Shown: one piece after another, positions 1 through 64,000 of the stretch
Layout: the number at the start of each line of letters is the position of its first letter
Numbering within the stretch: position 1 is the stretch's first letter
The notes under the pieces: model-generated
Databases searched by the model: none
What the model saw: only the letters and a program-made list of their open reading frames with translations
What the model was told of the DNA's origin: nothing
Translations under genes and position numbers: made by a program
NCBI GenBank assembly: GCA_002499085.1
Contig: DAKD01000032.1
Span: forward strand, 1,315 to 65,314
Source: Methanomassiliicoccales archaeon UBA280
Lineage (GTDB): Archaea > Thermoplasmatota > Thermoplasmata > SG8-5
Direction of reading: 5' to 3'
Length of the DNA stretch: 64,000 bases

Positions 1-35
1 TTTCGCGCACGAAAATCCCCTATCAGCCGGGCGCT

Positions 36-188
36 CCAGCCAGTCTAAGCTATAGGCCCATGTTTGCGAATGATTTCTTGCCTATAGCTCGCTTGGCTGG
101 AGCTTGCTCCGAGACGGCGAAGCCGTCGAGGGACAGCCGAGCCCCGAAGGGGTTCGGCTAGGACCAGCCAGTCTAAGCTATAGGCCCA
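36..188. repeat. Local repeat cluster: 25-nt unit CCAGCCAGTCTAAGCTATAGGCCCA at 36-60 and 164-188, plus an imperfect inverted copy at 81-103 (long hairpin 33-56/81-103)
   Basis: Read directly. Arms of 10+9 complementary bp surround a 24-nt loop. Followed by small hairpins GACGGC-GAA-GCCGTC and GCCGAGCCCC-GAAG-GGGTTCGGC (113-158). Confidence 0.7.
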
Positions 189-299
189 TTAGAGCAGTTG
201 GCATACAGCTTATTCAATTTAAACATTGCCATAAGGCACATTCATCGGGAGTTGGATCGGCATTCTCAATCCATCAGCAGAGATCCGACGATGGCCCGT

Positions 300-428
300 C
301 TCCCGTTCTGACGGTTAAATCAGGGCCATGAATTGCCATCGATTTGATAGCAAGAGGTGAATGCGAGGACTGAATCCCATCAGCCAATAGCATTCGCCAT
401 GAATCAGCAACCCGATTCAAAATGATTC
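300..428. repeat. Dispersed ~130-bp intergenic repeat, copy 1 (copy 2 at 21384-21522)
   Basis: Shared blocks CTCCCG..TGACGG..AATCAGGGCCATGAA..AGCAAGAGGTGAATGCG.GGA.CTGAATCCC..AGCATTCGCCATGAAT..ATTCAAAA in the same order and orientation. Confidence 0.75.
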
Positions 429-474
429 AACCAGTGTTCGATAATTCCACCATGTTCGAAACAAAGAATTACCG

Positions 475-750
475 AAAAAAAGAGGGTGGTGTTATATGGC
501 ATAATTGCCTAGGTTGGACGAGAAAGATTTCCCTGGCATATTAATCCACAATCTTTCGAGCAAGCCGAATTTTCGAATGTAAATATATAAGGACTAAGAA
601 AACTCGGCGATGTCCCCAAACTAGCGGCTTTCTTCGATGTAAAGACGGAGTCTGTTTGGGGAGTTTAACAGCAACAACAGAACCACCCTCGCCTGGAAGC
701 AAATGATAAAAAAGAGGGTGGTGTTATTTGGCATAATTGCCTAGGTTGGA
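475..750. repeat. Direct repeat of a 43-bp unit AAAAAAGAGGGTGGTGTTAT(A/T)TGGCATAATTGCCTAGGTTGGA at 475-517 and 708-750
   Basis: Two copies with one mismatch, 233 bp apart, in a non-coding stretch. Each contains the small hairpin GGCA-TAAT-TGCC. Confidence 0.8.
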
Positions 751-1060
751 GAGAGTACACCACCCAAGTGGGGAAGAGTTTTCATCGTGATTTGCGAATG
801 TCCTTGGCTGGAGGTCACGTGTCCAGTGCACGGGAGGGAGGGTTCAGGCGTACATGGCGCTGAGCCAGGTTCTCAGGGATTCGTGGCCTGTCTCGCCGCG
901 GAGCCAGCATCTTAGGAGCTCGTGGTTCTGGCTTGTTTTCCCGTATTCCCTGAAGTTCCTGTACATCATTTTCTTTCCTTCCTATTGCCTGATAGGGGTT
1001 TCACAGTATATGTACATTAAGAAAAAGATTGTGAAAAGTTGTGAAATGTGCGGTTGAGGC

Positions 1061-1192
1061 CTACCTCTGAACCTCGACCTCGACCTTTCCTGTTCCGCCG
1101 CAGCCAGCGCACATATGCCCGTTCAGGGCATGACCCGAGCCCCCGCATGATCTGCAGGCTTGGATCTCTATCACGGTTACCAGTTTTACCAT
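1061..1192 (-). CDS. Small (43 aa) DnaJ-type zinc-finger protein; below the 60-aa cutoff of the ORF track
   Basis: Manual translation gives MVKLVTVIEIQACRSCGGSGHALNGHMCAGCGGTGKVEVEVQR, with two CxxCxGxG motifs. An A/T-rich TATA-like box (CATATACA on the coding strand) lies ~27 nt upstream of the ATG, consistent with a leaderless archaeal mRNA. Confidence 0.5.
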   Translation of the reverse strand: MVKLVTVIEIQACRSCGGSGHALNGHMCAGCGGTGKVEVEVQR

Positions 1193-1260
1193 GATGATGG
1201 AATTGGGTTTCAGTGTATATGAGGCTATTGAAAAGGGATGTGAAAGAATATGAAAAAAAC

Positions 1261-1683
1261 CTATGGATGCCTTGACATTTTCACATGCTCTATGCCGGCC
1301 TCCATGAACCTATCCCCCTCCGGAACGAAGCCCAGCCTGCGGTAGAAGGCCTCCGCCGATGTCTGGACATTGGCGTATACTGGCATGCCTTCGCCTGCCC
1401 TGCGCAACAGCCATTTCACAATCTCCCGCCCCAGGCCCTTCCCCCTGTAATCCCGGAGCACGGCCACTCTGCCCAGCTTCATGCCGTCGGGCATTTTCAC
1501 CAGCCGCCCTGTTCCGACAGGCTGGCCGTTCACCAGACAGAGCACATGTATTGCCTTGGAATCATATTCGTCCATCTCTATATCACTGGGCACGTTCTGT
1601 TCCCTGACGAAAACCTCGAGCCTGATGTGCTTGGCGGCTTCCAGGTCGAAACGGTCCTTTGCCTCCCTCAGGGCATGGTCCAT
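1261..1683 (-). CDS. GNAT family N-acetyltransferase
   Basis: Acetyl-CoA binding signature RGKGLGREIVKWLL and a GNAT-like beta-strand pattern. Start trimmed to the Met at 1683, because the 1740 start would run into the divergent hef upstream region. Confidence 0.8.
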   Translation of the reverse strand: MDHALREAKDRFDLEAAKHIRLEVFVREQNVPSDIEMDEYDSKAIHVLCLVNGQPVGTGRLVKMPDGMKLGRVAVLRDYRGKGLGREIVKWLLRRAGEGMPVYANVQTSAEAFYRRLGFVPEGDRFMEAGIEHVKMSRHP

Positions 1684-1789
1684 GCTCCCTTGACATGTGA
1701 GCGCGCATAAGAAAGTTGCTGTACTTTCGGCCATCCCCAAAACCTTCTTTATAAGATGCCTATTTACCGGCGTGTTTGTCAGTCATCAG

Positions 1790-4141
1790 ATGATTGTGCC
1801 GGATTCCCTGGAAGAGAGGCATTACCAGGTCGCCATAGCCGAGACCGCGTCCGGCATGTCCACGCTGGTTGTCCTGCCCACAGGGCTCGGGAAGACCATC
1901 ATCGCGGCGCTGGTCGTGGCCGAGACGCTGAGGACGAAGAAGGGCAAGATCCTGTTCCTCGCGCCCACCAAGCCGCTTGTGGAGCAGCATGCCAGGTTCC
2001 TCAGGAAGCATCTCATTGCCGAACCGCCTGCGGTCTTCACGGGGGAAACTGCCCCTGCGAAGCGCAGGCAGATGTGGGAGTCCAGCCAGATCGTTGCGGC
2101 CACCCCGCAGGTGATTTCCAATGACATTGTTTCCGGCCAGATTGACCTGAACGACGTGTCCCTCGTTGTGTTCGACGAGGCGCACAGGGCCGTGGGCGAT
2201 TACGCCTACGTATTCATCGGCGAGAGGTTCAGCAAGGTGAAAGGCGGCCTGGCCATGGGCATGACCGCGTCCCCAGGCAACGACCCGAACCACATTTTGG
2301 AAGTCTGCGGCAACCTGCGCATCCAGGCTGTGGAAATAAGGCATGAGTTCGACCCTGACGTCGTCAGATATGTCCATGACATCTACATCAAGTGGGTTGA
2401 GATTGACGTTCCGCCTGAGATGATGGCTGTGATCCAGCACCTGAAGAAGGCCCTGGACGAACAGGTGGTGAAGCTCAGGAAGGCCGGGTACCTGAAAAGG
2501 ACCGGGTTCGTCAGCATGAAGGACCTTCTCGCTGCCCAGCGCCAGGTCAGCGGGCAACTGCAGGCCTCAGGCAACCAGCCGTCGGCATTCCAGGCCGCGA
2601 CCTCGGTCGCGATTGCGATGAAGATAAACCATGCGCTGGAGCTTGCCGAGACCCAGGGAGTCGCGGCCCTGAAGGCCTATTTCGAGAGGCTGATCAAGGA
2701 TGCGGTGTCGAGGGGAGCCAGCCGGGCCTCGAAGGAGGCTATAGCCCTTCCCAAGGTCCAGCTTGCCATGAAGGCCGTTAACCTGCTTGAAGCCATATCT
2801 GTGGAATCGCCGAAGCTTGCCAGGGTGAAGAAGCTGGTGGTCGCGCAGCTGAACCAGAAGCCGGATGCCAGGATAATCGTGTTCACGCATTACAGGGACA
2901 CTGCGGAGCTTGTCTCGGGCGAACTGGCCAAGATAAGCATAGTCAAGCCTGCGAGATTCGTCGGCCAGGCGACCAAGGGCGCGGACAAGGGCATGAACCA
3001 GAAGAAGCAAGTGGATATCATCGACAGGTTCCAGGCAGGCGAGTTCAATGTGCTGGTGGCGACGAGCGTGGCCGAGGAGGGGCTTGACATCCCATCCACC
3101 GACCTTGTGATATTCTACGAGCCTGTTCCCTCGGAGATAAGGAGCATCCAGCGCCGGGGCAGGACAGGCAGGCACAGGACCGGGAAAGTATTCATCCTGG
3201 TTTCCAAGGGCACACGGGATGTGGCTTACCGATGGTCCGCGCATCACAAGGAACACAAGATGCACAGTGAGCTGGAGAAACTGAGAAAGGAGCTCCAGAA
3301 TGACCTGAAGGTGGGCGGCCCCACAGCCCCGAGCTTCGAGAGCGCGGCCGCCAGGATACTGGGGGCGGGACATCCCGCCGAACCGGAGGCCCAGGACAGG
3401 AGCCAGCGCACACTCGGGGAGTTTGCGCCCGGACCGAAGAAAGAGGATAGGCTGAAAATCATCGCAGACACCAGGGAGTTCAAGTCATCGGTAGTGAGGC
3501 ATCTCGCTGTCAGGGACATCATAGTGGAATCCAGGCAGCTGGACATAGGCGACTACCTTGTCTCGGAGCGCGTCGGCGTGGAGAGGAAGGAGGCTGTCGA
3601 TTTTGTGGCTTCTGTCATGGACGGGCGTCTGTTCCAGCAGGTCAAGGCCCTGAAGCGGGCTTACCAGTCGCCGCTGATCATCATCGAGGGGGACATCAGG
3701 TCCGGAAGGCTCTCGGCCGAATCAGTCCGCGGAACCCTGGCTTCGATCGCCGTGGACTTCGGGGTGCCGATAATGTTCACGGCCGACGATTCCGAGACTG
3801 CGGAGTTCCTCATAACGCTCGTCAAGAGGGAGGCACAGGAGGGCCGCACCCCGGGAATCAGGGGCGAGAAGGGCACGATGCTGGTCCAGGAAAGGCAGCA
3901 GTTCATACTAGAGGGGCTGCCCAATGTCTCGGGCGTGCTGGCCCAGAGGCTCCTGTCCCATTTCGGCAGCGTTCGCGCCGTCATGGAGGCCTCGGTGGAG
4001 CAGCTCCAGGAGGTCAAGGGCGTGGGCAAGGGCATAGCCAAGGGCATCAGGGAGACCATTGATGCGAAGTATTACTCCAAGGAGTCGGAGGAGAGTCCGA
4101 AGGAAAGAAAAGCAGCATCTCCGAATGAGATGGGGAGATAA
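1790..4141 (+). CDS. hef: Hef helicase/nuclease (FANCM/XPF-family: DEAH helicase + ERCC4 nuclease + HhH2)
   Basis: PTGLGKT Walker A, FDEAH, VATSVAEEGLDIP and QRRGRTGR helicase motifs. ERCC4 motif GDYLVSERVGVERK. C-terminal HhH repeats (LPNVSGVLAQRLL, VKGVGKGIAKGI). Start moved to the Met at 1790. Confidence 0.93.
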   Translation: MIVPDSLEERHYQVAIAETASGMSTLVVLPTGLGKTIIAALVVAETLRTKKGKILFLAPTKPLVEQHARFLRKHLIAEPPAVFTGETAPAKRRQMWESSQIVAATPQVISNDIVSGQIDLNDVSLVVFDEAHRAVGDYAYVFIGERFSKVKGGLAMGMTASPGNDPNHILEVCGNLRIQAVEIRHEFDPDVVRYVHDIYIKWVEIDVPPEMMAVIQHLKKALDEQVVKLRKAGYLKRTGFVSMKDLLAAQRQVSGQLQASGNQPSAFQAATSVAIAMKINHALELAETQGVAALKAYFERLIKDAVSRGASRASKEAIALPKVQLAMKAVNLLEAISVESPKLARVKKLVVAQLNQKPDARIIVFTHYRDTAELVSGELAKISIVKPARFVGQATKGADKGMNQKKQVDIIDRFQAGEFNVLVATSVAEEGLDIPSTDLVIFYEPVPSEIRSIQRRGRTGRHRTGKVFILVSKGTRDVAYRWSAHHKEHKMHSELEKLRKELQNDLKVGGPTAPSFESAAARILGAGHPAEPEAQDRSQRTLGEFAPGPKKEDRLKIIADTREFKSSVVRHLAVRDIIVESRQLDIGDYLVSERVGVERKEAVDFVASVMDGRLFQQVKALKRAYQSPLIIIEGDIRSGRLSAESVRGTLASIAVDFGVPIMFTADDSETAEFLITLVKREAQEGRTPGIRGEKGTMLVQERQQFILEGLPNVSGVLAQRLLSHFGSVRAVMEASVEQLQEVKGVGKGIAKGIRETIDAKYYSKESEESPKERKAASPNEMGR

Positions 4142-4144
4142 AAA

Positions 4145-5179
4145 ATGTTGGCACTGAGCGTGCCCAGCAGGAATGCAGAGGCTGTGCGCCTGCTCATGAC
4201 AGAGCACGGCATGCTTGACAAGCATCACAGGATATTCAGTTCCGGAGGCATCACAGAGATTCCGGCGCTGGCCATGCCCCTTCCCCCGCTGATGGACGAA
4301 CTGGGGAAGCTCGGCGCGGGCATCATCGACTCGCGGGATTACGAGTGGCGCGAGACATTCAAGGACCCATTCAGGGACATACTGGCAGACATCGGGATCC
4401 CCGAAGCCCTGAAGAAGAAACTTCCGAAGAGATGGGAGCAGCTGGGCCGTGTCCTTGTGCTGAAGCTCCCCAAGGAGCTGGAGCCCAGGAAAGGGGAAGT
4501 GGCGAGGGCCTATGCCAAGGTCCTGGAGGCAGACACAGTCCTGCGGGACACCGGAGGCATCAGGGGAAAGTACAGGGAGCCGGTCATGGAGCTGCTCCTG
4601 GGCAGGAACACGGAAACCATCCACGTGGAGAACCAAGTGAGATTCTCGCTTGACGCTGCCAGGCTCATGTTCTCATCCGGGAATGTGGACGAGCGCATAA
4701 GGATGGCCTCTGTGCCGAAGCCCGGGGAGATTGTCGTCGACATGTTCGCCGGAATCGGTTACTTCTCGGTCCCGATGGCGGTGCATTCCAAGCCAGCGAG
4801 GATAATTTCACATGAATTGAATCCGCTGGCTTTCGAATACCTGAAGAAGAACATCGCCCTGAACAATGTGGGGGATAGGATAACACCTGTCCTTGGGAAT
4901 TGCCTGGACGCCGAGGAAAATATCGCGGACCGGGTGGTGATGGGATATGTCCACACGACACACGAGTACCTGCCCAAGGCCATGAGAATTCTCCGGGGAA
5001 AGGGAATCATCCATTACCATGAGACATGCCCGAACAGGCTCCTCCCCAAAAGGCCGCGGGAGAGGGTGAGGGAGGCAGCGAGGGATGCGGGGAAGGAAGC
5101 CGAGATACTGGGGATGGTGAGGGTGAAGTCTTATGCGCCGGGAGTGGAGCATGTGGTGGTGGACGCAGAGATTTATTAA
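4145..5179 (+). CDS. Trm5/Tyw2 (Met-10+) family tRNA methyltransferase
   Basis: AdoMet-binding block VVDMFAGIGYFSVP followed by HELNP. Size and layout are typical of archaeal Trm5/Taw2. Confidence 0.8.
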   Translation: MLALSVPSRNAEAVRLLMTEHGMLDKHHRIFSSGGITEIPALAMPLPPLMDELGKLGAGIIDSRDYEWRETFKDPFRDILADIGIPEALKKKLPKRWEQLGRVLVLKLPKELEPRKGEVARAYAKVLEADTVLRDTGGIRGKYREPVMELLLGRNTETIHVENQVRFSLDAARLMFSSGNVDERIRMASVPKPGEIVVDMFAGIGYFSVPMAVHSKPARIISHELNPLAFEYLKKNIALNNVGDRITPVLGNCLDAEENIADRVVMGYVHTTHEYLPKAMRILRGKGIIHYHETCPNRLLPKRPRERVREAARDAGKEAEILGMVRVKSYAPGVEHVVVDAEIY

Positions 5180-5224
5180 TACTTCACTCAGGATTACCGC
5201 TCAGCAATAGAATATGGAGGAAGA

Positions 5225-6490
5225 ATGCGTAGAATACTCTATTCAACATTATACTTGTGCGCAATTTTCGTTCTGTTGACAAGCCAGTCCGGAACACCTC
5301 TGGGCTTAGAAACCAAAGGTGTGCCCTGTTATCGATTGAACCCGCAGCATACTGGCCAGAGCCCATATGATACAACCCATACGAATGGGGATGTATTATG
5401 GTCATATACCACCCCCAATGGCAATATTTATTCGCATCCAGTAATCACCACGGAAGGAAATCTTCTTTTCTTTTCATCCGACGGATGGCTATACTCCATC
5501 AATAAAAATGGCCAACAAAACTGGCAATATTTCACTGGGAGCGGTTCTGAACTTTGTGGTCCCGCAATTGGGGACGACGGGACAATATACTGTGGTGGTT
5601 CAAATAACACATTCTATGCATTGAATTCAAACGGTACTTTAAAGTGGAGTTATTCAGTGAATCTAACTTTAGCCACCACATTCCTGGCACCAATCCTTGA
5701 TGAGAATAACATTCTCTATACGGTATCTATATCAGATCATCTTCTCTATGCATTAGATTCCAATGGTAGTTTTTTATGGTCCCACAATATTGGAAATTTA
5801 CCAAAAATACCGTTCCCTCCCGTATTAAGTAATAATGGTGTGATATATGCAAGTGGAGGAGACGGTTTATTCGCCTTCTCTCCAAACGGTACTCAATTAT
5901 GGAATATATATCTTGGATTTTATGGGGGAAAGCAAGTATCCATCAGCTCAAGTGGGAACATATATTTAACCGCAGGCAATTTCCATTTGTATTCAATATA
6001 TCCAAATGGGACAATAGCTTGGTCATATATTATTCATGATTTAGCCAATGGTTCTCCCGCCATTAGTGACGATGGACTTGTATATACCGTCGCACAAGAT
6101 TATGGGCGGATATACATCTCGAATCTTGACGGTTCAAATTTAATTAATTGGACAATCAATGATTATATTTTGTCGCCAATTACAATTAGTAAAGAAGGTA
6201 CACTCTACTTTTCCTCTCGAGATTATTGGGGAAATTGCACAATTCACGCATTGAATCAGGATGGGACGGTAAAATGGGAATATCAGGTTGATGGAATCAG
6301 GTTGACATCATCCCCTGCTGTAATAGGAGAGGATGGTACGGTTTATATCACGATTGAGGATACAATGTACGCATTTAGCAATGAAGATTCCAATAGCCTT
6401 ATCCCATTGGTTGTCACTTGCATATTTGTAATGACTGTCGTTTATTTTATAATCTTCCACGTTATTCGCAAAATGAAAAAAGAGATTTGA
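5225..6490 (+). CDS. Secreted PQQ-like beta-propeller repeat protein with C-terminal membrane anchor
   Basis: Signal-peptide-like N-terminus. Repeated ~40-aa blades (G.LYA.d.NG...W.Y). C-terminal hydrophobic helix plus KMKKEI tail. Many N-x-S/T sequons. The gene is visibly AT-rich relative to its neighbours. Confidence 0.8.
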   Translation: MRRILYSTLYLCAIFVLLTSQSGTPLGLETKGVPCYRLNPQHTGQSPYDTTHTNGDVLWSYTTPNGNIYSHPVITTEGNLLFFSSDGWLYSINKNGQQNWQYFTGSGSELCGPAIGDDGTIYCGGSNNTFYALNSNGTLKWSYSVNLTLATTFLAPILDENNILYTVSISDHLLYALDSNGSFLWSHNIGNLPKIPFPPVLSNNGVIYASGGDGLFAFSPNGTQLWNIYLGFYGGKQVSISSSGNIYLTAGNFHLYSIYPNGTIAWSYIIHDLANGSPAISDDGLVYTVAQDYGRIYISNLDGSNLINWTINDYILSPITISKEGTLYFSSRDYWGNCTIHALNQDGTVKWEYQVDGIRLTSSPAVIGEDGTVYITIEDTMYAFSNEDSNSLIPLVVTCIFVMTVVYFIIFHVIRKMKKEI

Positions 6491-6621
6491 TTGTCGAGCA
6501 GACTGAGATGAGGTTTCTTTTTAAGGCCACATTATTCTTTGCTGAAACGAAACATGCGGAGAAAATTTCCTCAAAGAAAAAAAACGGGGGTGGAGCATGT
6601 CGTCATTGACGCCCGGATATC

Positions 6622-7269
6622 CTAGGCCTTTGAAGCCATCATCACAATCGACTCCCTCGGATATATCTGGCCTTCATGTCTCACTTTCCTCTCGATAATC
6701 TGGAAATGCCTGACAGAAAGTCCGGCGCCCTTGACCAACGAGTCAAGTTCCTGCCCGAGATAGAACCTCCAGACAAGGCCTTCTTCCCTGAGATAGGTGC
6801 GCGGGAATATCTCGGAGCCCTTGCCCGACCGCATGTCCGCCGGGGAAAAGACCTCGATGAGGACCATGCCCCTGGGCGCAAGAACCCTGGCCGTCTCCTT
6901 CAGAATGGCTTGGTCGTCGCCCGGGATAGCATGTGTGAGCACGTGCCTGGAGACGACAGCCGAGAACGAGTTGTCCCTGAAGGGAAGGTTCCTGGCATCG
7001 CCGACCACCCGATTGAACTTCGGATCCTTCATGAGGAAAGTCCGGAATGATTCGCGGGAGATGTCCAGGCAGACAAGGTTCCTGCAGTGCCGTTCGATTT
7101 CCGAGGCAGTGTTTCCGTCCCCCGAACCGAGTTCCAGGACATTTCCTGCGAGGTCAAGGAATTCGGAGTAGGCTGATAGATCAAATCCTCCGCGCCACTG
7201 AGTTCCTTTTCGGGCATAGGATGTATCCCAGGCCAGAGGATAGGTCTTTCGGTCGAGTTCAGCGTTCAT
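6622..7269 (-). CDS. Class I SAM-dependent methyltransferase
   Basis: Motif I VLELGSGDGN and post-I LDIS. Typical length. Confidence 0.85.
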   Translation of the reverse strand: MNAELDRKTYPLAWDTSYARKGTQWRGGFDLSAYSEFLDLAGNVLELGSGDGNTASEIERHCRNLVCLDISRESFRTFLMKDPKFNRVVGDARNLPFRDNSFSAVVSRHVLTHAIPGDDQAILKETARVLAPRGMVLIEVFSPADMRSGKGSEIFPRTYLREEGLVWRFYLGQELDSLVKGAGLSVRHFQIIERKVRHEGQIYPRESIVMMASKA

Positions 7270-7336
7270 CGTTCACCGCCGTTCCCGGTTCCGAAGTATG
7301 TCCAAATGTCCCGAAGGGACTTTGGATGCAGGAAAA

Positions 7337-7399
7337 ACCGCGCCACTGGGTGCCCTTCCTGGCGTAGGACTCGTTCCAGGCCAAGGGATACCGTTTCAT
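7337..7399 (-). pseudogene. Duplicated, diverged 5' end of the methyltransferase gene 6622-7269
   Basis: The minus-strand translation MKRYPLAWNESYARKGTQWRG matches codons ~8-28 of the intact gene (RKTYPLAWDTSYARKGTQWRGG). Most nucleotide differences are synonymous. The frame then runs into a repeat hairpin and stops at the real ATG. Confidence 0.7.
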
Positions 7400-7757
7400 G
7401 TCCAACTTTTCCGGGGAACCGCCCATGCACCCAATAAGCTGCTCATACGATATATCAGTTCCTCCGGGAACAACCGACCTTCAACATCTCATCGAACTCA
7501 TGAGAAACGAAAAAAGATAGAGAGAGTCGTTCCCATGCCAGAGCCTTCAAATTCGTACCCCGGCCTCACGGCCGAGGCTTTTTGTGTTGAGCTGCCCTCA
7601 TGAACGCTTTGCGAAGGGGCACTAGCTCACAAAATGATGTGAAACCCTGGCCTTACAGCCAGGGCATGCCGCTCAAAGTCGACGAACATGGCGCCAGGTA
7701 AGGCGGGGCAGGGTTGCCCCTTCACATTATATCTGAATCAGAAGTTTGGATACTGGA

Positions 7758-7964
7758 TTAATCCAACCAAGCCCCGTCTTCCTTGTATTCCTGGTACAGG
7801 CGCACGCCAGTGAGGCAGAGCAGGAGGACGAACAGTATCAGCAGGAGTACAGGCCCTGCGGACCAGTCGCCCCTGAGAACAAGCAGTACTATTGAAACAG
7901 TCCAGAGGGCTGCGGCGGACACGCTGGCGATGCGCCCCTTCGGGTTCAGGAGTATGACTGTCAT
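7758..7964 (-). CDS. Small membrane protein (68 aa, two hydrophobic helices)
   Basis: ATGA start/stop overlap with the upstream methyltransferase (7961-7964). Hydrophobic segments AAALWTVSIVLLVL and GPVLLLILFVLLLCL. Confidence 0.6.
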   Translation of the reverse strand: MTVILLNPKGRIASVSAAALWTVSIVLLVLRGDWSAGPVLLLILFVLLLCLTGVRLYQEYKEDGAWLD

Positions 7965-8698
7965 GGGGCCTCCTTCTCCAGCACCATCGCATATATCCCG
8001 TCCTTGCCGTTGAAGTATTTCCTCACCTTCCAGCCCGTACCGGAAAGGATGGCCTCCAGCTCCTGCTTGGACACCATCAGGTAATCGAACCAGGGCGTGC
8101 AGTACCTCTGGTAGCGGACGCGTATCCTGACCTGGCCCGACATCCTGCCCCTAGCGCGGTTCCTTGCCTGGTACTCCAGATGGTAGTCCCTGTCAGTCTG
8201 GTAGACATCGATGGTCTCGGCGATTATGTAGGCGTCCGGCGATGTCATCCCGTGGAAACGGCGCAGCAGCGTCTTGGCCCTCCTGGGGTTGGCGAACAGC
8301 CCGAAGTTGTTGCCCAGCATCAGAATGGTGTCGAAAGTGCCCAGGCCCGGTTTAATCTCGAGAATGTCCATGAGCATTGTCTTCTTCAGGCCCTGCTCAC
8401 GGCAGCATTTCAGGGCCATGGGCGAGTTGTCGATGCCCAGGATGTCCAGGCCTTTCGACTGGAGGTACAGCGAGTGCCTGCCCCCGCCGCAGCCTATGTC
8501 GAGGACACGGCCTTTCGCATGGCGGACAGCCCTCTGCAGGTGCACTGGCCAGTCCCCGAATTTTGCGAGATATGACTTGGGGCCCTCGGACACGTCGATG
8601 TAGCCGTCGTCCCTCTCGACCACTTCCTCCACGTCGATTCCGTGGAAATAGTCGTACATGCCGTACCCGAACGCGTCCTGGTGATCCTTCAGGGGCAT
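7961..8698 (-). CDS. Class I SAM-dependent methyltransferase
   Basis: Motif I VLDIGCGGGRHSLYL, with downstream ILGIDNS and ILMLGNNFG. Confidence 0.85.
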   Translation of the reverse strand: MPLKDHQDAFGYGMYDYFHGIDVEEVVERDDGYIDVSEGPKSYLAKFGDWPVHLQRAVRHAKGRVLDIGCGGGRHSLYLQSKGLDILGIDNSPMALKCCREQGLKKTMLMDILEIKPGLGTFDTILMLGNNFGLFANPRRAKTLLRRFHGMTSPDAYIIAETIDVYQTDRDYHLEYQARNRARGRMSGQVRIRVRYQRYCTPWFDYLMVSKQELEAILSGTGWKVRKYFNGKDGIYAMVLEKEAP

Positions 8699-8779
8699 CT
8701 TACACCGGGAGTGAATTCCCTTTGCATTATTTAAACACGACCCTGAGGCTTCGGACCCTGGCTTCCGAGGGAGTGTCTC

Positions 8780-11700
8780 TCAACCGGTCCCGGTTTCTTT
8801 GCGGCATCTCGACGCCCAAAAAGACTTGCCAAGGGCCTCGAAGCATTCGGCGGCCTTGAGGAAACTAGCTGCAGCCTTCGTGTCCTCTCCCATGGCTTTC
8901 CTCAGCATGCCAATCTCGAAATATACCAGGCCGGTTTGATCTCTGTCCGAGGCGGAGAGGACCAAATTTAAGGCCCTATCCAGCTCGCTTGCGGCACTGT
9001 CCCATTCGCCCTTCGCCCTGTGAATGGCGCCGAGGATTCTGCGCCCTGCCGCTTCCCCGCTGGTCGAGTTCAACTCAGAGGAGATTTCTATAGACTCCCT
9101 GGCGCATGACAGGGCTTCGGCTAGGTTGCCCAGCCCCAGATACGTTTCGGCCATTCCAATATTGAAAAACGCAAGCCCGTGCCTGCTTCCCAAATCTTTT
9201 TCGATGTCGAGGCCCCGCTTGTAGCGCTCAAGGGCTTCGAGCCATTCATGCCTGAGCCTGTGTGCCTCGCCCAGATCCCTGAGGGATTCGGACACCCCCG
9301 AAAGCTGGCCCAATTTCTCACGTATGGCCAGGCTGCGGCTGTGAAACTCGAGGGCCTTATCCAGTTCCCCGAGGTCCACATGTATATTTCCCATGTTGTG
9401 CAAGGACAGGGCTATTGCTTGCTGGTTCCCCAGCGCTTCGTGCATCCTGAGGCCGTTCATTGTGTGTTCCAACGCGCTGTCAAGGTTGCCGAGTCTGTGA
9501 TATATATCGCCGATATTGGTCAGGGATGTAGCTATGCCTGATTTATCCCCTATTGACTCGAGTATGGCAAGGCCCTGTTTGTGGAACTCGAGCGCTTTCA
9601 CGATATCGCATTTGGCAGTGTAGACATTGGCTATATTGCTCAGCGATGTAGCTATACCCTGCTTGTCACCGAGCTTTCTCCTGATCGCAAGACTGCGCTC
9701 GTAGCATTGTATGGACTCATCCAGCTCACATTTGTCCGAATACACGACACCGATATTATTTAGCGATGCTGAGATGCCTAGCTTATCCCCAATCTTTTCC
9801 CTGATCGCCAGACTCTCTTTATAATTCTGGAGGGCTTTGTCCAGCTCCCCTCTGCTATGATGCACTATCCCTATGATGTTGTGGGAATTTGCAACTGCCA
9901 ATTGGTCATTGGCCAGTTTCATCATTTTAAGGCTTTGCTCGGCGAACTGGAGTGCCGAGTTGAAATCGCCTCTGGCGATATATATCGGGCTCAAAGCCCG
10001 GAGTGCCTCACCCAAGTCGGCCTGGGAGTCCAGTTCCTTGAAAAGGTTTATCGCATCGTGGAATAATGGCATGGCCTTATCATAGTTCCCCTTCTTCCAT
10101 TGGACCGAGCCCTCGGCGAGCATTATGCGCCCCATCTCAAGGCACTTGACGCCGCCAAGGGAGTCCCTGGCAATCGCCAACGTCTGAAGGGCTTCTTCGA
10201 ATTCACCCCGCTTATCCAGAACAGTCCCTGTTTTTCGAAGGGACCTGGCCCGGGTTTCGGCTTCTGCCGAGGACTCCATCTCCCTCGAATAATATCGAAT
10301 GGCATTCTCGTAATCGCCTTCTATAGTATAGATGTCGGCAATTTTTTCAAATATTACAGGTTGTTCGTCCGGCCGTAGAAAGTCCAATGCATTCTCGTAC
10401 GATTGTATCGCGTCCTGGTTGACGAAAGCCTGTGCAGCCTTATCCCCGGCGAGAACAAGATATTGCCCTGCACGCTGGTCCCGGGCGCGTGAATAATGAT
10501 GGGCGATCTCTTCGATACGGTCCATCTCCCCGGCTTCCTGCAAGCCGACAAGTATATCGCCGACTTGCCTATGGTATTCGCTCCTCAACTCATCAGAAAT
10601 CTCCTGGTACAGCACCTCGCGGACCTTTGCATGGTCGAACCTATATTTGGATTTCATGGCATGTATCAGCCTATGGGTTCGCTCGATCTCACCCAGATGC
10701 TTCAGCAAAGGAATTTTCTTGACCTCGGAGATTCTTTCCAGCAGGTCGGCGGAGAACTCTTCGCCGATTACTGAGGCTAATCCGAGGAGGTCCCTCTGGT
10801 CGCCCGTGATCCTGTCCAGCCGCCGCTGCACGACGTCAACAATCTTAGTCGGCAGCGCCAAGCTGCCTGGGTCCTTTGCGACAATCCATCTGCCGGACCC
10901 GTCGCGCACGATCGCCCCCTCATCCGCCAGAACCTTCAGCACCTCGATGATGAAGAAGGGTGTGCCTCCCGTCTGCTTATGTATCCCATGAAGGAAATTC
11001 TCGTCGAACCCGTTCGGGCCCAAGGTGAAGGTGATGAGATTTCCAGTCTCATTCTCATTGAACCTCTCAAGTTCAATTCTGTGGAATAGCCCTTCCCTAC
11101 CCATGTTCTGCATTGCAGCTTCCAGGGGATTCGGTTTTCCGTCCCGGGCTCGTACTAAGTCCTCGGGGCGATAGGCCCCAAGAATTAATACCCTGTTTTC
11201 CCTCGTATTGCGGGCAATGTAATGCAACAGCCGCAGGCTTGTGGGGTCACACCATTGGAGATCATCCACAAAAATGATCAGAGGCCATTCTGATGAAAAC
11301 CTTTGCAGACCGATGAGGACGTTGTCGAACAGGTTCTCCTGCTTCAGGCGGGGTTTGTCCAGAATATTCGAACCATTGTACTTGCCTGAATCGATGAACC
11401 AGGCCAGCTTCGGGATTACGAACTCAGATTCGGAGGTATCACCGCGCCAGCCGTCCAGCTTTCCGTCCAATTTTATGAGCAGCTGTTTCATGTCATCGAT
11501 GAGGAATTCATTCTCCGTCCCCTCGAGCACCAGACTCAACGAGAGGGTGCCGCGCTTGCTGAGCATTATCTTGTACTGCCCGTAACCGATGGAGTTCAGG
11601 CTACCTTCCCGGGAGTGTGTCATTTTTGAGAGTGAGTCCCTCATGAAAGTGCCAACTGCGGACAGCATTGAGGCGAAAATCTCAGAGTCGAGGTCTGTAT

Positions 11701-12112
11701 CCCCCCTCTCGGCTTTCGCGAGCAGTATGCCGGCCTCGTTCATCAGGTAGACGGACAGTACCCTTGGTGTAGATACCTTGGAGATGAGATGGGCAAGACC
11801 TGCTGTCCGTAGCATTTCACTGAAGGGCATCAGGGGTTCGAGACTTTCGGCAAGACACCATCCTTTAAGGACCTTAAAGCTTGAGCACTTGGGATTGTTC
11901 TCCAGTTCAGACACAAGTCTGGTCTTTCCTATGCCAGCTTCGCCCGCAAGCAATATCATTGACCCATGCGACTCTATTGCGCTGTCCAGGGCAGCCTCAA
12001 GTCTAGAAATCTCTGATTTTCTCCCGATAAAATTCAGATTATCGCGAATCTCATCACTTTGCAGGAATCCCACCGAGGGAGAATACCATTTTTCCTTATT
12101 ATGCTTATGCAA
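8780..12112 (-). CDS. STAND-like P-loop ATPase with Roadblock/LC7-like insert and long C-terminal TPR array
   Basis: Walker A GEAGIGKTRL. Walker B LIIFVDDLQWCD lies ~200 aa later. The insert VLSVYLMNEAGILLAKAERG...FASMLSAVGTFMRDS...LSLSLVLEG resembles Roadblock/MglB. More than 12 TPR units follow (e.g. NIGVVYSDKCELDESIQCYERSLAIRRKLGD). Confidence 0.8.
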   Translation of the reverse strand: MHKHNKEKWYSPSVGFLQSDEIRDNLNFIGRKSEISRLEAALDSAIESHGSMILLAGEAGIGKTRLVSELENNPKCSSFKVLKGWCLAESLEPLMPFSEMLRTAGLAHLISKVSTPRVLSVYLMNEAGILLAKAERGDTDLDSEIFASMLSAVGTFMRDSLSKMTHSREGSLNSIGYGQYKIMLSKRGTLSLSLVLEGTENEFLIDDMKQLLIKLDGKLDGWRGDTSESEFVIPKLAWFIDSGKYNGSNILDKPRLKQENLFDNVLIGLQRFSSEWPLIIFVDDLQWCDPTSLRLLHYIARNTRENRVLILGAYRPEDLVRARDGKPNPLEAAMQNMGREGLFHRIELERFNENETGNLITFTLGPNGFDENFLHGIHKQTGGTPFFIIEVLKVLADEGAIVRDGSGRWIVAKDPGSLALPTKIVDVVQRRLDRITGDQRDLLGLASVIGEEFSADLLERISEVKKIPLLKHLGEIERTHRLIHAMKSKYRFDHAKVREVLYQEISDELRSEYHRQVGDILVGLQEAGEMDRIEEIAHHYSRARDQRAGQYLVLAGDKAAQAFVNQDAIQSYENALDFLRPDEQPVIFEKIADIYTIEGDYENAIRYYSREMESSAEAETRARSLRKTGTVLDKRGEFEEALQTLAIARDSLGGVKCLEMGRIMLAEGSVQWKKGNYDKAMPLFHDAINLFKELDSQADLGEALRALSPIYIARGDFNSALQFAEQSLKMMKLANDQLAVANSHNIIGIVHHSRGELDKALQNYKESLAIREKIGDKLGISASLNNIGVVYSDKCELDESIQCYERSLAIRRKLGDKQGIATSLSNIANVYTAKCDIVKALEFHKQGLAILESIGDKSGIATSLTNIGDIYHRLGNLDSALEHTMNGLRMHEALGNQQAIALSLHNMGNIHVDLGELDKALEFHSRSLAIREKLGQLSGVSESLRDLGEAHRLRHEWLEALERYKRGLDIEKDLGSRHGLAFFNIGMAETYLGLGNLAEALSCARESIEISSELNSTSGEAAGRRILGAIHRAKGEWDSAASELDRALNLVLSASDRDQTGLVYFEIGMLRKAMGEDTKAAASFLKAAECFEALGKSFWASRCRKETGTG

Positions 12113-12246
12113 AGTAAGTTGTCGGGGGTGCCAGGCTATGACCGTTAATTCTTTACCAGTGTCTTATAACCTCTAAAATTGGCCCAACCATTTATTAAAT
12201 AGAGATATTTATATATCTATAACACTATTAAGGGTCAGGTGTCAAA

Positions 12247-12621
12247 ATGACCGAAGAAAACACGGAAATGCTGGCAGAGCTGAAGAGGATAAGGAGGCTG
12301 CTCACGCCGGCCCCGGAGCCGAAAGGGCGCAAGGGGCTGATGGGCGAATTCCTTGACTTCGTTGGAAAGTACAAGATACTGGGACTTGCGGTAGCGTTTG
12401 TCATAGGCATGTACCTGGGCGAGGTCGTGAAAGGGCTGGTGCAGGGGCTGCTGATGCCTCTGATACAGCAAATCTTGGATCCAATGGTCCAAGGAGACCT
12501 TGTGGGAAGCTTCGATCCCTACAAACCCGGCCTGTTCATCATGGCTCTCATAACCTTCATCATCGTCTGCATCGTGGTCTTCATTGTGATGAAGATGGCC
12601 AAGAAATGGAAGATCGAATAA
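12247..12621 (+). CDS. mscL: Large-conductance mechanosensitive channel MscL family protein (with ~30-aa N-terminal extension)
   Basis: FLDFVGKYKILGLAVAFVIGMYLGEVVKGLVQGLLMPLI aligns by eye with the MscL TM1 consensus. A second TM helix and a basic tail follow. Confidence 0.7.
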   Translation: MTEENTEMLAELKRIRRLLTPAPEPKGRKGLMGEFLDFVGKYKILGLAVAFVIGMYLGEVVKGLVQGLLMPLIQQILDPMVQGDLVGSFDPYKPGLFIMALITFIIVCIVVFIVMKMAKKWKIE

Positions 12622-12713
12622 ACGTATATTCGATCCAAGGCAATGCGGTTTCACAGCGATGAAACTGCAAACGACATGCCCCGCCTGTGAGGGCGGGGTT
12701 TCATTTTAATAGC

Positions 12714-13048
12714 TGTATATGTGACAGGGCATTCTCAAGCATTTTGTTGCTCTGTATTTGGGGGCCTCGCCTGTAAGGGCGAGGGGGTCGGGTACTCACC
12801 TGACAGGCCTGAGTCAGGTGATATTTGAAGCTCTAACAAGACTTCGTCTCCCTCATCCTTCGAATTGCGCATTATAAACGAAGTTTGAAAAATCGTCCCC
12901 ATGCCAGAGCTGAGAAAATTCCTCCCCGGCCTTACAGATGAGGTTTCCTGTTAAAAACGCCCGAAAATGCACTCAACAAGCGCACTCAAAATGGGGTAAA
13001 TTTGAAACCCCGCCCTCCGTTCCAAATGTCCCGCAGGACTTTGGATGC
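12714..13048. repeat. Modular hairpin-rich dispersed intergenic repeat, copy X (related copies at 29592-30153, 7275-7670, 61657-61740)
   Basis: Shared blocks: TGTAT..GTGACAG.GCATT..TTTGTTGCTCT; GGGGCCTCGCCTGTA; GGGTC.GGTACTC + hairpin; TTCGTCTC.CTCATCCTTCG; AGTTTGAAA..TG.CAGAGC; CCGCCCTCCGTTCCAAATGTCCCGCAGGACTTTGGATGC. Confidence 0.8.
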
Positions 13049-13319
13049 CGCAAAAATGAGTGCTCCCCAAGCTAAAGCATGGGGTATCCATTAATTGTCT
13101 TCACCCTGAATTTCGTGATTATTTACCGCCAGTTACTCATTCAGGCAGATTCGAAAATGTTTGGAGCATACTGACATCGTGGGGAGCACTTTAATTGAAC
13201 AATTTCTCGCATTGGAATTGCATAAAAACGCCCTTATCCGCAGACTTAAAAGTCGCGGTATGCGGGCGAGAACATGTTCAATCATCCGGGGCATGCCGCA
13301 TTAGTATGTCCGAAAACGC

Positions 13320-15068
13320 CTATTTCTTCTGCATCTCGTAGAGCGCCAGCATCTCCTCGGAGTTGGTAGCGTCCTCCGGAGCCTTGTCCTTCCGTATGAT
13401 GCCAGTGAATCGGGGAAACCTGATGGCCAGGCCCGAACCTTTCCTCACGGCTTCCCACGCGCAGGTGTGTATGGGCGAGAGCGTTATCTCTGCGCCTTTG
13501 ACTTCCATCACCAGGCTGGGCTCGAACCAGAAGTCGGCCTTCATGGTGCTTCTGACCAGCCTGTGGGGCTTGCCTCCCTTCAGCGGCTCCAGCATCCCGG
13601 GCAGCGCTGCAAGCATTTCATCGTCGAAGCCGGTTCCGAGTTTTGTGACTGTCTCGAATCGCCCGTCTTCCCGGTTATACACTGCCATGAGCAGGGCCCC
13701 GTAAGCCCCGGCCCGCTTTCCCCTTCCGGAGAATCCTCCGACCGCGACAAGGTCGACAGTGTCGTTCATCTCCGATTTGTAGTCGCGCTTGAACTTTATC
13801 CAGTTCCAGCCCCTGGAGCCGGCGCGGTAGAACGAATCCTTGGCCAGGGATTTGGCCATCACACCCTCGCCGCCCTTGGCCACCACCTTGCTGAAGTACT
13901 CCTCGGCCTCTTCCGGGTCATCGGTGACAAGAACCTCGGCCAGCTTCACACGTTCCGACTCCCGGATACAGGACTCCAGTTTCTTCCGCCGGTTCGTGTA
14001 CGGGGTCTGCGTGAGGTCCTTTCCGTTGAGGTAAAGGCAGTCGAACAGGAACAGCATCACCGGAAAATCCTCCACAGCCGAAGTAAGTTCGTACTTGCGG
14101 CCCCTGCGGCGGCTGACAGTCTGGAAAGGCAGCATCTCCCCGGTGTTAACATCCACTGGCACGCATTCCCCTTCCAGGACCGCGGCCTTGCCTTTGAAGG
14201 CCTTGGCCAGAAGCCCGACCAGGTCCGGGAACTGGTCTGTCGTATTTTCCAGCTGCCTCGTGAACAATTCCACCTTCCCGCCCTTGATGTGGGCCTGTAT
14301 CCTGAGGCCGTCGTACTTGTACTCGAATGCGCATTTTCCGCCGAGCTTCTCCAATATCTCGGGTATGCCCGGAAGCCTTTCCGCCAGCATGGCCCTGAGA
14401 GGTATGCCGACCTCCAGCTCTATCTCATCCAGCCCGACGAGTCCCTTGGAGGCTAGAAGCTTCGCCACCCTGGCCAGGTCCGAGCAGGTGTTGTAGGCAT
14501 GCTCGACCCTGTCCCTGTCGTCCTTGGTGGCATAGGTCACGGCCAATGCGTCGATGAGCGTCATGTCGGCAATGCCGAGCCTCAGCTTTCCCGCAAGAGT
14601 CCGGGCTATGAATTTGGCTTCTACGGGTGAGGAATCGTGCATCAGCTTGGCCAGGAGCTTCAGCTTCAAATCCTGCGAGCCCGCGCCCGAGGCAGAGGAA
14701 ATATGAACCAAGCTGTCGAAGACATTGTCAACGCTCAGAGTGTCCGTGAAAAGGGAGGTCTGCTTCCTCCTGGACACTGCCTCGAAGGCCACTGTGCCCA
14801 GGTCGCCCTCCTTCTGCCATAATCTCTGGATTTCAGCTTCGCTGACGCGGGTGGCCTCGTAGATGGCCCTGAGGGCCAGCTTCTCGGCGATTCCGAGCTC
14901 CTGGCCTGCAAAATCGGGCGCGAGCTTGCCCTGGGTGAGGAGCACGACCTTCTCGATGTCGCCAGGCGGGATTTTCCTGAAAAGCTCCGCCAGCAGGTCG
15001 GTCATATCCAGGCGCTTGCTTGTGGCCTCGATTCTTGAGTAGGCTTGGGCAAGCGTGAGGTAGTCCAT
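13320..15068 (-). CDS. lig: ATP-dependent DNA ligase
   Basis: Adenylation motif EYKYDGLRIQAH (KxDG), plus EGVMAK and WIKFKRDY motifs. The 582-aa length is typical of archaeal Lig. Confidence 0.95.
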   Translation of the reverse strand: MDYLTLAQAYSRIEATSKRLDMTDLLAELFRKIPPGDIEKVVLLTQGKLAPDFAGQELGIAEKLALRAIYEATRVSEAEIQRLWQKEGDLGTVAFEAVSRRKQTSLFTDTLSVDNVFDSLVHISSASGAGSQDLKLKLLAKLMHDSSPVEAKFIARTLAGKLRLGIADMTLIDALAVTYATKDDRDRVEHAYNTCSDLARVAKLLASKGLVGLDEIELEVGIPLRAMLAERLPGIPEILEKLGGKCAFEYKYDGLRIQAHIKGGKVELFTRQLENTTDQFPDLVGLLAKAFKGKAAVLEGECVPVDVNTGEMLPFQTVSRRRGRKYELTSAVEDFPVMLFLFDCLYLNGKDLTQTPYTNRRKKLESCIRESERVKLAEVLVTDDPEEAEEYFSKVVAKGGEGVMAKSLAKDSFYRAGSRGWNWIKFKRDYKSEMNDTVDLVAVGGFSGRGKRAGAYGALLMAVYNREDGRFETVTKLGTGFDDEMLAALPGMLEPLKGGKPHRLVRSTMKADFWFEPSLVMEVKGAEITLSPIHTCAWEAVRKGSGLAIRFPRFTGIIRKDKAPEDATNSEEMLALYEMQKK

Positions 15069-15106
15069 GCTAAGCAGAAGGAAATGAGAATATTTAATCT
15101 ATGGCG

Positions 15107-15229
15107 TCAGAGCATTCCCGCCAACCTAGCCATGTCCGTCTCCGCGACATGTGTGTATATCTGGGTTGTCTTGAGGTCTTTGTGGCCGAGCAGTTTCTTG
15201 ATATGGACTGCACCCCTTTTCACGGACAC
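15107..15229 (-). pseudogene. Tyrosine recombinase/integrase, C-terminal ~40-aa remnant
   Basis: Translation VSVKRGAVHIKKLLGHKDLKTTQIYTHVAETDMARLAGML* contains the LLGH...TT..Y(T)H box with the catalytic Tyr. It is bounded upstream by an in-frame TAG, and no remainder of the gene is present. Confidence 0.75.
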
Positions 15230-15586
15230 CTATAATAGTGAATAACGCATGAAACGTGAAGATATACAAAACAGACACTTGAACGTCGAACCCCCCACGA
15301 CGGACGAACTGGACGACGAACCCCGTAAGAAAAAACTACGGCAACAACGGAATTTACGGCAGGGTTTCAAACTTCTTCGGCACTTCGTGCCTCGACCCCG
15401 CTGCGCTCTCGCTTCGCTCGGGAAAGATAACATGCGGCTATCTGGCTTCGGGGGTTGCACCCCCTACGACCCAAATTCCCCTTCGGGGAACTTCAGATAG
15501 CCCCACCCGTTATACGAAACCGTGGATGGGTGTTTATTAGCAACAATATATTAGGCGATACCGTGCATCCCATCCAATCAAAAGGA

Positions 15587-16333
15587 TCACAATGCATTAA
15601 TGACAAACTCGCACACGGTCCTGAATGATGGCGTTTCTCCCACCAGTTGAGCCATCTCGCTGTCCCATTTCCTTTCCAGTAACTTGCATTGTTTCATGAA
15701 ATTCTCACGATTGAATTCCAGGTCATAATATTGAAGCTTCTGGTTAACGGTGTCGAGATCGGGTTTCTTTCCTCCGAGCATGAGCATGTAGAGGTCATAC
15801 ATGTCCCTGGCCTTGCTCCTCGTCAGTATGGCGCGCACTTTCTCTGAGGCGATTTCTTCCGGATTCATGACCTCGATAATGTAAGGAAGTATGTCCGCGT
15901 AAGGCGGCGCGATTTCCTTCCGCTCGGGCTCTTCAAAGACTGATTCTCTCTTGCTTATTTCTATCCGCACCGAAGAAAGGCTCTCCGGCCCCTTGTAAAG
16001 CGGGCCTTGTATCAGCAGCCTGAAACCTATGGTTCTTTCATCATCCATAGTTCTGTCTGATTCAGATGGGTAGTTGTAGGCATCAAGTGCGCTTGTAACC
16101 GCCCTGCTCAGCCGCTCCATGGTCTGCGGTTTTCTTGCGGTGAAATCCAGGTCTTCGCTGAATCTTGTAACTATCCCTGTTTTTTGAAGAGCCGTACCTC
16201 CTTTGAATGTGATCTCGCCGCCCATGTTTCTGGAAATGGCCCCCAAAATAATATGCTGCAAATAGTCTTTCTCCACCTGGCCAAGCGAATGTCCGGTTAT
16301 TCCGATGTATTTTTTCAGTTCTTCCCTGTTCAT
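15587..16333 (-). CDS. abiEii: AbiEii/AbiGii-family nucleotidyltransferase toxin (type IV TA)
   Basis: Hallmark FKGGTAL...RFSEDLDF motifs. ATGA overlap with the upstream antitoxin gene. Confidence 0.88.
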   Translation of the reverse strand: MNREELKKYIGITGHSLGQVEKDYLQHIILGAISRNMGGEITFKGGTALQKTGIVTRFSEDLDFTARKPQTMERLSRAVTSALDAYNYPSESDRTMDDERTIGFRLLIQGPLYKGPESLSSVRIEISKRESVFEEPERKEIAPPYADILPYIIEVMNPEEIASEKVRAILTRSKARDMYDLYMLMLGGKKPDLDTVNQKLQYYDLEFNRENFMKQCKLLERKWDSEMAQLVGETPSFRTVCEFVINAL

Positions 16334-17055
16334 TCAATCACCGTGTTCACGATTATTCGCCACTTCGGGTCATACTTGCCTTGCTTCGGGTTTTTCGGGT
16401 CTAACGGAACATAAGTTTGAGATAATCCACCGAAGTCATACGGCTGGCAAGAGTATCCGGCTTTTTCCAGAAGGTACCCTGCCCGTTTCATCACCGATTG
16501 TTTCTCGCTTCTCTTTGCATATTCAATAATTTTTTCCGGTTCTATCGTGCTGGACATGGAAAAATAGACCTCGTCCAGCGAGATATAGTCCATGTATTGC
16601 AGGCTATCGATTATGGCCCGTTCTTTCTCAGCTATAAAGGCAATTTTGCCTTCTATTTTGACTTTCTTGATGCCATATATTTTTGAGGACGCGGTATTGA
16701 TGAACCTAATCTGGAAATTACCGGTTTCCAATTCGATCTTCAGAACACACGGCCTTTTAGTGCAGACCACATCCACCATTCTTGGCATCTGGGTTGTGGC
16801 TCCATAATATTCGAAAGCTTTCCATAGTGAAACATAAGACGGAAAGTAAATACTGGACGCTATGCAAAGAATATCAGTATCGGGCAGAGCGAATCTTCCC
16901 CGCATGATTCTGGTCAGTTCGTTCGCGCCAATCATCCGATTCAACAGGACGGCGGCATACGCACTATCTTTGCCCAATATCGCAGAGAATTGTTGCACTG
17001 TAAACACCGGTATTTGCATGTTTTCTAGCATTTTTACGACCGAAAGCCTGTTCAT
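16330..17055 (-). CDS. abiEi: AbiEi-family antitoxin / transcriptional regulator
   Basis: N-terminal wHTH (FTVQQFSAILGKDSAYAAVLLNRMIGANELTRIMRGRFAL). Position and coupling to abiEii. Start trimmed to the Met at 17055. Confidence 0.8.
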   Translation of the reverse strand: MNRLSVVKMLENMQIPVFTVQQFSAILGKDSAYAAVLLNRMIGANELTRIMRGRFALPDTDILCIASSIYFPSYVSLWKAFEYYGATTQMPRMVDVVCTKRPCVLKIELETGNFQIRFINTASSKIYGIKKVKIEGKIAFIAEKERAIIDSLQYMDYISLDEVYFSMSSTIEPEKIIEYAKRSEKQSVMKRAGYLLEKAGYSCQPYDFGGLSQTYVPLDPKNPKQGKYDPKWRIIVNTVIE

Positions 17056-17149
17056 CGAGTAGGATAGCACAATTATCATATATATGTCTTTTGATGTCAC
17101 CAGATTATCATAAATGTAATTTAGCGACAATAAAGTACATATATTATCA

Positions 17150-17299
17150 TGCAATTATCTCGTCCAGAACGATCCTGACCATCTCGACTTCGACTGCGAG
17201 TACCTGTTTGATTAATTCAACAAGAAGGTCAGTCATCTCCAGGCGCTTGCTGGTCGCCTCGATTCCCTCGTAGGTTCGGGCAAGGGTGAGGTAGTCCAT
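17150..17299 (-). pseudogene. Displaced, diverged 5' fragment of the DNA ligase gene
   Basis: MDYLTLARTYEGIEATSKRLEMTDLLVELIKQ compared with the intact lig MDYLTLAQAYSRIEATSKRLDMTDLLAELFRK. After ~32 codons similarity is lost and a stop follows. Confidence 0.8.
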
Positions 17300-17353
17300 G
17301 GCAGGGAGATTGGGCTGAGAATATTTAATTGTGAGGAATGCCATGCGCCCGCT

Positions 17354-17788
17354 ATGCTCAAGAAACTCGCAGACTCGGATGAGGGAAAAGCCGTTGCGGC
17401 CGCGCTGGAGAGGCTGAATCAGAGAGATCAGGCCCTCTGGGCTGCAGATTGCGCCGAGCATGTTCTCCCGTTTTTCGAGGCAAAGTGCCCCGGAGAGGTG
17501 AGGCCCCGGGAGGCAATCGAGGCGGCAAGAGCCTGGGCCCGGGGTGAAATTAGATGCGGCGCGGCCAGGAAGGCTGCCCTGGCTGCCCATGCTGCGGCCA
17601 GGGAGGCGGGGGATGGGGCTGCTGTCGCGGCAGCCAGGGCCGCCGGGCATGCTGCGGCAACCACCCATGTGGCCAGGCATTCTGCCGGCGCCGGGCTCTA
17701 TGCGGCGAAGGCGGCGTTCATTTCAGGCGGCCATGAGGGCCTCGACAGGGAAAGGAAATGGCAGCTGGAGAGGCTGGCGGACGGTTAG
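17354..17788 (+). CDS. Ala-rich helical protein resembling the 'putative immunity protein / Imm5-like' family (function unknown)
   Basis: The pattern ALWAADCAEHVLPFFE...PREAIEAARAWARGE...AALAAHAAAREA...AAARAAGHAAATTHVARHSAGAGLYAAKA is recalled from a widespread bacterial family. Very GC-rich, with competing ORFs in other frames. Confidence 0.5.
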   Translation: MLKKLADSDEGKAVAAALERLNQRDQALWAADCAEHVLPFFEAKCPGEVRPREAIEAARAWARGEIRCGAARKAALAAHAAAREAGDGAAVAAARAAGHAAATTHVARHSAGAGLYAAKAAFISGGHEGLDRERKWQLERLADG

Positions 17789-17904
17789 GTGCTCACCAGA
17801 TGATTGCACGCGCGCGCAGGCAGTTGCGGCAACCTGGCTCGCAAAAATCCACCCATGCCATTAAATACCCACCCGGTATGGGATTGGTAAAGAAGGAATG
17901 AATA

Positions 17905-19251
17905 ATGGGATGCGAAAATTTCTCAGAATTTAAACTCCTGGAGCCGCTCAACCGCGCCATCCGGGACGTAGGATACTCTGTGCCCACCCCGGTTCAGGTC
18001 CAATCGATTCCGCCGCTGATGGCGGGAAGGGACCTGCTCGGATGCGCGCAGACAGGAACAGGAAAGACGGCAGCATTCGCGCTGCCCATACTGCAGCACA
18101 TGGCTACGGTGAGGGGACAGAGGCGGAAGGGTTATGTCAGGGCGTTGATAGTCACTCCGACCCGCGAGCTTGCCGCCCAGATAGACCAGAGCATGAAGGA
18201 TTACTCCAGGTACACGAATGTCACGGGCGCCGTGATATTCGGCGGAGTGGGCCAGAACCCGCAGGTCAGGGCTTTGGAGAGGGGAGTCGACATACTTGTG
18301 GCGACGCCCGGACGCCTTCTGGACCTCATGAACCAGGGCCATTTACGTCTCGACAGCGTGGAGATATTCGTCCTGGACGAGGCGGACCGCATGCTGGACA
18401 TGGGCTTCCTCCCGGACATAAAGAGGATACTGGCCAAGCTGCCGGCGAAGCGCCAGACCATGTTCTTCTCTGCGACGATGCCTCCGGACATAGTCAGACT
18501 GGCAAGGACCATGGTCAGGGACCCGGTCAGCGTCGACGTGACGCCCGATATCCCGGTTGTGGAACTCATAGACCAGCGCCTGATGTTCGTCGAGCGCAAG
18601 GACAAGGTCGCGCTGCTGGAGCGCCTGCTCCGCGAGAACGGTGTGAACCGTTCGCTGGTGTTCACCAGGACCAAGCACGGCGCCAACAAGATTGTCAGGA
18701 TACTTGACCGCGCAGGAATACGCGCGCTTGCCATACACGGGAACAAGGCCCAGAGTGCCAGGACGAAGGCGCTCGAGGACTTCCGGACCGGAAGGGTGAG
18801 AGTGCTCGTGGCAACGGACATCGCAGCCAGGGGCATAGATGTTGAGGGCATAAGCCATGTCGTGAATTTCGACATACCGAATGTGCCTGAAACGTACGTT
18901 CACCGCATAGGCAGGACTGCCAGGGCGGGAAACGCAGGCATCTCTGTATCGTTCTGCGACTCCGAGGAGAGGTCCTATGTCAGGGACATCGAGAAGCTTC
19001 TCAGACATCCGATACCGGTGGTCAGTGACCATCCGTACCATTCCGAGGCTGCCGCAAAATCGACGCAGCTGGCGCCCCCGCAGGGACAGAGAGGACATGG
19101 CCGACCCCAGGGAGAGCGCAGGGCCAGACCGCAGAATCAACAGGGCAACAGGCGGCCCGGAAACCCGAGACGCAGCGAACGTTCCGGAGCCAGGCGGGGA
19201 AACTCGGACTTCAGGCAATCTCGTCCAGGTCAATCCCAGCCGACTCGCTGA
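17905..19251 (+). CDS. DEAD-box ATP-dependent RNA helicase (RhlE-like) with basic C-terminal tail
   Basis: Q-motif region, AQTGTGKTAAF, PTRELA, DEAD, SAT and HRIGRTARAG motifs. Confidence 0.93.
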   Translation: MGCENFSEFKLLEPLNRAIRDVGYSVPTPVQVQSIPPLMAGRDLLGCAQTGTGKTAAFALPILQHMATVRGQRRKGYVRALIVTPTRELAAQIDQSMKDYSRYTNVTGAVIFGGVGQNPQVRALERGVDILVATPGRLLDLMNQGHLRLDSVEIFVLDEADRMLDMGFLPDIKRILAKLPAKRQTMFFSATMPPDIVRLARTMVRDPVSVDVTPDIPVVELIDQRLMFVERKDKVALLERLLRENGVNRSLVFTRTKHGANKIVRILDRAGIRALAIHGNKAQSARTKALEDFRTGRVRVLVATDIAARGIDVEGISHVVNFDIPNVPETYVHRIGRTARAGNAGISVSFCDSEERSYVRDIEKLLRHPIPVVSDHPYHSEAAAKSTQLAPPQGQRGHGRPQGERRARPQNQQGNRRPGNPRRSERSGARRGNSDFRQSRPGQSQPTR

Positions 19252-19798
19252 GCTCACGGTGGAGTTTTTCCATCCTGGCGGCCTGTTTCTCGTGGCCTTT
19301 CCCGCGCTCCCGGGCGACAGCGTCAGCGACCTTCCAGCGCTTAGGGCCGCGCCCATCGTGGGTGAACAGGTTGTCCGCATGCGCCACTATCTTCTCGGCA
19401 GGTGTCTCGGGCATGTAGTTTCCAGGAGGAAGGCCGAGCTTCTCCGCTTCCTCAGTGTCTATCCCGGCTCCGATATGGCGCTCCACGATCCTGATTATGG
19501 CCCCGTCCAGGTTTCTTTTCCTGAGAATGTCGGCCCCGGCAACGGCATGGCCGATGCCATGGGTCTTGGCACGGCCGATGTCATGGAGGAGGGCTGCGCG
19601 GCTGATCATGTCCATCGCCTCTTGGCCGAGGTTCATCCTCCTGGCAATTTTCAGGGCCAGGTGCTCGACTGCCATGCAGTGGTCGATAACCGTGTTGGGG
19701 CAGTTCTCCTCCGCGAGGTAGGAAAGGCAGGTTTCTACCGAAGGGACTCTTCCGCGACAGGAGCATGAGTGAGCAGAGGCATCGGATGCATCATTCAT
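19211..19798 (-). CDS. HD-domain phosphohydrolase (small archaeal HD family)
   Basis: H...HDIGR...H..D pattern (DHCMAVEH, LLHDIGRAKTHG, VERHIGAG). Start overlaps the trm56 stop. Confidence 0.75.
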   Translation of the reverse strand: MNDASDASAHSCSCRGRVPSVETCLSYLAEENCPNTVIDHCMAVEHLALKIARRMNLGQEAMDMISRAALLHDIGRAKTHGIGHAVAGADILRKRNLDGAIIRIVERHIGAGIDTEEAEKLGLPPGNYMPETPAEKIVAHADNLFTHDGRGPKRWKVADAVARERGKGHEKQAARMEKLHRELSESAGIDLDEIA

Positions 19799-20297
19799 TT
19801 TCCAGCACCGTCTTTCCCCTGGGGTCCGGGACTATCTTCATCCGGCCGTCCGCGAAATCGGGCATCTTCTCCCCGCGGTACTTGTATAGGAACAGGGCCA
19901 GGGCCGCGACCTCGGAATGGGGCTGGTTTCCCACGGATATGTTGATCGTGGCCAGTTCATAGACCTCGCGCGGAACCTTCTCCGCCCCGACGACTATCAT
20001 GAGGTCTTTCTGCGGGTCCAGTGCCCCGAGTCCCTTTTCCAACTCCTCTCCGTACATTGTGAGATGCACAATCTGGCCCTTGAAGCCCTTCATCTGCTCG
20101 CGGTGCTTCACCCCGGTCTTTATCGAGACCTTCCCGCCCCATCTTTCGCAGGTCGAGACGAAATTCCTCTCGAGATCCGGGTCCCTGGTGTCCACGAGAA
20201 TCCGGTCGGCGCCGAAGGCCCTAGCGACGAGCGCGACATGGGTGGTTATCCGCTTGTCCCTCTCTGGCCTGTGGCCTATCCTCAGAACCGTTATCAA
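19791..20297 (-). CDS. trm56: tRNA (cytidine56-2'-O)-methyltransferase aTrm56 (SPOUT)
   Basis: The N-terminus MITVLRIGHRPERDKRITTHVALVARAFGA is characteristic of aTrm56. Typical ~170 aa. Confidence 0.85.
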   Translation of the reverse strand: MITVLRIGHRPERDKRITTHVALVARAFGADRILVDTRDPDLERNFVSTCERWGGKVSIKTGVKHREQMKGFKGQIVHLTMYGEELEKGLGALDPQKDLMIVVGAEKVPREVYELATINISVGNQPHSEVAALALFLYKYRGEKMPDFADGRMKIVPDPRGKTVLENE

Positions 20298-20301
20298 AAA
20301 A

Positions 20302-20811
20302 TCACTCTTCGTCGTGCAGCTCTATCCTGTGCCCGCGGTAATCGAACTTCGCGGACCGCTTCACAAGGCTCTTGAGCATGGTCTGGCTCAGCTTCAGCTC
20401 CTCTGCGACGTCGCCCGCGAACCTGCCCTCCTTGCCAATCGACTTGAGAATTTTGGCCTCCAGTTTCTTGAAGTCCTTGTCAGGCATGCCTGCGGCGGCG
20501 ATCACGTCGCTTATCTCGAACACCGAGCAGGATGTATTGATGTGGAACGCCGAGTAATACGTATGATAAGCTTTGACAGGCTTCTGCTGGCTTCCCTCCG
20601 GAGGCTGCTGCCACCTTGTCTCGACCAGCTTCATCTTGTTGAAGAGCCTGAGCACGACCGGGCCTTCCTCCCCGTACTTCTCCTCTATTTCCTGGGCAGT
20701 CTTCCAGCCCGCGGAGACTTCCTTGAATATCTCCCGCTTCATCTCCGTGTCCACGGCCCTGAATGTCGAAACCAGTTCGGAAGGGTCGTTCACAACCTTT
20801 ATCCTGTTCAT
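20302..20811 (-). CDS. Winged-helix (ArsR-like) transcriptional regulator
   Basis: wHTH-like N-terminal segment (FKEVSAGWKTAQEIEEKYGEEGPVVLRLFNKMKLVE) and a second HTH-like C-terminal segment. Start trimmed to the Met at 20811, because the longer ORF would overlap the tRNA on the other strand. Confidence 0.65.
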   Translation of the reverse strand: MNRIKVVNDPSELVSTFRAVDTEMKREIFKEVSAGWKTAQEIEEKYGEEGPVVLRLFNKMKLVETRWQQPPEGSQQKPVKAYHTYYSAFHINTSCSVFEISDVIAAAGMPDKDFKKLEAKILKSIGKEGRFAGDVAEELKLSQTMLKSLVKRSAKFDYRGHRIELHDEE

Positions 20812-20914
20812 ATGACCGCACCTATATGCTGATTTAAAGATATAAAGATGACACATTATTTGGATTGGCCTGAAACGACAAGGTTTTATAGGGTGTCCCA
20901 GATGCCCGGCATGT

Positions 20915-21068
20915 GCCGAGATGGCCCAGCCCGGTAAGGCGCAAGACTGGAAATCTTGTGTCCGCAAGGATGCGGGAGTTCAAAAGGGGCTCGGAGTCAT
21001 TTCATTATCTCCGAGCTGGCGAATCAGGTTGATTGGATTCGTGCCCCGTGGATATCTCCCTCTCGGCG
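20915..21068 (+). tRNA. tRNA-Ser (anticodon GGA) with a ~70-nt non-canonical intron in the T-loop (about 20985/6 to 21054/5)
   Basis: Acceptor GCCGAGA (20915-21) pairs perfectly with TCTCGGC (21061-67), discriminator G. Anticodon arm CAAGA-CTGGAAA-TCTTG. Long variable arm TCC-GCAA-GGA. T-stem GGGAG (20974-78) pairs with CTCCC (21056-60), but the T-loop TTCAAA is followed by ~70 nt containing two hairpins. TTTTATA box ~27 nt upstream and a T-run downstream. Confidence 0.8.
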
Positions 21069-21103
21069 CTTAGCTTTTTTATTGTTGGGATTCGCGCCTC
21101 GAG

Positions 21104-21312
21104 GTGCGGCGATGCTAAAAATTGTCACATGGATACGCCGCACCCTGCGCCGAATTGGACTGCAAAGTGATTTCACAATTCGGCTTGCTCGCGCTGACGC
21201 TTCCAAATTGCCAAGGAGCTACAGCGCTCGTCTCGGCGCTTTCCATGCAAGAGCATAGATAAGTAATAGAAGTGCGGCGATGCTAAAAATTGTCACATGG
21301 GTACGCCGCACC
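21104..21312. repeat. Direct repeat of a 41-bp hairpin unit GTGCGGCGATGCTAAAAATTGTCACATGG(A/G)TACGCCGCACCCTGCGCCGA at 21104-21144 and 21272-21312
   Basis: Two copies with one mismatch. Each folds as an 8-bp stem GTGCGGCG/CGCCGCAC around a 24-nt loop. Confidence 0.8.
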
Positions 21313-21383
21313 CTGCGCCGACTACCGTAATGTGTTGAATGCATCTGTTATCAGTTGATGGCTATGCATTCGACCATGGCCGG

Positions 21384-21522
21384 CTCCCGGGTTGACGGCT
21401 GAATCAGGGCCATGAAACATAAGCACTTGAAAGCAAGAGGTGAATGCGGGAACTGAATCCCGCAAAAAAAAAGCATTCGCCATGAATTGCCTATGAGATT
21501 GTTGCGCAATTCAAAAAAATTC
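21384..21522. repeat. Dispersed ~130-bp intergenic repeat, copy 2 (copy 1 at 300-428)
   Basis: Same ordered blocks as copy 1, in the same orientation. Confidence 0.75.
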
Positions 21523-21642
21523 GGTAATCAGCAATCTGGCAGCGCCATGATTACCGATAGATAGCTTTTAATACCGGCGCTGTCTAGATGCATTGTCCAG
21601 AAGATGAGAGATTCATCATCGTGGACAACAGGAGAAAAAACA

Positions 21643-21792
21643 ATGTATAACAGCGACAGAGAGATGCACAAGGCCACTTGTGCGGATTGCAAGCAGGAAT
21701 GCGAAGTGCCGTTCAAGCCTTCGGAAGACAGACCAGTATATTGCAGGGATTGCTTCCAGAAGCACAGGCCGCCGCGAAGGGACAGATATTGA
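21643..21792 (+). CDS. CxxC-x17-CxxC zinc-binding small protein
   Basis: MYNSDREMHKATCADCKQECEVPFKPSEDRPVYCRDCFQKHRPPRRDRY, giving CADC-x17-CRDC and a basic tail. Start trimmed to the Met at 21643. Confidence 0.75.
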   Translation: MYNSDREMHKATCADCKQECEVPFKPSEDRPVYCRDCFQKHRPPRRDRY

Positions 21793-21932
21793 GTTCGCCG
21801 AATTCGATTTTATTCTTTCACAGAATTCGAAATAATGAGGGGGCCAAAAGGCTCCCTTCCCTTTAACATCGCGGTTGTGAACTTGGCACCCGATACCAAA
21901 CGTTTTTAGATTTCCACCCGTTACCTTATCAC

Positions 21933-24080
21933 ATGTCCCCGGACAGAAACGCTCTGGAGAGCCTTTTCAATCCGAAATCAGTCGCGGTCATAGGCGCGTC
22001 AGCAAAGGAGGGCAGCATAGGCCACAGCCTTATCCAGAATCTGCTGGCTTCCGGCTACATGGGGAAGATCCTTCCTGTCAACCCGAAGTACACCGATATC
22101 CTGGGCGTGAAGTGCTGGCCCGGGATAGAGGCTCTTCCGCAGGCCCCTGATCTCACAGTTGTGGCGGTTCCGGCAGAGGCTGTCTCCCAGGTCGTCGAGA
22201 AGGCTTGCCAAGCCGGCGGCAGGATGTTCATCATCATTTCCAGCGGCTTCGACGAGGTGGGCAGGCATGACCTCACCCACGACCTCACGGCGGTGCTGAA
22301 GAGGCATCGGGCCAGGGCGCTCGGGCCGAATGTTTTCGGCGTGTTCTCGGCCAAGGCCGGGATGAACGCGACCTTCGGGCCCCGGGAGATTCGGGCGGGA
22401 AATGTTGGCCTGATATCGCAGAGCGGGGCTTTGGGAGTCGCCCTCATGGGCAAATCCGTCACTGACAGCATAGGCCTGTCCGCGGTCGTGAGCGTCGGCA
22501 ACGAGGCAGATATCACGGAGGCCGAGGCCCTCGAATACCTGGGTGACGACGAATCCACTTGTGTAATCCTGATGTACATGGAGGGATGCAGGAACGGCAG
22601 GCATTTCCTTGATGTCGCGACCAGGGTATCGCGCAAGAAGCCGATAGTCATCATCAAGTCGGGGAGCTCGGCCAGGGGAGCGCTTGCAGCCGCCTCGCAC
22701 ACAGGCTCCCTCGCGGGCTCCGACATGGTGTTCAGCGCCGCAATTAGGCAGGCCGGGGTGATAAGGGCCGACGACCTCACTGACGCTTTCAACTGGACAA
22801 GGGCGCTGGCCAACCTGCCCCTGCCCAAGGCGCCCGGCACGGTGATTGTCACGAACGGCGGCGGAGTCGGGGTCATGGCCTCGGACTCGGCAGAGAGGCA
22901 CAATGTCACGCTGAACTCGGACCTGGAGATGCTTGAAAGGGTGTTCCGCCCGACAATGCCCAAGTTCGGCAGCTCGAAGAACCCGATAGACGTAACTGGC
23001 CAGGCGAGGAACGAGGAGTATGGCATGGCGCTCAGGGCGTCGCTTGAGGAGGGAACCATACCTTCGGTCGTGGGCCTCTACTGCACGCCGGCCACGATGG
23101 ATGTCACCAAATTCGCAAAAACCGCCGTGCAATCCGCAGGCGAGCTCACGGGCATCAAGCCCATGGTGTTCTCCATAATAGGCGGGCAGGGAGTGGCCGA
23201 GGCCATTGCCATGCTCAACGCCAGCGGCATACCCTGTTACGGGACCCCGGACGAGGCCATGTCGGCAATGGGCGTGCTGTACCGAAGGATGAACTGGCTG
23301 GCCAAGAAGCAGGGCGCTCCCGAGGAATTCGACATGGACCTGGATGCGATCAGGGCCATTATTGACAGGGCCCTATCGAGGAATCAGACCCAGCTGCTGG
23401 AGAGCGACTGTGCCGAGATACTGAGGCTCGCCGGCCTGGAATTCCCCAAGACAGCGGTGGCCAGGACTATGGAAGAGGCAGTGAAGGCGGCCGAGTCAAT
23501 CGGCTACCCGGTTGTGATGAAGATCCTATCGGAGGAGATAGTTCACAAGACCGAGTACGGGTGCGTGAAGCTTGACCTGGAGGATGAGAGAGAGGTGAGA
23601 GTGGCCTACGAATCCATAATGGCCGAGGCAAGGCGCCATTTCCCCAAGGCAAGGATTGAGGGCGTCACAGTGACCGAGATGGTGATGGGCGCAACCGAGA
23701 TGATACTGGGATTCTCGGAGGACCGGTCGTTCGGGCCGGTCGTCATGTTCGGGATGGGGGGCATCTATGTCGAGGTCATGAAGGATGTGAGCTTCAGGGT
23801 GGCTCCAGTTTCCAGGCAGGAATGCGAATCCATGGTGAAGGCCATTAACTCATACCCAATCCTGATGGGTGCCAGGGGAAAGGCCGTGAGAGACATACCC
23901 AAGGCGGTCGACGCCATATCGAGAGTGTCATACCTGGCCACGCACACCAGGGACATACTGGAGCTGGACATCAACCCGCTCATGGTTCTGGCCAGGGGCA
24001 AGGGCTGCAAGGTCGTGGATTCAAGGATGACCATTAGAAAAGCTATTAATAGGGAAGAGATTACCGAGGAATTCCCATGA
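21933..24080 (+). CDS. acd: Acetate--CoA ligase (ADP-forming), fused alpha-beta (ACD)
   Basis: N-terminal CoA-binding domain (SVAVIGAS), succinyl-CoA-synthetase-like ligase domain with a phosphohistidine loop (AASHTGSLAG), and a C-terminal ATP-grasp domain (GYPVVMKI...). Confidence 0.9.
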   Translation: MSPDRNALESLFNPKSVAVIGASAKEGSIGHSLIQNLLASGYMGKILPVNPKYTDILGVKCWPGIEALPQAPDLTVVAVPAEAVSQVVEKACQAGGRMFIIISSGFDEVGRHDLTHDLTAVLKRHRARALGPNVFGVFSAKAGMNATFGPREIRAGNVGLISQSGALGVALMGKSVTDSIGLSAVVSVGNEADITEAEALEYLGDDESTCVILMYMEGCRNGRHFLDVATRVSRKKPIVIIKSGSSARGALAAASHTGSLAGSDMVFSAAIRQAGVIRADDLTDAFNWTRALANLPLPKAPGTVIVTNGGGVGVMASDSAERHNVTLNSDLEMLERVFRPTMPKFGSSKNPIDVTGQARNEEYGMALRASLEEGTIPSVVGLYCTPATMDVTKFAKTAVQSAGELTGIKPMVFSIIGGQGVAEAIAMLNASGIPCYGTPDEAMSAMGVLYRRMNWLAKKQGAPEEFDMDLDAIRAIIDRALSRNQTQLLESDCAEILRLAGLEFPKTAVARTMEEAVKAAESIGYPVVMKILSEEIVHKTEYGCVKLDLEDEREVRVAYESIMAEARRHFPKARIEGVTVTEMVMGATEMILGFSEDRSFGPVVMFGMGGIYVEVMKDVSFRVAPVSRQECESMVKAINSYPILMGARGKAVRDIPKAVDAISRVSYLATHTRDILELDINPLMVLARGKGCKVVDSRMTIRKAINREEITEEFP

Positions 24081-25117
24081 AATCCTTAACCATCACGTCC
24101 ACAAGGACTGCGGCAGGAAAGACGACAGTCGGTTTGGGCATTGCCCTGAACACCAAGCTGAAATGCGGCTTCTACAAGCCCTACGGTGACCATCTGGTCT
24201 ACAGCAAGAAGAACCTCCATGACCTCGACGCCATGGTCTTCCATAACTGGCTGGGCATGGACAATATAGTTCTGGAAAGCACGCTCGGCTTCGACGCTGA
24301 CAAGATAATATCCCACTGGAACCACAAGGAGCTGGACAGCGTTCTGAAGCGGAATTACGAGGCTGTTCGGGCCAAGCACGATCTCACCATAGTGGAGACT
24401 GCCAGGAATTACTCTTTCGGCGGGCACATGGACATGGATTCCATTTCCCTGGCGCAGAAATTCGACTCCGAGATACTCCTGGTCGCGGAGGGGGACGTGT
24501 CCCTCATCCTGGACAAGGTCCTGGCCATAGCCAAGTGCGCCGAGAACATCGCCAAGTTCAAGGGCATCGTCATAAACAAGGTCAGCGAGGAGGACTGGGA
24601 CAAGGTGAAGATCGAGGTCCCGCCGGTGCTGGAGAGGAAGGGCATAAAGCTCCTCGGCATGCTTCCCAAGCATCCCGAGCTTGAATGGGGCCACATGCGC
24701 CTGGTCCTGGAGAAGCTCAACGCCAAACTGATTGCGGGGGGCGACGGCATCGGCAAGGTCGTCAAGACTGTGCAGGTGGGTGCGCTGAGCGCCGAGCAGG
24801 CAATGAAGATGCCTAACTTCTTCCGGGAGAACAAGGTCCTCATCACGGGCGGCGACAGGATCGACCTGATCTACGCATGCCTGGCTCCCGAGACCGCTGG
24901 CATCGTTCTCACCAACAACATACTGCCGCATCCCAAGGTAATAGCGAAGGCCGACGACATGGACATTCCGATCCTCTCGGTGCACATGGACACCTACTCG
25001 ACAGCCAAGGCAGTCGAGAAGATCATCGCCGAGATTTCCCCGGATGAGGTTGACAAGAGAGAGCTGATCAAGAACATGGCTAAAAAGGAACTTGACCTGG
25101 ATGCCATTCTGGCATAA
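24077..25117 (+). CDS. Phosphotransacetylase-family N-terminal-domain protein (BioD-like P-loop + DRTGG), lacking a PTA catalytic domain
   Basis: P-loop TSTRTAAGKTTVGLG and DRTGG-type motif VLITGGDRIDL. 4-nt overlap with the acd stop. Confidence 0.75.
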   Translation: MKSLTITSTRTAAGKTTVGLGIALNTKLKCGFYKPYGDHLVYSKKNLHDLDAMVFHNWLGMDNIVLESTLGFDADKIISHWNHKELDSVLKRNYEAVRAKHDLTIVETARNYSFGGHMDMDSISLAQKFDSEILLVAEGDVSLILDKVLAIAKCAENIAKFKGIVINKVSEEDWDKVKIEVPPVLERKGIKLLGMLPKHPELEWGHMRLVLEKLNAKLIAGGDGIGKVVKTVQVGALSAEQAMKMPNFFRENKVLITGGDRIDLIYACLAPETAGIVLTNNILPHPKVIAKADDMDIPILSVHMDTYSTAKAVEKIIAEISPDEVDKRELIKNMAKKELDLDAILA

Positions 25118-25121
25118 TGTC

Positions 25122-26408
25122 TCACAATTCTTTGTTCACGTCATCCAGAAGCCGCTTCGCGCCTATCTCTTCGAAAAGGGCCTTCGCGTCAGCGAACATC
25201 TGTTTGGCCTTCTTCCTGTCGCCCTTGGCCTTGTACATCTTTCCCAAATCGAAAAGCAGCTGGCCCTTGTGATACTTGGATGAGAGGCCTTCGGTTATCT
25301 CCATGGCCTTTGCAAAGAGTTCCTCTGCCTTGGCCCAGTCCTTCTTCTTCGAATGTCCCATGGCCTGGAGCCTGATGGAGCCCTGTATGCCCATGGTGTC
25401 GTTCAGCGGCTCCAGCATCTTGAGGGCCTTATCGCCGCGGGTTATGGCCTCGTCCACCTCGTCAATGTTGAGAAGCGCCTCGCCCGAGTTGAACAGGCTC
25501 CAGCCTATGAACTGCTGGTTGTTGATCATCCTGGCGAATTCCTCGGATTTCTCGAAATGCGATATGGCCTTCTTCCATTCCTTCTGCTGCATGTAGGAAT
25601 CGCCGATGTTGTTGTAGACCCTGGAAAGCTGGCGGTGGTCCCTCACGCCCTCGAGCAGTGGTATGCTCCGGTCGAACCAGTCTATGGCCTTCACAAGGTC
25701 GCCCAGGTCGCTGTACACGAGCCCGAACTCGATCATGATCTGGCCAAGCAGTCCCTCGTCACCTGTTCTCTCTGCATTGGAATGGCCTTTCTCGAGCCAT
25801 TCCAGGGCGCGGCTGTAGTTGTTCCTGTGCCATTCGAGATGACCGAGCCACCTGGAGGCGTCCGCAATGCCCAGGGGATAATCGGCCGACTGCGATATGG
25901 AGAGGCCTTTGTTGAGGTACTCTATGGCTTCGTCCCACTTGTCATTTCTCTCGAATATCAGCCCTATGCCGATGTTGGCCTCGGCTTCCTTGAGCGGGTA
26001 GTCGGCCTTCTTCGCGTACCTGATGGCATTCCTGAAAGCCCTGTCGCCCTCGTCGAAATCACCTATGACCTGGCAGGCGGTGCCCAATGAAACATAGATG
26101 TCAGCGAAGCGCCTTGCCATGTTGGGGTCGCCTTCCTTGCCCTTGAGCGTGTCCAGCTCCATCTGGACCTTGAGCTTGCGAATCTGGTTGCCCACCTTCT
26201 GGGCTGTCTCGTCGCCCTTGGAGGGCCTGATGGCCCTGATGAGGGCCGGCGTGAGCCGGATAAGGTCGCTGACCTTTATCTCCTCGGGCCTGATGCTGAG
26301 CTCGGAGCACTGCGTGATGAAAACCGTCTGGCCAAACTCCGGCCCCAGCTCCGCATTGAGAATCCGCCTAATCTCGGATACGAGCTTGTAGCCAGGTTGT
26401 TCTATCAT
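25122..26408 (-). CDS. TPR repeat protein
   Basis: Eight or more TPR units (e.g. AEANIGIGLIFERNDKWDEAIEYLNKGLSI). Start trimmed to the Met at 26408. Confidence 0.8.
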   Translation of the reverse strand: MIEQPGYKLVSEIRRILNAELGPEFGQTVFITQCSELSIRPEEIKVSDLIRLTPALIRAIRPSKGDETAQKVGNQIRKLKVQMELDTLKGKEGDPNMARRFADIYVSLGTACQVIGDFDEGDRAFRNAIRYAKKADYPLKEAEANIGIGLIFERNDKWDEAIEYLNKGLSISQSADYPLGIADASRWLGHLEWHRNNYSRALEWLEKGHSNAERTGDEGLLGQIMIEFGLVYSDLGDLVKAIDWFDRSIPLLEGVRDHRQLSRVYNNIGDSYMQQKEWKKAISHFEKSEEFARMINNQQFIGWSLFNSGEALLNIDEVDEAITRGDKALKMLEPLNDTMGIQGSIRLQAMGHSKKKDWAKAEELFAKAMEITEGLSSKYHKGQLLFDLGKMYKAKGDRKKAKQMFADAKALFEEIGAKRLLDDVNKEL

Positions 26409-26497
26409 GCCGTCTTTCCCGGTACATAAATAACGGGGACTCTTAAAAAGGTATTGATACCGGGAACTTGTCAAGAATTCAGGGATATTGGGACAAG

Positions 26498-26687
26498 TTG
26501 CTAGGGTCTAGGGTCTGCGCCAATAATATGGGATAAAGGGTCTAGGGTCTAGGGGAGCTGGCTTGGTTTGGACAAGCCAGCAAATGCGATTTGGAGGCAC
26601 CCTATGACCCTATCGCTGAATCAGAGATTCGGCTCAGTCGCGACACTTTGTCGCTCCTAGCCCCTAGCCCCTAGACCCTATGACCCT
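26498..26687. repeat. MITE-like element built from TAGGGTC heptamers, copy A (copy B at 37567-37748)
   Basis: The 5' part has CTAGGGTCTAGGGTCT...AAAGGGTCTAGGGTCTAGGGGA. The 3' part has the complement CCTAGCCCCTAGCCCCTAGACCCTATGACCC. Internal hairpins are GCTGGCTTGG..CAAGCCAGC, GAATC-AGAG-ATTC and GTCGCGACA..TGTCGC. About 90% identical to copy B by eye. Confidence 0.85.
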
Positions 26688-26752
26688 GAACCAAAATATT
26701 CACCAAGAATTAGACAGACCCATACCAGCCCAAGTACGACGAATCGCGGCGC

Positions 26753-27142
26753 TCAGACAACATCCAGGCTGATTTCCCGGCCGTCCCGGGAATATGCCCG
26801 CCAGGAACCCATGTCATATGGATATCCGATGATTATGTGGACTGGCCCGGTCTGGGCGAAAAGCCTCAGGTCCTCGTCCGACGGATGGTTGTCTCCGGAC
26901 GGGTGCGAGTGTGCGGTGCCCACCCGCCTGAAATCTATGGGAAGATCATGAAGCCTGAGTATGGCATAGCGCTCGCTTGCTATCGTGCCCGGGCCAAGCC
27001 AGAACTCGAATATTATCCCGTCCTCCGCGATAAGGAAACAGGAGAATTCATGCGGTTGGGGCGATTCATAGGCCGATCTCGAGGCTGCGAGCAGGTCCGC
27101 GAGAAGCTTCCTGTTGATGGCAGTGACCTTCTTCCTGGGCAA
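26753..27142 (-). CDS. JAMM/MPN+ family metalloprotease (Mov34/PAD-1)
   Basis: JAMM motif HSHPSGDNHPSDED (HxHx7Sx2D) and an upstream Glu. Confidence 0.85.
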   Translation of the reverse strand: MPRKKVTAINRKLLADLLAASRSAYESPQPHEFSCFLIAEDGIIFEFWLGPGTIASERYAILRLHDLPIDFRRVGTAHSHPSGDNHPSDEDLRLFAQTGPVHIIIGYPYDMGSWRAYSRDGREISLDVV

Positions 27143-27146
27143 TGCC

Positions 27147-27950
27147 TCACATCCTCAGTTTCTTCCAGGCCCGGTCGTAGAAATCCTCCTGGAACCTCAC
27201 GAACCTTGCCGGGTTCTCGGAACGGCTCAGCCTGAGCACATCCTCCGGGTCTATCCGTATCTCGTCCTGACCGTCCAGCACCATCATGCACCTCTTCTTG
27301 TCCGCGTGCCTGACCTCGACCGTGCTGTTCGCCGGAATGACCAGCGGGCGAATCGCCAGGTTGAAGGGGGCTATGGGCGCCAGAACGAATGCATCGACCC
27401 GGGGGTCGATTATTGGGCCGCCTACGCTCATGGCATAGCTTGTCGAGCCTGTGGGCGTGGAGATTATGAGGCCGTCCGCTCTTACATTGAGGGCGGGCTT
27501 GCCGTCAACCAGGACGTCGAAATGGTGCATCTTGGAGACATGGCTGGTGTGCAGCACAGCCTCGTTGATGCAGTCGGGAAGCCTTGTCTCGTTGCGCATG
27601 ACCTTGAGACGCATCCTCTCCTCGACCGTGTACTGGCCGGAAAGTATCCTTTTCACCCGGGCAGTTATCTCGTCCCTCGGTATCTCGGTGAGGAAGCCAA
27701 GCTGGCCCGCGTTTATCCCGGCAATGACGTGATTGCATCTCTGGAGCGCATAGAGGATGGTGCCGTCCCCGCCTATGGTTATGAGCACGTCGATTTCCAT
27801 GGCTTCGAGGGGTTGGCCCTTCTTCCCGAGTTTCTTCGCAAGCTCGAATTCGTACACGATCTCGGCCCTGTCCTCCAGGACCGGGCACAGTTCTGCGAGG
27901 ACATTGTCCACATCCCTCAGCTTCGGATTTGCCAGTATCCCGATTCTCAT
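27147..27950 (-). CDS. nadK: NAD+ kinase
   Basis: GGDGTIL motif and NE..L/TPTGSTSY region. Start trimmed to MRIGIL at 27950 (ATGA overlap with the upstream gene). Confidence 0.9.
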   Translation of the reverse strand: MRIGILANPKLRDVDNVLAELCPVLEDRAEIVYEFELAKKLGKKGQPLEAMEIDVLITIGGDGTILYALQRCNHVIAGINAGQLGFLTEIPRDEITARVKRILSGQYTVEERMRLKVMRNETRLPDCINEAVLHTSHVSKMHHFDVLVDGKPALNVRADGLIISTPTGSTSYAMSVGGPIIDPRVDAFVLAPIAPFNLAIRPLVIPANSTVEVRHADKKRCMMVLDGQDEIRIDPEDVLRLSRSENPARFVRFQEDFYDRAWKKLRM

Positions 27951-28714
27951 GTCAGCAGCCTCCTGGCCTCTTCGGAGCCGGCCGCGCACATGTTCCTTCT
28001 CTCATCGAGGGACAATGGCATGTCCAGTATTTCATTATTTTCGTCCCAAGCCTGGCCGCCCGCCTCGCGCAGGACCAGGACTGCCGCGGCAATGTCGATG
28101 ATCCTCGGGCTCTTGCTGATATCCGGGTACCTCACTAGGAATGCGTCGGCCTGGCCGCTTGCCACGGAGCACAGCTCGAGCGCAGTGGAGCCAAGGCATC
28201 TCACCCTCTTGAACCTTGAAGCCACTGTGTGAACCAGTGGGTCGGCCGCGCCGCCCAGGTATGCCATCAGCAGCTTCTCGGCTCCCGGCTCTTTCACCCT
28301 TATCGACGCACCGTTCAGCGTGGCGCCCTTCCCCTTGGAAGCGTGGAATGCATCCCCGGTGACCAGGTTCATCACAAGGCCCTCGCGCATTCCTGAAAGC
28401 GAGTCCTTTCCCACTGCCAGCGATACGCTGTAGAACGGTATGCCTGCGCAGGCATTGTGCGTGCCGTCGATCGGGTCCGCGACCAGCACGTCCCCGAATC
28501 CGCGGTCGATGATCCCGGCTTCCTCGCTCAGAACATTGAGGCGGACATCCTTATCATCCAGGTACCGGAGGATGGCGTCCTCCGCGACCTTGTCGATGTA
28601 ACTTGTCGGCGTGCCGTCCGCGCCCATTCCGACGGACTTTGCCCTCTCTTCCAATGACAACGCTGAAACAGCTTGCCTGACTGCCCCGGCCATACCGAGG
28701 AGCTTTTCCCTCAT
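27947..28714 (-). CDS. suhB: Inositol monophosphatase / fructose-1,6-bisphosphatase family protein
   Basis: Motifs SEE, DPIDGT and WD..A(G/A). Coupled to nadK, as in archaeal NADK-IMPase pairs. Confidence 0.88.
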   Translation of the reverse strand: MREKLLGMAGAVRQAVSALSLEERAKSVGMGADGTPTSYIDKVAEDAILRYLDDKDVRLNVLSEEAGIIDRGFGDVLVADPIDGTHNACAGIPFYSVSLAVGKDSLSGMREGLVMNLVTGDAFHASKGKGATLNGASIRVKEPGAEKLLMAYLGGAADPLVHTVASRFKRVRCLGSTALELCSVASGQADAFLVRYPDISKSPRIIDIAAAVLVLREAGGQAWDENNEILDMPLSLDERRNMCAAGSEEARRLLT

Positions 28715-28745
28715 GATATGGCCCAGGCCGACTCATCATAAAAAA

Positions 28746-29006
28746 CTATCTGCCGAAAGGGAAAACAGAGGAGAGGCCATCCCCGGTTGCCCGGCTGATC
28801 AGCTTCCGGATGCTGAAGCTCTCCTCGAATTGACTGGCCAGCTTTTCGGCCAGCTTCCTGTCCATCCCGCCCCTGATCATGCCCTTCCTGAGCTTCCTGG
28901 CAGCCTTCTTTGCCCTGCGCTTGAACCTGAGGGCGGAGAAAACCAGCCTGATCGTCAGTCCGGGCACCCTGGCCAGGGCGGCCAGCGGGAGTTCACTCAT
29001 CTTCAA
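28746..29006 (-). CDS. Hypothetical small basic protein
   Basis: ORF only. 14-nt overlap with the upstream ORF in the same orientation. Confidence 0.45.
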   Translation of the reverse strand: MKMSELPLAALARVPGLTIRLVFSALRFKRRAKKAARKLRKGMIRGGMDRKLAEKLASQFEESFSIRKLISRATGDGLSSVFPFGR

Positions 29007-29388
29007 ACTTCCTTGCGATCTTGGCCTTGACTTTCTTCTCTATCTCGTCGCCCAGGTCATCATGGTTCCCGTGGCCGTGATTGCCTATGTTGATGCCGCC
29101 GCTCTCGCCCAGCACCTTGGATATCATGCCTCCGGGGCTGGAGCTGTCCATGAACTTCTGCGTGAGCTGGAAGGCCTTGTCCTCGTCCATTCCCGCGTCT
29201 ATCATCGACTTGTAGAACTTCGCGACCGCCATGCCGAAAGCCTCAGACTTCTCCGCGCTGAACAGCGCCTCGGTTATCTCGTTCAGCAGCTTGGGCACTG
29301 TCGAGCTTACTGCCTCCAGTATCTCTTTCACTTCCTGGGCGTCATTCTTGGAGCCCAGCACATCCTTCTCTATGTCGTCTTTTGCCAT
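28993..29388 (-). CDS. Hypothetical acidic helical protein
   Basis: ORF with a coherent helical, charged composition and a His/Gly-rich segment INIGNHGHGNHDD. Confidence 0.55.
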   Translation of the reverse strand: MAKDDIEKDVLGSKNDAQEVKEILEAVSSTVPKLLNEITEALFSAEKSEAFGMAVAKFYKSMIDAGMDEDKAFQLTQKFMDSSSPGGMISKVLGESGGINIGNHGHGNHDDLGDEIEKKVKAKIARKFEDE

Positions 29389-29591
29389 ATTTCATACCTC
29401 CTGCGAGCGGTTTTCCCGCTTCTGATACTCAATAGTTTGGGCAGAGTATTTAAATGAGGTGGAAAAATGTGAGCAGTTTGGGTGCAGTTGACTCGGGCAG
29501 TTCGGAGCCGTTGAAACGCATATTCGTGGCAGCATGCCCCGGCTGATGGCGGCAATTTCCGGATTGAAGGCCGGGGTCGTATATTCTCATC

Positions 29592-30153
29592 TGTATGGGT
29601 GACAGAGCATTTTAGGGCAGTTTGTTGCTCTATTCTCGGGGGCCTCGCCTGTACGAGCATCGTAGCTCCTAGGCAAATCCCAACATCGATGCGAGTGAGA
29701 CGAATGGCCCATGCGCTTGTAAACGCCATTCGTTGCAAGGGCGGATGGGTCAGGTACTCGCCCAGCCTGTGCGAGCTGGGTGAAATTACGGGCTCCTGCA
29801 GGGATTCGTCTCTCTCATCCTTCGCATTGTACATAAAAGTAAAGTTTGAAAGAAACGCATCTGTGCCAGAGCTTGGTTTATGCGCGACCGCCCTCCGTTC
29901 CAAATGTCCCGCAGGACTTTGGATGCTGCCTAAAACAGGCGGGGCATGCTGCTTGACTTTTTTCGAACCATTGGATATACGAAACTCTTGAAAGTTTGAA
30001 AGAGACGATTCTGTGCAAGAGTTGATAAATGTATACCCCGCCCTGACAGGCGGGGCTTCCTGGGCAGAAAATACATTTGCGCAGAGATGCCGCTCAAGCG
30101 CACCCGATGAGAAAATGCATTTAAACCCCACCCTGGCAGGTGGGGCATGCTGC
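29592..30153. repeat. Modular hairpin-rich dispersed intergenic repeat, copy Y (full unit 29592-29926 plus a second partial module to 30153)
   Basis: Collinear with 12714-13048 apart from two indels of ~85-100 bp. Downstream module AGTTTGAAAGAGACG...CCCCGCCCTGACAGGCGGGG...AAACCCCACCCTGGCAGGTGGGGCATGC parallels 12880-13015 and 7515-7670. Confidence 0.8.
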
Positions 30154-30178
30154 TTGGTAAATGCCTCTGGGTGATGAT

Positions 30179-30640
30179 TTATTTCATCACCCCCAGCAAT
30201 TTGAGCCATTTCTCTACAAGTTCGTCCGAGACCTTGTATTTCTTAACCTTCCTGTCCCCCACGACCTCGATGGCCCTGGCATCCTCCAGCTCCTTGAGCT
30301 TGTCCCGGACTGTTTTCCTGGACGATGTCCCGCGCTTCTCCTTCAGGATGTCGGCTATCTGGGAGATGTTCAGCTCCTTCTTCTCGAACAGTATGACCAG
30401 TATCTCCTGGGCGATAGGGTCCTTGACCGACGGGACCAGCATCTCCGGCGAGACTTTGCCGTGCTGCTGGTACAGGTTGATGATCTTCAGGTAGCCGGAG
30501 GCCATCTCGTTGAACTTGGCCATCAGGGACATCGCTTCCTGGTAGGGCTTCGCCATGTCGGATATCATGCCCTCGAGGTTGTCGATTTTATTGGATAGTC
30601 TCTCGATTTCCTTGTCCTTGTCCTTCTCCCTGCTGGTCAC
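30179..30640 (-). CDS. Winged-helix DNA-binding protein with N-terminal coiled coil
   Basis: The C-terminal segment LNISQIADILKEKRGTSSRKTVRDKLKELEDARAIEVVGDRKVKKYKV is wHTH-like. Confidence 0.65.
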   Translation of the reverse strand: MTSREKDKDKEIERLSNKIDNLEGMISDMAKPYQEAMSLMAKFNEMASGYLKIINLYQQHGKVSPEMLVPSVKDPIAQEILVILFEKKELNISQIADILKEKRGTSSRKTVRDKLKELEDARAIEVVGDRKVKKYKVSDELVEKWLKLLGVMK

Positions 30641-30684
30641 GGGAGAAGGTATCTATAATCGAATATTAGATAGTTATGAATGGT

Positions 30685-32753
<2,069 letters not shown>

Positions 32754-32832
32754 CCCGATATTTTTAAATATGCTGTTACTTATACATCATAGGTACATCA
32801 AAAGTACGTTTAAACGGATTAAAGGTGGAACT

Positions 32833-33561
32833 ATGGCGGAAGTCAGAGTGATAATCCCGGACGAGGTGGACAGGTACCTGGACAGCGTCATCAAGTCCGG
32901 AATGTTCGGAAACAAGGCCGAGCTGGCCAGGGCCGCGATAGTGCATTTTCTCAACACATTGGGGCCGGTATCGAAGGGCTATGACACAGAGACATCGTTC
33001 TCCCCGGACGGCAGGATCTTCCAGCTGGAGTATGCGAGGGAATCCGTGCAGAGGGGCAGGCCGGTCGTCGGGATCGTGTGCTCGGACGGCGCCGTGCTGG
33101 CAACCGAGAACCTGTCTAAGGGCCCAGACTCGCTGCTGGTCTCCAACCCGGGCATCAGGAGGATATCCGAGAACATAGCCATCGGATACTCGGGCCTGGC
33201 AGTGGACGCGATGATGGTGATGGACCACCTCAAGCCCCTGGACCTCAAGACTGAAGAGAAGGTCTTGACCGCCATAAGGGAGATGTACTGGAACCAGACC
33301 CTGAAAAGGGACACGAGGCCGCTCGGGGCGAGCCTGCTTGTGGCGACTTGCTTCTCGAGGCCGCGGCTGTTCGAGGTCGAGCCGGGCGGGATGATAAACG
33401 AGTGCTTGGCCGGGATAATAGGGGCCGGGAGCGAAGCCTCGAGGGCTTCCCTGGCTGCGGAATACAGGAAGACAGCGATAAAGAACACGGGAAAGCTCAT
33501 CGCCTCGATGCTGGGCGAGGGCAGGGAATACACGGTCGAGACATTGCTGGCAGGAGCGTGA
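32833..33561 (+). CDS. Proteasome alpha-type subunit with N-terminal ribbon-helix-helix (CopG-like) extension
   Basis: Residues 1-45 (MAEVRVIIPDEVDRYLDSVIKSGMFGNKAELARAAIVHFLNTL) fit a beta-alpha-alpha RHH pattern. YDTETSFSPDGRIFQLEYARESVQRG and a short, divergent alpha-type core follow. Start at the Met at 32833, after AAAGGTGG. Confidence 0.75.
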   Translation: MAEVRVIIPDEVDRYLDSVIKSGMFGNKAELARAAIVHFLNTLGPVSKGYDTETSFSPDGRIFQLEYARESVQRGRPVVGIVCSDGAVLATENLSKGPDSLLVSNPGIRRISENIAIGYSGLAVDAMMVMDHLKPLDLKTEEKVLTAIREMYWNQTLKRDTRPLGASLLVATCFSRPRLFEVEPGGMINECLAGIIGAGSEASRASLAAEYRKTAIKNTGKLIASMLGEGREYTVETLLAGA

Positions 33562-33565
33562 TTGC

Positions 33566-34333
33566 ATGGAGGACGACATCAGGATAACGGACAGGAAGGA
33601 CGTGAGCGTGAAAGGCGCGGTGCTGATCGAGGGATTTCCCAGCATCGGAATGGTGAGCTCGATTGTGGCCAATTACCTGATAAAGACACTCAACATGGAG
33701 TATATAGGCTCTGTCAGGTCCAAGAACTTCCAGCCTCTCTCCGTCATCTCCGGGGGCGTGCCGATGCCGCCTGTGAGAATATACGCGGGCCAGCCAGTCG
33801 AGAAGAAGGACTGCATATGCGAAAGATTGGTCGTGGTCACCTCCGAGTTCGCGCCACCGGCCGAGCTGATGCAGCCGCTTGCAGAGAGATTGCTGGAATG
33901 GTCCAAGGACAAGGGCATCAAGACCATCATTTCGATAGAAGGCATAATCAGCGAGAGCAAGGAACATGAGCAGCACAGCACCTATGCCATTGCCAGCTCG
34001 CCTGCGGCCAGGAAGCTCCTTGAGAACAGGAACATCAAGCCGATGCAGAACGGCATAATCACCGGAATTTCCGGAGTGCTGCTCCACGAGGCCGAAGCCA
34101 AGGGCCAGGATGTCATATGCCTGCTCTCGGACGCGAATCCCCAGATACCGGACGCGCGTGCGGCCGCAAGGCTCATCGAGCTTCTGGACGGATTCCTGCC
34201 CAAGATAAAGCTTGACCCGCAGCCCCTCATCAAGGAGGCGGAGAGATTGGAAGGATTGCTGAAGCAGTCCCTGGCCCATGCAGGCGCGATGAACGTTCCC
34301 GTGGGCAAGGAACAGCAGGTCATGTACGGCTGA
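33566..34333 (+). CDS. PAC2-family proteasome assembly chaperone-like protein
   Basis: N-terminal GFPSIGMVSSIVANYLI and overall PAC2 (PbaA/PbaB-like) pattern. Lies 4 nt after the alpha-type gene. Confidence 0.75.
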   Translation: MEDDIRITDRKDVSVKGAVLIEGFPSIGMVSSIVANYLIKTLNMEYIGSVRSKNFQPLSVISGGVPMPPVRIYAGQPVEKKDCICERLVVVTSEFAPPAELMQPLAERLLEWSKDKGIKTIISIEGIISESKEHEQHSTYAIASSPAARKLLENRNIKPMQNGIITGISGVLLHEAEAKGQDVICLLSDANPQIPDARAAARLIELLDGFLPKIKLDPQPLIKEAERLEGLLKQSLAHAGAMNVPVGKEQQVMYG

Positions 34334-34438
34334 GTGCTTTCTGTTACGGATTGCCCTGTTTTGCATCGGTGCATTCCATGGGCGGTTACAAACCTTAAAA
34401 TCCGACCTTGCATTCCGGGCAGAAAACGAGGTGTCTGA

Positions 34439-37159
34439 ATGCCAAAGAAGCTTATTTACCTCTTTTCCGAGGGAAAGGGGGACATGAAGGACCTGCTGGG
34501 CGGCAAAGGGGCGAATCTTGCGGAGATGACCAGGATAGGGCTCACTGTCCCGCCAGGGTTCGTGATCACGACAGAAGCATGCAACGCGTACAATGCCCAA
34601 GGAAAGAAACTGCCAGCCGGACTGATGCAGGATGCCAGGAAGGCGATGGCCTCCGTGGAAAAGGCCGCGGGCAAGAGGTTCGGGGACATGAAGAGGCCGC
34701 TACTGGTCTCGGTCCGCTCCGGCGCCAGGGTATCCATGCCGGGCATGATGGACACCATACTGAATCTGGGGCTGAATGACGGGACTGTCCGGGCCCTGGC
34801 CGCGGCCACGAGGAACGAGCGCTTTGCCTGGGACTGCTACCGCAGGTTCGTCCAGATGTACGGCGACGTCGTGATGGGCGTGCAGAAGCGCGCCGGCGAG
34901 GACCATGAGCCTTTCGAGGTTGCCATACACGATCTCAAGATCAAACGTTACGGGAAGGACATCGGCGACACCGAGCTTAAGGCCGATGACCTGAAGGCCC
35001 TGGTGGAGCAGTTCAAGGCACTCATCAAGGCCAGGACTGGAAAGGCGTTCCCGACAGACCCATGGAAGCAGCTGGAGGGCGCGATAGGGGCTGTCTTCGA
35101 CTCGTGGATGAACGACCGGGCCGTCGTGTACCGCAGGAAGTACGGCTACCCTGCAGACTGGGGCACGGCCGTGAATGTCCAGGCCATGGTCTTCGGCAAC
35201 ACTGGCAACAAGTCAGGCTCCGGGGTCGGGTTCACCAGGAACCCGGCGAGCGGCGAGAAAGAATTTTACGGCGAATTCCTCATGAACGCGCAGGGCGAGG
35301 ACGTGGTCGCGGGAGTGCGCACCCCCCAGCCCGTGTCGGAGCTTGCAAGGGTCATGCCCCCGGCATTCAGGGAGCTGGAGAGGGTCCGTGGCATCCTGGA
35401 GAAACACTTCAGGGACGTCCAGGACTTCGAGTTCACGATCGAGGACGGAAAACTGTACATGCTCCAGACAAGGAACGGCAAGCGCACAGCGCAGGCCGCC
35501 CTCAGGATCTCCATGGACCTGTTCGACGAGAAGCTGATAGACTGGAAAAGGGCGGTGATGCTCAACCCGGCCAACCAGTTCCATCATCTCCTTGCTCCGG
35601 TGTTCGACCCGGACGAGGTCAGGAAGACCAAGTCCATATGCTCCGGGCTGCCGGCCGGCCCGGGCGCGGCTTCGGGCCAGATCTATCTGAACGCTGACAG
35701 AGCCGCTGCGGCCGCGGGAAAGGGAAACAAGGTTCTGCTCGTGAGGTCGGAGACATCGCCCGAGGACCTCAGGGGCATGATCGCAGCCGAGGGGATACTG
35801 ACTGCAACAGGCGGGGTATCGTCCCATGCCGCGCTCGTAGCCAGGCAGATGGGCAAGGTATGCGTGTGCGGCGCCAGCGCATTGGCGATCGATTATTCGA
35901 AGAAGACCGTCAAGGTCGCGGGAAGGACATTCTCGGAAGGGGATTACCTGTCCATCGACGGTACCGCTGGGACAGTTTACCCGGCAAGGCTGAAGACCGT
36001 GCCCTCGGACATTGTCAGGGCGATTGTGAACCGGGACAAGAGCGCCGCGAAGACGGAGCAGTTCAGGAACTACTGCAGGCTCATGGACTGGTGCTCCAAG
36101 GCCTCCAGGATGAAAGTCAGGACGAACGCGGACAACCCGGAACAGACAGGCAACGCAGTGAGATTCGGCGCGCAGGGAATCGGCCTTTGCAGAACTGAAC
36201 ATATGTTCTTCGAGGGCGACCGCATCGACGCCATGAGGGAGATGATACTGGCAGAGAACGTCGCGGACAGGAAAAAAGCCCTGGCCAAGATCCTCCCCTA
36301 CCAGAGGAAGGACTTCATCGGCATATTCACCGAACTCAACGGCTACCCGGCGACGATTCGCCTGCTTGACCCGCCGCTGCACGAGTTCCTGCCCCATACC
36401 GAGGACCAGCAGAGGGATCTGTCAAGGAAGACAGGCATCTCCGTGGAAAGGATAAAGCACCGTGTGGAAGAACTTCACGAGTTCAACCCGATGCTCGGGC
36501 ACAGGGGCTGCAGGCTCGGGATAGCCTATCCCGAGATAACCGAGATGCAGGCCAGGGCGATTTTCGAGGCCGCGGCCGCGGTCCTGAAGAAGAAGATACC
36601 CGTGAAGCCCGAGGTCATGATACCGCTCGTGGGATTCGCGAAGGAATTGGCTCTCCAGGAGGAGATTGTCAGGAAGGTCGCTGCGGAGGTCATGAAGGAG
36701 CAGAAAGTCAAATTCGACTACCTGGTCGGAACCATGATAGAGGTCCCGAGAGGGGCGCTGACCGCGGACGAGATTGCCGGGGTCGCGGAATTCTTCAGCT
36801 TCGGCACGAACGACCTCACTCAGATGGGCATGGGCATCAGCCGCGACGACATGGGCCATTTCAAGGACTCGTACACGGAACTGGGAGTGTTCTCGAGGAA
36901 CCCGTTCGAATCCCTGGATATCTCGGGCATAGGCCAGCTAATGCAGATTGCCGTGGAGAAAGGCCGCAAAACAAGGCCGAAGATAAAGCTCGGGATCTGC
37001 GGGGAGCACGGCGGCGACCCGGACTCGGTGAGGTTCTGCCATCAACTCGGCCTGGACTACGTGTCATGCTCGCCCTTCAGGGTGCCCGTCGCAAGACTGG
37101 CAGCGGCGCAGGCGGCGATAGAGGACGGGCCCAAGGCCGGAAAATCGAAAAAACGCTGA
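34439..37159 (+). CDS. ppdK: Pyruvate, phosphate dikinase
   Basis: [15 protein letters not shown]-grasp start, phosphohistidine swivel [17 protein letters not shown], and C-terminal PEP-utilising TIM barrel ([19 protein letters not shown]). Confidence 0.95.
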
Positions 37160-37176
37160 TTTGCCATCCGGGAATA

Positions 37177-37476
37177 TCATGCCCCTAGGTCGCCGTCCAA
37201 CTGCCTTCTGGCGTCCTTAGACATGGCCAGCTCCTCCTCCCAATGCTCCAGCGTGTCGAGGGTCTCCTTGAGCTGTCTGAGGCAGTCTATGCAGACCCAC
37301 CTTTTTCCGACCATCTTGCCCGGAGTCTTCCGGTAGCAGATGGAGCCGCACATCCAGCAGGTGTTCATCTCCTTGGTGCGGTGCTCCGCGTAGGCCTCCA
37401 TCTTGCGGCCCTCGACTATTGACTCGATGACCATCCTGCGCCTGTCGGAATCCGGTTTTATCTCTGCTTTAGGCAT
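37177..37476 (-). CDS. Hypothetical zinc-ribbon protein
   Basis: CWMC...CIDC four-cysteine arrangement. ORF only. Confidence 0.55.
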   Translation of the reverse strand: MPKAEIKPDSDRRRMVIESIVEGRKMEAYAEHRTKEMNTCWMCGSICYRKTPGKMVGKRWVCIDCLRQLKETLDTLEHWEEELAMSKDARRQLDGDLGA

Positions 37477-37566
37477 TTACGTTCCCTATGTTTATGTGTA
37501 TAGGGTTGAGATATTTAGTGTTTTGGTGTTTGTGAGATTGTTATAATTTATTTGATATTGAGATTA

Positions 37567-37748
37567 TTGCTAGGGTCTAGGGTCTGCGTTTTCAAATTGG
37601 GATAAAGGGTCTAGGGTCTAGGGGAGCTGACTTGGTCTGGACAAGCCAGCAAATGCGATTTGGAAGCACCCTATGACCCTATCGCCGAATCGGAGATTCG
37701 GCTTAGTCGCGACACATGTGTCGCTCCTAGCCCCTAGACCCTAGATCC
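37567..37748. repeat. MITE-like TAGGGTC-heptamer element, copy B; its last heptamer provides the arcS stop codon
   Basis: Collinear with 26498-26687. The CTA at 37741-37743 (TAG on the minus strand) lies inside the terminal CCCTAGACCCTAG block. Confidence 0.85.
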
Positions 37749-39456
37749 TGTGCCTTATCCGCACTGCCTCGCCCCTGTCGGACTGGGCCATCTCCTCGCC
37801 TGGCATCCTGGCTGTTCCGGAGGCTGCCAGCTTCCCTGACCTGAGAATTGCGACCTCGTCGCCGACGCGTATCTGAGGGTCGGCCGACTCGACGCCGACC
37901 GCGAACAGGTTGCCCGTGAGCTCGAACTCTGACATGTGCACCGTGTGGATGCCGGCTCCGGCCAGGAGCTCCGCGCCTGCCAGGGTCGGAACCAGCATGC
38001 CATTGGCCTGGGATATGCTGGCCACCTGCTTCCTGTCCCTCAGAATCTTCACATTGGGATACCGCCCGGCAAGGGCGCAGCCCGAGAATATTTCCCCGGC
38101 CGGAAGCCCGAACTGGAACCCGGCCATGGAGGCTATTTCCTCGGATGAGCGGGATTTCCAGTCCTGGCGGTCCGGGGCCAATTCAGTAAGGGCTCGGGTC
38201 AGCGCTGCCAGGGACTCGTCCGATGTGGGGTTGGTGCCGCCGGTGACCCGGGCGTCGATGCCCTCCAGGAGCCTTGGGTCTCCGAGATGGTTTATTATGT
38301 GTGAATAATTATTAATTTTCAAATATTCTTTTAAGAGGATATTAATCATTCGCTTCTCGTCCTCGAACCAGTGGCCTGTTACGGGAATATCGTAATGCTG
38401 GGCCGGGAAGAACAGCTCCAGCTCCCTGGGCACCAGGCCAAGGGGGGAGGTGACTATGACCTCGTGGATTCGGGGGCCTGCGCGGCTCTGCTCGATTGCC
38501 CGCGCGAAGAAACCGTGGCTCTTGGACTGGGAATATGGCTTCCTGGCCGAGCACGGCAGAAGGACCAGGATATCGGGCGTCGGCGGCTTCCTGTACCTCT
38601 CCAGGACACGGTCCCTGAACCGGACTATGTCGGGCCTGCCCAGGGAAAGCCTGGTCGTGGCTGCAAATTTTCCGGAAACCAGGGGGAACCTGGATTCCTG
38701 ATAATGGTAGTGCTGCATGTCCAGGTGCCGGAGCATCTCAACCAGCTTGGGGGATGTCTTCGACCTGTATTCCACGAACTCGCGGATCGTGCCGTTGGCA
38801 ATCCTGGCCCGGGTGCGCAGGAGCTCGGAATGGAGGGCGGCAGTGTTGTGCGCATACAGGTTTCCCCCGGAACAGGCCTCGCAGGGGCACGGCTCCCTCT
38901 CCCCGCCCGCACTGAGCCATGCACCGTCCTGGGTCATGAACCAGCCCTCCGAGGAGAGAATCGCGACTCTGGCCGTGTCCAGGATATCCGCGCCCATATA
39001 GGCCAGGAGCGAGACGTTATTGGGCAATGCCACGGCCGGAAGGTACAGTGCGGCCTGGTAGCCGATGGCGTCCCTCACCCTCGCGACCGTGTCGATAAAT
39101 AACTTTGCATTATTATATAATTCAATTGAATTTTCCAAGATGAATAAATCTGCCTGGCCCCGCAGGGCTTTCAATGCCTCGGGATGGGCATTGAGCCTGA
39201 GAAGGCATGTGCGCTCGTGGAGAATAGGTTCGGCTCCAGCGTCCGAAGAATGCGGGTATCCGGAAAAATCCGGCAGGGAGATCTCCGTGCCCCCGGCCGA
39301 GACGGCATTGGCATCATTCCTCCTGGCCAGTGTAACCCCCGCACCGGGGAACCTCTCCGTGTCCAGCAACAGAACTGCGGGCGTGTCGATTCTCAGATCG
39401 CCCTCGGAATACCGCCCGATGCGGCCGCAGCCCGCCCTGGATATGACTTCGAACAT
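37741..39456 (-). CDS. arcS: Archaeosine synthase ArcS (TGT-like N-domain, Zn-binding CPCxxC, C-terminal PUA)
   Basis: TGT-like start (RIGRY...IDTPAVL), EPCPCEAC, a DUF5591-like middle and a PUA-like C-terminus (IRVGDEVAIL). Confidence 0.8.
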   Translation of the reverse strand: MFEVISRAGCGRIGRYSEGDLRIDTPAVLLLDTERFPGAGVTLARRNDANAVSAGGTEISLPDFSGYPHSSDAGAEPILHERTCLLRLNAHPEALKALRGQADLFILENSIELYNNAKLFIDTVARVRDAIGYQAALYLPAVALPNNVSLLAYMGADILDTARVAILSSEGWFMTQDGAWLSAGGEREPCPCEACSGGNLYAHNTAALHSELLRTRARIANGTIREFVEYRSKTSPKLVEMLRHLDMQHYHYQESRFPLVSGKFAATTRLSLGRPDIVRFRDRVLERYRKPPTPDILVLLPCSARKPYSQSKSHGFFARAIEQSRAGPRIHEVIVTSPLGLVPRELELFFPAQHYDIPVTGHWFEDEKRMINILLKEYLKINNYSHIINHLGDPRLLEGIDARVTGGTNPTSDESLAALTRALTELAPDRQDWKSRSSEEIASMAGFQFGLPAGEIFSGCALAGRYPNVKILRDRKQVASISQANGMLVPTLAGAELLAGAGIHTVHMSEFELTGNLFAVGVESADPQIRVGDEVAILRSGKLAASGTARMPGEEMAQSDRGEAVRIRHRI

Positions 39457-39504
39457 CGCTTGCCAATGGCCCCGGGGAATATTAAGGTTTCACATAGCCA
39501 TTCG

Positions 39505-39517
39505 AAAATATTATATA
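39505..39517 (+). promoter_or_regulatory. TATA-like box for the 5S rRNA gene
   Basis: AAAATATTATATA is centred ~28 nt upstream of the 5S 5' end. Confidence 0.5.
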
Positions 39518-39540
39518 CCGAACCCCTATGCTAGGCTTGG

Positions 39541-39662
39541 TTTGACGGTCAGAGCGGTGGGGCCACACCCGGTCTCATTCCGAACCCGGAAGTTAAGCCC
39601 ACCTGCGTTCTGCGCAGTACTGTGGTGCGAGAGCCCACGGAAAACGCAGAACGCTGTCAGCC
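39541..39662 (+). rRNA. rrf: 5S ribosomal RNA (stand-alone, not linked to 16S/23S in this window)
   Basis: Conserved core GGTGGGGCCACACCCGGTCTCATTCCGAACCCGGAAGTTAAGCCCACCTGCG. The terminal helix pairs UGACGG (5') with CUGUCA (3'). End coordinates are +/- 3 nt. Confidence 0.9.
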
Positions 39663-39717
39663 ACTTTTTTCTTTGGTTTCGAGCTGCGCTGGATTGCCCT
39701 CGGCAAAGAAAAAAGTG
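39662..39717 (+). terminator. T-run plus 14-bp perfect inverted repeat immediately 3' of 5S rRNA
   Basis: CACTTTTTTCTTTG (39662-75) pairs with CAAAGAAAAAAGTG (39704-17) around a 28-nt loop. Confidence 0.5.
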
Positions 39718-39896
39718 TATAAAAAAGCCATTAAAATTCTAACATAGAAACCTCGGGCAACCCTGCTCGCTCGAAAGACGACGGCGCAATCGCCGGGGCG
39801 ATTGCTCTTGGCCTTTGGTTGCAGGTCTCCCGCACTCTTTCCTCTGCATAACATTGAAATACATATATGGCATATTAGCCCCAAGGATGTGATGCA

Positions 39897-40601
39897 TTGG
39901 TCTCGGCACTGAACATTATAGGCAGCGACAAGAGCCTCCAGGATCACTGGGTGAAGCGATTCGTCGCCATTCTGATTGATTACATAATATTCTGGGTCAT
40001 CAGCACCATCGCGTTCTGGCTCATAATCATCCCCAGGGCTGCGGACCTGCCGTTTGTCTGGACAGTGTTCCAGCCGGGTCTTGCCGGCCTTTTCATGTTC
40101 CTGTACTCCACCATAATGGAGTCCATGGAGGGCGGCGCCACAATAGGCAAGCGCGTGATGAGCCTGAGGGTCATGGCCCTGGACGGAAATCTGGACATGG
40201 GGAAGGCCCTCATCCGCAATGTCTCCAAGGTTTACAGCCTCTTCCTGCTGCTTGACTGGCTTGTGGGCTTCGTCTCTGAGGGCGACCCGAAGCAGAAGTG
40301 GCTCGACAGGGTGGGCGGGACAACGGTCATCATAACGACGGCGCTCACGGACCAGGAGCAGCATATCTACCAGTCCCAGCAGTCCAAGTACGCGCCCCCG
40401 CCGCAGGAGCAGTACACGACCAGGCACGATTCTGCCTACCAGTACCCTCCGCCGCCACCGCCGAGCTCGGCCCCGCAGCAGCCCGCCGCCCAGGCAGCCC
40501 CGGCCCCGGACAATCAGCCGAAGTGCATAAGCTGCGGCGCCAGGGTGACCGAGACAGGCGCCGGCAGGCTGAAATGCATCAGGTGCGGCAAGATCCAGTA
40601 G
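39897..40601 (+). CDS. RDD-family membrane protein with Pro/Gln-rich linker and C-terminal zinc ribbon
   Basis: RDD-like WVKRFVAILIDYIIF...GATIGKRVMSLRV. C-terminal CISCG...CIRCG. Only a TTG start is available in frame. Confidence 0.7.
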   Translation: MVSALNIIGSDKSLQDHWVKRFVAILIDYIIFWVISTIAFWLIIIPRAADLPFVWTVFQPGLAGLFMFLYSTIMESMEGGATIGKRVMSLRVMALDGNLDMGKALIRNVSKVYSLFLLLDWLVGFVSEGDPKQKWLDRVGGTTVIITTALTDQEQHIYQSQQSKYAPPPQEQYTTRHDSAYQYPPPPPPSSAPQQPAAQAAPAPDNQPKCISCGARVTETGAGRLKCIRCGKIQ

Positions 40602-40609
40602 GACTTACA

Positions 40610-41380
40610 ATGATTGACGATGTCGAGGTGACCAGGAAGATTTTCGAGCGCTATTCCAGGGAGTTCCTGGGCCTCACCCGAACGGATGTGGTTGTGGCCG
40701 GCGCGGGTCCTGCAGGCCTCACAGCCGCAAGGATACTTGCCCGGGCGGGAAAGAGAGTGCTGATAATAGAGAGAAAACTTGCCCCAGGCGGAGGCATGTG
40801 GGGCGGCGGGATGAACTACCCGGTCATTGTCATCCAGCCCGAGTCAAAGCACCTTCTCGAGGACGTGAATGTGAAGGTCGAGGATGCGGGAAACGGGTAT
40901 TACACTGCCGATTCCGTGGAATGCGTCGCCAAGCTACTGGCTGCGGCAATCGACGCAGGCGCCAAGGTCTGGAACGCCGTCACCGTGGAGGACGTGATGC
41001 TGCGCCGGGGAAGGATCTGCGGCGTGGTCATGAACTGGACCGGCGTGAGCCTGGCCAAGATGCACGTGGACCCTCTGAGCATAGGCGCGGAATATGTCAT
41101 CGATGGCACGGGCCATGATGCCAGCGTCTGCACGGTCGCGCGCAGGAAGGCAGGAAAGCTGGACACGCCCAACGGCGATGTGATGGGCGAGCGTTCCATG
41201 TGGGCCGAGGTCGGGGAGCAGACTGTGGTCGAGAACACGAAAGAGGTGTTCCCCGGGCTGATAGTGGTGGGAATGGCCGCGAACGCTGTCATGGGCGCGC
41301 CCAGGATGGGGCCGATTTTCGGGGGCATGCTCCTGTCGGGCGAGAAGGCTGCCAACCTGATACTTTCCAGGCTCGGATGA
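40610..41380 (+). CDS. thi4: Thiazole synthase Thi4 (archaeal ADP-thiazole synthase)
   Basis: FAD/NAD fold VVVAGAGPAGLTAA, GGGMWGGGM and IDGTGHDA motifs. Start trimmed to MIDDVEV at 40610. Confidence 0.9.
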   Translation: MIDDVEVTRKIFERYSREFLGLTRTDVVVAGAGPAGLTAARILARAGKRVLIIERKLAPGGGMWGGGMNYPVIVIQPESKHLLEDVNVKVEDAGNGYYTADSVECVAKLLAAAIDAGAKVWNAVTVEDVMLRRGRICGVVMNWTGVSLAKMHVDPLSIGAEYVIDGTGHDASVCTVARRKAGKLDTPNGDVMGERSMWAEVGEQTVVENTKEVFPGLIVVGMAANAVMGAPRMGPIFGGMLLSGEKAANLILSRLG

Positions 41381-41427
41381 CCAAAGTTTTATAGTGAGGG
41401 CGGCTATTCGCGGGACAGAGTGCATAC

Positions 41428-41814
41428 ATGACTGACGACATAGAGATGCTTGCAAGGCGCCTTCGCGAGACACCGGACAGGCCCATTTCAGTGCCTGACC
41501 TGGCAGCAGAGTTCGGGCTTTCAGAGCCCAGGATGGCCATGGGGGTCGGGGACCTGATGAAGCGCAAGGGCTTTTACGACCTGGGTGAGGGCAGGGTCAT
41601 GTTCACGGGAAATGCAGACCTTGCGGCATTCGAGATCTTCAGGACCGCGGCAATGCACATCACATTCGACGAGTATATCCGGTACAGGGACCAGCCCCAT
41701 GTGCTGATGAGGATGTCCAGGGACAGGGAAGTGGCCCACGGCTCGGAACCCGAGCAGCTTCTCAAGGATGCTGTCAGGGAGAAGGAAAGACCAAGGGGGA
41801 GTAAGTTTAGCTAA
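41428..41814 (+). CDS. Hypothetical protein (wHTH-like N-terminus)
   Basis: ORF. Overlaps the next ORF by 47 nt in a different frame. Confidence 0.5.
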   Translation: MTDDIEMLARRLRETPDRPISVPDLAAEFGLSEPRMAMGVGDLMKRKGFYDLGEGRVMFTGNADLAAFEIFRTAAMHITFDEYIRYRDQPHVLMRMSRDREVAHGSEPEQLLKDAVREKERPRGSKFS

Positions 41815-41902
41815 CCACCGGTCCCCCAGGCCGAGGCAGGCGCCGGACAGGCGGCCCAGGAGGGTGCAGACCCCCAAGAAGAAGCGCCTGAACCTGAGGC
41901 GC

Positions 41903-42118
41903 ATGATCGAATTCAAGTATGAGCTGAGCAAGATACTTGCCCCTCTTCCGGAGAACATCACGGGCACCATGAAGGGCTCGATAATCGCCAAGGCAGACAA
42001 GATGGACATGGACGCGGCCATGGACTTCATCGACCAGAAGACTGACGACAAGACCATATCGGAAGAGACGCGCGAGGAACTTTACAAGCTTCTGAAATAT
42101 TTCTGCGTCTACCGCTAA
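41903..42118 (+). CDS. Hypothetical small acidic protein, or the C-terminal part of a frameshifted gene starting at 41428
   Basis: The ORF remains open upstream to 41768 across a highly basic stretch. The first Met after the basic stretch is at 41903. Confidence 0.45.
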   Translation: MIEFKYELSKILAPLPENITGTMKGSIIAKADKMDMDAAMDFIDQKTDDKTISEETREELYKLLKYFCVYR

Positions 42119-42164
42119 TTTTTAATTCTCTCAGGAGATACAGTACTCAAAGGGAGGCATCAGA

Positions 42165-42809
42165 ATGCTGATAAGGTGGCACGGGCATTCCTGTTTCGAG
42201 ATAGGGAGCGACAGCGGGATCACCCTGGTGACAGACCCGCATGACGGCAAGTCCATAGGCATCAAGCAGCCGGTCGTGGCTGCCAACATTGTCCTGATGA
42301 GCCATGACCATTTCGACCACAACTGCGAGCGGATAGTTCAGGGCCTGGACAAGAAGCTGGTCACCAAGGCCGGCTCCCACACAGCCAGGGAAATCCCAAT
42401 TTTGGGAGTGGCCACATGGCATGACGAGGAGGAGGGGAAGAAGCGCGGCCAGAACATCGCGTTCAGGTTCGAGGTCGACGGGATGAGGCTCTGCCACCTC
42501 GGGGACCTGGGCCAGGTCCTGGACGATGCCCAGTCGGAGAAAATCGGCCCCGTTGACATTCTGTTCATACCGGTCGGCGGTACCTTCACGCTGGACGCGG
42601 AAATGGCATGGAAGGTCGTGAGGAAGCTGAAGCCCAGAATCGTGATACCGATGCATTTCAGAATCGGCGGGCTCTCCCTTTCCATTGCACCGGTCGACGG
42701 GTTCCTGGCGAAGGCCAGGAAGGACTCGGTCGTGAAGGTGGGAAACGAGATAGAGATGACAACGGAAGATTTGCCTCAGGAACAAGAGATATGGGTTTTC
42801 AGCCTGTAA
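42165..42809 (+). CDS. MBL-fold metal-dependent hydrolase (UPF0173-like)
   Basis: SHDHFDH metal-binding motif and a beta-lactamase-fold pattern. Confidence 0.85.
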   Translation: MLIRWHGHSCFEIGSDSGITLVTDPHDGKSIGIKQPVVAANIVLMSHDHFDHNCERIVQGLDKKLVTKAGSHTAREIPILGVATWHDEEEGKKRGQNIAFRFEVDGMRLCHLGDLGQVLDDAQSEKIGPVDILFIPVGGTFTLDAEMAWKVVRKLKPRIVIPMHFRIGGLSLSIAPVDGFLAKARKDSVVKVGNEIEMTTEDLPQEQEIWVFSL

Positions 42810-42852
42810 TTCCATAACCATTCCGCTTTCAAATCGCCGGTTACGGAATTAC
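42806..42852 (+). terminator. Hairpin overlapping the stop codon of the MBL hydrolase gene
   Basis: GTAATTCCATAACC (42806-19) pairs with GGTTACGGAATTAC (42839-52): 14 bp with one mismatch. Confidence 0.45.
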
Positions 42853-43140
42853 AGAAATTGTTGAATGAATTTGTTGCGAGATTGCTCATTCAAGGCGAAC
42901 GCCTTTATTTTCCATCCGAAGTCCTTTCCCTCCATCCGAGGCCTTCGGCACTCGGAACGATTCAGCTCCGGCGTTCACCGATTGCTCATAGGATGTTGCG
43001 AGCCGCATGGCCGCTCGAATCCGCTAAAATTCAATGCCGCGCCATGGTCGAACCTCTGCGCAGATGTGTCGGTGGGCGGTTCAACTTTCGTAAGGTGTTC
43101 ATGATAACATATGAACACTTTCGGCAACCCCCCGTCAATG

Positions 43141-43148
43141 TTTAAATA
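43141..43148 (+). promoter_or_regulatory. TATA box of the cas operon (leaderless cas6 mRNA predicted)
   Basis: TTTAAATA is centred ~26 nt upstream of the cas6 ATG (43170). Confidence 0.45.
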
Positions 43149-43169
43149 CCCTCCAACCGATTAGGGTGT

Positions 43170-43886
43170 ATGCACGTCACGGTGCAGTTGAATAGAGTAG
43201 GGGGGAAAGACGCGTCCTACGACCACAACTTCCATCTCGGAAGCGCGGTCTACACATTATTGAAAGAAAACGGGGACGGCGCAGCGGAAGCACTCCATGA
43301 GTCACATTATCGTTCAGCTTATGTTTTATCGGAAATTCACAGGGTCGGCGGAAAGCCAGGCGAGGCCTGGTTCCGGGTAGGGACAGAAAATGATGCGGTC
43401 CTCAAGATAATATCTAGGGCACTGCCTTCCAGCCAGAAACTCCATGTAGGCGGAGCTGAGTTCGTGGTCACAGGCCAAAATTTGGATGACCCGGTCGTCC
43501 GCCCAGGGGAGTTCATCACCCTCAGCCCCATCCTCCTGCGGGACAGGGAAACGGGCAAGAGCATCGTGCATGACACCCCGGGTTACAAAGAAACCCTGGA
43601 AGCGGCAATCAACGCCCAGATAAAGAATTACATGAAAGTCGATGGAACCGTAAAGCTCATACACTTCGAGCCCCAGGCTGTCAGGAAGCGCACAATCAAG
43701 GAGAAAACGGTTCTGGCGCAGAAGGGCCGGTTGCTGCTGGACGGGGAGGAGGAGCAGTTGCGGTTCTTGGTGAACCATGGCGTGGGGTTGAGCCCGGCGT
43801 TGGGGTTCGGGATGGTGGTGGGAGCCAATGATAGGTGTACTTACAACGATGAGGAAGATATATATCATTATCACAGGGGTGAATGA
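43170..43886 (+). CDS. cas6: CRISPR endoribonuclease Cas6 (stand-alone)
   Basis: Dual-RRM-sized protein with a C-terminal glycine-rich loop GVGLSPALGFGMVV typical of Cas6. GC-rich like the host. Confidence 0.8.
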   Translation: MHVTVQLNRVGGKDASYDHNFHLGSAVYTLLKENGDGAAEALHESHYRSAYVLSEIHRVGGKPGEAWFRVGTENDAVLKIISRALPSSQKLHVGGAEFVVTGQNLDDPVVRPGEFITLSPILLRDRETGKSIVHDTPGYKETLEAAINAQIKNYMKVDGTVKLIHFEPQAVRKRTIKEKTVLAQKGRLLLDGEEEQLRFLVNHGVGLSPALGFGMVVGANDRCTYNDEEDIYHYHRGE

Positions 43887-46696
43887 TGTCCCAAGTGAGT
43901 TCACCTAACAATACACAAAAATGGATTGCTGGTGCATTAGGATTGAAAAATAATGATTCCCCGTTTTCATGGCAAATGAGGCTCTTTGAAAACTTCAAGA
44001 AAGGTGAAATTCCTCGCTTACTCGATATCCCCACAGGACTTGGCAAAACTGGTGTTATGGCCATATGGCTCGTAGCACGGGCTATCGGCGCACCAATGCC
44101 TCGTCGACTTGTCTACATCGTGGATAGGCGAGCCGTTGTAGATCAGGCAACGGAAGTGGCGCTTAACATTCGGACCTTCGTGGAAAATACGCCAGAATTG
44201 AAAAAAAATCTCGATTTGGAGGCACATGCACTTCCAATCTCCACCCTCCGCGGTAAATTTGTAGATAACAAGGAATGGCTAGAAAATCCAGTTTCACCCG
44301 CAATTATCGTTGGGACCATTGACATGATTGGTTCTCGACTTTTATTTGAGGGATATAATGTTTCACGCAGGATGCGACCGTTTCATGCAGCCCTCCTCGG
44401 AACAGATTCACTCATTGTCCTTGACGAGGCTCATTTAGTACCGCCTTTCGAGAAACTTCTTGAAACTATTGATGATGGCAAGAATGTTTTTGGCCCATAC
44501 AAAGAGGAACAGAAAATAATTATACCCACATTCAAACTTATTGCATTGTCTGCCACAGGCCAGTCAGATTCGGGAACTATTTTCAATATCGATAATGCAG
44601 ATTTGAAAGTTGGCACTGTCACTTCTCAACGTCTTAATGCTAAAAAACAAATTGTTATTGAGGACATCGAAGATGGAAAGGAATTATCAGAGGCCCTAGC
44701 AAAGAATGCCTGGAAACTCTCTGAAAATGGCAAACTCGCTGTTAAAATTGTTGTATTCTGCGATAAACGCGAAGATGCTGAGAAAGTTAAGAAAGCCATT
44801 GAGAAGCACTCGATGGGCGTTAATAAGAAAGAAAAACCACCCATTGAACTCCTTGTTGGTAGTCGTCGTGTATACGAAAGGGAGAAAGTTGCACAATGGC
44901 TAAAAATTCATGGTTTCGCAGATAAAGATATAAATGTGGAGGAGCCCACATTTTTAGTTGCGACTTCTGCTGGTGAGGTTGGAGTTGATCTTGATGCGGA
45001 CCATATGGTTTCCGACCTTGTCGCTTGGGAGCGCATGGTACAACGCCTTGGACGGGTGAATCGATTTGGCAATGGTGCTGCTCGCGTGAATATAATAGTG
45101 TCATACGACAAAAAGGCACCAGACGCATATAAGAAAACACCAGAAATTCGTAATGAAAATGAACAAGAATTAGCAGAAAAATACGAGAGGTTAATAGCGA
45201 CACGTGAACTACTCGCCAAATTGCCTAAAATTAATGGAGGTTATGATGGCAGTCCAATAGCATTATGCAACCTAAAGAATATGGCAAATAACAATGATGA
45301 ATTAAAATCCCTTTTCGATAAAGCTATTACGCCATCGCCCCTAAGGCCAGCCCTTACACGGCCTTTAGTGGATGCTTGGTCTATGACATCCCTCAAGGAA
45401 CATACAGGGCGACCAGAGATTGGTCCCTGGTTGCGCGGATGGGTAGATGATAAACCGCGAGTGTCGGTTATCTGGCGAAAGTACCTACCTGTTCGTTGGT
45501 CAGGGGACAGACGGGTTAGTGTTTCAGCAAGCGAGACAGAAGCTTTTTTTGAAGCCGCACCACCTCATATGAGTGAAATGCTCGAAACAGAATCATATCG
45601 AGTCGTTGAATGGCTCAAGAAACGTGCAAAAATTATTGAACCACCCCAGTTTGTCGGTTCTTCTGCAGACACCGACAATGAAGATCAAGATATTCATTAT
45701 CTCATTCAAGAAGATGATATAGTGGCTAATGTTTTGTCACCAGCTCATGAAATTAAAAAACTCCTCACATTGAGCAATCTTCTGCAAGAAAAAGAGGAAC
45801 TGGATGATTTATCATCGGGTTGCATTATTGTCCTTGACGCACGTATTGGAGGGCTGAGTGATGGACTTCTCGATAAAGATAAAAAATCAACTCCGCGAAC
45901 AGCCGACGATGGTCAACTGTGGACGCAAGTAGGTTCAGAAAATGCGCAGTCCACACCAGTTGTTCATTTTCGTATCAGAAAAATGAATGAAGAATTGGAC
46001 GAAGATGTTAATGAAGAGTGGCACGAAAGCCTTAGATTTCCCACGAAAGTCATGGAAGATGGGGAGTCATCTGAGTGGCTTATTATCGAAAAATGGCATG
46101 GCTCCTCCGAAACAGAAGAAAGTCGCTCAACTGGATATCTCCAACTTCTGGACAATCACAAAGAAGAGGTGGAGAAAAAGGTGCAATTCATCGCGGACAA
46201 ACTGAGCTTTCCTGAGGAATATGCAAACATGCTTCGCATCACGGCGAGACTACATGATGAAGGTAAAAGGGTCAATTGTTGGCAGCAGGCATTTAACGCA
46301 CCCAAAGATGGAAGAACCTATGCCAAGACGAAAGGACCCATAGATCAGGACATTCTAAACAAATACCGACATGAACTTGGTTCTCTATTATTTGCAGAGA
46401 AAGACCCTGAACTTTTGGCTCTTCCAGAAGATAAGCGCGAGTTAGCACTTCATATGATTACAGCCCATCATGGATTCGCCCGTCCAGTCATAACCACACA
46501 TGGCTGTGAGGAAGCACCGCCATCGTTGTTGAATGAAAAATCAAAGGAGATTGCCTTACGCTTTGCACGATTACAGAAACAATGGGGACCGTGGGGTCTC
46601 GCCTGGTGGGAAACAGTACTCAGGGCAGCAGATCAACAGGCATCACGTGTTGATGAAGAAACTATTAACACGAATGGAGGAAAACGCGATGGCTGA
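43883..46696 (+). CDS. cas3: Cas3 helicase with C-terminal HD nuclease (type I-G/I-U architecture)
   Basis: Walker A PTGLGKTGV and DEAH box VLDEAHL. The HD domain is at the C-terminus (RLHDEGKR...HELGS...ITAHHG). ATGA overlap with cas6. AT-rich. Confidence 0.9.
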   Translation: MMSQVSSPNNTQKWIAGALGLKNNDSPFSWQMRLFENFKKGEIPRLLDIPTGLGKTGVMAIWLVARAIGAPMPRRLVYIVDRRAVVDQATEVALNIRTFVENTPELKKNLDLEAHALPISTLRGKFVDNKEWLENPVSPAIIVGTIDMIGSRLLFEGYNVSRRMRPFHAALLGTDSLIVLDEAHLVPPFEKLLETIDDGKNVFGPYKEEQKIIIPTFKLIALSATGQSDSGTIFNIDNADLKVGTVTSQRLNAKKQIVIEDIEDGKELSEALAKNAWKLSENGKLAVKIVVFCDKREDAEKVKKAIEKHSMGVNKKEKPPIELLVGSRRVYEREKVAQWLKIHGFADKDINVEEPTFLVATSAGEVGVDLDADHMVSDLVAWERMVQRLGRVNRFGNGAARVNIIVSYDKKAPDAYKKTPEIRNENEQELAEKYERLIATRELLAKLPKINGGYDGSPIALCNLKNMANNNDELKSLFDKAITPSPLRPALTRPLVDAWSMTSLKEHTGRPEIGPWLRGWVDDKPRVSVIWRKYLPVRWSGDRRVSVSASETEAFFEAAPPHMSEMLETESYRVVEWLKKRAKIIEPPQFVGSSADTDNEDQDIHYLIQEDDIVANVLSPAHEIKKLLTLSNLLQEKEELDDLSSGCIIVLDARIGGLSDGLLDKDKKSTPRTADDGQLWTQVGSENAQSTPVVHFRIRKMNEELDEDVNEEWHESLRFPTKVMEDGESSEWLIIEKWHGSSETEESRSTGYLQLLDNHKEEVEKKVQFIADKLSFPEEYANMLRITARLHDEGKRVNCWQQAFNAPKDGRTYAKTKGPIDQDILNKYRHELGSLLFAEKDPELLALPEDKRELALHMITAHHGFARPVITTHGCEEAPPSLLNEKSKEIALRFARLQKQWGPWGLAWWETVLRAADQQASRVDEETINTNGGKRDG

Positions 46697-47558
46697 ATAT
46701 TCAATTCCTGTTGATATTTTCAACCCTGGCCAAGTATTCGCGTCGCTGGGGTTTCTGGAAGCGGCAGATGTACTTCTTGGTGATGTAGAAGGTGGCTTTG
46801 ATTGGACTGATTATACAAATGTACGCTTCATACTTCGTACGGGGAATGATAGAAATCCATTCAAAGAAGTACTTGAATTTATTGCGAATGCAAATATGGT
46901 TTGTTTAGCTCCACCAAATTATAAAACATCTAAATCCAGGTCAATTCGAATATCTGAATGTTTTCCATCAAAACATATTAAGGATAAGGAATTTCCATGC
47001 AGATTCGAGAAAAATGGTTTTGCAATCAACATCAGTCATTGGGCTGACAGTTCAAGTCGAGATAATTTCAAGCAATTTGCTGGAAACCAAAATCCAAGTG
47101 AAACCATTCTACCTCAATTGCAGAGCGGTATTAAGGAATTGTTGAAATGTGATACTTATTTTATCGAGAATCCGTTCGAGAGTATGCTGCCAATTGGGCG
47201 CATAAGCTGGAAACTAGATGCACGTTCGGCGTGGACCGCTAGAGATGTGGGGTACTCTCTTGAAGACCAGAAGTATGCTTTAATGTCATCTCCTGTAGTG
47301 GAACTTTATGCAGCTATCGGTTTCGAAAACGCTAGGCCTTTCGTCGATTTGAATAACAAATTAAAGGTTAGTTATGGTGTTTGGAGCACTGTTGTTGCTC
47401 CACTATTATGTCGTCCTGTTATAGGCGGCATCAATACGGGTATACCAACACGTATCTTCGAGTTTATTCGAAATAAATCTGGAAAAAACGGAGAATATAA
47501 ACAAACGACATATGCAAACGAAGTAACCATAGAAAATAATGGAGTTGATGAAAAATGA
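46689..47558 (+). CDS. csb3: Csb3/Cas8u1-like protein in the large-subunit slot of type I-G (289 aa)
   Basis: Position between cas3 and csb1. The N-terminal IPVDIFNPGQVFASLGFLEAADVL matches my recollection of the Csb3 (Dpsyc subtype) signature. 8-nt overlap with cas3. Confidence 0.6.
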   Translation: MAEYSIPVDIFNPGQVFASLGFLEAADVLLGDVEGGFDWTDYTNVRFILRTGNDRNPFKEVLEFIANANMVCLAPPNYKTSKSRSIRISECFPSKHIKDKEFPCRFEKNGFAINISHWADSSSRDNFKQFAGNQNPSETILPQLQSGIKELLKCDTYFIENPFESMLPIGRISWKLDARSAWTARDVGYSLEDQKYALMSSPVVELYAAIGFENARPFVDLNNKLKVSYGVWSTVVAPLLCRPVIGGINTGIPTRIFEFIRNKSGKNGEYKQTTYANEVTIENNGVDEK

Positions 47559-48658
47559 ATAAAGAAAAAGATAGCGAAGAACTTGTGGTGGACGAGGCGA
47601 TGTTGAATGATTGGGCAACGAACCCAAAGGGGCCCGTCGCCCTTGTTTTAAAGGAGAAATTAATGCCAGTCGAGGGCGAAAGGGGAATTATTTTCCCTCC
47701 AACGTATGCAGATATCGGTTACAACATTGACGAGTTGTCAGATGGGAAAAAGATCGCAACAATAGATAGTGTAGGGTCTCAGGCCAACCGAATGGAACCT
47801 TTGTTCAAAGAGGAATCACTTAAAGACCTTGTGCCACAGATTGATATAAAAATTAACGAAGAAAAAATAATATCCATTTTTGATATTGGGCATCGACTGG
47901 GGGATGCACTTATACGTTGTAGTGATTTTTCAGCCGAAGCTAAAGAGGCATTCGAGAATTGGCGGGAAGGGGACGCTTTCAAACTAGCCAAACTTGCGCC
48001 TACTTCGATAGTGTTCGGTGCTTGGGATTCTCGGGATACAGCAGCCAAATTACCTCGTATAGTTCAATCAGTAATCCGTGCATGGGATGTTACAGAACTA
48101 AAACGTTCTGCAACATATGTTCCACCAGTGGATTACTCAAAACTCGACATATTTTCTGAAGAAGATAAGGCAAAAGCCGAAGGAGATACGAAAAATCCTT
48201 TAGCAAAGCGTGGCTTCGTGCATGTCCCTGCAGGAAAAGTACCTGGTGGTGTGATAGCTAATGGCCCTATTTACCGCGATGTCACGGTGAATCTGGTTGC
48301 TCTGCGTCAGATTAAATCCAAAGAAAAGAGAGATGAGCTTCGTAAGTATATTCTTGGCTTGTCGTTAACTGTTGCAATCCAGCCACTCGATGGATTCCTG
48401 CGGCAGGGTTGCCTTCTTACGCTAGATCCAACGGTGAAAGAGTCTTGGATTGTAGTTAATCGTGATGGCACCCGTCAATCCGTAACAATCAAAGAACAAA
48501 CAGTACTCGATTACGCAAAGAAATCATCTAATAATTTTGGTGTTGGTAAGTCAAAAAAAGCAGAGTTTGACAAAAAGAAGGCTAAGGAAGATTCACAGAA
48601 AGATAAGAAGAAAAAGAAGGGAAAAGATAAGGAAAATGAGGAAAAAAAAGACCAATAA
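47555..48658 (+). CDS. csb1: Csb1 / Cas7 of type I-G (GSU0053 family RAMP) with Lys-rich C-terminal tail
   Basis: IFPPTYA...IDSVGSQANRMEPLF and FGAWDSRDT motifs are typical of Csb1. Tail KKKAKEDSQKDKKKKKGKDKENEEKKDQ. ATGA overlap with csb3. Confidence 0.8.
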   Translation: MNKEKDSEELVVDEAMLNDWATNPKGPVALVLKEKLMPVEGERGIIFPPTYADIGYNIDELSDGKKIATIDSVGSQANRMEPLFKEESLKDLVPQIDIKINEEKIISIFDIGHRLGDALIRCSDFSAEAKEAFENWREGDAFKLAKLAPTSIVFGAWDSRDTAAKLPRIVQSVIRAWDVTELKRSATYVPPVDYSKLDIFSEEDKAKAEGDTKNPLAKRGFVHVPAGKVPGGVIANGPIYRDVTVNLVALRQIKSKEKRDELRKYILGLSLTVAIQPLDGFLRQGCLLTLDPTVKESWIVVNRDGTRQSVTIKEQTVLDYAKKSSNNFGVGKSKKAEFDKKKAKEDSQKDKKKKKGKDKENEEKKDQ

Positions 48659-48661
48659 TCG

Positions 48662-50179
48662 GTGTTCACAATGTTGAGAAACCTTCTTATCAAAGTCAAT
48701 TTTCACGATGGACGATTCCATGGATCGAATGACTGGCCACCGTCCCCAGCTAGGCTGTTTCAAGCATTGGTTGCTGGTGAGGGTGTTGGTGGACCGATTT
48801 CGGATATGAAAAAAGCGACTTATCAATGGTTAGAATCCCTCGTTGCTCCAATTATATTGGCACCAATAGCTAAGAAAGGAAGCAAAGTGACTTTTTTCGT
48901 CCCGAGAAACGACTTTGATTTTGTCAAAGGAGATTTCAATAAAGTGAATGAAATCCGATACCCAAAGACAATCACACCCTGGTTGTTCGATGCTGCGCAT
49001 CCAACTATCTATATCTGGGAATTCCAAGATGAAGATGTGGAACAAGCAAAAAATGTATGCCAATTCGCCGAGAGTTTATATCAACTCGGCCACGGGGTTG
49101 ATATGGCATGGGCCACCGGGGAAATCATTGAACCTGAAAAGGTGGATGAAATATTGAGAAACTACCCAGGACAAGTTTATCGCCCAACAGCCAGAACGGG
49201 TTCCACCGAAAGATGGGCGTGCCCTTGTCTCGGTACATTCGAAAGCCTTGAGAAACGTTACAATACTGTACGATTCCGAAATGAGAATGGTGGGCAAGTG
49301 TTACGCCCCCCCTCAGCTAAATTTGCGATGATTGCCTACAACGCCCCTCCCAATCGTTGTTTGTTTGAGCTTCGAAAAGTCACCGATAACAGGCAGTTTA
49401 ACTCTATACCACTTTATAAATCTGCGAACCTTGTCATTAAAATACGCGACGCTGCAATCCAGAAACTGCTTAGTGTATTTCCCCAAGAAGAAAATCATGT
49501 GAAAAATGCATTGAACAGTAAAGTACATAATAGCAATCGTGGAATGAAAGATAATTCTCAAGTGAATATCATCCCACTTCCCTCTATTGGCCACCGTTAC
49601 GTTGATTGTGATATCAGGCGCATTCTCGTCGAGGTTCCTCTCAATTGTCAGTTAAATGCCGAAGATGCATTTTGGGCATTTTCAGGGCTCACCCTTGCAG
49701 CAACTGATATGAAAGGAGAACTGGAAACGATTCTCACGCGAATCAGGGTGGGTGGCAAACAGAATATGCTTGCCCATTACGGTGTAATTGATAAATCAAA
49801 ATTCAAGATATGGCACACAGTGACCCCCGCTGCATTGCCAGATGAAGCAAAAAGGCGGCGCATTGACCCCACACGAGGTCATGAGGAATCAAAGTCTGGG
49901 TCGGAACGTGCTGGTGAAGAGATGCAAGCAGCTGTCGCAATTTTCCATGAATTGCGTAATGTCCGTATGCTACCACAAATCGAATCAATCCATGTGCAAC
50001 GCGAACCGTTTCAGAGCAGGGGAATGCGTGCGGAGGCATTCAGTATCGGTACGGAATTTGCGAAAGAACAACTTTGGCACGTTGAAATTGCGTTTAAAGA
50101 ACCTGTTGATGGCCCACTTCTGATTGGCAATGGCCGTTTCCTCGGCCTTGGAGTTATGGCACCTGTAAGGAATGCATGA
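48662..50179 (+). CDS. csb2: Csb2 / Cas5(-Cas6 fusion) of type I-G (GSU0054 family)
   Basis: N-terminal signature FHDGRFHGSNDWPPSPARLFQALVAG. The ~500-aa size fits the Csb2 family. GTG at 48662 or ATG at 48671. Confidence 0.85.
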   Translation: MFTMLRNLLIKVNFHDGRFHGSNDWPPSPARLFQALVAGEGVGGPISDMKKATYQWLESLVAPIILAPIAKKGSKVTFFVPRNDFDFVKGDFNKVNEIRYPKTITPWLFDAAHPTIYIWEFQDEDVEQAKNVCQFAESLYQLGHGVDMAWATGEIIEPEKVDEILRNYPGQVYRPTARTGSTERWACPCLGTFESLEKRYNTVRFRNENGGQVLRPPSAKFAMIAYNAPPNRCLFELRKVTDNRQFNSIPLYKSANLVIKIRDAAIQKLLSVFPQEENHVKNALNSKVHNSNRGMKDNSQVNIIPLPSIGHRYVDCDIRRILVEVPLNCQLNAEDAFWAFSGLTLAATDMKGELETILTRIRVGGKQNMLAHYGVIDKSKFKIWHTVTPAALPDEAKRRRIDPTRGHEESKSGSERAGEEMQAAVAIFHELRNVRMLPQIESIHVQREPFQSRGMRAEAFSIGTEFAKEQLWHVEIAFKEPVDGPLLIGNGRFLGLGVMAPVRNA

Positions 50180-50700
50180 TAATGAACAAAGAATCCACGA
50201 CCATAACACATGATGCTATAACCCCCTCCGGCAAAGCCGCCTTCTACCTCCATTCCTGCCCGGTCCTGACCTGGCTATACCTCCACGGACAACTCGTCGT
50301 CAGCCCGAGCCATGTATACATCCAGAGCGGAAAAGAACTCGACGCCCAGCGCTTCTCCAACAAGCGCTCCATCGACCTCTCCCCCTATGGGAAAGCGGAC
50401 TGGGTCACCGGCACCCAAACAAGTCCAGTAATCCACGAGGGCTCGCGCGGCAAGCGGCACAATGAGCCGAAGCGCGCCCAGCTCCGCCATTACCTGTGGG
50501 CCGCCAAGCAACTCTACAACATCGACGCGGTCGGCGAACTTCACCTGAAACAGGGCAACGTGGAGAGAGTCGAACCTGACCACGAATCGGTGGAAAAAGA
50601 CCATGCCAGGCTGCTGGAGATAATGAACGGCCCGATGCCTGAGCCGAAGAAAATCCCGATATGCAAGGGTTGCACGAACAGGGACTGGTGCTGGGGTTGA
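50176..50700 (+). CDS. cas4: Cas4 (RecB-like nuclease with Fe-S cysteines), stand-alone
   Basis: N-terminal Cys (HSCPVLTW), QxxxY (AQLRHY) and C-terminal CKGCTNRDWC. ATGA overlap with csb2. GC-rich again. Confidence 0.8.
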   Translation: MIMNKESTTITHDAITPSGKAAFYLHSCPVLTWLYLHGQLVVSPSHVYIQSGKELDAQRFSNKRSIDLSPYGKADWVTGTQTSPVIHEGSRGKRHNEPKRAQLRHYLWAAKQLYNIDAVGELHLKQGNVERVEPDHESVEKDHARLLEIMNGPMPEPKKIPICKGCTNRDWCWG

Positions 50701-50791
50701 TGCTTAAGGGGGCTTCGCATGTCAAGTGACAAAAAACACAATTAGTGTCTTATAGCGAGCGAAGCCTTTATATAGAATACTTTTCATACAG

Positions 50792-52018
50792 GTGATTATG
50801 ACGGAAGAGATACTGAGACAATTCAATCCCTGGTGGGAGAGGGAATACGAATCGCCCGGCATTCCGAGGCCGGATTACATCAGAAAGATTCGGGACGCCC
50901 TCGCCCGGCAGAATGTGGCGATTCTGTATGGCCTGCGCCGTGTCGGTAAGACCACCATAATGAGGCAGTTCGTCGCCCAAACGCTTGGAACCTTGCCGCC
51001 CGACAGGATATATTTCGCTTCCATGGACCACCCGGACCTCGGGAGAACGTCCATCATCGAAATCCTGAGGGAGTTCAGAAGGATCACCTCCGCCAGGACT
51101 GACGAGAAAGTGTTATTACTGTTGGATGAAGTTCAGCACAGGAAAGGGTTTGAGAAGGAGATCAAGGCCATCGTCGATATGGACGAGAAGGTCCAGATTA
51201 TTGCGTCAGGGTCTTCAAGCCTTGCCCTGGCTCACGCAAGCCCTTATCTGACAGGCAGATATAGCCGTGTTCCGGCCCGGCCTTTGAGTTTCCTAGAATT
51301 TATCTCCTTCAGGGCACAGAAGTACTTGGAACATGAGCCGCAACTCATGGAAGCGCTGATGGATGAGTACCTAGTCACCGGGGGAATGCCGAAATACGTC
51401 ATGACTGGCGACCCGTTGATTATCACAGAAATAATCGAAGATGTCATTTATAAGGACATATACGGCCAGTATGAAATACAGGATCCACAACTGCTCAAGG
51501 AACTCTACTACCTACTCATGGTGCGGGTGGGAAAACCGCTTAGTTTCCGCAAGATGGGAAGGCTAATAGATATGAGTGTTGACACGGCCAGAAGGTATGT
51601 AGGGTATTTCCAAGAGGCATTCCTAATAGATGTGGTGGAGAGGGAAGGGTCGCCCAACGTTCGCAAGGCTTCGCCCAGGAAATGCTATGCTCCAGATACT
51701 GGAATTCGTGCAGTCATTGCGGGTGAAAGCAACATTGGCTCCCTCGCTGAAAATGCGGCTTATCTCAAGCTCAAAGAGGAGGGGCCCGTGAGATACCTGT
51801 CTGAGAAGAACGGGGAGATAGATTTCCTAATCGGCGGAAAGGCCGTAGAGGTCAAATACTGGGACCGGGTGGAAAAGGAACAAATTCCGTATCTTGTCAA
51901 GTTCAAAGGAAGGCAGGTGAAGGATAAAATTGTCGTGTCCAGGAGGGTCAGTCCGGACATCGGGAGAATCAAGAACGTACCTTTATGGCGCTTCCTGGTC
52001 GACGAGAGGGAACGATGA
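50792..52018 (+). CDS. AAA+ ATPase of the COG1373 / AAA_14 + DUF4143 family (C-terminal PD-(D/E)xK-like motif), embedded in the adaptation module
   Basis: FNPWWE start, Walker A GLRRVGKTT, Walker B LLLLDEVQ, a wHTH-like middle, and C-terminal GEIDFLI...AVEVKY. Its stop overlaps the cas1 start (ATGA at 52015). Confidence 0.85.
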   Translation: MIMTEEILRQFNPWWEREYESPGIPRPDYIRKIRDALARQNVAILYGLRRVGKTTIMRQFVAQTLGTLPPDRIYFASMDHPDLGRTSIIEILREFRRITSARTDEKVLLLLDEVQHRKGFEKEIKAIVDMDEKVQIIASGSSSLALAHASPYLTGRYSRVPARPLSFLEFISFRAQKYLEHEPQLMEALMDEYLVTGGMPKYVMTGDPLIITEIIEDVIYKDIYGQYEIQDPQLLKELYYLLMVRVGKPLSFRKMGRLIDMSVDTARRYVGYFQEAFLIDVVEREGSPNVRKASPRKCYAPDTGIRAVIAGESNIGSLAENAAYLKLKEEGPVRYLSEKNGEIDFLIGGKAVEVKYWDRVEKEQIPYLVKFKGRQVKDKIVVSRRVSPDIGRIKNVPLWRFLVDERER

Positions 52019-53010
52019 AGGACTACTACATATTCCAGAACTGCAAGCTGGACGCGGACGAACACGTTCTCCACATCGAAGGCGATAAAAGCCGCAGATT
52101 GCCGGTGGAGGAGATCGCCGGGCTGCATCTTCTCTCCGGGTACTCAATCACCAGCGGCGTCATCGACCTGGCCGCGAAGCACAACATACCGATACACGCC
52201 TATAATTTTCATGGAATCTATCATGGAACATTCTTCCCGCCGCCTGTGGAGCCGACCGGCTCCATTCTCATTGGCCAGGTGAAGAGCAGGTTGGACGAGG
52301 GCAGGAGATTGGAACTGGCAAGGTGCATCCTGGAAGCATCCAACCGTTCGACAAATGCCCTGTTGAAACCTTTCGAACTGGAATTGTCCTGCGCAATCGA
52401 GGGAGACAATGTTGAGATGTTCATGCTCTCGGAAGCGCGGGTCCGAAAGGAATACTATGCCCTGCTGGACACCATACTTCCGGCATTCTGGAGCATTGTC
52501 AAGAGGGAGCGCCAGCCCCCGAGAAGGCCTGCCGATGCGGTGCTGGGGTTCGCCAACGGTATTCTGTATGCGAAAATGGCAGGCTGGATTCATCGGGCGG
52601 GACTTGATCCCAGGATAAGCTACATCCACGGGGAAAGCCGCGCTAGAAACCCTCTCGCGCTAGACCTAGCCGAGGTTATGAAGGCGCCTCTTTCGGAAGC
52701 AATATTATTGGAAATCGCTGCCAGCGGCTCCGAGAGGAGCCTGATAACGGAAGTGGGGGAGGGTGTTTATCTGAACGAAAAGGGCAGAAAAATAATCATC
52801 CAGTTCATAGAAGAAGCTCTTAAAAAATCAGTGCGCCCTCCCGGAAAGGACCGAGAGGATATCGTCGAAGCGTGGGGAAGTTCGGTCCCGAGAAAGCTCC
52901 ATAGATGCCTCGTGGAGGATAATAATCCTAACTTACCGGTGATGCCATGTACGTTGTCGTCGTCTACGATGCGGACCCTCATGAACGAGAGATCATCCGT
53001 GCCGTACTGA
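52015..53010 (+). CDS. cas1: Cas1 integrase
   Basis: Typical N-terminus (YIFQNCKLDADEHVLHIEG...IPIHAYNFHG) and catalytic region (SEARVRKEYY...NGILYAKMA...GLDPRISYIHG...RNPLALDLAE). Confidence 0.9.
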   Translation: MKDYYIFQNCKLDADEHVLHIEGDKSRRLPVEEIAGLHLLSGYSITSGVIDLAAKHNIPIHAYNFHGIYHGTFFPPPVEPTGSILIGQVKSRLDEGRRLELARCILEASNRSTNALLKPFELELSCAIEGDNVEMFMLSEARVRKEYYALLDTILPAFWSIVKRERQPPRRPADAVLGFANGILYAKMAGWIHRAGLDPRISYIHGESRARNPLALDLAEVMKAPLSEAILLEIAASGSERSLITEVGEGVYLNEKGRKIIIQFIEEALKKSVRPPGKDREDIVEAWGSSVPRKLHRCLVEDNNPNLPVMPCTLSSSTMRTLMNERSSVPY

Positions 53011-53198
53011 TGCCGAAGTTGCACTGGATACAGAACAGCGTCTTTGCAGGTGAGATAAATCAAGTGGCTGCGAAGGACCTTCAGAAATCATTGACAGATT
53101 TTGTGCGAGATTCTAAGGTCACTTTCTGGCTATTCGATAAAAAGCCGGAGACTTTCCAGATTGGCTCACAGGATGATGGCGAATCGATTTTCTTGTGA
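52947..53198 (+). CDS. cas2: Cas2
   Basis: MYVVVVYDAD...IQNSVFAGE... ferredoxin-like Cas2 pattern, 83 aa. Confidence 0.9.
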   Translation: MYVVVVYDADPHEREIIRAVLMPKLHWIQNSVFAGEINQVAAKDLQKSLTDFVRDSKVTFWLFDKKPETFQIGSQDDGESIFL

Positions 53199-53302
53199 GC
53201 CAAAAATCATATAAACAGGAAGTAATATATATGACCTGAAGAAAAGGCCAGACCTGAAACATAACCAATCCGAAAGCTTTTTAAATGATGAGTCAAGGTC
53301 TT
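53199..53302 (+). promoter_or_regulatory. CRISPR leader (AT-rich, 104 bp between cas2 and the first repeat)
   Basis: AT-rich sequence with ATATATATGA and TTTTTAAATGATGA boxes directly upstream of repeat 1. Confidence 0.6.
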
Positions 53303-55924
53303 GTCGCTCCCGCCCGCCTACGAGGCATTGAAACACGCTCCCGGACCTGGAGGGCAGGCTGAGCGCAAGTCGCTCCCGCCCGCCTACGAGGCATTGAAAC
53401 CGAAGTACTTCTGAAGGATCGCGGTTTTTTCCTCGTCGCTCCCGCCCGCCTACGAGGCATTGAAACGTAGAGTGACGGGACATCGCACCCCAGCACCCCC
53501 GTCGCTCCCGCCCGCCTACGAGGCATTGAAACCTGGGCGAGCAGGGCCTGGAGCTTCAGCATGATCGTCGCTCCCGCCCGCCTACGAGGCATTGAAACTT
53601 CTTGTTGAAGGTTATCGAGGTCTTGCATTCCTGTCGCTCCCGCCCGCCTACGAGGCATTGAAACGATAGAGCTAACCTACAGCGATGCCATGGGTAATGT
53701 CGCTCCCGCCCGCCTACGAGGCATTGAAACTGTCAATCCGAAGATAGAATCACTCTAGCCCCGAGTCGCTCCCGCCCGCCTACGAGGCATTGAAACTGCA
53801 ACAGAAGCTTGTCCTCCTGGAGCTCGGCCCGTCGCTCCCGCCCGCCTACGAGGCATTGAAACAAAATATCGGGCACACCCAGCGCCATACTGTACAGTCG
53901 CTCCCGCCCGCCTACGAGGCATTGAAACACGACGCAGTTCATGAAGTACGTCAACCCGACATGTCGCTCCCGCCCGCCTACGAGGCATTGAAACACGACA
54001 ACAGGATCAGCTCCGCAATCAACCAGACAGGTCGCTCCCGCCCGCCTACGAGGCATTGAAACCACACTATACGCCAGCAGACTACTGCATGAAATCGGGT
54101 CGCTCCCGCCCGCCTACGAGGCATTGAAACGATGAAACCGCCATTGACTGTTGAGATTGTGGCATGTCGCTCCCGCCCGCCTACGAGGCATTGAAACAAT
54201 GTCTCTAGGTGCTTCAGCTGCCTCTGGGAGCCGAGTCGCTCCCGCCCGCCTACGAGGCATTGAAACAAGGTCAGCTGGAACCACACGAAGCTGGCGAAGC
54301 GTCGCTCCCGCCCGCCTACGAGGCATTGAAACTTGGAAAAGGACAATTTCATGGGCATTGCAATCCGTCGCTCCCGCCCGCCTACGAGGCATTGAAACCT
54401 GTTGGCTGAGGAATTCTGCCCGATAGTATTTTGTCGCTCCCGCCCGCCTACGAGGCATTGAAACCAGAAATGATTAGAAGTTCCCCCAATCAGTTATCGT
54501 CGCTCCCGCCCGCCTACGAGGCATTGAAACGAGCGCATGCCGGGGAACCTGAACATCTGTTTGAGTCGCTCCCGCCCGCCTACGAGGCATTGAAACAAGT
54601 GTAATGTCCAACCAGGCCCAGCCATAACGGGTCGCTCCCGCCCGCCTACGAGGCATTGAAACGTGGTCATGGGGATTGCCCCCTCTGAGGTTCGGGAGTC
54701 GCTCCCGCCCGCCTACGAGGCATTGAAACCAGGTTGTCCGCGTATGTGTCAATGGCGCTCTTGGTCGCTCCCGCCCGCCTACGAGGCATTGAAACTGCAG
54801 GACCTTGTTGTACGTCGACACGACGGCCAGTCGCTCCCGCCCGCCTACGAGGCATTGAAACGACAGATCCAGCGGGGATATGACCAATCCGACGGGTCGC
54901 TCCCGCCCGCCTACGAGGCATTGAAACGCCAAGTCATCCGCCGACATGCTGATCAGAACTAGTCGCTCCCGCCCGCCTACGAGGCATTGAAACGTATAAG
55001 GTGGCCACGAATCAGAAACTCATGGCTGCGTCGCTCCCGCCCGCCTACGAGGCATTGAAACACGGGCCTCTCCTGGCTGCACACCGAACCCATCAGTCGC
55101 TCCCGCCCGCCTACGAGGCATTGAAACATGCCCTTGGCTATTTCTCTGGCCGTTTGCCCCGGTCGCTCCCGCCCGCCTACGAGGCATTGAAACAAGGTCC
55201 TGTTAGTCTATCATAACGACAGACTAAGGTCGCTCCCGCCCGCCTACGAGGCATTGAAACGACTATTGCACCAGCAACGCGACCGGCCACAACTGTCGCT
55301 CCCGCCCGCCTACGAGGCATTGAAACAATCGACTCTGGGCGGGTGTTCGCTGGAATACTCGGTCGCTCCCGCCCGCCTACGAGGCATTGAAACTTAAATG
55401 CGCAAGGTGTTGTAAGGTATCCAGATATGGTCGCTCCCGCCCGCCTACGAGGCATTGAAACGATTTTGAAACGATAAGTTGTAAAGTAAGTACATGTCGC
55501 TCCCGCCCGCCTACGAGGCATTGAAACAACCAATTACCTCAAGATACCGATGTACCTCAGCGTCGCTCCCGCCCGCCTACGAGGCATTGAAACAAAGCTG
55601 GCGGGATAATACAGACGCCCGTACCAGGTCGCTCCCGCCCGCCTACGAGGCATTGAAACAATAAAAATAAACTGGTGTTCCCGACCCCATAGGGTCGCTC
55701 CCGCCCGCCTACGAGGCATTGAAACGAGCATGCGATAGAGTACACCAGCACAGACGGGTTGTCGCTCCCGCCCGCCTACGAGGCATTGAAACAGTATCCA
55801 GCCCACCCCATCCATGCAATTCACATGTCGCTCCCGCCCGCCTACGAGGCATTGAAACTGAAATAAGGGAGCGCGGCGCCCGCGATTACTCCGTCGCTCC
55901 CGCCCGCCTACGAGGCATTGAAAC
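53303..55924 (+). CRISPR. CRISPR array: 40 copies of the 32-nt repeat GTCGCTCCCGCCCGCCTACGAGGCATTGAAAC, with 39 spacers of 34-37 nt
   Basis: All repeats were located by hand (first at 53303-53334, last at 55893-55924). No variant repeat was noticed. The GTCGC...ATTGAAAC repeat type is shared with I-C/I-G-like families. Orientation is inferred from the ATTGAAAC 3' end and the leader next to cas2. Confidence 0.98.
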
Positions 55925-56586
55925 TAATAAAGGTGCAGCCCGTCCTCTACCTTGCCCAGCTCGATCGGCGTCGTGCGCTCCCCGACCATCGCGCCCTTCG
56001 AGTTGGCTATCATGCAGGCCCCCACCTGGCCCGTGCCGTAATTGGCCGTGCATATTGCCGGCTTGAGGCCCAGCACCCGTTCCATGAGTTCCATCTCGGC
56101 CGATGACGTGTGCGGGTGGCATATCAGTCCCTTGTTCGTGGCCACGGCTGCCGAGCCGACTGTGCTGTATCCTGCGACTGTGCCCCTTTCGACGGGAACG
56201 CCGAGCGCTTTGGAAATCAGGTTTATGGTGGAGTCCTCGAAATCCGGATGCACTATCGCGCCGTTGTCATTGGCCAGAATGTTGTTGCCCATGGCATTGT
56301 GCCTTTCCGCAATCCTTGTTACCTTGACATGCTGCGCGATCCTCTTTATCTCGTCGTCGAACATGGATTGGGCGGCCACCGCGCCGTTGGAGTTCATGCG
56401 GATGAGCGAGCCCAGCGTGCTGCTGCCGTCCACGGACATCCTGATCACGTTTTCCACTCCGAGGTACTTTGAGACTCTCTCGGGAAAATCAGCCTGCGTG
56501 GCATGCGGGACAACGGCAAGCGTCTCACTCGAGGCGCAGAAAACACCCACATAGGGGTTGCCGAAAATCATTCCCTTGCCCAGCAT
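55924..56586 (-). CDS. eif6: Translation initiation factor 6 (aIF6)
   Basis: FGNPYVGVF start and five-fold pseudo-symmetric repeats (SNGAVV, NDNGAIV, TNKGLICHP, NSKGAMVG). Confidence 0.92.
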   Translation of the reverse strand: MLGKGMIFGNPYVGVFCASSETLAVVPHATQADFPERVSKYLGVENVIRMSVDGSSTLGSLIRMNSNGAVAAQSMFDDEIKRIAQHVKVTRIAERHNAMGNNILANDNGAIVHPDFEDSTINLISKALGVPVERGTVAGYSTVGSAAVATNKGLICHPHTSSAEMELMERVLGLKPAICTANYGTGQVGACMIANSKGAMVGERTTPIELGKVEDGLHLY

Positions 56587-56597
56587 GAGAGAATCGC

Positions 56598-56882
56598 CTA
56601 CTCGTCAGGCAGCAGAACTTCCACCAGGTCCTCGCCCTCCACCCATGCGACCTTGAGCGTGACCTTGTTCGGGGGGTTCTCTATTCCCCTGGCCCATATC
56701 ATCTCATTGACTTCCTTGTCGATCCAGACGTTCTCGGGCTCTGCCTTCCTGTGCCTCACGACATATTCCCTGATGAGCTTGATGGCCTTCGGGGCCCTCT
56801 TTGTCCTGGGACATCTCAGAAGGTCGCGCAGCGGGATGGTGTAAACCTGTTCCTTGAATTCCTTTTCTTTGTCGTCTGCCAT
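56598..56882 (-). CDS. rpl31e: 50S ribosomal protein L31e
   Basis: YTIPLR...RTKRAPKAIKLIREYVVRH...VWIDKEVNEMIWARGIENPP. Confidence 0.93.
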   Translation of the reverse strand: MADDKEKEFKEQVYTIPLRDLLRCPRTKRAPKAIKLIREYVVRHRKAEPENVWIDKEVNEMIWARGIENPPNKVTLKVAWVEGEDLVEVLLPDE

Positions 56883-56892
56883 TTCAATCCCT

Positions 56893-57048
56893 CTAGACCT
56901 TCAGCCTGTTCCTCCGCCACGACCTCTGCTTGGGATGGCGCATGAACCTGCGGTTCGTCCTCTGGATCACCCATGCCGGAACGCGCCTGTTCGAGTTTGT
57001 GGCCTTGCAGAGCCTCAGTTTCCTTGCGAATGGTTTGTTTCTTGCCAT
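56893..57048 (-). CDS. rpl39e: 50S ribosomal protein L39e (51 aa; below the ORF-track cutoff)
   Basis: Manual translation gives [51 protein letters not shown]. Located in the conserved S19e-L39e-L31e-aIF6 cluster. Confidence 0.9.
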
Positions 57049-57057
57049 CTTATCCCT

Positions 57058-57402
57058 CTATCTTCTTGTTATCTTGATCTCCCGTTTCTCGGGCGTGAGC
57101 CTTTCCAGGATCTGGACGAGGCTTGCATCGTCAATCACCGCATGCAGTTTTCCCTGCTGCGCCAGCATTATCAGCTGGTTCTCCACGGCCACGGCGAAGT
57201 CCGCTCGGGCCGTCCTCAGCCTTGCCAGGCGCTCCCTGGCATCGGGGGCGAGTATCTGCCGCAGGACCGCCTGCCTCTGCGCCTCGTACTGGGCATCGGC
57301 CTGGGCCTGTGCGGCCTGCTGGACCCCGTCGTCAGCCTGGTCCTGCTGGAGGGCCTCGAGCTTCCTGCGCCTTATCTCCTGAAGCTCCTTGTCGTCGTCC
57401 AT
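57058..57402 (-). CDS. PDCD5/TFAR19-like DNA-binding protein
   Basis: LRQILAPDARERLARL...ENQLIMLAQQGKL...IDDASLVQILERL, plus its conserved position between S19e and L39e. Confidence 0.85.
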   Translation of the reverse strand: MDDDKELQEIRRRKLEALQQDQADDGVQQAAQAQADAQYEAQRQAVLRQILAPDARERLARLRTARADFAVAVENQLIMLAQQGKLHAVIDDASLVQILERLTPEKREIKITRR

Positions 57403-57410
57403 ACGACCGC

Positions 57411-57869
57411 CTACATTCGGTATTTTGCGAGCCTTGGGTTATCCTTGGCCTGCTCGGTGAATATGGCATGGGATGTGTTGTCCAGCAGCTTCTGACCCTG
57501 GGCAGTGATCATGCGGCCTTTCTTCTTCTGGTTGGATACCAGGCCGGATGATTCAAGTTGCTGCAACGAGAGCCTGATTATGGACCTGCTTCCGGACCAG
57601 GCATGGTACGGGGACGAGCCCTTGTCCACAGGGCCGCCGAACTCGGCTGCCAGCTTTTCCGTGCCGATGGGGCCCATCATGTAGACCTTCCTGAGCACGG
57701 CCGCAACGCGGGTGTACCACCAGTCCGGCGTTTCCGGAGCCTTCTCCCTGTGAATGCCTGTCTTTACGAAGGCGGACCATTCGGGCGGCTGAATCGTGTC
57801 CTTCTTCTTGAGCTCCTCTGCTATGCTCGAAATGAGCTTGTCCGCGGGTACATCGTAAGCGGTGGTCAT
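57411..57869 (-). CDS. rps19e: 30S ribosomal protein S19e
   Basis: TAYDVPADKLI...PPEWSAFVKTG...WWYTRVAAVLRKVY. Confidence 0.93.
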   Translation of the reverse strand: MTTAYDVPADKLISSIAEELKKKDTIQPPEWSAFVKTGIHREKAPETPDWWYTRVAAVLRKVYMMGPIGTEKLAAEFGGPVDKGSSPYHAWSGSRSIIRLSLQQLESSGLVSNQKKKGRMITAQGQKLLDNTSHAIFTEQAKDNPRLAKYRM

Positions 57870-58106
57870 TTTTTCCCCCAGTATATTATATATGGACTGG
57901 AAGTAGTGCCCCTAAAGAGCATGGGGTATTTTATGTTTGTCCTGTTCCATGCGTATTTGGACCTGTGTGTCGGGCAGCATGGCATCTTAAATATTAAGTA
58001 TTCGTCTGGCAATCAGGGTCGCACAGAAGGGATGCCTGAGGGATGCGCGGCAATGGATCCCCATTGGCCGGCACGTCAGGCCCCGGACATTGCTCTGGGG
58101 TGACAC

Positions 58107-60116
58107 ATGACAGATATCGCCGAGAAGCTGGGCAAGCAGCAGAAAGAGATTTCCATAGCGGAATTTTTCGAGAAGAACAAGCAGATACTGGGCTTCGACT
58201 CCCAGACCAAGTCTCTGATAACGGCCGTCAAGGAGGGAGTGGACAACTCGCTGGACGCCTGCGAGGAGGCAAGGATCCTTCCCGACATTATCGTCGAGGT
58301 CACCGAGACAGAGAAGGGCGAGTTCAAGATCGTCATAGAGGACAACGGCCCCGGAATAGTGAAGAAGCAGATTCCCAATGTTTTCGGCAGGCTTCTCTAC
58401 GGCTCAAGGTTCCATGCCATACGCCAGTCGAGGGGACAGCAGGGAATCGGCATTTCCGCGGTGGTCATGTACAGCCAGCTTACGACGGGCAAGCCCGCAT
58501 TTATAATGTCCAAGATCGGGACCGAGGAAGTGGCCCATTATGTGAAGCTGGTTCTGGATATAAAGAAGAACAGGCCGGACATCATAGAGGAGGACTTCAG
58601 GATGTGGGACGGCAAGGCCCACGGCACCAGGCTGGAGGTCTATGTCAAGGGCAGGTACATCACAGGCAAGCAGTCCATTCTTGAGTATCTCAGGGCCACG
58701 GCCATAGTCAATCCCCATGTCCAGATAACGTTCAGAGACCCCATGGGCGGTGTCATCAGCCTGCCGCGGGTGAGCGAGGATCTGCCCAAGGAGACGGTCG
58801 AATCAAAGCCCCATCCGGAAGGGATAGAATTGGGCCAGCTCATGAGCATGGCCAAGGTCAGCGAGCACCGCAAGCTCACTGCCTTCCTGACGCATGAATT
58901 CTCGAGGGTGAGCCCGCGTGTGGCCAAGGAGATCTGCGACAAGGCCCTGGTGCCGGAGAACAGGAGCCCGAAACGCATGTCCCTGGAGGAGGGAGCCGCA
59001 TTGCTGAAGGCGATAGGGGAAGTCAAGATAATGGCGCCGAAGGCTGACTGCCTCACTCCGATCGGCGATGTGCTTATCAGGAAAGGCCTCAGGAACGTCC
59101 TGGAGGGTCTCAAGCCCGGATTCTACGCGCCCCCCATTTCCAGGGAGCCGAAAGTCTACTCAGGCCACCCGTTCCTCATAGAAGTGGGGATCGTTTACGG
59201 CGGGCAGCTTCCAAAGGATGCGCAGGTCGACATTCTCAGGTTCGGAAACAGAGTGCCGCTGCTCTACCAGCAGGGCGCCGACGTCATAACGAAAGCAATT
59301 GCGGAGGTAGACTGGCGCAGGTACGGGCTTGAGCAGAGGGGCGGCAAAGGCTTACCTTTCGGGCCTGCGATAATTCTGGTGCATGTGGCATCGAGCCAGC
59401 TGCCTTTCACGTCCGAAGCCAAGGAGGCGATAGCCAACCTGGACCCGATAAGGGAGGAGATAGTCAGGGCGCTCAGGCTGTGCGCCCGGAACCTGAAAGT
59501 GCATCTGGGCAAGAAAGCCAGGCGCTCCAAGACCCAGGAGAAGTTCGACATCGTCCAGCTTCTCATCCCGGAGATTGCCAAGAAGGCGGCCAGCATTGTC
59601 GGCAAGCCTGTTCCTGCGCTCGGGAAGACAGTGACTGGCATCATGAACGTTATATGGATCGATGACAAGGTGGAATACGCCAAGGGCCGCCACAAAGTGA
59701 CCATCAACATACACAACTACATGGCCACGGGCCAGAAGTTCAGCGTGCACAGCATTGTCCCGGGGGCCAACCTGGACAGGAAGAAGATGTCACCGGAGCC
59801 AGACAGCGTGAACGGGGATAAACTCACTTGGAACCTCAAGAGGCTGGCCACGACAGAAATCCAAACGATAACCTTTGAACTCGCGGGTCTGGACCAGGAC
59901 GGATACCAGGAGGCCGAGATATTTGTCAGCGGAATAGACCATTCCAAGGTGATAGGCGCCGAACCCCTTCCGGGAGACTGGGACCTGGACGGCACAGGCC
60001 AGTATTCGCTGTTCTCATTCGGGGAAGAGGCTGAGGAGGAGGTCGCCGAAGAGGAGGACGACGAGAACGGCGTGGACTATGACGAACAAACCGAGGTGAT
60101 CTCCGATGATGAATGA
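58107..60116 (+). CDS. top6B: DNA topoisomerase VI subunit B
   Basis: [17 protein letters not shown] start and Bergerat-fold motifs ([21 protein letters not shown]). Acidic C-terminal tail. Confidence 0.95.
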
Positions 60117-61209
60117 CCCGAGGAACCACAGGGCCGTGGAGGAGCTGTACAAGATAGCGGACGAGATATACAACCAGATCGACAGGGGCCAGATACCCAG
60201 GATGAGCATACCCCTCAGGTCCAAGAAGAACATACAGTTCGCACCGCGGAAAGGTGTCTGGAAGTACGGAAACCTGCACGGGGTGAGAAGCGCCAAGAAG
60301 ATGACGGGCGCCTACATGCTCCTCAGGACGATGTACATGCTGGAGTTCATCAAGGACATGATAAAGGACCAGAAATCGTCCACGCTCAGGGAGATGTACT
60401 ACATCTCGGAGGGCTGGGGCCATGCCAAGTTCGGCTCCCAGGACGAGAGCAACAACCTGGCAGAGGACCTGGAGATTGTGACCACATGCATGAGGGAGGA
60501 CTTCAAGCTGCGGCCCGAGGAGGACGGGGCCAGGGTGATTGGCAACCTCACGCTGATGGAGACCAACCGAAAGGGAGAGAAGAAGAAGATCAACCTCAGG
60601 GACGACGTCGGGGATTCGGGCTACGGCATTCCCTTCAACGTCGAGAAGGACAAGATCAACCTGCTGGAAACCGACGCCAAGTTCGTTATCGCCATAGAAA
60701 CGGGCGGTATGTTCGACAGGCTGGTGGAGAACGGTTTCGACGAGGATTTCAACGCGATCATCCTGCATCTGAAAGGCCAGCCCGCCCGCTCGACCAGGCG
60801 GTTCATGAAGCGCCTCAACGAGGAGCTGAACCTCCCGATAGTGGTATTCACCGACGGAGACCCATGGTCCTTCAGGATATTCTCCTCCATCGCTTACGGC
60901 GCCATCAAGACCGCCCACATCTCGGAATACCTTGCCACGCCCACGGCCATGTTCGTGGGCATAACCAGCTCGGACATAATGAATTACGAGCTCCCCACCG
61001 ACAAGCTGAACGACAAGGACATAAAGGCTCTGCAGTCCGAGCTAACTGACCCAAGGTTCAAGGACCGGTTCTGGAAGGACGAGATAGAGCTCATGCTGAA
61101 GATTGGCAAGAAGGCGGAACAGCAGGCGCTGGCGAAGTACGGTTTGGATTTCGTGACCGATAAATATTTGCCCGAGAAGCTTACGGAATTGGGCATCCTC
61201 AAGCAATAG
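60106..61209 (+). CDS. top6A: DNA topoisomerase VI subunit A (Spo11 family)
   Basis: STLREMYY (catalytic Tyr region) and Toprim IAIETGGMF...FTDGDPWS. 11-nt overlap with top6B. Confidence 0.95.
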
Positions 61210-61387
61210 CCTGCATGGTCTTATGCAGGCAGGATGTACCGAGCGAGCATGCGAGGGCGAGTTTTCTCCGAAGATGGCGAAGCCGTCGAGGCCCCGCCGA
61301 CATCCGAAGGATTCGGTGAGGGTTTTGCTGAATATTTTTCTTTTGGAGCCCGAGCCGGCGCAGCGAGGTTAAAAGAAAAATACTCAG

Positions 61388-61483
61388 GCCGAGCAGCAGG
61401 CATTGGCGAAATACGGTCTCGACTTCGTTACGGACAAATACCTGCCTGAGAAGCTCACAGAATTGGGCATTCTGAAAGCATGA
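61388..61483 (+). pseudogene. Second, synonymously diverged copy of the last 31 codons of top6A
   Basis: Translates as [31 protein letters not shown], against [31 protein letters not shown] in the intact gene. About 17 nucleotide differences, nearly all at third positions. Confidence 0.8.
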
Positions 61484-61898
61484 TGTTGCAGCATGCCCCG
61501 GGTGTGCAACGAATTGCGAGCGAAATCGAATATTGGCAATTCGTCTTACTCACATTGATGCTGGAATCTGCTATTGGCTACAATGTTCGTGAGCCCGGGG
61601 TTGAGATTTCTCGCACCCTAAGTGCGCGTTTCACAGCGTGCATAGAATCCCTTCAAGCCTCGCCTGGCATTCAATTGCATTTTATTAGGGCGAGGTACTA
61701 TTTTCTTGGCTCTAGCACAGATTCGTCTCTCTCATCCTTTTCTACCAATCAACCACCCATACCGTGTCCGCGAGTTTTTCTTTTTGAGCTCCGAACTGTG
61801 CTGGCCAGCCCTGCGCAAAAAGAAAAATTCATTAATAGAAAAACTCCGGGCTGGCCTGCTCGTTCTCCGCAATGCTAGCGTTCAAGGAAACGCCAGTT

Positions 61899-64000
61899 TT
61901 ACCAATCCACAGTCCAAACGCTATCCGCGACAACATGCACCCAGTACCCCTGCCCCGGCATCATGTACTCGCCCGGCCCCATCTCCCTGAGGAGGCTTGG
62001 GCCTGAGGGGTCGAACGCCTCCACGCGGTCCGCGCCAGTGCCCCAGAGGGCTTCCGCGACCGTCCGGGAGGTCTGCGCCGGGTAACCGACCAGGTTCCAG
62101 CCGGCGTGAAGCGGTATCTGCGTGGTTTGGGGAATTTCCCCGAACACAGTGAGCGTGCAGTTCTCCAGAGCGTAGAGCCAGAATCCCATGGCATTGTCTG
62201 CTCCGGTCAAGTCGTTCGAGGTTCCGTTCGCCCGATAGGTCTTCCAGGGGTCTGCGGTGTCCAGAGAATCGTAGTATTTGGCCACGCTCCATTTGCCGGA
62301 GATGGAGGAAAGAACACTTTCAAAGGATCTGTCGGTCAGAATGAGGGGGATTGATATTAGATTCCAGCCGGCGGAAATGCTGATGTTGAAGGACGAGATA
62401 TAAGGTTCCCTGACTGCATTGATGTTGCCATCCTCGCCGGCGACATTCTGGGCCTCCACGACGTACCACCACAATATCAAGTCGGCCCGGCCTCTGTTCA
62501 TGTCAACAAAGGTGAAAGTGTTCCCGGGAACGCTGTCAACGTATTCCCAGGGCCCGGTATCGGATTCAGACCTGTAGATGTTGAACCGGTCCACGAACCC
62601 GGAGCCGTCATGGGTCCAGTTGAGGGTGTTGTGCTCGTAAGGGTTGCCTTCGCCCCAGTGCTCCACCGTTAAGTTAGCGGGGGATGTGGGTGGGGTATGG
62701 GGTGCTCCAGTGATGCTCGAGGGCGTGGAATTGTGGTCAAAACCGAGTACGAACTCCGGAAGTACATGCCAGGTCACTTGCACGTTGTCATACATGCCTC
62801 GGAAGGTGCTTAAACTCATACCGGGAGTTGTGGCCCTTGCGGCTATCTTCAGGTAATATGTGGATGCAGAATTCACATGCTCGCTGACGTCGAGCGGCCC
62901 GACTGTTACCCATGGGCTCCAGCCCGATATGGAGGAGCTCCATATGGCGCTGTTTACACTGGGGGTGCCTGAGAATGTATCGATGAACACATAGAAATTT
63001 GCACCATAAATGTTATAGTAGTTACTGCACGTCCAACTAAAGTTCAGTGACACAGAGCTTGGAGCCGATGACGGAGTGAAAGCCTGTTGCCAATAGCCGC
63101 CCTGTTCCAACAGAACAGGCAGCATATCATTGCGATTGACATCTATGCTCGCTGCACCAGAAACCCAACTGCTTGTCCCGCCCCCCCAATTGAAGAAAGT
63201 CCACCCATCAGTGCCGTCTGCGAAATCTGGGTTCACTGTGCTTTCAGTAATCGCACCGCCGTATCTCTCGGCGTCCAGCCATATCTCCACGTAATACCTG
63301 TCACCCGTATCTAACATGATGTCAGGTGCCTCGTGTGCCCAAGTGAAGCTGTGATATGTTTCGAACGCGCTCACATTTTCGTCGTCCCTGCCTGTCTCGA
63401 ATAGCAGCTCCCCGGTGCTTTCCTTATACACACTGGCAAACAGGTGCCCGCCTAGTACCGAGCTGTTCGTCACATATCCGTACATGTCAAATGTCCACGT
63501 TCCAGCTATGCTTGCGGAGTGAGTGAGCGGGTCGCTTATCCATTTGTTCTGGAGTATGTGTTCTCCGCTTTGGAGTATTGCCCCTGTGCTGGCAATCTGT
63601 ATGCCGGTCTCGAATGGCTCGTTGCTCAGGTTCTTGTAGCCAGGAACAATGGAATTCTGAACCTGCAGGTATTGCCGAACCAACTCGGGCGTACCCCACG
63701 GTTCCATCAGCGGGTAGTTGTCCTGCGCCCCCATGCCTCCCTCGATATCCGTGTACGGCGTGTCCCCGATTCCATCCGCGCCCGGGATGTCCTGGTCCGG
63801 GCCGGAATATTCATCTGTACCGTTGAAATCAGACCAGTAGTTGCCGCCCGAGGGGTAGCTGTCGTTCCAGATGTTGCTTCCGGTGTCATCGTAAGCTTGG
63901 ACAGTATTGTTAATAAAATTGTTATTAACGATTATGTTGCAATCAGAGAAGGTGAGGTCCAAACCATAATCGTTGTTTGAAATGGTATTGTTGAATACCG
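61899..64000 (-). CDS. Large secreted surface protein, partial (N-terminus beyond the window): right-handed beta-helix (NosD-like) repeats, FN3-like domain and conserved C-terminal domain
   Basis: NNFINNTVQAYDDTGSNIWNDSYPSGGNYWSDF...GADGIGDTPY beta-helix signature. FN3-like PANLTVEH...FNIYRSESDTGPWEYV. The ORF is still open at position 64000. Confidence 0.75.
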   Translation of the reverse strand, partial: VFNNTISNNDYGLDLTFSDCNIIVNNNFINNTVQAYDDTGSNIWNDSYPSGGNYWSDFNGTDEYSGPDQDIPGADGIGDTPYTDIEGGMGAQDNYPLMEPWGTPELVRQYLQVQNSIVPGYKNLSNEPFETGIQIASTGAILQSGEHILQNKWISDPLTHSASIAGTWTFDMYGYVTNSSVLGGHLFASVYKESTGELLFETGRDDENVSAFETYHSFTWAHEAPDIMLDTGDRYYVEIWLDAERYGGAITESTVNPDFADGTDGWTFFNWGGGTSSWVSGAASIDVNRNDMLPVLLEQGGYWQQAFTPSSAPSSVSLNFSWTCSNYYNIYGANFYVFIDTFSGTPSVNSAIWSSSISGWSPWVTVGPLDVSEHVNSASTYYLKIAARATTPGMSLSTFRGMYDNVQVTWHVLPEFVLGFDHNSTPSSITGAPHTPPTSPANLTVEHWGEGNPYEHNTLNWTHDGSGFVDRFNIYRSESDTGPWEYVDSVPGNTFTFVDMNRGRADLILWWYVVEAQNVAGEDGNINAVREPYISSFNISISAGWNLISIPLILTDRSFESVLSSISGKWSVAKYYDSLDTADPWKTYRANGTSNDLTGADNAMGFWLYALENCTLTVFGEIPQTTQIPLHAGWNLVGYPAQTSRTVAEALWGTGADRVEAFDPSGPSLLREMGPGEYMMPGQGYWVHVVADSVWTVDW

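Follow-up and report, generated by a model that had tools for sequence, protein, structure and literature searches.

A probable hairpin-module insertion displacing the native start of a methyltransferase gene in an uncultured Thermoplasmata archaeon

Integrative elements which replace the end of a gene are exemplified by phage 21 and e14 at the 3′ end of icd and by SXT/R391 at the 5′ end of prfC. Such elements are kilobase-sized, encode a tyrosine integrase and use defined att sites. Elements derived from IS200/IS605, to our knowledge, insert without target duplication and carry no host gene ends. Long and variable direct repeats (8–514 bp) have been reported for IS1634/IS1549 (PMC2266710). 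In homology-facilitated illegitimate recombination, a linear foreign fragment is joined by a homologous crossover at one end and by a non-homologous join at the other; this process is known from transformable bacteria and from conjugation in E. coli, and its illegitimate joints are essentially arbitrary (PMC3240628). No description of hairpin repeats displacing or duplicating gene ends was found in literature searches.

The locus compared with these systems here belongs to an uncultured Thermoplasmata MAG (G000; 1.75 Mb, 77% complete), and the whole stretch of DNA analysed, hereafter the window, is a 64-kb portion of its contig C24. Upstream of the working start of a methyltransferase gene (copy B) lies a second, silently diverged version of the same gene start (copy A, or the stub), with a hairpin module between the two. 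The features of the locus, in window coordinates, are as follows.

6622–7269, minus strand: gene for a class I SAM-dependent methyltransferase of 215 aa (Pfam Methyltransf_11/25/23)
7269 to 6880–6955, minus strand: foreign-looking part of the methyltransferase gene, codons 1 to ~105–130 (sliding window, trees and maximum chi-square)
7190–7269, minus strand: copy B, the working 5′ end, MNAELDRKTYPLAWDTSYARKGTQWRG, closing in the core CAGTGGCGCGG (7200–7190)
7270–7296, minus strand: 27-nt leader of the working gene with a Shine-Dalgarno-like GGTGA at 7277–7273 (read from the sequence)
7297–7337, minus strand: hairpin module, made up of a T-run (7337–7333), a short linker and a stem-loop (7326–7301), directly adjoining the end of copy A
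7338–7426, minus strand: copy A, the displaced native 5′ end with start codon and 29.7 codons, MGGSPEKLDMKRYPLAWNESYARKGTQWRG (sequence, blast and relatives)
7259–7426, minus strand: 55-aa upstream ORF, which is copy A read on through the module (ORF table)
7450–7455, minus strand: TATA-like box ATATAT, putative promoter of the displaced native start (sequence and the layout in G005)
7513–7680, no strand assigned: further dispersed hairpin modules upstream of the native promoter (BLAST of 7427–7760 against the genome)

The first-pass annotation of this DNA had reported a second, mirrored methyltransferase 5′ end at 7399–7337, upstream of ATG 7269, and it is indeed present: the minus-strand ATG AAA CGG TAT CCC TTG ... 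CAG TGG CGC GGT (7399–7337) encodes MKRYPLAWNESYARKGTQWRG, the counterpart of RKTYPLAWDTSYARKGTQWRG in the 215-aa methyltransferase. The upstream copy is, however, longer than had been claimed, since it runs from ATG 7426 and includes the original start codon and promoter. It begins with this ATG (MGGSPEKLDMKRYPLAW...) and closes in an 11-nt core, CAGTGGCGCGG (7348–7338), which is found at the gene-internal edge of both copies. The copies are offset by 148 nt and are 75% identical over 53 nt, and the non-coding DNA separating them amounts to only 67 nt. Within it, the hairpin TCCAAATGTCCCGAAGGGACTTTGGA (7301–7326) has a 10-bp stem, one bulged base and a TTCG loop; the annotation had already placed a hairpin module between the copies, with two further occurrences elsewhere in the window, and was right to do so, as family members lie at window positions 13021–13045 and 29899–29923. 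The 27-nt leader that follows (7270–7296) contains no TATA box and is unalignable with the leaders of relatives. The 55-aa ORF is read in a different frame from the gene and terminates at a TGA (7261–7259) lying 8 nt beyond the working ATG 7269, an arrangement in which termination of the upstream ORF could possibly be coupled to initiation of the enzyme. Farther upstream, the intergenic DNA at 7513–7680 holds at least two extra dispersed hairpin modules, of the GCCTCGGCCGTGAGGCCGGGG and CCCTGGCCTTACAGCCAGGG types, and the BLAST of 7427–7760 returned copies on nine other contigs (C5, C7, C8, C11, C12, C17, C26, C29 and C33).

Similarity of the two copies by chance was excluded by tblastn against the whole 1.75-Mb genome (E = 2e-7; reverse, 8e-10), and a paralogue as the origin of copy A was rejected, as tblastn found none for this N-terminus in the genome. 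Across 25 aligned codons the copies differ at 27 positions, distributed 8/4/15 over the first, second and third codon positions; silent sites are saturated (Sd 16.8 of 16.7), while pN is 0.17. The earlier count of 10 differing codons, 8 of them silent, in the YPLAW..RG block is correct. As an argument in itself, the ratio of silent to replacement changes carries less weight than had been supposed: in simulation, the same counts are also compatible with a duplication in place followed by free decay of the stub and constraint on the working copy. The argument therefore rests on the comparison with relatives.

Among the genomes compared, the closest relative is G003, with 78.6% identity over 5.2 kb of flanking DNA (genome-wide ~79%) and genome-typical silent-site divergence (pS 0.53–0.57) in the neighbouring genes. 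Copy A is 88% identical to the G003 gene start over 94 nt, as against 78.6% genome-wide, and diverges from the G003 gene with pS 0.38–0.41 and pN 0.05–0.07, rates which resemble those of an orthologue under purifying selection. For copy B, pS to G003 reaches 0.88–0.91. At sites where G003 and another member of the genus differ, copy A matches G003 at 11–18 positions and the other member at 1–4 (p 1e-4 to 0.02); at G003-discriminating sites copy B is split 5–11 against 5–9 and displays no G003 affinity, being 65–75% identical to every available orthologue. The stub further retains an intact frame and all genus-consensus residues. Its ATATAT box (7455–7450) has its centre ~27 nt upstream of ATG 7426, which is the distance expected if the archaeal mRNA is leaderless, and the undisturbed gene start in G005 has a matching layout (ATATAT, 23 nt, ATG), so that the box probably served as the promoter of the native start. 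Removal of 7337–7190 (148 nt) fuses copy A in frame to GFDLSAY and yields an intact gene with its own promoter. Because of the G003 affinity, the pS and pN values, the TATA box with a leaderless ATG as in G005, and the in-frame restoration on excision of the 148 nt, copy A is shown to be the native gene start of this archaeon.

The gene downstream of copy B is not uniform along its length. In a sliding window, codons 1–120 are 62–73% identical to genus members, with G003 no closer than the others, and codons 140–200 are 80–82% identical to G003, which is clearly closest there. Partition trees, built on short alignments, place the 5′ part on a long branch (0.37; 27% support) and the 3′ part in a clade with G003 (77%). 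Maximum chi-square analysis puts the breakpoint at codon 117 (p<0.001, with G004 as outgroup) or codon 130 (p=0.014); it is significant with two of six outgroups, while two more follow the same trend without significance and two give nothing. Taken from these alignments, the methyltransferase gene is shown to be a mosaic with its apparent breakpoint around codon 105–130, and the foreign-looking tract thus reaches ~90 codons past the duplicated block. The earlier proposal of divergence under coding constraint, in different lineages and prior to the joining of the copies, gains support from both the comparison with relatives and the mosaic gene. A search for a donor in genomes and metagenomes returned empty sites and the G003-type allele, with no B-type start. 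Fast evolution of the 5′ half of the gene may therefore be an alternative to a foreign origin of copy B, since no B-type donor was found and copy B is about equally distant (65–75% identity) from all orthologues. Our conclusion is that the module, the leader and the first ~105–130 codons probably derive from another, unsampled lineage.

The reading that we favour, and consider moderately probable, is recombinational import of the module together with a foreign gene start, by which copy A would be the stranded native promoter, start codon and first 30 codons. The imported piece would have consisted of the hairpin module, the 27-nt leader and the first ~105–130 codons of the other lineage's gene. 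On the gene side, an ordinary homologous crossover near codon 105–130 would suffice, while on the other side the outer T-run edge of the module would have been joined non-homologously to native codon 30. The locus would thereby have gained 148 nt and a gene start duplicated in tandem, with silent divergence between the two copies. The order of these events and the agent of the non-homologous join are themselves conjectural, and three routes to the join may be envisaged: a Y1 transposase that cleaved the module edge or transferred a strand there; a break at codon 30 repaired by copying a donor fragment that ended at the module; or transfer of a ready-made stub-module-gene allele, with the stub as the left homology arm. 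Since IS200/IS605 transposition, as far as we know it, makes neither target duplications nor one-ended joins, an enzymatic join step would be without precedent. Since a start codon and a ribosome-binding site came in with the imported piece, the gene would have kept its function. Transcription of the enzyme would probably begin at the leaderless promoter of the stub and pass the T5 run, a signal at which transcription in archaea can terminate, and translation would begin at the gene's own GGTGA/ATG behind the 55-aa upstream ORF, possibly in a coupled manner.

Such an import resembles the gene-end replacement by phage 21, e14 and SXT-type elements in that incoming DNA supplies a silently diverged working end, the native end persists beside it as an untranslated stub, and an identical short core, here CAGTGGCGCGG, marks the gene-internal edge of both copies. 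It differs in that the intervening DNA is only 67 nt, encodes no integrase, and is followed by a foreign tract that continues ~90 codons past the block, as in homologous exchange. An integrase-type element was accordingly rejected, there being no tyrosine or serine recombinase gene in the 67 nt between the copies. The inferred geometry is also that of homology-facilitated illegitimate recombination; the joint in the present case, however, lies at the edge of a repeat module, and the same design recurs at many gene ends.

Relatives bear on the age of the event. At the G003 locus, the native promoter is followed by a stub that reaches codon 14, by a related module and by the working gene, and the contig breaks within the duplicated start. 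In Ga0315274, a 633-kb metagenome contig, the module stands directly past the stop codon of the upstream gene and no stub is found, and seven other relatives have empty sites with neither module nor stub. The module at this locus has a common loop variant, CCCTTCGGG, in G000, G003 and Ga0315274; as this variant is present in three lineages and the stub only in some, a module-linked allele has been shared or exchanged among lineages. Repeated imports could have produced this picture, as could a single old event after which the allele at the locus was replaced. Between G003 (L013, G003:C16) and Ga0315274 (L023, Ga0315274_10000004), identity is 96% in the first 40 codons beside the module and ~82–89% deeper in the gene, and this hints that a module-linked gene start was exchanged between these two lineages as well.

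One old insertion rather than recent imports could account for the common variant. It would have occurred in the ancestor of G000, G003 and Ga0315274, after which module-anchored homologous recombination swapped the working 5′ part of the G000 gene, and the stub was refreshed by conversion or by recombination with module-free relatives. This alternative keeps some weight although it is, on balance, unlikely. The same loop variant occupies the same locus in the same orientation in all three lineages, and the 27-nt hairpin is identical between G000 and Ga0315274 despite a genome-wide identity of only ~79%. An allele swap would also fit the concerted evolution that flanking repeats show at a second module locus common to G000 and G003, as well as the high identity of G003 and Ga0315274 beside the module. 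Nevertheless, the stubs differ in length (codon 30 in G000, codon 14 in G003) and Ga0315274 has none, the DNA leading from the module to the ATG (27 nt against ~75 nt) is unalignable between lineages, and a stub idle since before the species split should have suffered frame damage, of which the G000 stub has none.

Apart from the methyltransferase locus, a search of the whole genome, which the first-pass annotation had called for, recovered further genes with a module and a copy of a gene end. Self-comparison of the genome gave ~55 nearby direct-repeat pairs, and modules in common with the methyltransferase locus are present in at least 16 of the segments that lie between the repeats; the number of true gene-end cases can be given only approximately, since loci that are old, conserved and structured are caught by the screen too. 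At the methyltransferase locus and at least five other loci checked, the flanking direct repeats measure 26–133 nt, and no motif is shared at the joints. The principal gene-end cases are listed below.

Window 61112–61202 and 61386–61476: 3′ end of top6A, its last 30 codons present twice (91 nt, 183 nt apart), with an A/T-stem module between
C22:26450–27150: start of hypF three times in a row, MAKITVRGVVQGVGF, MRIIIQGTVQGVGFRR and then the real gene
C36:30496–30986: 3′ region of cysK duplicated (133 nt, 99% identical) around a 225-nt composite module
C16: duplicated end of a metallophosphoesterase-type gene
C13: duplicated end of a gene encoding 979 aa

The differences between the two top6A copies are silent without exception (18/18). 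The working copy is nearer to G007, G004 and G006 (85–89%), whereas the gene body is nearest to G003 (87%) and the displaced copy is slightly nearer to G003; this comparison with relatives is suggestive, not decisive. Each truncated hypF copy abuts an A/T-stem module of ~95 nt, with an H hairpin between them. The working cysK now ends inside the module (…STELYNQNNRAWI) rather than in …STELFGAKTR, and its duplication looks like a young event. On C13, C16 and C22, the element end GATTACCG directly abuts the displaced copy and the working copy is then followed by ~30–40 nt of unique flank, which is the layout that import of a gene end with its flank and element predicts. Parts of tRNA genes, from the 5′ side, are also among the duplicated ends. 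Some pairs in the genome are young, with repeats of 26–133 nt that are 99–100% identical and abut the inserts on both sides, and some of the screened pairs are old, conserved in G003 and evolving in concert. Gene conversion between flanking repeats does occur, and not all of the direct-repeat pairs need share the origin of the methyltransferase locus.

A few further arrangements were recorded during this screen. At window positions 36–61 and 164–189 (C24:1350–1503), a 26-nt tRNA 5′ part on the minus strand is exactly repeated around a 102-nt structured insert, which itself holds an antisense copy of the same 26 nt; the tRNA gene of 36–61 is cut by the start of the window, and G003 shares the arrangement, with compensatory changes in the hairpins of the insert. 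At C17:3265–3467, a 58-nt exact repeat comprises 35 nt upstream of a tRNA gene and its first 23 nt (anticodon CTT region), and the repeats are separated by an 87-nt insert containing a piece of the next segment of the tRNA. Finally, a 48-nt direct repeat at window positions 476–523 and 708–754 (C24:1790–2068) surrounds a non-coding segment of ~180 nt that is ~95% identical to G003, far above the genome average of 79%, and the repeats have evolved in concert within each species; the segment may be an unannotated structured RNA gene.

These other loci are also where a duplication in place finds its best evidence. In this account, the module transposed into the gene start with a target duplication of ~80–90 nt, and the copies diverged later, the working one only silently. 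Its chance of being right is slight. It draws on the young, near-identical repeats that abut inserts on both sides, on the simulated substitution counts, and on the documented existence of long, variable target duplications (8–514 bp) for IS1634/IS1549 (PMC2266710), insertions which, like those at the present loci, have direct repeats of variable length, from tens of bp to over 100 bp, on either side. It nonetheless predicts a decayed stub, and the stub is intact and, at silent as well as at replacement sites, resembles the relatives more than the working copy does. The foreign-looking tract beyond the duplicated block and the silent-only differences in top6A argue in the same direction, and the modules are without DDE-type terminal inverted repeats. 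The repeats of IS1634/IS1549 start out identical and are made by a DDE transposase that acts on elements with inverted ends, whereas in this genome the old repeats show silent differences, the inserts are hairpin modules and it is the stub that is native. Duplication of the IS1634/IS1549 type thus explains the young identical repeats but neither the native, undecayed stub nor the mosaic gene.

The hairpin family comprises 31 loci in the 1.75-Mb genome, with a 10-bp stem and a conserved 1-nt bulge, and several sub-families carry an added variable outer stem. Over the 31 hairpins, 99.6% of cells are paired and three pairs have compensatory changes (A-U to G-C, G-C to C-G and U-A to C-G), a covariation score reached by none of 500 shuffles. 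Module families are found in every member of the genus. The median distance from hairpins to ORF ends is 106 nt, against 73 nt for random intergenic positions; as these distances are similar, mere nearness of the hairpins to gene ends is uninformative. A scan found no tRNA or tmRNA, and a search of Rfam gave no match to the window at the gathering threshold; for 7150–7780, a cut-off of E<=10 produced nothing but noise.

The genome encodes a Y1 transposase (Y1_Tnp; PF01797 match at C21:3196–3546, E 8.6e-28) with the HUH motif HVH. Its gene (C21:3130–3576) is single-copy in seven of eight genomes of the genus and adjoins the same upstream neighbour gene in G004 and G007. In G000 it has an H-type hairpin ~70–90 nt upstream and a composite dispersed element downstream, the latter being found also between duplicated gene ends at other loci. 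In the same region (C21:3130–4190), the 3′ two-thirds of the Y1 gene are duplicated downstream (3339–3724 and 3798–4190, 70% identical), and the gene adjoins a toxin-antitoxin-like pair (zinc-ribbon/AbrB-type ORF 2700–3032, C21). The flanks of the Y1 gene and the hairpins together present the pattern of IS200/IS605 derivatives or REP-RAYT systems, which makes the Y1 protein the obvious candidate to act on the module edges.

The likeness to non-autonomous derivatives of IS200/IS605 (PATE) and to REP-RAYT extends to dispersed imperfect hairpins with a conserved unpaired base and compensatory stems; to tens of copies per genome, mostly intergenic and lacking terminal inverted repeats; and to a single conserved Y1 (HUH) transposase gene with these repeats on its flanks. 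Kinship of the modules to IS200/IS605-type repeats is therefore likely, judging from these shared traits. The differences lie in the position of the modules, which here stand between displaced and replacement gene ends, and in the insertion sites: in place of insertion at a fixed tetra- or pentanucleotide without duplication, the inserts here are flanked by repeats of 26–133 nt. A classical MITE was rejected as well, since no inverted repeats are found at the insert ends and the duplications vary from 26 to 133 nt instead of being short and of fixed length.

Selection of the whole arrangement as a regulatory leader, in which the stub ORF, the T-run and the hairpin form an attenuator or coupling device and copy A is conserved as an upstream ORF, is improbable. 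The intact upstream ORF with its leaderless ATG and its stop 8 nt past the working ATG would suit such a device, as would the T5 run directly after the stub; such a device has no need, however, of a leader peptide copying the N-terminus of the enzyme. Furthermore, the stub is truncated in G003 and absent from Ga0315274, and the region belongs to no Rfam family and folds no more stably than shuffled sequence (z = -0.08). Several other explanations were rejected. A diversity-generating retroelement does not fit 27 differences that involve all bases in both copies (in copy A: A 8, G 9, C 6, T 4) and are not confined to adenine. An intron, ribosomal bypass or frameshift joining copy A to the gene is contradicted by the differing frames, the direct repeats at the junctions, and the own ATG and GGTGA of copy B. 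An archaeal bulge-helix-bulge consists of two 3-nt bulges separated by a 4-bp helix, whereas the hairpin here has a single 1-nt bulge, its direct-repeat junctions cannot pair, and no Rfam match was obtained.

An assembly or binning artefact that joined alleles of two co-occurring populations, for which the 77% completeness of the MAG and the contig break inside the duplicated start of G003 might speak, is very unlikely indeed. The junctions are found unchanged in four separate assemblies that come from two pipelines; the alleles, being only ~70% identical, share too few long exact words to be bridged in assembly; and the design is seen again at many other loci and in several genomes. The exact methyltransferase protein is in fact encoded on eight contigs of other assemblies, and the four that were read (two JGI metagenomes, 3300001580 and 3300002703, and two Logan SRA assemblies, SRR1313285 and SRR1313287) have no mismatch to the window over 569–700 nt around the junctions.

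We assign the methyltransferase locus as a new 5′-end member of a recurring class, namely small hairpin-module insertions that displace native gene ends. What this case adds is that the promoter has been displaced too, at a 5′ end, that a crossover point can be measured inside the gene, and that the modules are linked to a Y1 gene. As a wider and frankly speculative proposal, which we hold only tentatively, the modules may be mobile cassettes without proteins of their own, travelling between lineages with a spare adjacent gene end. They would rely on homologous recombination on one side and on a domesticated Y1 protein on the other, would enter even essential genes (top6A) without inactivating them, and would leave a stub of the native end and drive mosaic evolution. 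If the import reading is true, IS200/IS605-type hairpin repeats mark, and perhaps cause, the splicing of foreign gene pieces into resident genes, which remain unbroken, and the old gene end persists as a dated fossil of each event. It would also explain mosaic genes and orphan upstream ORFs in uncultured archaea, would furnish an annotation rule for telling real starts from stubs, and would give the single-copy Y1 transposases of archaea a testable role.

Follow-up and report, generated by a model that had tools for sequence, protein, structure and literature searches.

Duplicated gene termini as candidate scars of integrated elements in a Methanomassiliicoccales-like archaeon

Results

Three housekeeping genes of an uncultured archaeon, in the 64,000-nt stretch of DNA analysed here (the window), each have beside them an orphan copy of one of their own termini, set apart by an insert that measures between 68 nt and 2.1 kb. 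The duplicated terminus is the 5' end for the DNA ligase gene lig and for a SAM-methyltransferase gene, and the 3' end for top6A; at every locus the copies stand as direct repeats, in the order whole gene, insert, terminal fragment. The identities of the three genes agree with their Pfam matches. A sequence-only reading of this DNA had proposed the three orphans, and nucleotide and tblastx matches place all of them where it had put them. It had also held that the copies differ mainly at synonymous sites, and Nei-Gojobori counting of in-use against orphan copies bears this out, with pS of 0.46-0.89, pN of 0.04-0.11 and pS far above pN in each pair. The explanation that we favour, with a confidence a little better than even, is that Campbell-type (single-crossover) integration of circular elements, followed by decay, made the duplicated termini.

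The lig case is best explained as a decayed integrated element, the least decayed of the events. The in-use ATP-dependent DNA ligase gene (13320..15068, minus strand; 582 aa; Pfam DNA_ligase_A_N/M/C) has L001 as its closest relative over its whole length. Its duplicated segment (14946..15098, minus strand) comprises the TATA-box region ATTAAATATTCTCA and about the first 40 codons, and aligns with 17177-17329 over 153 nt at 73%, including a 107-nt core that reaches 80% (E=8e-21), and with pS 0.46 and pN 0.11 over 28 codons. The orphan (17147..17329, minus strand) is a 50-codon ORF that is lig-like over about 45 codons. It retains the native lig promoter, facing an Imm5-like gene (17354-17788): the 40 nt upstream of the orphan are identical at 38/40 positions to those of lig in L001, the nearest relative, which is an empty site with the arrangement Imm5-lig and no insert. 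By this comparison the promoter of the orphan is the native one. In the coding part, native and imported copies are indistinguishable by sequence comparison.

The upstream side of the in-use lig segment abuts the stop codon of a recombinase, as it does in L003 and L006. In the window this is an Xer-like tyrosine recombinase remnant of the last ~36 codons, ending in ..KKLLGHKDLKTTQIYTHVAETDMARLAGML* (15107..15214, minus strand; tblastn), the remainder of the gene having presumably been deleted. The remnant is 84-91% identical in amino acids (tblastn) to the C-termini of the full-length 271-aa genes of L003 and L006, and its last 29 residues are identical to those of P0125/P0127. A conserved non-coding 'S' segment of the recombinase module (15396..15519, minus strand; 80% identity to L003 1561-1681) folds as a Y-shaped hairpin with the basal stem GGCTATCTG/CAGATAGCC; its fold z-score is -3.8 both in the window and in L144, and the internal stems differ. 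The cargo comprises an AbiEii toxin gene (15587-16333, minus strand; Pfam AbiEii E=1.6e-30) and an AbiEi-like antitoxin gene (16330-17154, minus strand), whose matches to AbiEi_4 and AbiEi_1 are weak and under the cut-offs. An AT-rich inverted repeat (17080-17144) lies upstream of the AbiE cargo.

Full-length 271-aa recombinases occupy the same lig-adjacent position in L003 and L006, ending 38-62 nt before the lig ATG, and KilA-N and Schlafen/AlbA_2 genes lie upstream of the one in L003. In the MAG to which L003 belongs, another locus carries a further recombinase paralogue that is only 73% identical, so the copy next to lig is not merely the resident Xer gene. At least four different genes have a recombinase of this clade (73-87% identical) against one of their termini; even members that are 82-87% identical adjoin different genes, which strictly site-specific integrases would not usually do. 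The sequence-only reading had suggested looking in related MAGs for intact elements, with a full-length integrase adjacent to a gene-end fragment. A full-length recombinase is present beside lig in L003 and L006; in the available flanks of these and other loci no orphan was found, the contigs stopping short of the far ends of the elements.

The methyltransferase gene (6622..7269, minus strand; 215 aa; Pfam Methyltransf_11/25/23) carries the in-use copy of its duplicated 5' terminus in the first 27 codons (7190-7269, minus strand). A 68-nt insert, delimited by reading the sequence (7270..7337, minus strand), separates this from the 30-codon orphan MGGSPEKLDMKRYPLAWNESYARKGTQWRG (7338..7426, minus strand; tblastx). 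The two copies match over 24 aa at 79% by tblastx, at the nucleotide level alone weakly (53 nt at 75%, E=0.023), with pS 0.89 and pN 0.07, and both are closed by an identical 11-nt run, CAGTGGCGCGG. The insert is made up of a T5 run and a hairpin TCCAAAGTCCC..GGGACATTTGGA of the dispersed repeat family D7 (fold z-score -2.3; further copies at 13010-13056 and 29888-29934), after which comes a ribosome-binding-like site, GGTGA, 4 nt ahead of the ATG; no recombinase and no cargo are left at this site. The orphan is alike in 26/30 residues to the N-termini of the closest homologues, P0242/P0243, and more distant 215-aa homologues share the type of N-terminus that is in use (MNAELDRKT..). Hence the orphan is native and the in-use end is imported.

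In the top6A gene (60106..61209, plus strand; Pfam) the in-use copy of the duplicated 3' terminus is the last ~35 codons (61099-61209, plus strand), which recur at 61373-61483 in nucleotide and tblastx matches; the orphan lies at 61388..61483 (plus strand). The copies match over 91 nt at 80% (E=2e-16), with 30/30 residues identical in a 90-nt core and 30/31 when the last codon is included. The 31 codons (93 nt) compared differ at 21 positions; 18 of the changes are synonymous and the other three, all in the last codon, are non-synonymous (pS 0.87, pN 0.04). Informative sites are nearer the closest relative, L111, at 12 positions for the in-use end and at four for the orphan; the in-use end looks the more native, the opposite of the methyltransferase case. 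The insert (61210..61387, plus strand; repeat matches and fold analysis) holds a module resembling 100-150 and a hairpin H1 (61328-61387; TTTTTCTTTT..AAAAGAAAAA), the end of which is the exact start of the orphan. No recombinase and no cargo are left at this site either.

A convergent gene for a peptidase C1 / NosD beta-helix protein (61899..64000, minus strand) faces top6A and runs off the window. The stop-to-stop spacer between the two genes is 0 nt in L111 and a 4-nt overlap in L115, and measures 689 nt in the window and in identical assemblies. It contains a probable fourth orphan (61742-61774, minus strand; tblastx E=8e-4 in a restricted search), which reads LADTVWVVDW* against VADSVWTVDW* at the real end of the convergent gene and is probably a copy of that gene's 3' end. 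A hairpin resembling H1, H2 (61772-61830), flanks it; the H1/H2 pattern has just these two matches in the window, with 0 expected by chance. A fifth event is seen in a relative, L006, where a methyltransferase 3' end is followed by a DUF4258/DUF2283 toxin-antitoxin pair and then by an orphan 3' end.

No common core motif is evident among the junctions, and the identical runs common to the copies are short (8-15 nt). The hairpin repeats said to sit in all the inserts are indeed present at methyltransferase and top6A, but the lig insert carries none of the dispersed families. A recombination mechanism tied to these hairpins, which the sequence-only reading had offered, gains no support from that insert or from the distribution of the repeats, which occupy many intergenic regions without an orphan, one such region being kept at the orthologous place in L001. 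The 200-nt repeat at 26484/37554 is intergenic and does not represent a gene end.

Discussion

In the integration mechanism that we propose, a circle of mobile DNA would bring along a copy of the target gene's terminus and recombine with that terminus, and the two duplicated termini would be the left and right junctions. What results would be an entire gene, then the inserted DNA, then a displaced part-copy, with the two copies forming direct repeats. One copy would have evolved in the working gene of another, related lineage before being brought in, which would be why the copies differ mainly at synonymous sites. The lig event would have kept the AbiE cargo and the 3' end of the Xer-like recombinase gene, flush against the lig promoter. 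The methyltransferase, top6A and probable convergent-gene events would be of the same kind, with interiors either deleted to 68-180 nt or derived from miniature non-autonomous elements mobilised in trans. We infer catalysis by the recombinase, a circular intermediate, the crossover positions and the later internal deletions; no circular or excised form was observed.

The topology of intact gene, insert and displaced fragment as direct repeats fits the earlier proposal of gene-end-targeting integrative elements. At lig that proposal gains support from the recombinase remnant, the AbiE genes, the empty site in the nearest relative and the full-length recombinases in two MAGs, and the L006 toxin-antitoxin case adds a further example. 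The methyltransferase and top6A inserts, which hold neither recombinase nor cargo, may be called elements by analogy with lig. The order top6A, orphan top6A, orphan convergent end, convergent gene counts against integration, because it requires two events and a 258-nt spacer that relatives lack.

It is possible, although unlikely, that chromosomal DNA of a related species was taken up and joined by homology-anchored recombination in the gene terminus and an illegitimate join, with no dedicated element; the recombinase fragment would then be a neighbour's resident xerA dragged along with lig, and the toxin-antitoxin genes passengers. Consistent with this, the recombinase family scores as XerA-like (177-197 bits against NCBIfam XerA_Arch, under the curated XerA cut-off), ~57% identical, 269-aa homologues occur across DPANN and Thermoplasmatota, related lineages are the source of the imported termini, a long identical core is absent, and the foreign-looking stretch of the in-use methyltransferase extends over ~45 residues, beyond the 30-codon orphan. 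However, homology-anchored replacement should swap a terminus without a direct duplication, and the duplication topology is the outcome of a single crossover with a circle. Uptake also sits poorly with the two recombinase paralogues in the MAG holding L003, with a recombinase position that shifts among close relatives despite conserved housekeeping synteny around it, and with the use of the lig-adjacent site in three genomes, none of which is the closest relative of another. Doubtful to a greater degree is an integron-like or Xer/dif-exploiting platform, in which a XerA/IntI-like recombinase with a fixed adjoining site (a conserved palindrome plus the folded 'S' or attC-like sites) captures defence and toxin-antitoxin cassettes, the terminus duplications being cassettes planted at secondary sites. 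A conserved palindrome, AACTCCTATTARGCG..CGCYTATTGGGAGTT, is present upstream of every recombinase copy, and the shape of the S hairpin is conserved. Furthermore, in L003 the KilA-N gene lies between two 63-nt repeats whose cores are RYYYAAC and GTTRRRY-like; restriction-modification cargo beside recombinase homologues in L086 and L095 is enclosed by direct repeats of 49-76 nt; and every assembly breaks 118-484 nt upstream of the intact recombinase P0127. Toxin-antitoxin, restriction-modification and acetyltransferase genes, the cargo types seen here, are also those reported to be commonest in archaeal integron cassettes (PMC9668308). Against such a platform, the 271-aa recombinase matches IntI4 in two stretches only and reaches about 190 bits with the integron-integrase model, whose cut-off is 265, so that the IntI-specific domain appears to be missing; the U site has no significant fold (z-score -0.9), the palindrome was not found in the window, and cassette insertion by integrons duplicates no 70-150 bp of target.

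In-situ tandem duplication, or slippage promoted by hairpin repeats, with the copies diverging afterwards, would account for the hairpins at or beside three junctions (D7 in the methyltransferase insert, H1 and H2 at the top6A-region orphans). It is nevertheless strongly disfavoured already by the pS/pN pattern, and we give it very little credence: an orphan diverging in place would gain non-synonymous changes and frameshifts, yet pN stays low with synonymous sites near saturation. The lig insert is, moreover, foreign DNA with a recombinase and AbiE, and the repeat families abound where there is no orphan. The sequence-only reading had itself raised strain-mixture assembly as a possible undoing of all three cases, and short-read contigs do break at 61315/6 and 7669, in three assemblies each. 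Such an artefact is the least credible account of all, since JGI, ENA, Logan and NCBI assemblies, made independently from several samples with different assemblers, show the full structures again at 99.99-100% identity and so exclude a one-off chimera; the synteny on either side of each insert is with the same relative, and copies that are 75-80% identical cannot be joined through shared k-mers.

The sequence-only reading's suggestion that protein-coding targets are new for archaea was too strong: elements have been described in archaea that enter a protein-coding gene at its end and rebuild it with element-derived sequence, their integrations having been verified against relatives whose site is empty, and sites have been noted to be re-used in tandem (PMC6563490, 2019). 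Those elements have short att sites (median 17 bp) and were reported at 3' ends only, whereas the repeats here are 70-150 bp of diverged coding sequence, two of the targets are 5' ends, one with its promoter, the host is a Methanomassiliicoccales-like archaeon, and most copies are reduced to scars. On our best reading, mobile elements supplying a spare gene tip are a known trick, which is here unusually dense and found at gene starts.

A close parallel is phage 21 / e14 at icd of E. coli, where the element brings an alternative gene terminus, gene function is preserved, and the native end, now displaced, persists at the far junction as a diverged pseudo-fragment, the differences being largely synonymous. 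Our loci share the alternative terminus, the displaced diverged fragment and the synonymous bias; unlike them, the icd case is bacterial, concerns a 3' end only and involves a complete prophage with a lambda-type integrase. The CIMEs (cis-mobilisable elements) at the 3' end of fda in Streptococcus thermophilus are att-flanked, integrase-less remnants of decayed integrative elements, possibly mobilisable in trans. They are a good analogue of the methyltransferase and top6A inserts and of the L006 toxin-antitoxin insert, although they are bacterial and have short identical att repeats in place of long diverged terminus copies. Casposons at the 3' end of ef-2 are likewise archaeal mobile elements targeting a housekeeping gene end, but they depend on a Cas1 casposase, terminal inverted repeats and short target-site duplications, and the inserts here show none of these.

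The lig-adjacent recombinase resembles the XerA/dif and Xer/IntI branch (PMC8371274; PDB 4a8e, 5hxy, 2a3v) and matches P. abyssi XerA, T. acidophilum XerA and V. cholerae IntI4 about equally well (E about 4e-34 each). It differs from XerA/dif in falling under both curated cut-offs, in occurring as two copies in at least one MAG, and in having variable neighbours and KilA-N, AbiE and Schlafen-like cargo. SSV-type 'suicidal' archaeal integrases likewise leave an integrase gene fragment at the border of the integrated element, the gene being split since the att site sits inside it (PMC7253208). Here, in contrast, the att-like segment (the lig promoter and 5' end) lies outside the recombinase gene, and the fragment would stem from internal deletion, relatives holding full-length genes at the same position.

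Three gene termini are duplicated in direct orientation

Nucleotide and translated self-comparison of the window recovered exactly three gene-terminus duplications, affecting the 5' end of the DNA ligase gene lig (14946-15098 vs 17177-17329), the 5' end of a SAM-methyltransferase gene (7190-7269 vs 7338-7426) and the 3' end of top6A (61099-61209 vs 61373-61483). In each case direct repeats derived from the target bracket an insert, and the target gene is full length with complete Pfam domains; Pfam confirms the identities of the three genes and of an AbiEii/AbiEi-like pair in the lig insert. We refer to the displaced partial copy as the orphan and to the end of the complete gene as the in-use copy. 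By Nei-Gojobori counting the differences between copies are overwhelmingly synonymous, with pS 0.46 and pN 0.11 for lig, pS 0.89 and pN 0.07 for the methyltransferase, and pS 0.87 and pN 0.04 for top6A. The sequence-only reading, which had described an extra copy of one terminus of each gene differing mainly at synonymous sites, is thus upheld. This bias implies that both copies of each pair spent their divergence time inside functional genes, and hence that one copy per pair must derive from another lineage. The identical runs at the junction pairs are only 8-15 nt long: ATTAAATATTCTCA and CATGGACTACCTCAC for lig, GAATTGGGCAT for top6A and, for the methyltransferase, CAGTGGCGCGG, the identical terminal run of both copies.

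Contigs of other samples and assemblers match positions 1-17269 with one mismatch and 56106-64000 or 58062-64000 with none, and both flanks of the lig insert are syntenic with one relative, the locus L001. These near-identical independent contigs and the two-sided synteny rule out an artefact of assembly, to which we give a negligible probability, and the mixture of strains envisaged in the sequence-only reading was not borne out. Sequence identical to the window is also present in the NCBI MAG GCA_002497815.1 and several JGI, ENA and Logan assemblies. Three independent short-read contigs stop at 61315/61316 and three at 7669, adjoining hairpin H1 and a hairpin at 7643-7715, respectively; these ends could reflect a drop in coverage at hairpins or heterogeneity in the population.

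The lig insert and its empty site

Read in the direction of lig, a divergent Imm5-like gene is followed by the orphan (17329-17147, comprising the native promoter and about 45 lig-like codons), AbiEi and AbiEii, a conserved non-coding segment S (15396-15519), a remnant of a tyrosine recombinase gene (its last 36 codons, 15214-15107) and, after 38 nt with a second TATA region, the intact lig. L001 has its Imm5 homologue immediately upstream of lig, and the 40 nt before lig agree with those of the orphan at 38 positions, which makes L001 an empty site. The native side of the duplication is clear for the promoter only, the orphan and in-use coding copies being about equally distant from L001 and the orphan decaying distally. 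AbiEii scores 107 bits against a Pfam cut-off of 22.5, and the gene overlapping it upstream gives weak AbiEi_4 and AbiEi_1 matches just under their cut-offs; from these matches the insert is predicted to carry an AbiE type IV toxin-antitoxin system, with an AbiEii nucleotidyltransferase toxin preceded by an AbiEi-like antitoxin.

A recombinase gene borders the insert at the lig site only, and the methyltransferase and top6A inserts contain no ORF. In two relatives a full-length 271-aa recombinase ends 38 nt (L003) and 62 nt (L006) ahead of the lig ATG, and the window remnant is 84-91% identical to the C-termini of these proteins. L003 also possesses segment S, with KilA-N and Schlafen/AlbA_2 genes upstream. 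The promoter-proximal sequence of lig is of two types in the clade (window, L001-L007 and L031), TTCCTCAC..TTAAATATTCTCAGCCC and CTGACAACATAGGTTAAATATTCTC. In L003 the CTGACAACATAGGTTAAATATTCTC type comes straight after the stop codon of the recombinase; it is also present, CTGA included, in L031 without a recombinase, where it may be the scar of a lost element.

The methyltransferase and top6A events

The methyltransferase orphan (MGGSPEKLDMKRYPLAWNESYARKGTQWRG) and in-use start (MNAELDRKTYPLAWDTSYARKGTQWRG) are separated by a 68-nt insert made up of a T5 run, one copy of the dispersed hairpin D7 and a GGTGA site. Orphan-type N-termini, with 26 of 30 residues matching, are found in the closest homologues (overall identity 80% and 78%), implying that the orphan is native and the in-use end imported; the in-use N-terminus resembles that of a more distant 215-aa class. 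A small membrane-protein gene lies about 470 nt upstream in the window, as against about 30 nt off or overlapping in relatives, none of which is close. At the other end of the gene, the convergent junction with a Trm5/TYW2-like gene is a variable hotspot, holding a PQQ/beta-propeller gene in the window (5225-6490, G+C about 44%), nothing in L003 and two toxin-antitoxin pairs in L006.

The C-terminal 30 residues of top6A are nearly invariant across the family, and the orphan and in-use copies agree at all 30 despite 19 nucleotide differences over 90 nt. Two relatives represent empty sites: in L111 (92% identical) the top6A stop abuts that of the convergent gene, and in L115 the stops overlap by 4 nt. 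The corresponding spacer of the window, at 689 nt, holds two orphans, that of top6A and a probable one of 11 codons from the end of the convergent gene. Ahead of each is a hairpin, H1 or H2; the two hairpins resemble each other and are absent elsewhere in the window. The order of these pieces requires two events. The in-use end is slightly nearer to L111 than is the orphan (12 vs 4 informative sites), so the crossover may have lain near the stop codon, and the in-use copy is weakly favoured as native. For the 33-nt orphan of the convergent gene the same comparison of native and imported gave no informative signal. This gene was the sole match among the intergenic regions tested for further orphans; no orphan ends of neighbours were found in the repeat-rich regions 1-1260, 12622-13320, 20971-21930 and 29400-30175.

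A further duplication in a related genome

When 610 kb of related loci were scanned for same-strand duplications at short range, one additional terminus duplication emerged (L006:5470-6830). Here the methyltransferase 3' end is followed by 550 nt of AT-rich inserted DNA encoding a DUF4258/DUF2283 toxin-antitoxin pair, then by an orphan 3' end (GLIILYFEVLARKVRHDGAEHRRESLVVVASP and stop; pS 0.34, pN 0.07) and a VapC/AbrB-like (VapBC) pair. The duplication affects the opposite end of the same methyltransferase gene as in the window, and indicates that the phenomenon is lineage-wide and associated with toxin-antitoxin cargo.

The recombinase clade

Sequence comparison places the lig-adjacent recombinase in the Xer/IntI branch. 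It resembles two XerA structures and IntI4 to the same degree, its alignment with IntI4 (2a3v) being split in two stretches, and the 271-aa protein scores 177-197 bits with NCBIfam XerA_Arch (curated cut-off 220) and 187-200 bits with the integron-integrase model TIGR02249 (cut-off 265). Within the clade, whose members are 73-87% identical, recombinases adjoin the ends of at least four different genes: lig at its 5' end, and two unrelated GNAT acetyltransferase genes and one further gene at their 3' ends. A second paralogue, only 73% identical, lies elsewhere in the JAUSPR01 MAG, which contains L003, although a binning error is possible, and an intact recombinase, P0127, with 84% nucleotide identity to the window fragment, co-occurs with the window organism in six samples at a different locus. 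The second paralogue, the separate locus of P0127 and the variety of abutting genes make it unlikely that the lig-adjacent gene is merely a resident xerA. Assignment as an archaeal XerA dimer resolvase was rejected on the score below cut-off, the two paralogues in JAUSPR01 and the varying neighbours among relatives.

No orphans of the adjacent gene end were seen beside the recombinase loci L003, L006, L082-L101, L144, L146, L162 and L163, most of whose contigs end early. Scanning IMG/VR with the recombinase gave homologues of at most 40% identity over most of the length and one short fragment at 49%. More distant homologues (52-56% identical) in the DPANN-like loci L084, L085, L092, L086, L091 and L093 end 1-22 nt short of the start codon of a dihydroorotase-like, CoaE or FtsX-like gene, and the short flanks of these six loci showed no orphan copies. 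Among DPANN-like contigs, direct repeats of 49-76 nt enclose 3.4-5.2 kb of restriction-modification cargo (L086:138-186 and 5332-5380; L095:1-76 and 3402-3477); they lie 0.5-1 kb upstream of recombinase homologues, which are outside the bracketed segment.

A palindrome, AACTCCTATTARGCG-(about 11 nt)-CGCYTATTGGGAGTT, is conserved 60-110 nt upstream of the recombinase ATG whatever the neighbours (L003:2690-2945, L144, L146, L162, L163 and L006) and does not occur in the window; its role may be that of an operator or of a dif/att-like site. Segment S likewise lies upstream of the recombinase module, with copies at window 15396-15519, L144:1-110 and L003:1561-1681. It forms a Y-shaped hairpin (z-score -3.8 in two copies) whose basal stem GGCTATCTG/CAGATAGCC is invariant and whose internal stems differ, and the ATAAC and GTTAT flanking the basal stem are reminiscent of attC cores. 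Assembly L144 begins exactly at S, and six independent assemblies (L143-L145 and L159-L161) all break 118-484 nt upstream of the P0127 gene, which suggests that this region is repeated or variable in the population.

Mechanism and alternatives

We favour, as somewhat probable, integrative elements with attachment regions that mimic gene termini, followed by internal deletion. A circle bearing a terminal gene fragment would recombine with the chromosome by a single crossover, giving a complete gene, foreign DNA and a duplicated terminus in direct orientation; the integrated element would later be deleted internally, or, as a variant, miniature att-flanked derivatives would integrate. Integration into protein-coding genes is seen likewise in bacteria, with phage 21 and e14 at icd and CIMEs at fda. 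Direct duplication of a terminus around foreign DNA is the product of a single crossover, and it is this that favours integrative elements. Uptake of chromosomal DNA from relatives, with xerA dragged along, is a less likely source, since replacement anchored in homology would exchange the end rather than duplicate it. The other process put forward in the sequence-only reading, recombination tied to the hairpin repeats, was not substantiated. Local duplication promoted by hairpins is highly improbable, because the repeat families fill many intergenic regions without an orphan, L001 has one such region (12627-12923) in orthologous position with 82% conservation, and the dispersed repeats are absent from the lig insert. 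Gene-end-targeting elements fared better in their topology, the recombinase and AbiE genes at lig and the empty site in L001; the methyltransferase and top6A inserts, devoid of ORFs, count against them.

A capture platform of the integron or Xer/dif type is doubtful. In L003 one gene is flanked by two 63-nt repeats that have RYYYAAC and GTTRRRY cores; all contigs end before an array would be visible, and in folding the S hairpin was good and the U site poor. The description of archaeal integrons requires an IntI-specific domain (PMC9668308), which the window-clade recombinase appears to lack, and with the integrase model score below cut-off an integron was rejected. A broader proposal, which we regard as speculative and rather unlikely, is that an XerA/IntI-like lineage of Thermoplasmatota and DPANN, with the palindrome and S, constitutes a platform that captures and delivers defence and toxin-antitoxin cassettes and would also plant integrase-less 70-550-bp cassettes in housekeeping termini through mimic arms, swapping promoters and coding ends between related species. 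Two further classes were rejected. An SSV-type suicidal integrase is countered by a duplicated segment that starts after the recombinase stop, by the lack of an N-terminal part at the other border and by the intact recombinases that L003 and L006 have in this position. A casposon would call for a Cas1-family casposase, terminal inverted repeats and a short target-site duplication; here the insert ORFs are AbiEi, AbiEii and a recombinase remnant only, and the flanking repeats consist of long gene termini that have diverged.

The sequence-only reading had regarded archaeal protein-coding targets as undescribed, yet such integration is documented (PMC6563490, PMC8371274). In Thaumarchaeota 14 of 68 elements are located in 3'-distal parts of protein-coding genes, with the stop codon reconstituted (PMC6563490), and casposons target ef-2 (PMC6563490; PMC8371274). 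New here are the host lineage, the two 5'-end targets (one including the promoter), the length and divergence of the arms, the clade of Xer-like recombinases and the density of four scars in 64 kb. If integrative elements are responsible, DNA ligase and topoisomerase VI genes would be recurrent landing pads for mobile DNA, archaeal protein-gene targeting would extend from 3' ends to 5' ends, promoter included, and species would incidentally exchange the promoters and terminal codons of essential genes. Orphan termini combining high pS with low pN would then serve as a signature for decayed sites in integrase-less archaeal MAGs, and attention would be drawn to a clade of Xer-like recombinases with toxin-antitoxin and defence cargo. 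Caution would also be needed in annotation and phylogenies, because the termini of these genes are possibly xenologous.

Dispersed repeats and other features of the window

The window has a G+C content of about 57% and encodes an ATP-dependent DNA ligase, topoisomerase VI A and B and an archaeosine tRNA-guanine transglycosylase, together with a CRISPR array. The closest ligase genes come from uncultured Thermoplasmata/Methanomassiliicoccales MAGs, the best match having 87% amino acid identity. A stand-alone 5S rRNA gene (39541-39662, 97 bits) was the sole Rfam match at threshold, the inserts giving none, and the window has no tRNA genes and hence no tRNA target.

The long intergenic regions 7430-7740, 12622-13320, 29400-30175 and 61484-61741 are built from common modules rich in GC-rich hairpins of the type CCCCGCC-TGTGA-GGCGGGG. 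Neither related loci nor the window yielded informative matches to the H1/H2 and D7 patterns or to the palindrome of the recombinase. A 200-nt intergenic repeat unrelated to gene ends (26484-26682 vs 37554-37752, 89% identity) has terminal runs CTAGGGT/ACCCTAG and forms a long hairpin (-48 kcal/mol, z-score -6.4); it looks like a MITE or a structured RNA. The CRISPR array (53303-55924) comprises 40 repeats (GTCGCTCCCGCCCGCCTACGAGGCATTGAAAC) and 39 spacers of 34-37 nt, none of which matched any of the loci compared. It adjoins a block of large ORFs of low G+C content (43883-53010, 41-45%), presumably cas genes.

Follow-up and report, generated by a model that had tools for sequence, protein, structure and literature searches.

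The window, a stretch of 64,000 nt from a Methanomassiliicoccales archaeon, contains two hairpin-rich segments (12714-13048 and 29592-29926) in the spacers after genes, and the question raised is what they are. They could be functional structures, mobile DNA or the remains of genes. A first-pass annotation had proposed a dispersed, modular, hairpin-rich family whose RNA or DNA structure is functional, rather than decaying pseudogenes. This proposal is supported: both segments are genuine members of a non-coding repeat family built of hairpins, and the stems of the family covary. The preferred reading, given a probability of roughly 0.5, is that the family is a lineage-specific, non-coding mosaic repeat which is copied as DNA in the manner of BIMEs and MITEs, and whose hairpins are retained, probably in RNA at the 3' ends of genes. 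In what follows, G000 is the source genome, G001-G007 are seven congeners, and C-numbers are contigs.

Anatomy and range of the family

A complete element is about 350-390 nt long and has two inverted GC-rich hairpins as its boundaries, GCAGCATG-CCCCGCCTG-TGAG-GGCGGGG-TTTC. The anatomy was read from an alignment of the best G000 copies and from the flanks of 32 copies in eight genomes. The left terminal GC hairpin (GCAGCATG-CCCCGCCTG-TGAG-GGCGGGG-T), with its T-rich tail, is followed by an A/T-rich spacer of ~20 nt and then by B1, a single-stranded block which is conserved in sequence. Next come H2, a further GC hairpin with the same orientation as the left terminal one; H3, with a fixed base (CTCGCC/GGYGA), a variable tip of 3-4 bp and a variable loop; and H4, an imperfect palindrome of ~81 nt. 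The remaining parts are a GC hairpin in the opposite orientation, a module with CAAGCGCACTC, and the right terminal GC hairpin, which is an inverted copy of the left one. The module sequence CAAGCGCACTC appears to be the reverse complement of GAGTGCGCTTG, which variant-II copies carry on their left side. Orientation alternates, in that the left hairpin and H2 point one way and the post-H4 and right terminal hairpins point the other. The basic building unit is a REP-like, GC-rich hairpin that carries a fixed GCATG tag. The cleanest copy is C5:8987-9371 (385 nt), whose two ends pair perfectly over their outer 17 of 17 nt; the terminal inverted repeat of element 2 in the window spans 26 nt and is 81% complementary (29529-29554 vs 29927-29952). 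The parts of the window copies are listed in Table 1.

Table 1. Repeat copies, their parts and the flanking genes in the window
Feature	Position	Strand	Remarks
MscL gene	12247-12621	+	flanks first copy
Left terminal GC hairpin, element 1	12675..12707	+	CATG tag; stem CCCCGCC(T)/(G)GGCGGGG; loop GTGA; tail TTTCATTTT
B1, conserved primary sequence, core GCAWTCTSRGGCAWTYTG	12720..12755	+	no supported consensus hairpin
H2, internal GC hairpin GCCTCGCC-TGTAAG-GGCGAGG	12764..12784	+	covariation
H3, base CTCRCC/GGYGA, covarying 3-4-bp tip, variable loop	12796..12821	+	covariation; TCACCTGAC-AGGCCTGA-GTCAGGTGA; covarying hairpin of the first-pass annotation
H4, ~81-nt imperfect palindrome GCTCTNRCA...TGCCAGAGC	12830..12910	.	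arms are first-pass blocks 4 and 5
Second-half GC hairpin, degenerate, CCCCGGCC-TTACAG-ATGAGG, tail TTTCCTGTT	12921..12948	+	other copies carry TACCCCGGCCTCACAGCCGGGGCTTG and related hairpins at the equivalent site
Right-arm module GAAAATGCACTCAACAAGCGCACTCAAAATG	12955..12995	+	native to full elements; present in C5, C36 and G007 copies; lacking in second copy
Right terminal GC hairpin, left arm GAAACCCCGCCCT	13003..13015	+	separated from right arm by two nested inserts
M7 mobile hairpin CCGTT-CCAAATGTCC-CGCA-GGACTTTGG-ATGCCGCAAAAA	13016..13054	+	in hairpin loop; first-pass block 6
R220, recent insert	13055..13271	+	99% identical to copies on C9, C5, C22, C6
Right terminal GC hairpin, right arm CCGGGGCATGCCGCA	13286..13300	+	follows DNA ligase gene on minus-strand reading
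ATP-dependent DNA ligase gene	13320-15068	-	flanks first copy
Left terminal GC hairpin, element 2, GCAGCATG-CCCCGGCTG...AGGCCGGGG-T	29529..29579	+	22-nt loop insert
Element 2 core	29595..29875	+	covariance model 189.5 bits, model positions 1-197; B1; H2 arms 29644-29651 / 29746-29753; H3 29758-29783 (TCGCCCAGC-CTGTGCGA-GCTGGGTGA); H4 29792-29872
Right terminal GC hairpin, element 2, ACCGCCCT / CCGTT..M7..CTAAAAC / AGGCGGGGCATGCTGC	29883..29952	+	M7 in loop
Partial second unit	29957..30150	.	H4 half 29991-30021; GC hairpins 30037-30058, 30124-30150
Module-shuffled partial copy	7301..7672	.	M7-like hairpin 7301-7329; H4 half 7513-7543; GC hairpins 7557-7582, 7641-7672
Partial copy	61621..61743	+	expanded-loop GC hairpin (GCCTCGCC...GGCGAGG), then H4 5' arm 61708-61739

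The two main copies are collinear, as had been claimed: 12690-13056 and 29568-29952 align in conserved blocks separated by large indels, and a repeat finder gives the same blocks. Of the six blocks, block 1 is conserved sequence and not a supported hairpin, and block 6 is M7, a separate and younger mobile hairpin. RNAalifold predicts 0 pairs in B1 from 33 copies, and B1 was rejected as a hairpin for want of a consensus structure; two sequence variants of it exist. The stem GCCTCGCC/GGCGAGG was correctly described as kept around a variable loop, and a 90-nt nested module (29654-29744) accounts for an indel exactly in that loop, between the H2 arms of element 2. The ~85 nt at 12917-13003 were considered as an insert; this was rejected, as they hold native parts of the full element, namely the GC hairpin in the opposite orientation and the module with CAAGCGCACTC, which the second copy lacks. 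The partial copies of the first-pass annotation were recovered by profile search (7510-7593, 29957-30065 and 61655-61743 in the window). Its short GC hairpins also exist as reported, at 7641-7672, 12676-12705 (opposite orientation), 30037-30058 and 30124-30150.

A coding or pseudogene origin was rejected. The first copy contains no long frame, no frame is shared between copies, and neither the 279-aa frame over the second copy nor two other frames has a Pfam match. The database check for remnants of a known IS or gene found no match to a gene, IS, Rfam family, plasmid or phage. At gathering score the only Rfam family in the window is 5S rRNA; the other matches, at E up to 5, are at chance level, and a known RNA family was rejected. 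Searches of viral contigs, plasmids and phages gave no match, and a plasmid, phage or viral origin was rejected likewise. CRISPR targeting was also discarded: 0 of 39 spacers of the resident array match the rest of the genome.

Copies occur throughout the genome and the genus and are not restricted to the window. G000 contains about 10 near-full and more than 50 partial copies by nhmmer. It is a repeat-rich genome, with 385 regions (about 70 kb) having at least three self-matches. A covariance model, R1, was built from nine copies. At E <= 0.001 it matches G000 41 times and each of the seven congeners 7-44 times; at E <= 1e-5 every genus member (eight species) has 3-35 matches, and the 14 remaining genomes of the order have 0-1. 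Taken together, G000 has 31-41 matches and the other seven species have 3-44 each. G002 has only 3 model matches, so most copies are dispensable, a point against the preferred reading. The exact H3 pattern was searched over 185,579 species genomes (one each), and multi-copy matches were found in six MAGs only. These are labelled Thermoplasmata, Methanomassiliicoccales or Methanobacteriota archaeon. Another two Methanomassiliicoccales MAGs have single matches, as do about a dozen bacterial genomes. By these searches, the family is confined to one uncultured Methanomassiliicoccales-related genus and is present almost nowhere else.

Covariation and the folded strand

Covariation was assessed on 36 copies aligned to the covariance model. 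H2 is paired in 98.1% of cells, with double changes in five of its six pairs. H3 is paired in 98.4%; it has four double-changed pairs, and three pairs contain 14, 16 and 9 cells with double changes. The covariation score obtained was equalled in 0 of 500 shuffles, and when partners are slid as a control, pairing is only 32-48%. Because this alignment was fitted to the model, H3 was examined again with RNAalifold on a MAFFT alignment made without the model; the same 9 pairs came out, with the same counts, and the claimed covariation is supported on both alignments. The covarying hairpin pair reported between the window copies exists, but it had been misplaced, and the real sites are 8-12 nt away (Table 1, H3). 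H4 is less regular. It is 70-83% paired, and a long hairpin fold is found in about 10 copies.

Wobble pairs distinguish the strands. G-U outnumbers A-C by 43 to 1 in H2 and by 17 to 3 in H3; since G-U is common and A-C is rare, one strand of these hairpins folds. In H4 there are 49 G-U and 67 A-C, with no strand preference. The GC hairpins have 71 terminal-type profile matches, 70 of them intergenic, and the 41 with simple loops were folded. The CATG...TTTC strand gives -17.6 kcal/mol versus -14.5 kcal/mol for the opposite strand (p = 7e-9, n=41). A GUGA or GUAA loop is present in about 29 of these 41 hairpins, and at least five T occur in the next 10 nt in 16 copies versus 3. GC hairpins with exact arms are found in 4-20 copies in each of the eight genomes; the reversed-pattern control for the hairpin patterns has 0 matches.

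The left terminal hairpin of element 1 is located 54 nt past the MscL stop codon. It resembles an intrinsic terminator, with 9 pairs (7 of them G-C) and a T-rich tail, and the hairpin at 12678-12699 was scored as terminator-like of the intrinsic type. Terminator-like tails, GNRA-type loops, the position after stop codons and conservation at the level of the host together make it most likely that the folded strand is RNA, as part of a read-through transcript or 3' UTR belonging to the gene next to it. In such RNA, GC hairpins that end in U-rich tails would terminate transcripts or protect their 3' ends, by analogy with REP/BIME sequences in bacteria. Termination in Archaea is generally thought to need only U-tracts; this counts against the terminator reading, and it makes terminator-like GC hairpins worth flagging in this lineage. 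The lack of strand asymmetry in H4, together with its 70-83% pairing, also speaks against the preferred reading.

Conservation, nesting and turnover at gene ends

The element in the spacer between MscL and ligase is orthologous in three species and is 82% (G003) and 70% (G007) identical to that of G000. Four-fold sites of mscL and lig are 0.42-0.55 identical, and the whole genes have 75-80% nucleotide identity. The G003 ortholog is nearer to the window copy than any G000 paralog (about 70-76%); the similarity is therefore not accounted for by homogenisation among paralogs. In four copies from the 3' end of the ligase gene (G000, G003, G007, G006), H2 and H3 each have four different, fully paired stems. 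The G007 ortholog of the terminator-like hairpin is completely recoded and still paired, with the stem CCCTGGGC/GCCCAGGG. From these comparisons, orthologous copies evolve several times more slowly than four-fold sites and with compensatory stem changes, and the old copies are not decaying.

The indel-rich, modular appearance of the family arises from nesting in hairpin loops. Among GC hairpins with identical arms, loops range from 4 nt to about 100 nt and contain many different inserts. M7 is a 45-nt hairpin (CCAAATGTCC-CGCA-GGACTTTGG-AT) with 30 copies in G000, in several unrelated contexts. Its stem is nearly all Watson-Crick (266 of 270 cells) and covaries at pairs 3/21 and 8/17. Both window elements contain it inside the loop of their right terminal hairpin. 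Across the genus there are 25, 39, 11, 11 and 1 copies of M7 in five species and 0 in three. The ~90-nt module has copies of its own on eight contigs, C12 and C26 among them. R220 is 217 nt long and is 99-100% identical to four other G000 copies and ~81% identical to two more. At the MscL-ligase spacer, M7 is present in G000 and G003 and absent from G007; R220 is present in G000 only, the G003 ortholog having the plain order arm, M7, arm. Alignment of this spacer across the three species dates the layers, with the element the oldest and the inserts younger. Nested inserts also differ between G000 and G007 at the orthologous locus on C36. Hairpin loops accept younger, small mobile modules (M7, the ~90-nt module, R220).

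Placement of the elements was taken from a codon-usage gene caller, which is crude: 17 are in convergent spacers, 7 in tandem and 1 in a divergent one (p = 2e-5, given that 27% of spacer length is convergent). A co-oriented gene precedes the GC hairpin in 51 of 69 cases, often with the stop codon 20-60 nt before it. The first-pass annotation explained the long spacers of this genome by the repeats. They explain many, but not all; by the same crude caller, which misses some genes, spacers of 200-1000 nt carry repeats in about half to two-thirds of cases, and those below 100 nt almost never do. They also account for contig breaks in these MAGs. At 11 syntenic sites of elements known from other species, 7 are occupied in G000, often by fragments, and 4 are empty; one empty site has a 12-nt spacer in G000 versus about 600 nt in G006. 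The element occupies spacers at the 3' ends of genes, for the most part where two genes converge, and is gained or lost at some syntenic sites.

Of the seven tandem copies, 2 are co-oriented with the neighbouring genes and 5 are antisense, the second window copy among them. This fits a pure 3'-UTR role poorly, and keeps two rivals alive, namely stand-alone small RNA genes and recognition of single-stranded DNA by a transposase. Small structured RNA genes would have a promoter of their own in the A/T-rich patch after the left hairpin, end at the post-H4 GC hairpin with its T-rich tail, and act in trans via B1 and the variable H3 loop. The five copies antisense to both neighbours would need such a promoter if they are transcribed. 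In most copies an A/T-rich patch of 10-14 nt does lie at a fixed distance upstream of the core, with a T-tailed hairpin downstream, but the patch has no consistent TATA/BRE consensus among paralogs. Strand-specific tolerance of wobble, purifying selection at orthologous loci and a B1 that is both conserved and unpaired are all expected of such genes. Many truncated and module-shuffled copies, a copy number of 3-35 among congeners with absence outside one genus, and the lack of any relative in Rfam are not, and the small RNA gene reading is considered unlikely.

The element has been duplicated as DNA within genomes. Segments common to copies are 92-95% identical; the empty syntenic sites, the perfectly inverted ends of the C5 element and the nested inserts that differ between orthologs also speak for movement as DNA. 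One copy in G005 is preceded by about 26 nt of the 3' end of an aminopeptidase gene, and the same gene end stands before two other copies, which points to a putative imprecise duplication that carries flanking sequence along. The borders of the C5 and window copies show no visible direct repeat, and no clean empty site with exact borders was found. Gene-end copies invite another reading, in which integrative elements left the repeats behind as scars, site-specific recombination at gene ends having deposited arrays of att-like sites and element ends. Orphan gene-end copies do lie beside modules in the window (7190-7242 vs 7338-7390; 61112-61202 vs 61386-61476). An integrase-bearing insert duplicates the 5' end of lig (14946-15098 vs 17177-17329), and an integrase fragment is present. 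It is nonetheless very improbable that the family originated in this way, given that the borders of the two main copies lack any gene-end duplication, that the element is a fixed multi-hairpin unit with inverted ends of its own, that only 3 integrase matches are found for about 40 elements, and that orthologous copies are conserved and not decaying.

Candidate enzymes and comparison with known systems

The enzyme that would copy the element was sought in the genome. A TnpB/omega-RNA origin was rejected, as there is no TnpB domain. One Y1 transposase gene is present (C21:3130-3576), with a fragment alongside. Its product is a typical member of the IS200 subclass, scoring 113 bits with the IS200 model NF033573 and 23 bits with the RAYT model, for which the cutoff is 80. 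Y1 tnpA is single copy in seven of the eight genomes and has partly conserved synteny; identity is 60-70% with most of them and 93% with a disrupted copy in G005. In five species tnpA is directly followed by a different repeat of ~130 nt, "element A", and neither GC hairpins nor M7 are found there. In G000 M7 does occur upstream of the transposase gene, at a clean filled site which is empty in G002 and G004. M7 as the REP of an IS200-type transposase was rejected, since its position beside tnpA is a G000-only insertion. M7 numbers do not track tnpA either: G001, in which no tnpA was found, has 39 copies, and three genomes with tnpA have 0. No transposase adjoins the element in any of 36 copies examined. 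No cognate transposase was found, and no enzyme is assignable to the element.

These results bear on the second rival, a purely selfish element of the REPIN or MITE kind. Its hairpins would be kept for a structure-specific enzyme acting on single-stranded DNA (a HUH/Y1 transposase or other), with the strand asymmetry reflecting processing of the top strand. The REP-doublet-like arrangement of the inverted terminal hairpins, each with the fixed GCATG tag at its foot, is consistent with it, as are the polymorphism for presence and absence, the nesting of hairpins in loops, the flank-carrying G005 copy and the single-copy tnpA of seven of the eight genomes. One study of bacterial REPINs describes long vertical persistence, which would also fit (bioRxiv 10.1101/2021.07.10.451892). 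However, that tnpA falls far below the RAYT cutoff and is flanked by "element A" instead of GC hairpins, and REP/RAYT systems are bacterial, with only the IS200-type subclass present in Archaea (PMC6006769). Since most copies have diverged by 70-80%, no burst has occurred recently. Selection for transposability also leaves unexplained why individual, immobile orthologs are conserved. A purely selfish element is, on balance, not a likely explanation. Also unlikely is a hitherto undescribed REPIN/RAYT-type arrangement of replicator and host, inherited vertically, in which about 20-40 elements per genome would be kept for a fold on one strand and copied by a structure-specific enzyme (the single-copy IS200-type Y1 or other), with the loops as programmed landing pads for miniature hairpin elements. 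If true, Archaea would have their first REPIN/RAYT-type system, and hairpin-in-loop nesting would underlie such a system for the first time.

Among known systems, the REP/BIME sequences of Enterobacteria and Pseudomonas are alike in many respects. They are short, GC-rich, extragenic palindromes with a fixed foot tag, which occur by the tens in each genome, downstream of gene 3' ends and in convergent spacers. They alternate in orientation, combine with other motifs into mosaics and persist vertically for long periods, and roles in termination and in protection of mRNA 3' ends have been proposed for them. However, the REP hairpin foot has a conserved GTAG or CGTC tetranucleotide (PMC3733652), whereas the tag here is GCATG/CATG. 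The host is an archaeon, and there is no RAYT: the sole Y1 protein is a typical IS200 TnpA and its gene is not flanked by GC hairpins. The mosaic here is a fixed unit of ~385 nt with the extra hairpins H3 and H4, and its loops are insertion sites. REPINs are inverted REP doublets (Bertels and Rainey 2011, PMC3116915). As in REPINs, two inverted hairpin repeats form the copied unit, which is non-autonomous and vertically inherited, and the genome has a single-copy Y1 gene. The family differs from them in that ~300 nt of structured sequence, instead of a short linker, separates the hairpins, and in that no link to Y1 is demonstrated.

MITEs, including the modular BOX elements of Streptococcus pneumoniae and the Correia elements of Neisseria, are small, non-coding, modular, foldable and intergenic, with inverted ends, and are polymorphic between relatives. 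Terminal inverted repeats and insertion polymorphism (4 of 11 syntenic sites empty in G000) are shared with them. In contrast, no parent IS with the same ends was encountered here, with no transposase beside the 36 copies examined, and the terminal repeats covary in sequence while their structure is kept, which a sequence-reading transposase would not tolerate. M7 and "element A", being short conserved hairpins, resemble the subterminal hairpins of IS200/IS605 and PATEs; M7, however, is not tied to tnpA, and the M7 beside the G000 tnpA is itself an insertion. Against structured ncRNA families, H2 and H3 show the expected covariation, H4 is weak, B1 is unsupported, and there is no match in Rfam.

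No earlier description of the family was found in the literature. REP/BIME mosaics are well studied in bacteria, and no defined archaeal family supported by covariation was found in the literature; the one broad survey found, RepRanger (PMC12306157), counted only generic palindromes. The family differs from REP/BIME in its tag and in RAYT, and it differs from MITEs; it is filed as a new variant and not as a member of either. The covariance model can be used to annotate it in these MAGs. Because orthologous copies outlast the saturation of silent sites with their stems compensated, the family is also a clean case in which selfish spread can be separated from retention at the level of the host.

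R220 and the ends of the element

R220, the insert in the first window copy of the mosaic hairpin element, is a non-coding repeat whose length varies from 217 to 290 nt. It has evidently been active recently, because five to seven copies are 98.6-100% identical. There are also two older variants (on contigs C13 and C6), which are about 81% identical. In some copies of the element the left terminal hairpin has another small hairpin on its 5' side, GGTTTCA-CAGCGA-TGAAACT, with GCAAAC after it. The version in G006, another species of the genus, has the compensated stem AGTCTC/GAGACT.

Repeat features and their positions (C, contigs of the window's genome)
Feature	Window	Elsewhere
R220	13055-13271	C9:33317-33605; C5:30820-31107; C22:45936-46225
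Element A	280-410; 21358-21557	C21 (L001):2258-2378, 3586-3727, 4056-4190
Cassette just upstream of single-copy tnpA		C21 (L001):2375-3576
GGTTTCA/TGAAACT hairpin	12647-12666	G006 (L068): about 1415-1440
Orphan gene-end pairs	7190-7242 vs 7338-7390; 61112-61202 vs 61386-61476; 14946-15098 vs 17177-17329	
(GGGTCTA)n-arm repeat	26462-26723; 37531-37752	
CCTGCTCGAAAA…GGTTGGCCGGGTGCCC…GCAATT family		C2:49665; C22:128462; C7:31485; C36:30763
Repeat just upstream of CRISPR-cas locus	42860-43058	

Other repeats and orphan gene ends

A distinct repeat with (GGGTCTA)n arms (about 50 self-matches per base) outnumbers every other in the window; the repeat just upstream of the CRISPR-cas locus has about 17 self-matches. 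Another family, CCTGCTCGAAAA…GGTTGGCCGGGTGCCC…GCAATT, corresponds to TTTTCGAGCAGG units and holds the 45-nt mobile hairpin M7, always at the same place within the repeat.

Orphan gene-end copies with 73-80% identity adjoin repeat modules, and in the species G005 (locus L060) an orphan aminopeptidase 3' end immediately precedes an element copy. These arrangements suggest flank-carrying duplication or recombination at the repeats.

Element A and the IS200-type transposase

Element A is a repeat of about 130 nt (…GGCCCGGCA…CAGCTAAATC…GGTGAATGCG…GCATTCGCCATGAAT) with about 18 self-matches; six copies have M7 inside the last hairpin loop. The small cassette upstream of the transposase gene tnpA comprises a 106-aa ORF together with a 110-aa protein that has an antitoxin-like zinc finger of the YgiT/MqsA type; in G002 and G004, two further species, tnpA has the same gene end upstream of it. 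Element A sequence lies immediately 3' of the IS200-type tnpA in five species; the dispersed copies may thus be miniatures derived from this end of the IS.

Follow-up and report, generated by a model that had tools for sequence, protein, structure and literature searches.

Integrative elements that use a tyrosine recombinase to insert into the 5′ end of a housekeeping gene have been described in bacteria, for example the dusA-specific elements (e.g. IMEVchUSA3) and the SXT/R391 ICEs at prfC; they give their target a new promoter and 5′ sequence, and the displaced native 5′ end is found at the far junction (PMC8409611; PMC5812530). Among archaea, Thaumarchaeota iMGEs, BJ1 and Msmi-Pro1 are tyrosine-recombinase elements in protein-coding genes, with direct repeats and validation by empty sites, and the thaumarchaeal cases (14 of 14) occupy 3′-distal gene regions with short att sites (PMC6563490; PMC8371274). 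We found no archaeal report of 5′-end insertion with promoter replacement, which in bacteria is known from the dusA islands and from SXT at prfC; the archaeal surveys consulted describe protein-gene targets that are all 3′-distal or not characterised on this point.

Here we describe a locus of Methanomassiliicoccales archaeon UBA280 (contig DAKD01000032.1; the whole 64,000-nt stretch analysed is referred to as the window) that is best explained, with a probability of roughly 0.85, as an integrative element, now decayed, that inserted into the 5′ end of the DNA ligase gene lig, with an element promoter on the intact gene, the native 5′ end orphaned and an AbiE operon kept. Like the dusA and SXT elements, the insert has a recombinase remnant at the junction, target-derived direct repeats and a displaced native 5′ end, and the analogy to SXT at prfC drawn in an earlier, sequence-only reading of the locus is apt, the mode of insertion being the same. 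As with dusA, where the new and old N-termini share 61% over 35 residues, those of lig are similar and not identical (about 75% over 30 residues). Unlike the bacterial elements, that of lig resides in an archaeon, so the replaced promoter is of the TATA-box type, probably with a leaderless mRNA; its target is the replicative ATP-dependent DNA ligase; its 271-aa integrase is Xer/IntI-like and lies outside the SXT and DusA integrase families; and the copy in the window is a non-excisable remnant in which perhaps only about nine codons were replaced. It differs from the thaumarchaeal iMGEs in lying at the 5′ end and promoter, with a homologous block of ~150 nt.

The 5′ end of lig is present twice

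The target gene is intact and encodes a ligase with a full N-terminal domain (DNA_ligase_A_N, 1e-44; DNA_ligase_A_M, 1e-58; DNA_ligase_A_C, 1e-20; Table 1). A repeat search returned one direct repeat of 153 nt with 73% ungapped identity; BLASTN within the window aligned the two lig 5′ copies at 80.4% over 107 nt (E = 2.9e-22), and a lig 5′-end DNA profile matched the window at exactly two places (E = 2e-47 and 2e-41). These searches confirm what had been read from the letters, namely that the lig 5′ end is doubled around an insert in copies about 80% identical. In the other lig loci retrieved, the same profile search detected no duplicate.

Both copies start at the core promoter ATTAAATATTCTCA on the minus strand and run past the ATG (15068 and 17299), so that the doubled content comprises the lig promoter and about 42 codons. 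The earlier estimate of about 32 codons was too short: the lig likeness of the orphan reaches about codon 42, ending ...LLVELIKQVLAVEVEMV, beyond which the open reading frame enters element DNA and then stops. The copies have diverged, and the identical stretches still left between them measure 15 nt at most. Between them, dS is 0.76–0.87 and dN/dS 0.19–0.28, resembling between-species values, and a dS of ~0.8 with a dN/dS of ~0.2 marks the copies as functional alleles that diverged from each other and not as the product of a local duplication.

The box GAGAATATTTAAT, singled out in the sequence-only reading, does occur in both copies; it is the lig TATA-box region, however, and is conserved in most of the closest relatives with or without the element. 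In the promoter of the intact gene, the TATA box TTAAATAT lies at −29 to −22 from the ATG, a distance which suggests that the lig mRNA is probably leaderless.

Table 1 Features of the lig locus in the window.
Feature	Positions	Strand	Content or evidence
ATP-dependent DNA ligase gene lig (target; intact, 582 aa)	13320..15068	-	Pfam DNA_ligase_A_N/_M/_C
Repeat copy on intact gene, attR-like junction	14946..15098	-	TATA region, TATA-to-ATG spacer, lig codons 1 to about 41
Element-borne lig core promoter ATTAAATATTCTCA	15085..15098	-	Sequence and conservation across relatives
Tyrosine-recombinase remnant, C-terminal 32 codons and stop	15107..15205	-	PF00589; tblastn to P0001
Conserved non-coding backbone block	15340..15519	-	Common to other elements of the same family; ends in T-run
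abiEii toxin, DUF1814-type nucleotidyltransferase (intact, 248 aa)	15587..16333	-	PF08843 1.6e-30; PADLOC 1.8e-70, full length
abiEi antitoxin and regulator (intact, 249 aa)	16330..17079	-	PADLOC AbiEi 7.1e-46, full length
Orphan lig 5′ ORF, 50 codons	17147..17299	-	PF04675 E = 0.0015; codons 1 to ~42 lig-like
Repeat copy at far end, attL-like junction	17177..17329	-	Native lig promoter and spacer, displaced 5′ coding fragment
Native lig core promoter ATTAAATATTCTCA	17316..17329	-	Now faces orphan ORF and abiEi/abiEii operon

The insert retains an integrase tail and an AbiE operon

The element remnant in the start of lig measures 2.2 kb in total. G+C is 0.46 between the copies (15069–17146) against 0.59–0.61 in lig and the upstream genes. 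Nearest to the intact gene lies a 40-aa ORF (15107–15229, minus strand) that had been taken as an integrase C-terminus along its whole length. It matches PF00589 with E = 6.9e-5, under the Pfam gathering score. Over the final 32 residues it shares 90.6% identity with the C-terminus of P0001, a full-length integrase of 271 aa (tblastn E = 3.5e-13); the first 8 are not integrase. Alignment to tyrosine-recombinase C-termini places the LLGH...IYTHV segment in register, with the catalytic His (LLGH) and Tyr (IYTHV) retained; the remaining catalytic residues and the N-terminal domain are missing, and tblastn found no integrase N-terminal sequence anywhere in the window. The remnant ends 8 nt from the repeat, and the element-borne promoter accordingly starts 8 nt past the integrase stop codon.

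Upstream of the remnant follows a conserved non-coding block, possibly a small structured RNA, which has no match in Rfam. Part of it (15396–15519) is 80% identical over 124 nt (E = 4e-21) to positions 1561–1681 of a related lig locus, L003, collinear with the integrase and lig, and the block is present too at L162 1–195.

The predicted abiEii/abiEi operon is found between the copies as proposed. AbiEii scores 107 bits against the PF08843 cut-off of 22.5, and AbiEi is recognised by PADLOC, its Pfam matches (AbiEi_4 and AbiEi_1) being sub-threshold. The abiEi start is placed at the ATG at 17079, although the open frame reaches up to a TTG at 17154. Like described AbiE type IV systems, the operon consists of two genes, the antitoxin gene first, with a 4-nt overlap (16330–16333) and full-length PADLOC matches; this one, of predicted activity, is archaeal, sits inside a decayed integrative element and lies directly downstream of a displaced housekeeping promoter. 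The picture of a decayed integrase beside retained AbiE genes is thus upheld, with a 32-residue tail on one side and two intact genes on the other, and retention may have come about through addiction or defence. No conjugation genes, mobilisation genes or recombination directionality factor (the accessory protein directing excision) were seen in the element.

Relatives with an empty site and with full-length integrases

An empty lig site, the expected counterpart of such an insertion, is found in the closest relative, L001, whose lig is 87% identical and has the same flanking genes. There, a divergent Imm5 gene lies 55 nt off the lig ATG; in the window it is the orphan ATG that lies next to Imm5, at 54 nt. 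The promoter-to-ATG spacer of the orphan is identical to the L001 empty site at 23/24 positions, and the orphan-copy region as a whole aligns with L001 over 145 nt at 83% identity. In the intact gene, the spacer matches L003 at 18/24, a second related locus, L006, at 17/24 and L001 at 16/24, L001 being only slightly behind. Judged by these comparisons, at least the promoter and spacer of the intact-gene copy are element-derived, which indicates at sequence level that the promoter was replaced by the element's copy. The earlier proposal that the element supplied both a promoter and a lig N-terminus is supported for the promoter, with its non-native spacer; replacement of the N-terminus was not demonstrated. 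Element-like sequence in L006 ends near nt +27, about codon 9 (p ~0.01 only), and codons 8–9 (QA) of the intact copy in the window are L001-like; the crossover in the window is not placeable because both copies are about equally L001-like in their coding part. Transcription of lig would now start from the element-borne TATA box, and the native promoter would read into the orphan and possibly on into abiE.

In L003 and L006, a full-length 271-aa integrase encoded on the lig strand ends 38 and 62 nt, respectively, before the lig ATG, and the stop-CATAGRTTAAATATTCTC (integrase–TATA–lig) junction of the window remnant is common to both. Intact relatives of the element had been anticipated, and these loci provide them as far as the integrase is concerned. 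Neither the genome, metagenome and viral collections nor the protein database yielded an entire element, having both its ends and an intact integrase, or an excised circular (attP) form; the L003 and L006 contigs both end inside the element. IMG/VR contained no close relative of the element, and a protein search with the orphan returned no other orphan lig 5′ fragments. The cargo of L003 differs from the AbiE of the window and comprises a KilA-N protein matching PADLOC PDC-S22 (1e-126), an RHH protein and an AlbA_2-like protein, a set typical of mobile elements and defence islands. Upstream of the L006 integrase, G+C is 0.33 against 0.45–0.46 in the host.

The integrase is Xer/IntI-like with a SAM-like N-terminal domain, and its best PDB matches are IntI4, XerA and XerD (about 1e-34). 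Its NCBIfam scores stay under the cut-offs, with 181–197 bits for XerA (220) and 184–197 for IntI (265), whose model matches in two stretches. Members of the clade also match Pfam MrpR_C_cat weakly, a family that we take to be plasmid multimer-resolution recombinases. Each locus with a full-length integrase has one conserved 43-nt palindrome (16-nt inverted repeat, 11-nt spacer), located ~55 nt before the integrase ATG. Neither arm of it matches the 5′ region of lig, and the cognate site of the recombinase may therefore be something other than the lig sequence. The arrangement resembles Xer modules and archaeal XerA, both in the recombinase, which is most similar to XerA and IntI, and in the one palindromic site just upstream. 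In XerS/difSL and XerH/difH, a single recombinase has its site next to the gene, but dif sites have a spacer of 6–8 nt, whereas that of the palindrome is 11 nt. Unlike XerA and IntI, these integrases fall below the family cut-offs, and the cargo next to their genes is variable, AT-rich and of defence type. Integrases with >80% identity to the lig-linked ones occupy other contexts, e.g. convergent to a GNAT gene (L161–166), which is unusual for strictly site-specific integrases.

Proposed course of events and its alternatives

We propose that the element was a mobile circle with a gene for a Xer/IntI-like tyrosine recombinase at one end and, right after the recombinase stop, a copy of the lig promoter and 5′ coding sequence (about −30 to +125). 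Campbell-style recombination with the chromosomal lig 5′ end, presumably catalysed by the recombinase itself, would have fused the lig body to the element promoter, and moved the native promoter and first ~42 codons 2.2 kb away, beside the divergent Imm5 gene, as the 50-codon orphan. One or more later deletions would have removed ~240 integrase codons, the conserved region upstream and any cargo between the integrase and the non-coding block; the collinear block shared with L003 points to a ~1.9 kb deletion that took most of the integrase gene. With these losses the element could no longer excise. Still in place today are the end of the integrase, the conserved non-coding block and the complete abiEi/abiEii (type IV toxin-antitoxin/abortive infection) operon.

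The same topology, a circle joined by a single crossover, might also have arisen through host homologous recombination, or a homology-dependent activity of the recombinase, on a captured lig fragment of ~150 nt, the real recombinase site being the palindrome upstream of its own gene, e.g. for multimer resolution. The homology block is indeed long, diverged and without a clear identical core; the apparent junction varies, being element-type through codon 9 in L006 and L001-like at codons 8–9 in the window; and the several unrelated loci of same-clade integrases, the palindrome with arms absent from lig and the weak MrpR_C_cat match point the same way. Against this, three genomes have the integrase stop abutting the lig TATA box in one and the same nucleotide context, which would be expected beside an attP, the junction-position evidence is statistically weak, and two stretches of 150 nt at 75–80% identity would today recombine poorly by homology, though they may have been more alike at insertion; we consider this route quite unlikely. 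A wider version, in which the target is chosen through the captured host-gene piece (lig promoter and ~40 codons) and not through a short protein-recognised att core, and the Xer-like recombinase with its own palindrome serves another step or acts in a homology-dependent manner, would explain both the >80%-identical integrases at different genes and the junction difference between L006 and the window. This too we regard as doubtful.

Very little speaks for a scenario without any lig-targeting element, in which the lig 5′ region was duplicated locally in tandem and AbiE and an integrase fragment then came in through unrelated events. Direct repeats around a short insert and a mere 32-residue integrase tail would fit, but the dS and dN/dS values indicate divergence under selection in separate lineages, the non-native spacer is on the intact copy while the native one survives nearly unchanged on the orphan (23/24 to L001), and the integrase–TATA–lig junction common to L003 and L006, together with the second backbone block shared with L003, contradicts it. 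In SSV-type elements, attP lies inside the integrase ORF and integration leaves N- and C-terminal halves at the two ends; the tail directly beside an att-like repeat could accordingly be an Int(C) half. L003 and L006 refute this, since their integrases at this junction are full-length and unsplit; tblastn found no N-terminal half in the window, and the protein, with its SAM-like N-terminal domain, is of the Xer/IntI type, which leaves this origin hardly credible. Nor does an assembly chimera or collapsed repeat deserve more credence, having nothing in its favour beyond the general risk of metagenome-derived sequence: contigs assembled independently from at least five samples carry the locus at 100% identity, the 2292-nt stretch 15069–17360 with both flanks recurring in ENA, JGI and Logan contigs, and the arrangement is therefore fixed in the population. 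The decayed integrative element remains our preferred reading.

Implications for archaeal mobile elements

Together with L003 and L006, the window points to an archaeal element able to replace the promoter of the gene for the replicative DNA ligase with its own, so that ligase expression in the cell may by now have come to depend on foreign DNA. The AbiE locus would be a case of a defence or addiction module turned into a permanent chromosomal gene after the decay of its vehicle. Should targeting through a captured host-gene piece prove correct, the window would be a relic of a family of small archaeal elements with defence cargo that find their target in this way. Because the copy in the window is a dead remnant, practical interest lies in the family and not in the locus itself, which serves as a pointer to compact Xer-like integrases in Methanomassiliicoccales with a conserved palindrome, a conserved non-coding block and variable defence cargo.

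Results

The lig promoter region and the first ~42 codons of the gene are present again 2.2 kb upstream in the window. A repeat search of the window returned a single direct repeat of 153 nt with 73% identity, and BLASTN aligns the two copies at 80% across 107 nt (E=3e-22), which bears out the sequence-only reading that the lig 5′ end occurs twice. A DNA profile built from the lig 5′ ends of relatives matches the window exactly at the intact copy and at the orphan; the same profile found no second copy at any other lig locus fetched.

An assembly chimera is excluded as the source of this arrangement, as 15069-17360 (2292 nt) is 100% identical across contigs that were assembled separately in ENA, JGI and Logan, and this identity indicates that the remnant is fixed in the population. 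Samples that contain the window include JGI 3300001580 and SRR5037159. A local duplicate is likewise ruled out by the divergence of the copies from each other (dS 0.76-0.87, dN/dS 0.19-0.28), which is like that of between-species comparisons in the group. The two are thus functional alleles that have diverged, the outcome to be expected had one of them arrived with an element.

Coordinates of the features at the lig locus and of related features in other loci.
Feature	Location	Strand	Remarks
AAA_16/TPR protein, 1110 aa	window 8780-12112	-	downstream of lig
lig, ATP-dependent DNA ligase, 582 aa	window 13320-15068	-	intact; three of three Pfam ligase domains
Direct repeat, intact copy	window 14946-15098
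Tyrosine-recombinase C-terminus	window 15107-15205	-	32 residues + stop codon; PF00589 E=6.9e-5, under gathering score
Conserved non-coding block	window, about 15340-15519	-	between recombinase remnant and abiEii
abiEii	window 15587-16333	-	PADLOC match over full length, 1.8e-70
abiEi	window 16330-17079	-	PADLOC match over full length, 7e-46
Direct repeat, orphan copy	window 17177-17329
Orphan lig 5′ ORF	window, ATG 17299	-	lig-like to ~codon 42, then unrelated sequence; stop after 50 codons
Imm-5-like immunity gene	window 17354-17788	+	PF21805 5e-43
Non-coding block in relatives	L003 1561-1745; L162 1-195
Palindrome	L003 2857-2899; L006 1138-1180; L162 393-435
Palindrome	L165 575-617; L166 2086-2128; L167 1340-1382
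Palindrome	L168 43-85; L260 638-680; L263 41-83

By a genome scan with its ligase as query, the window belongs to Methanomassiliicoccales/Thermoplasmata. The closest locus, L001, has a lig 87% identical and the neighbours of the window (MscL downstream; Imm5-like, DEAD helicase, HD protein and a 168-aa ORF upstream). It presents the empty site of the proposed insertion: Imm5 and lig are divergent, with a 55-nt intergenic region, nothing between them and an uninterrupted lig 5′ end. In the window, the corresponding 54-nt region separates Imm5 from the orphan. Across the TATA-to-ATG spacer, 23/24 positions of the orphan are identical to L001 versus only 16/24 for the intact gene. The native 5′ end is therefore the one on the orphan, and the promoter spacer that the intact lig now has is a different one.

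Almost every relative has a different gene next to lig on its upstream side (window 17354-19251; L001, L004, L005, L007, L008, L031), the variants being Imm5 with DEAD, DEAD alone, an HD protein, argF, or a cytidine-deaminase-like gene with a 374-aa membrane protein; farther upstream, the HD protein and the 168-aa ORF (Pfam Trm56) are kept in most relatives. The flank looks like a long-term hot spot of insertion and rearrangement. The Imm-5-like gene stands alone, divergent from the native lig promoter in the window and found in L001 too, and its surroundings showed no gene for a cognate toxin. On the other side of lig, the 1110-aa protein (AAA_16 and TPR repeats in precomputed Pfam) is possibly a STAND-type NTPase.

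From lig to the orphan, the insert comprises the recombinase C-terminus, the non-coding block, abiEii and abiEi, with a G+C of 0.46 between the copies (15069-17146) against about 0.60 on either side. The fragment first read by eye as an integrase does align to a tyrosine-recombinase C-terminus, being 90.6% identical to the tail of a full-length integrase (tblastn, E=3.5e-13), and the AbiEii/AbiEi assignment was upheld by PADLOC for both proteins. The non-coding block (~180 nt) is common to three elements, those of the window, L003 and L162, and its position is on the upstream side of the integrase. Its features are an outer stem GGCTATCTG…CAGATAGCC, a GCCGTRGTTTTTT end and inner hairpins differing between copies; the consensus fold, from two sequences only, is suggestive. 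Rfam gave zero matches on window 15050-15650. The block may be an element-borne small RNA.

Among the 80 loci of the genome scan with lig, a related integrase lies within 10 kb only in L003 (E21_metabat.bin.9 lineage; lig 79% identical) and L006 (CSMAG_2432 lineage; 74%), and a second lig 5′ copy occurs in none, these two included. Both encode a full-length 271-aa tyrosine recombinase on lig's strand, whose end lies 38 nt (L003) or 62 nt (L006) upstream of the lig ATG. Their stop-codon-to-TATA junction (…CTCTGA-N-CATAGRTTAAATATTCTC…) matches that of the window remnant, and the intact window gene has its best spacer matches in these two loci (L003 18/24, L006 17/24). Window 15396-15519 is also 80% identical to L003 1561-1681 with order and orientation kept (E=4e-21), and this second shared stretch thus marks a common backbone of both inserts, beyond the integrase. 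Missing from the window is a stretch of ~1.9 kb which, in L003, contains a KilA-N gene, the larger part of the integrase gene and the sequence upstream of the latter. The L003 cargo, a KilA-N protein (PADLOC candidate PDC-S22, 1e-126), an RHH protein and an AlbA_2-like protein, is typical for mobile elements and defence islands. The upstream flank of the L006 integrase has a G+C of only 0.33, compared with 0.45-0.46 in the host.

In another relative, L031 (~7255-7285), a 21-nt string, CTGACAACATAGGTTAAATAT, is identical to the integrase-stop-to-TATA junction at L003 3759-3779, at only 69% identity between the two lig genes. No integrase was detected in L031, and the string may be the scar of an older element.

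The TATA region, 8 nt past the integrase stop codon, is exactly where homology between the window copies starts, and this supports the view that the element would supply the lig core promoter. From the native TATA box at 17321-17328, near the orphan ATG, transcription would read into the orphan and abiE. Relative to the lig ATG, the TATA box of the intact copy (TTAAATAT, 15090-15097) occupies -29 to -22, a position that, under standard archaeal promoter geometry, suggests a leaderless lig mRNA. A sigma-70 promoter scan was set aside, the host being an archaeon.

How far replacement extends into the coding sequence is less clear-cut. From -24 to +27, L006 matches L003 at 40/51 positions versus 30/51 for its own relative L008; from +28 to +126 the counts are 56/99 and 80/99, and this switch in resemblance (Fisher p ~0.01) points to a junction near codon 9. 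Compared bin by bin with L001, the coding parts of the two window copies have about equal identity and give no crossover position. At the protein level the intact copy is nearer L001 (33/42 versus 27/42 for the orphan) and has in common with it the otherwise unique LAQAY motif, and the orphan protein is more like other lineages, with LLVEL…EVEMV found in L005 too. This pattern fits a crossover near the ATG, the orphan coding part then being element-derived; it fits, alternatively, decay of a native orphan. Identity matrices gave no clear anomaly that would mark the first 42 codons as foreign in L003, L006 or the window. The proposal of a replacement lig 5′ end thus stands for the promoter, with homology from the TATA region and a non-native spacer, and is unproven for the N-terminus. 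We infer the crossover point, and likewise the enzyme responsible.

The lig-linked integrases fall in a clade of 271-aa proteins (at least 71% identity) that is nearest archaeal XerA and integron integrases, yet under both curated cut-offs; in the PDB, IntI4, XerA and XerD match best (~1e-34). Other clade members are not beside lig. At L161-166 the integrase gene, whose product is 73-83% identical to the lig-linked one, converges on a GNAT acetyltransferase gene, and there are further contexts besides GNAT. One GNAT-linked integrase is in L003's own assembly. Another, the database protein P0007, comes from the four samples that also yielded the window's own contigs; a full-length paralogue is thus probably encoded elsewhere in the genome of the window's organism. 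On the upstream side of the integrase, the L161-L164 contigs all break off after 170-480 nt, a hint of variable or repeated DNA there, and this length is too short for placing att-like repeats around the GNAT-linked integrases.

Every full-length clade integrase is preceded, ~55 nt before its ATG, by a 43-nt palindrome, TAACTCCTATTAAGCG-N11-CGCTTATTKGGAGTTA, with 16-nt arms and an 11-nt spacer. It may serve as an operator, or else as the site on which the recombinase itself acts, in the manner of recombinase-plus-site modules. It is deleted in the window, and its occurrence once per locus rules out an integron-like reading with repeated attC-like sites.

No complete active element or circular form was found in the genome, metagenome, viral or protein collections searched. 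Relatives of the L006 integrase in the metagenome scan were at most 61% identical, none adjoining lig, and integrase relatives in IMG/VR at most 41%; pattern searches at the DNA level for the integrase-lig junction and for the backbone block gave zero matches, and the integrase neighbours in the protein database (P0002-P0010) are either on short contigs or in other contexts. The 50-aa orphan as a protein query returned only itself and P0123, and no other orphans. P0123 was rejected as an orphan, being a lig with an in-frame TGA. In the lig of the metagenome contig L264 (985-1252), codon 69 is followed by an in-frame TGA, beyond which lig-like sequence goes on in frame; the explanation is recoding, a pseudogene or an error of sequencing, and the gene is no orphan fragment.

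Discussion

We read the window copy as the decayed remnant of an element that would have carried an integrase and a captured lig 5′ fragment into the lig 5′ end. A classical, strictly site-specific integrase does not fit well with the variable integrase contexts and with palindrome arms that have zero matches in the lig 5′ region. Both observations, the clade integrases at loci other than lig and the unmatched arms, keep alive the alternative that insertion was directed by the long captured lig fragment and not by a short att core.

With insertion of such an element, the lig locus works in the same way as the bacterial SXT/prfC and dusA elements. Among thaumarchaeal elements, protein genes are the targets in 14/68, all 3′-distal (PMC6563490), and among archaeal viruses a few protein-gene targets are described, with 5′ restoration unmentioned (PMC8371274). 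In a full-text literature search, no paper was found that names a DNA ligase gene among the integration targets in archaea. The mechanism itself is already known; what sets this case apart is the archaeal host, the lig target and the Xer-like integrase.
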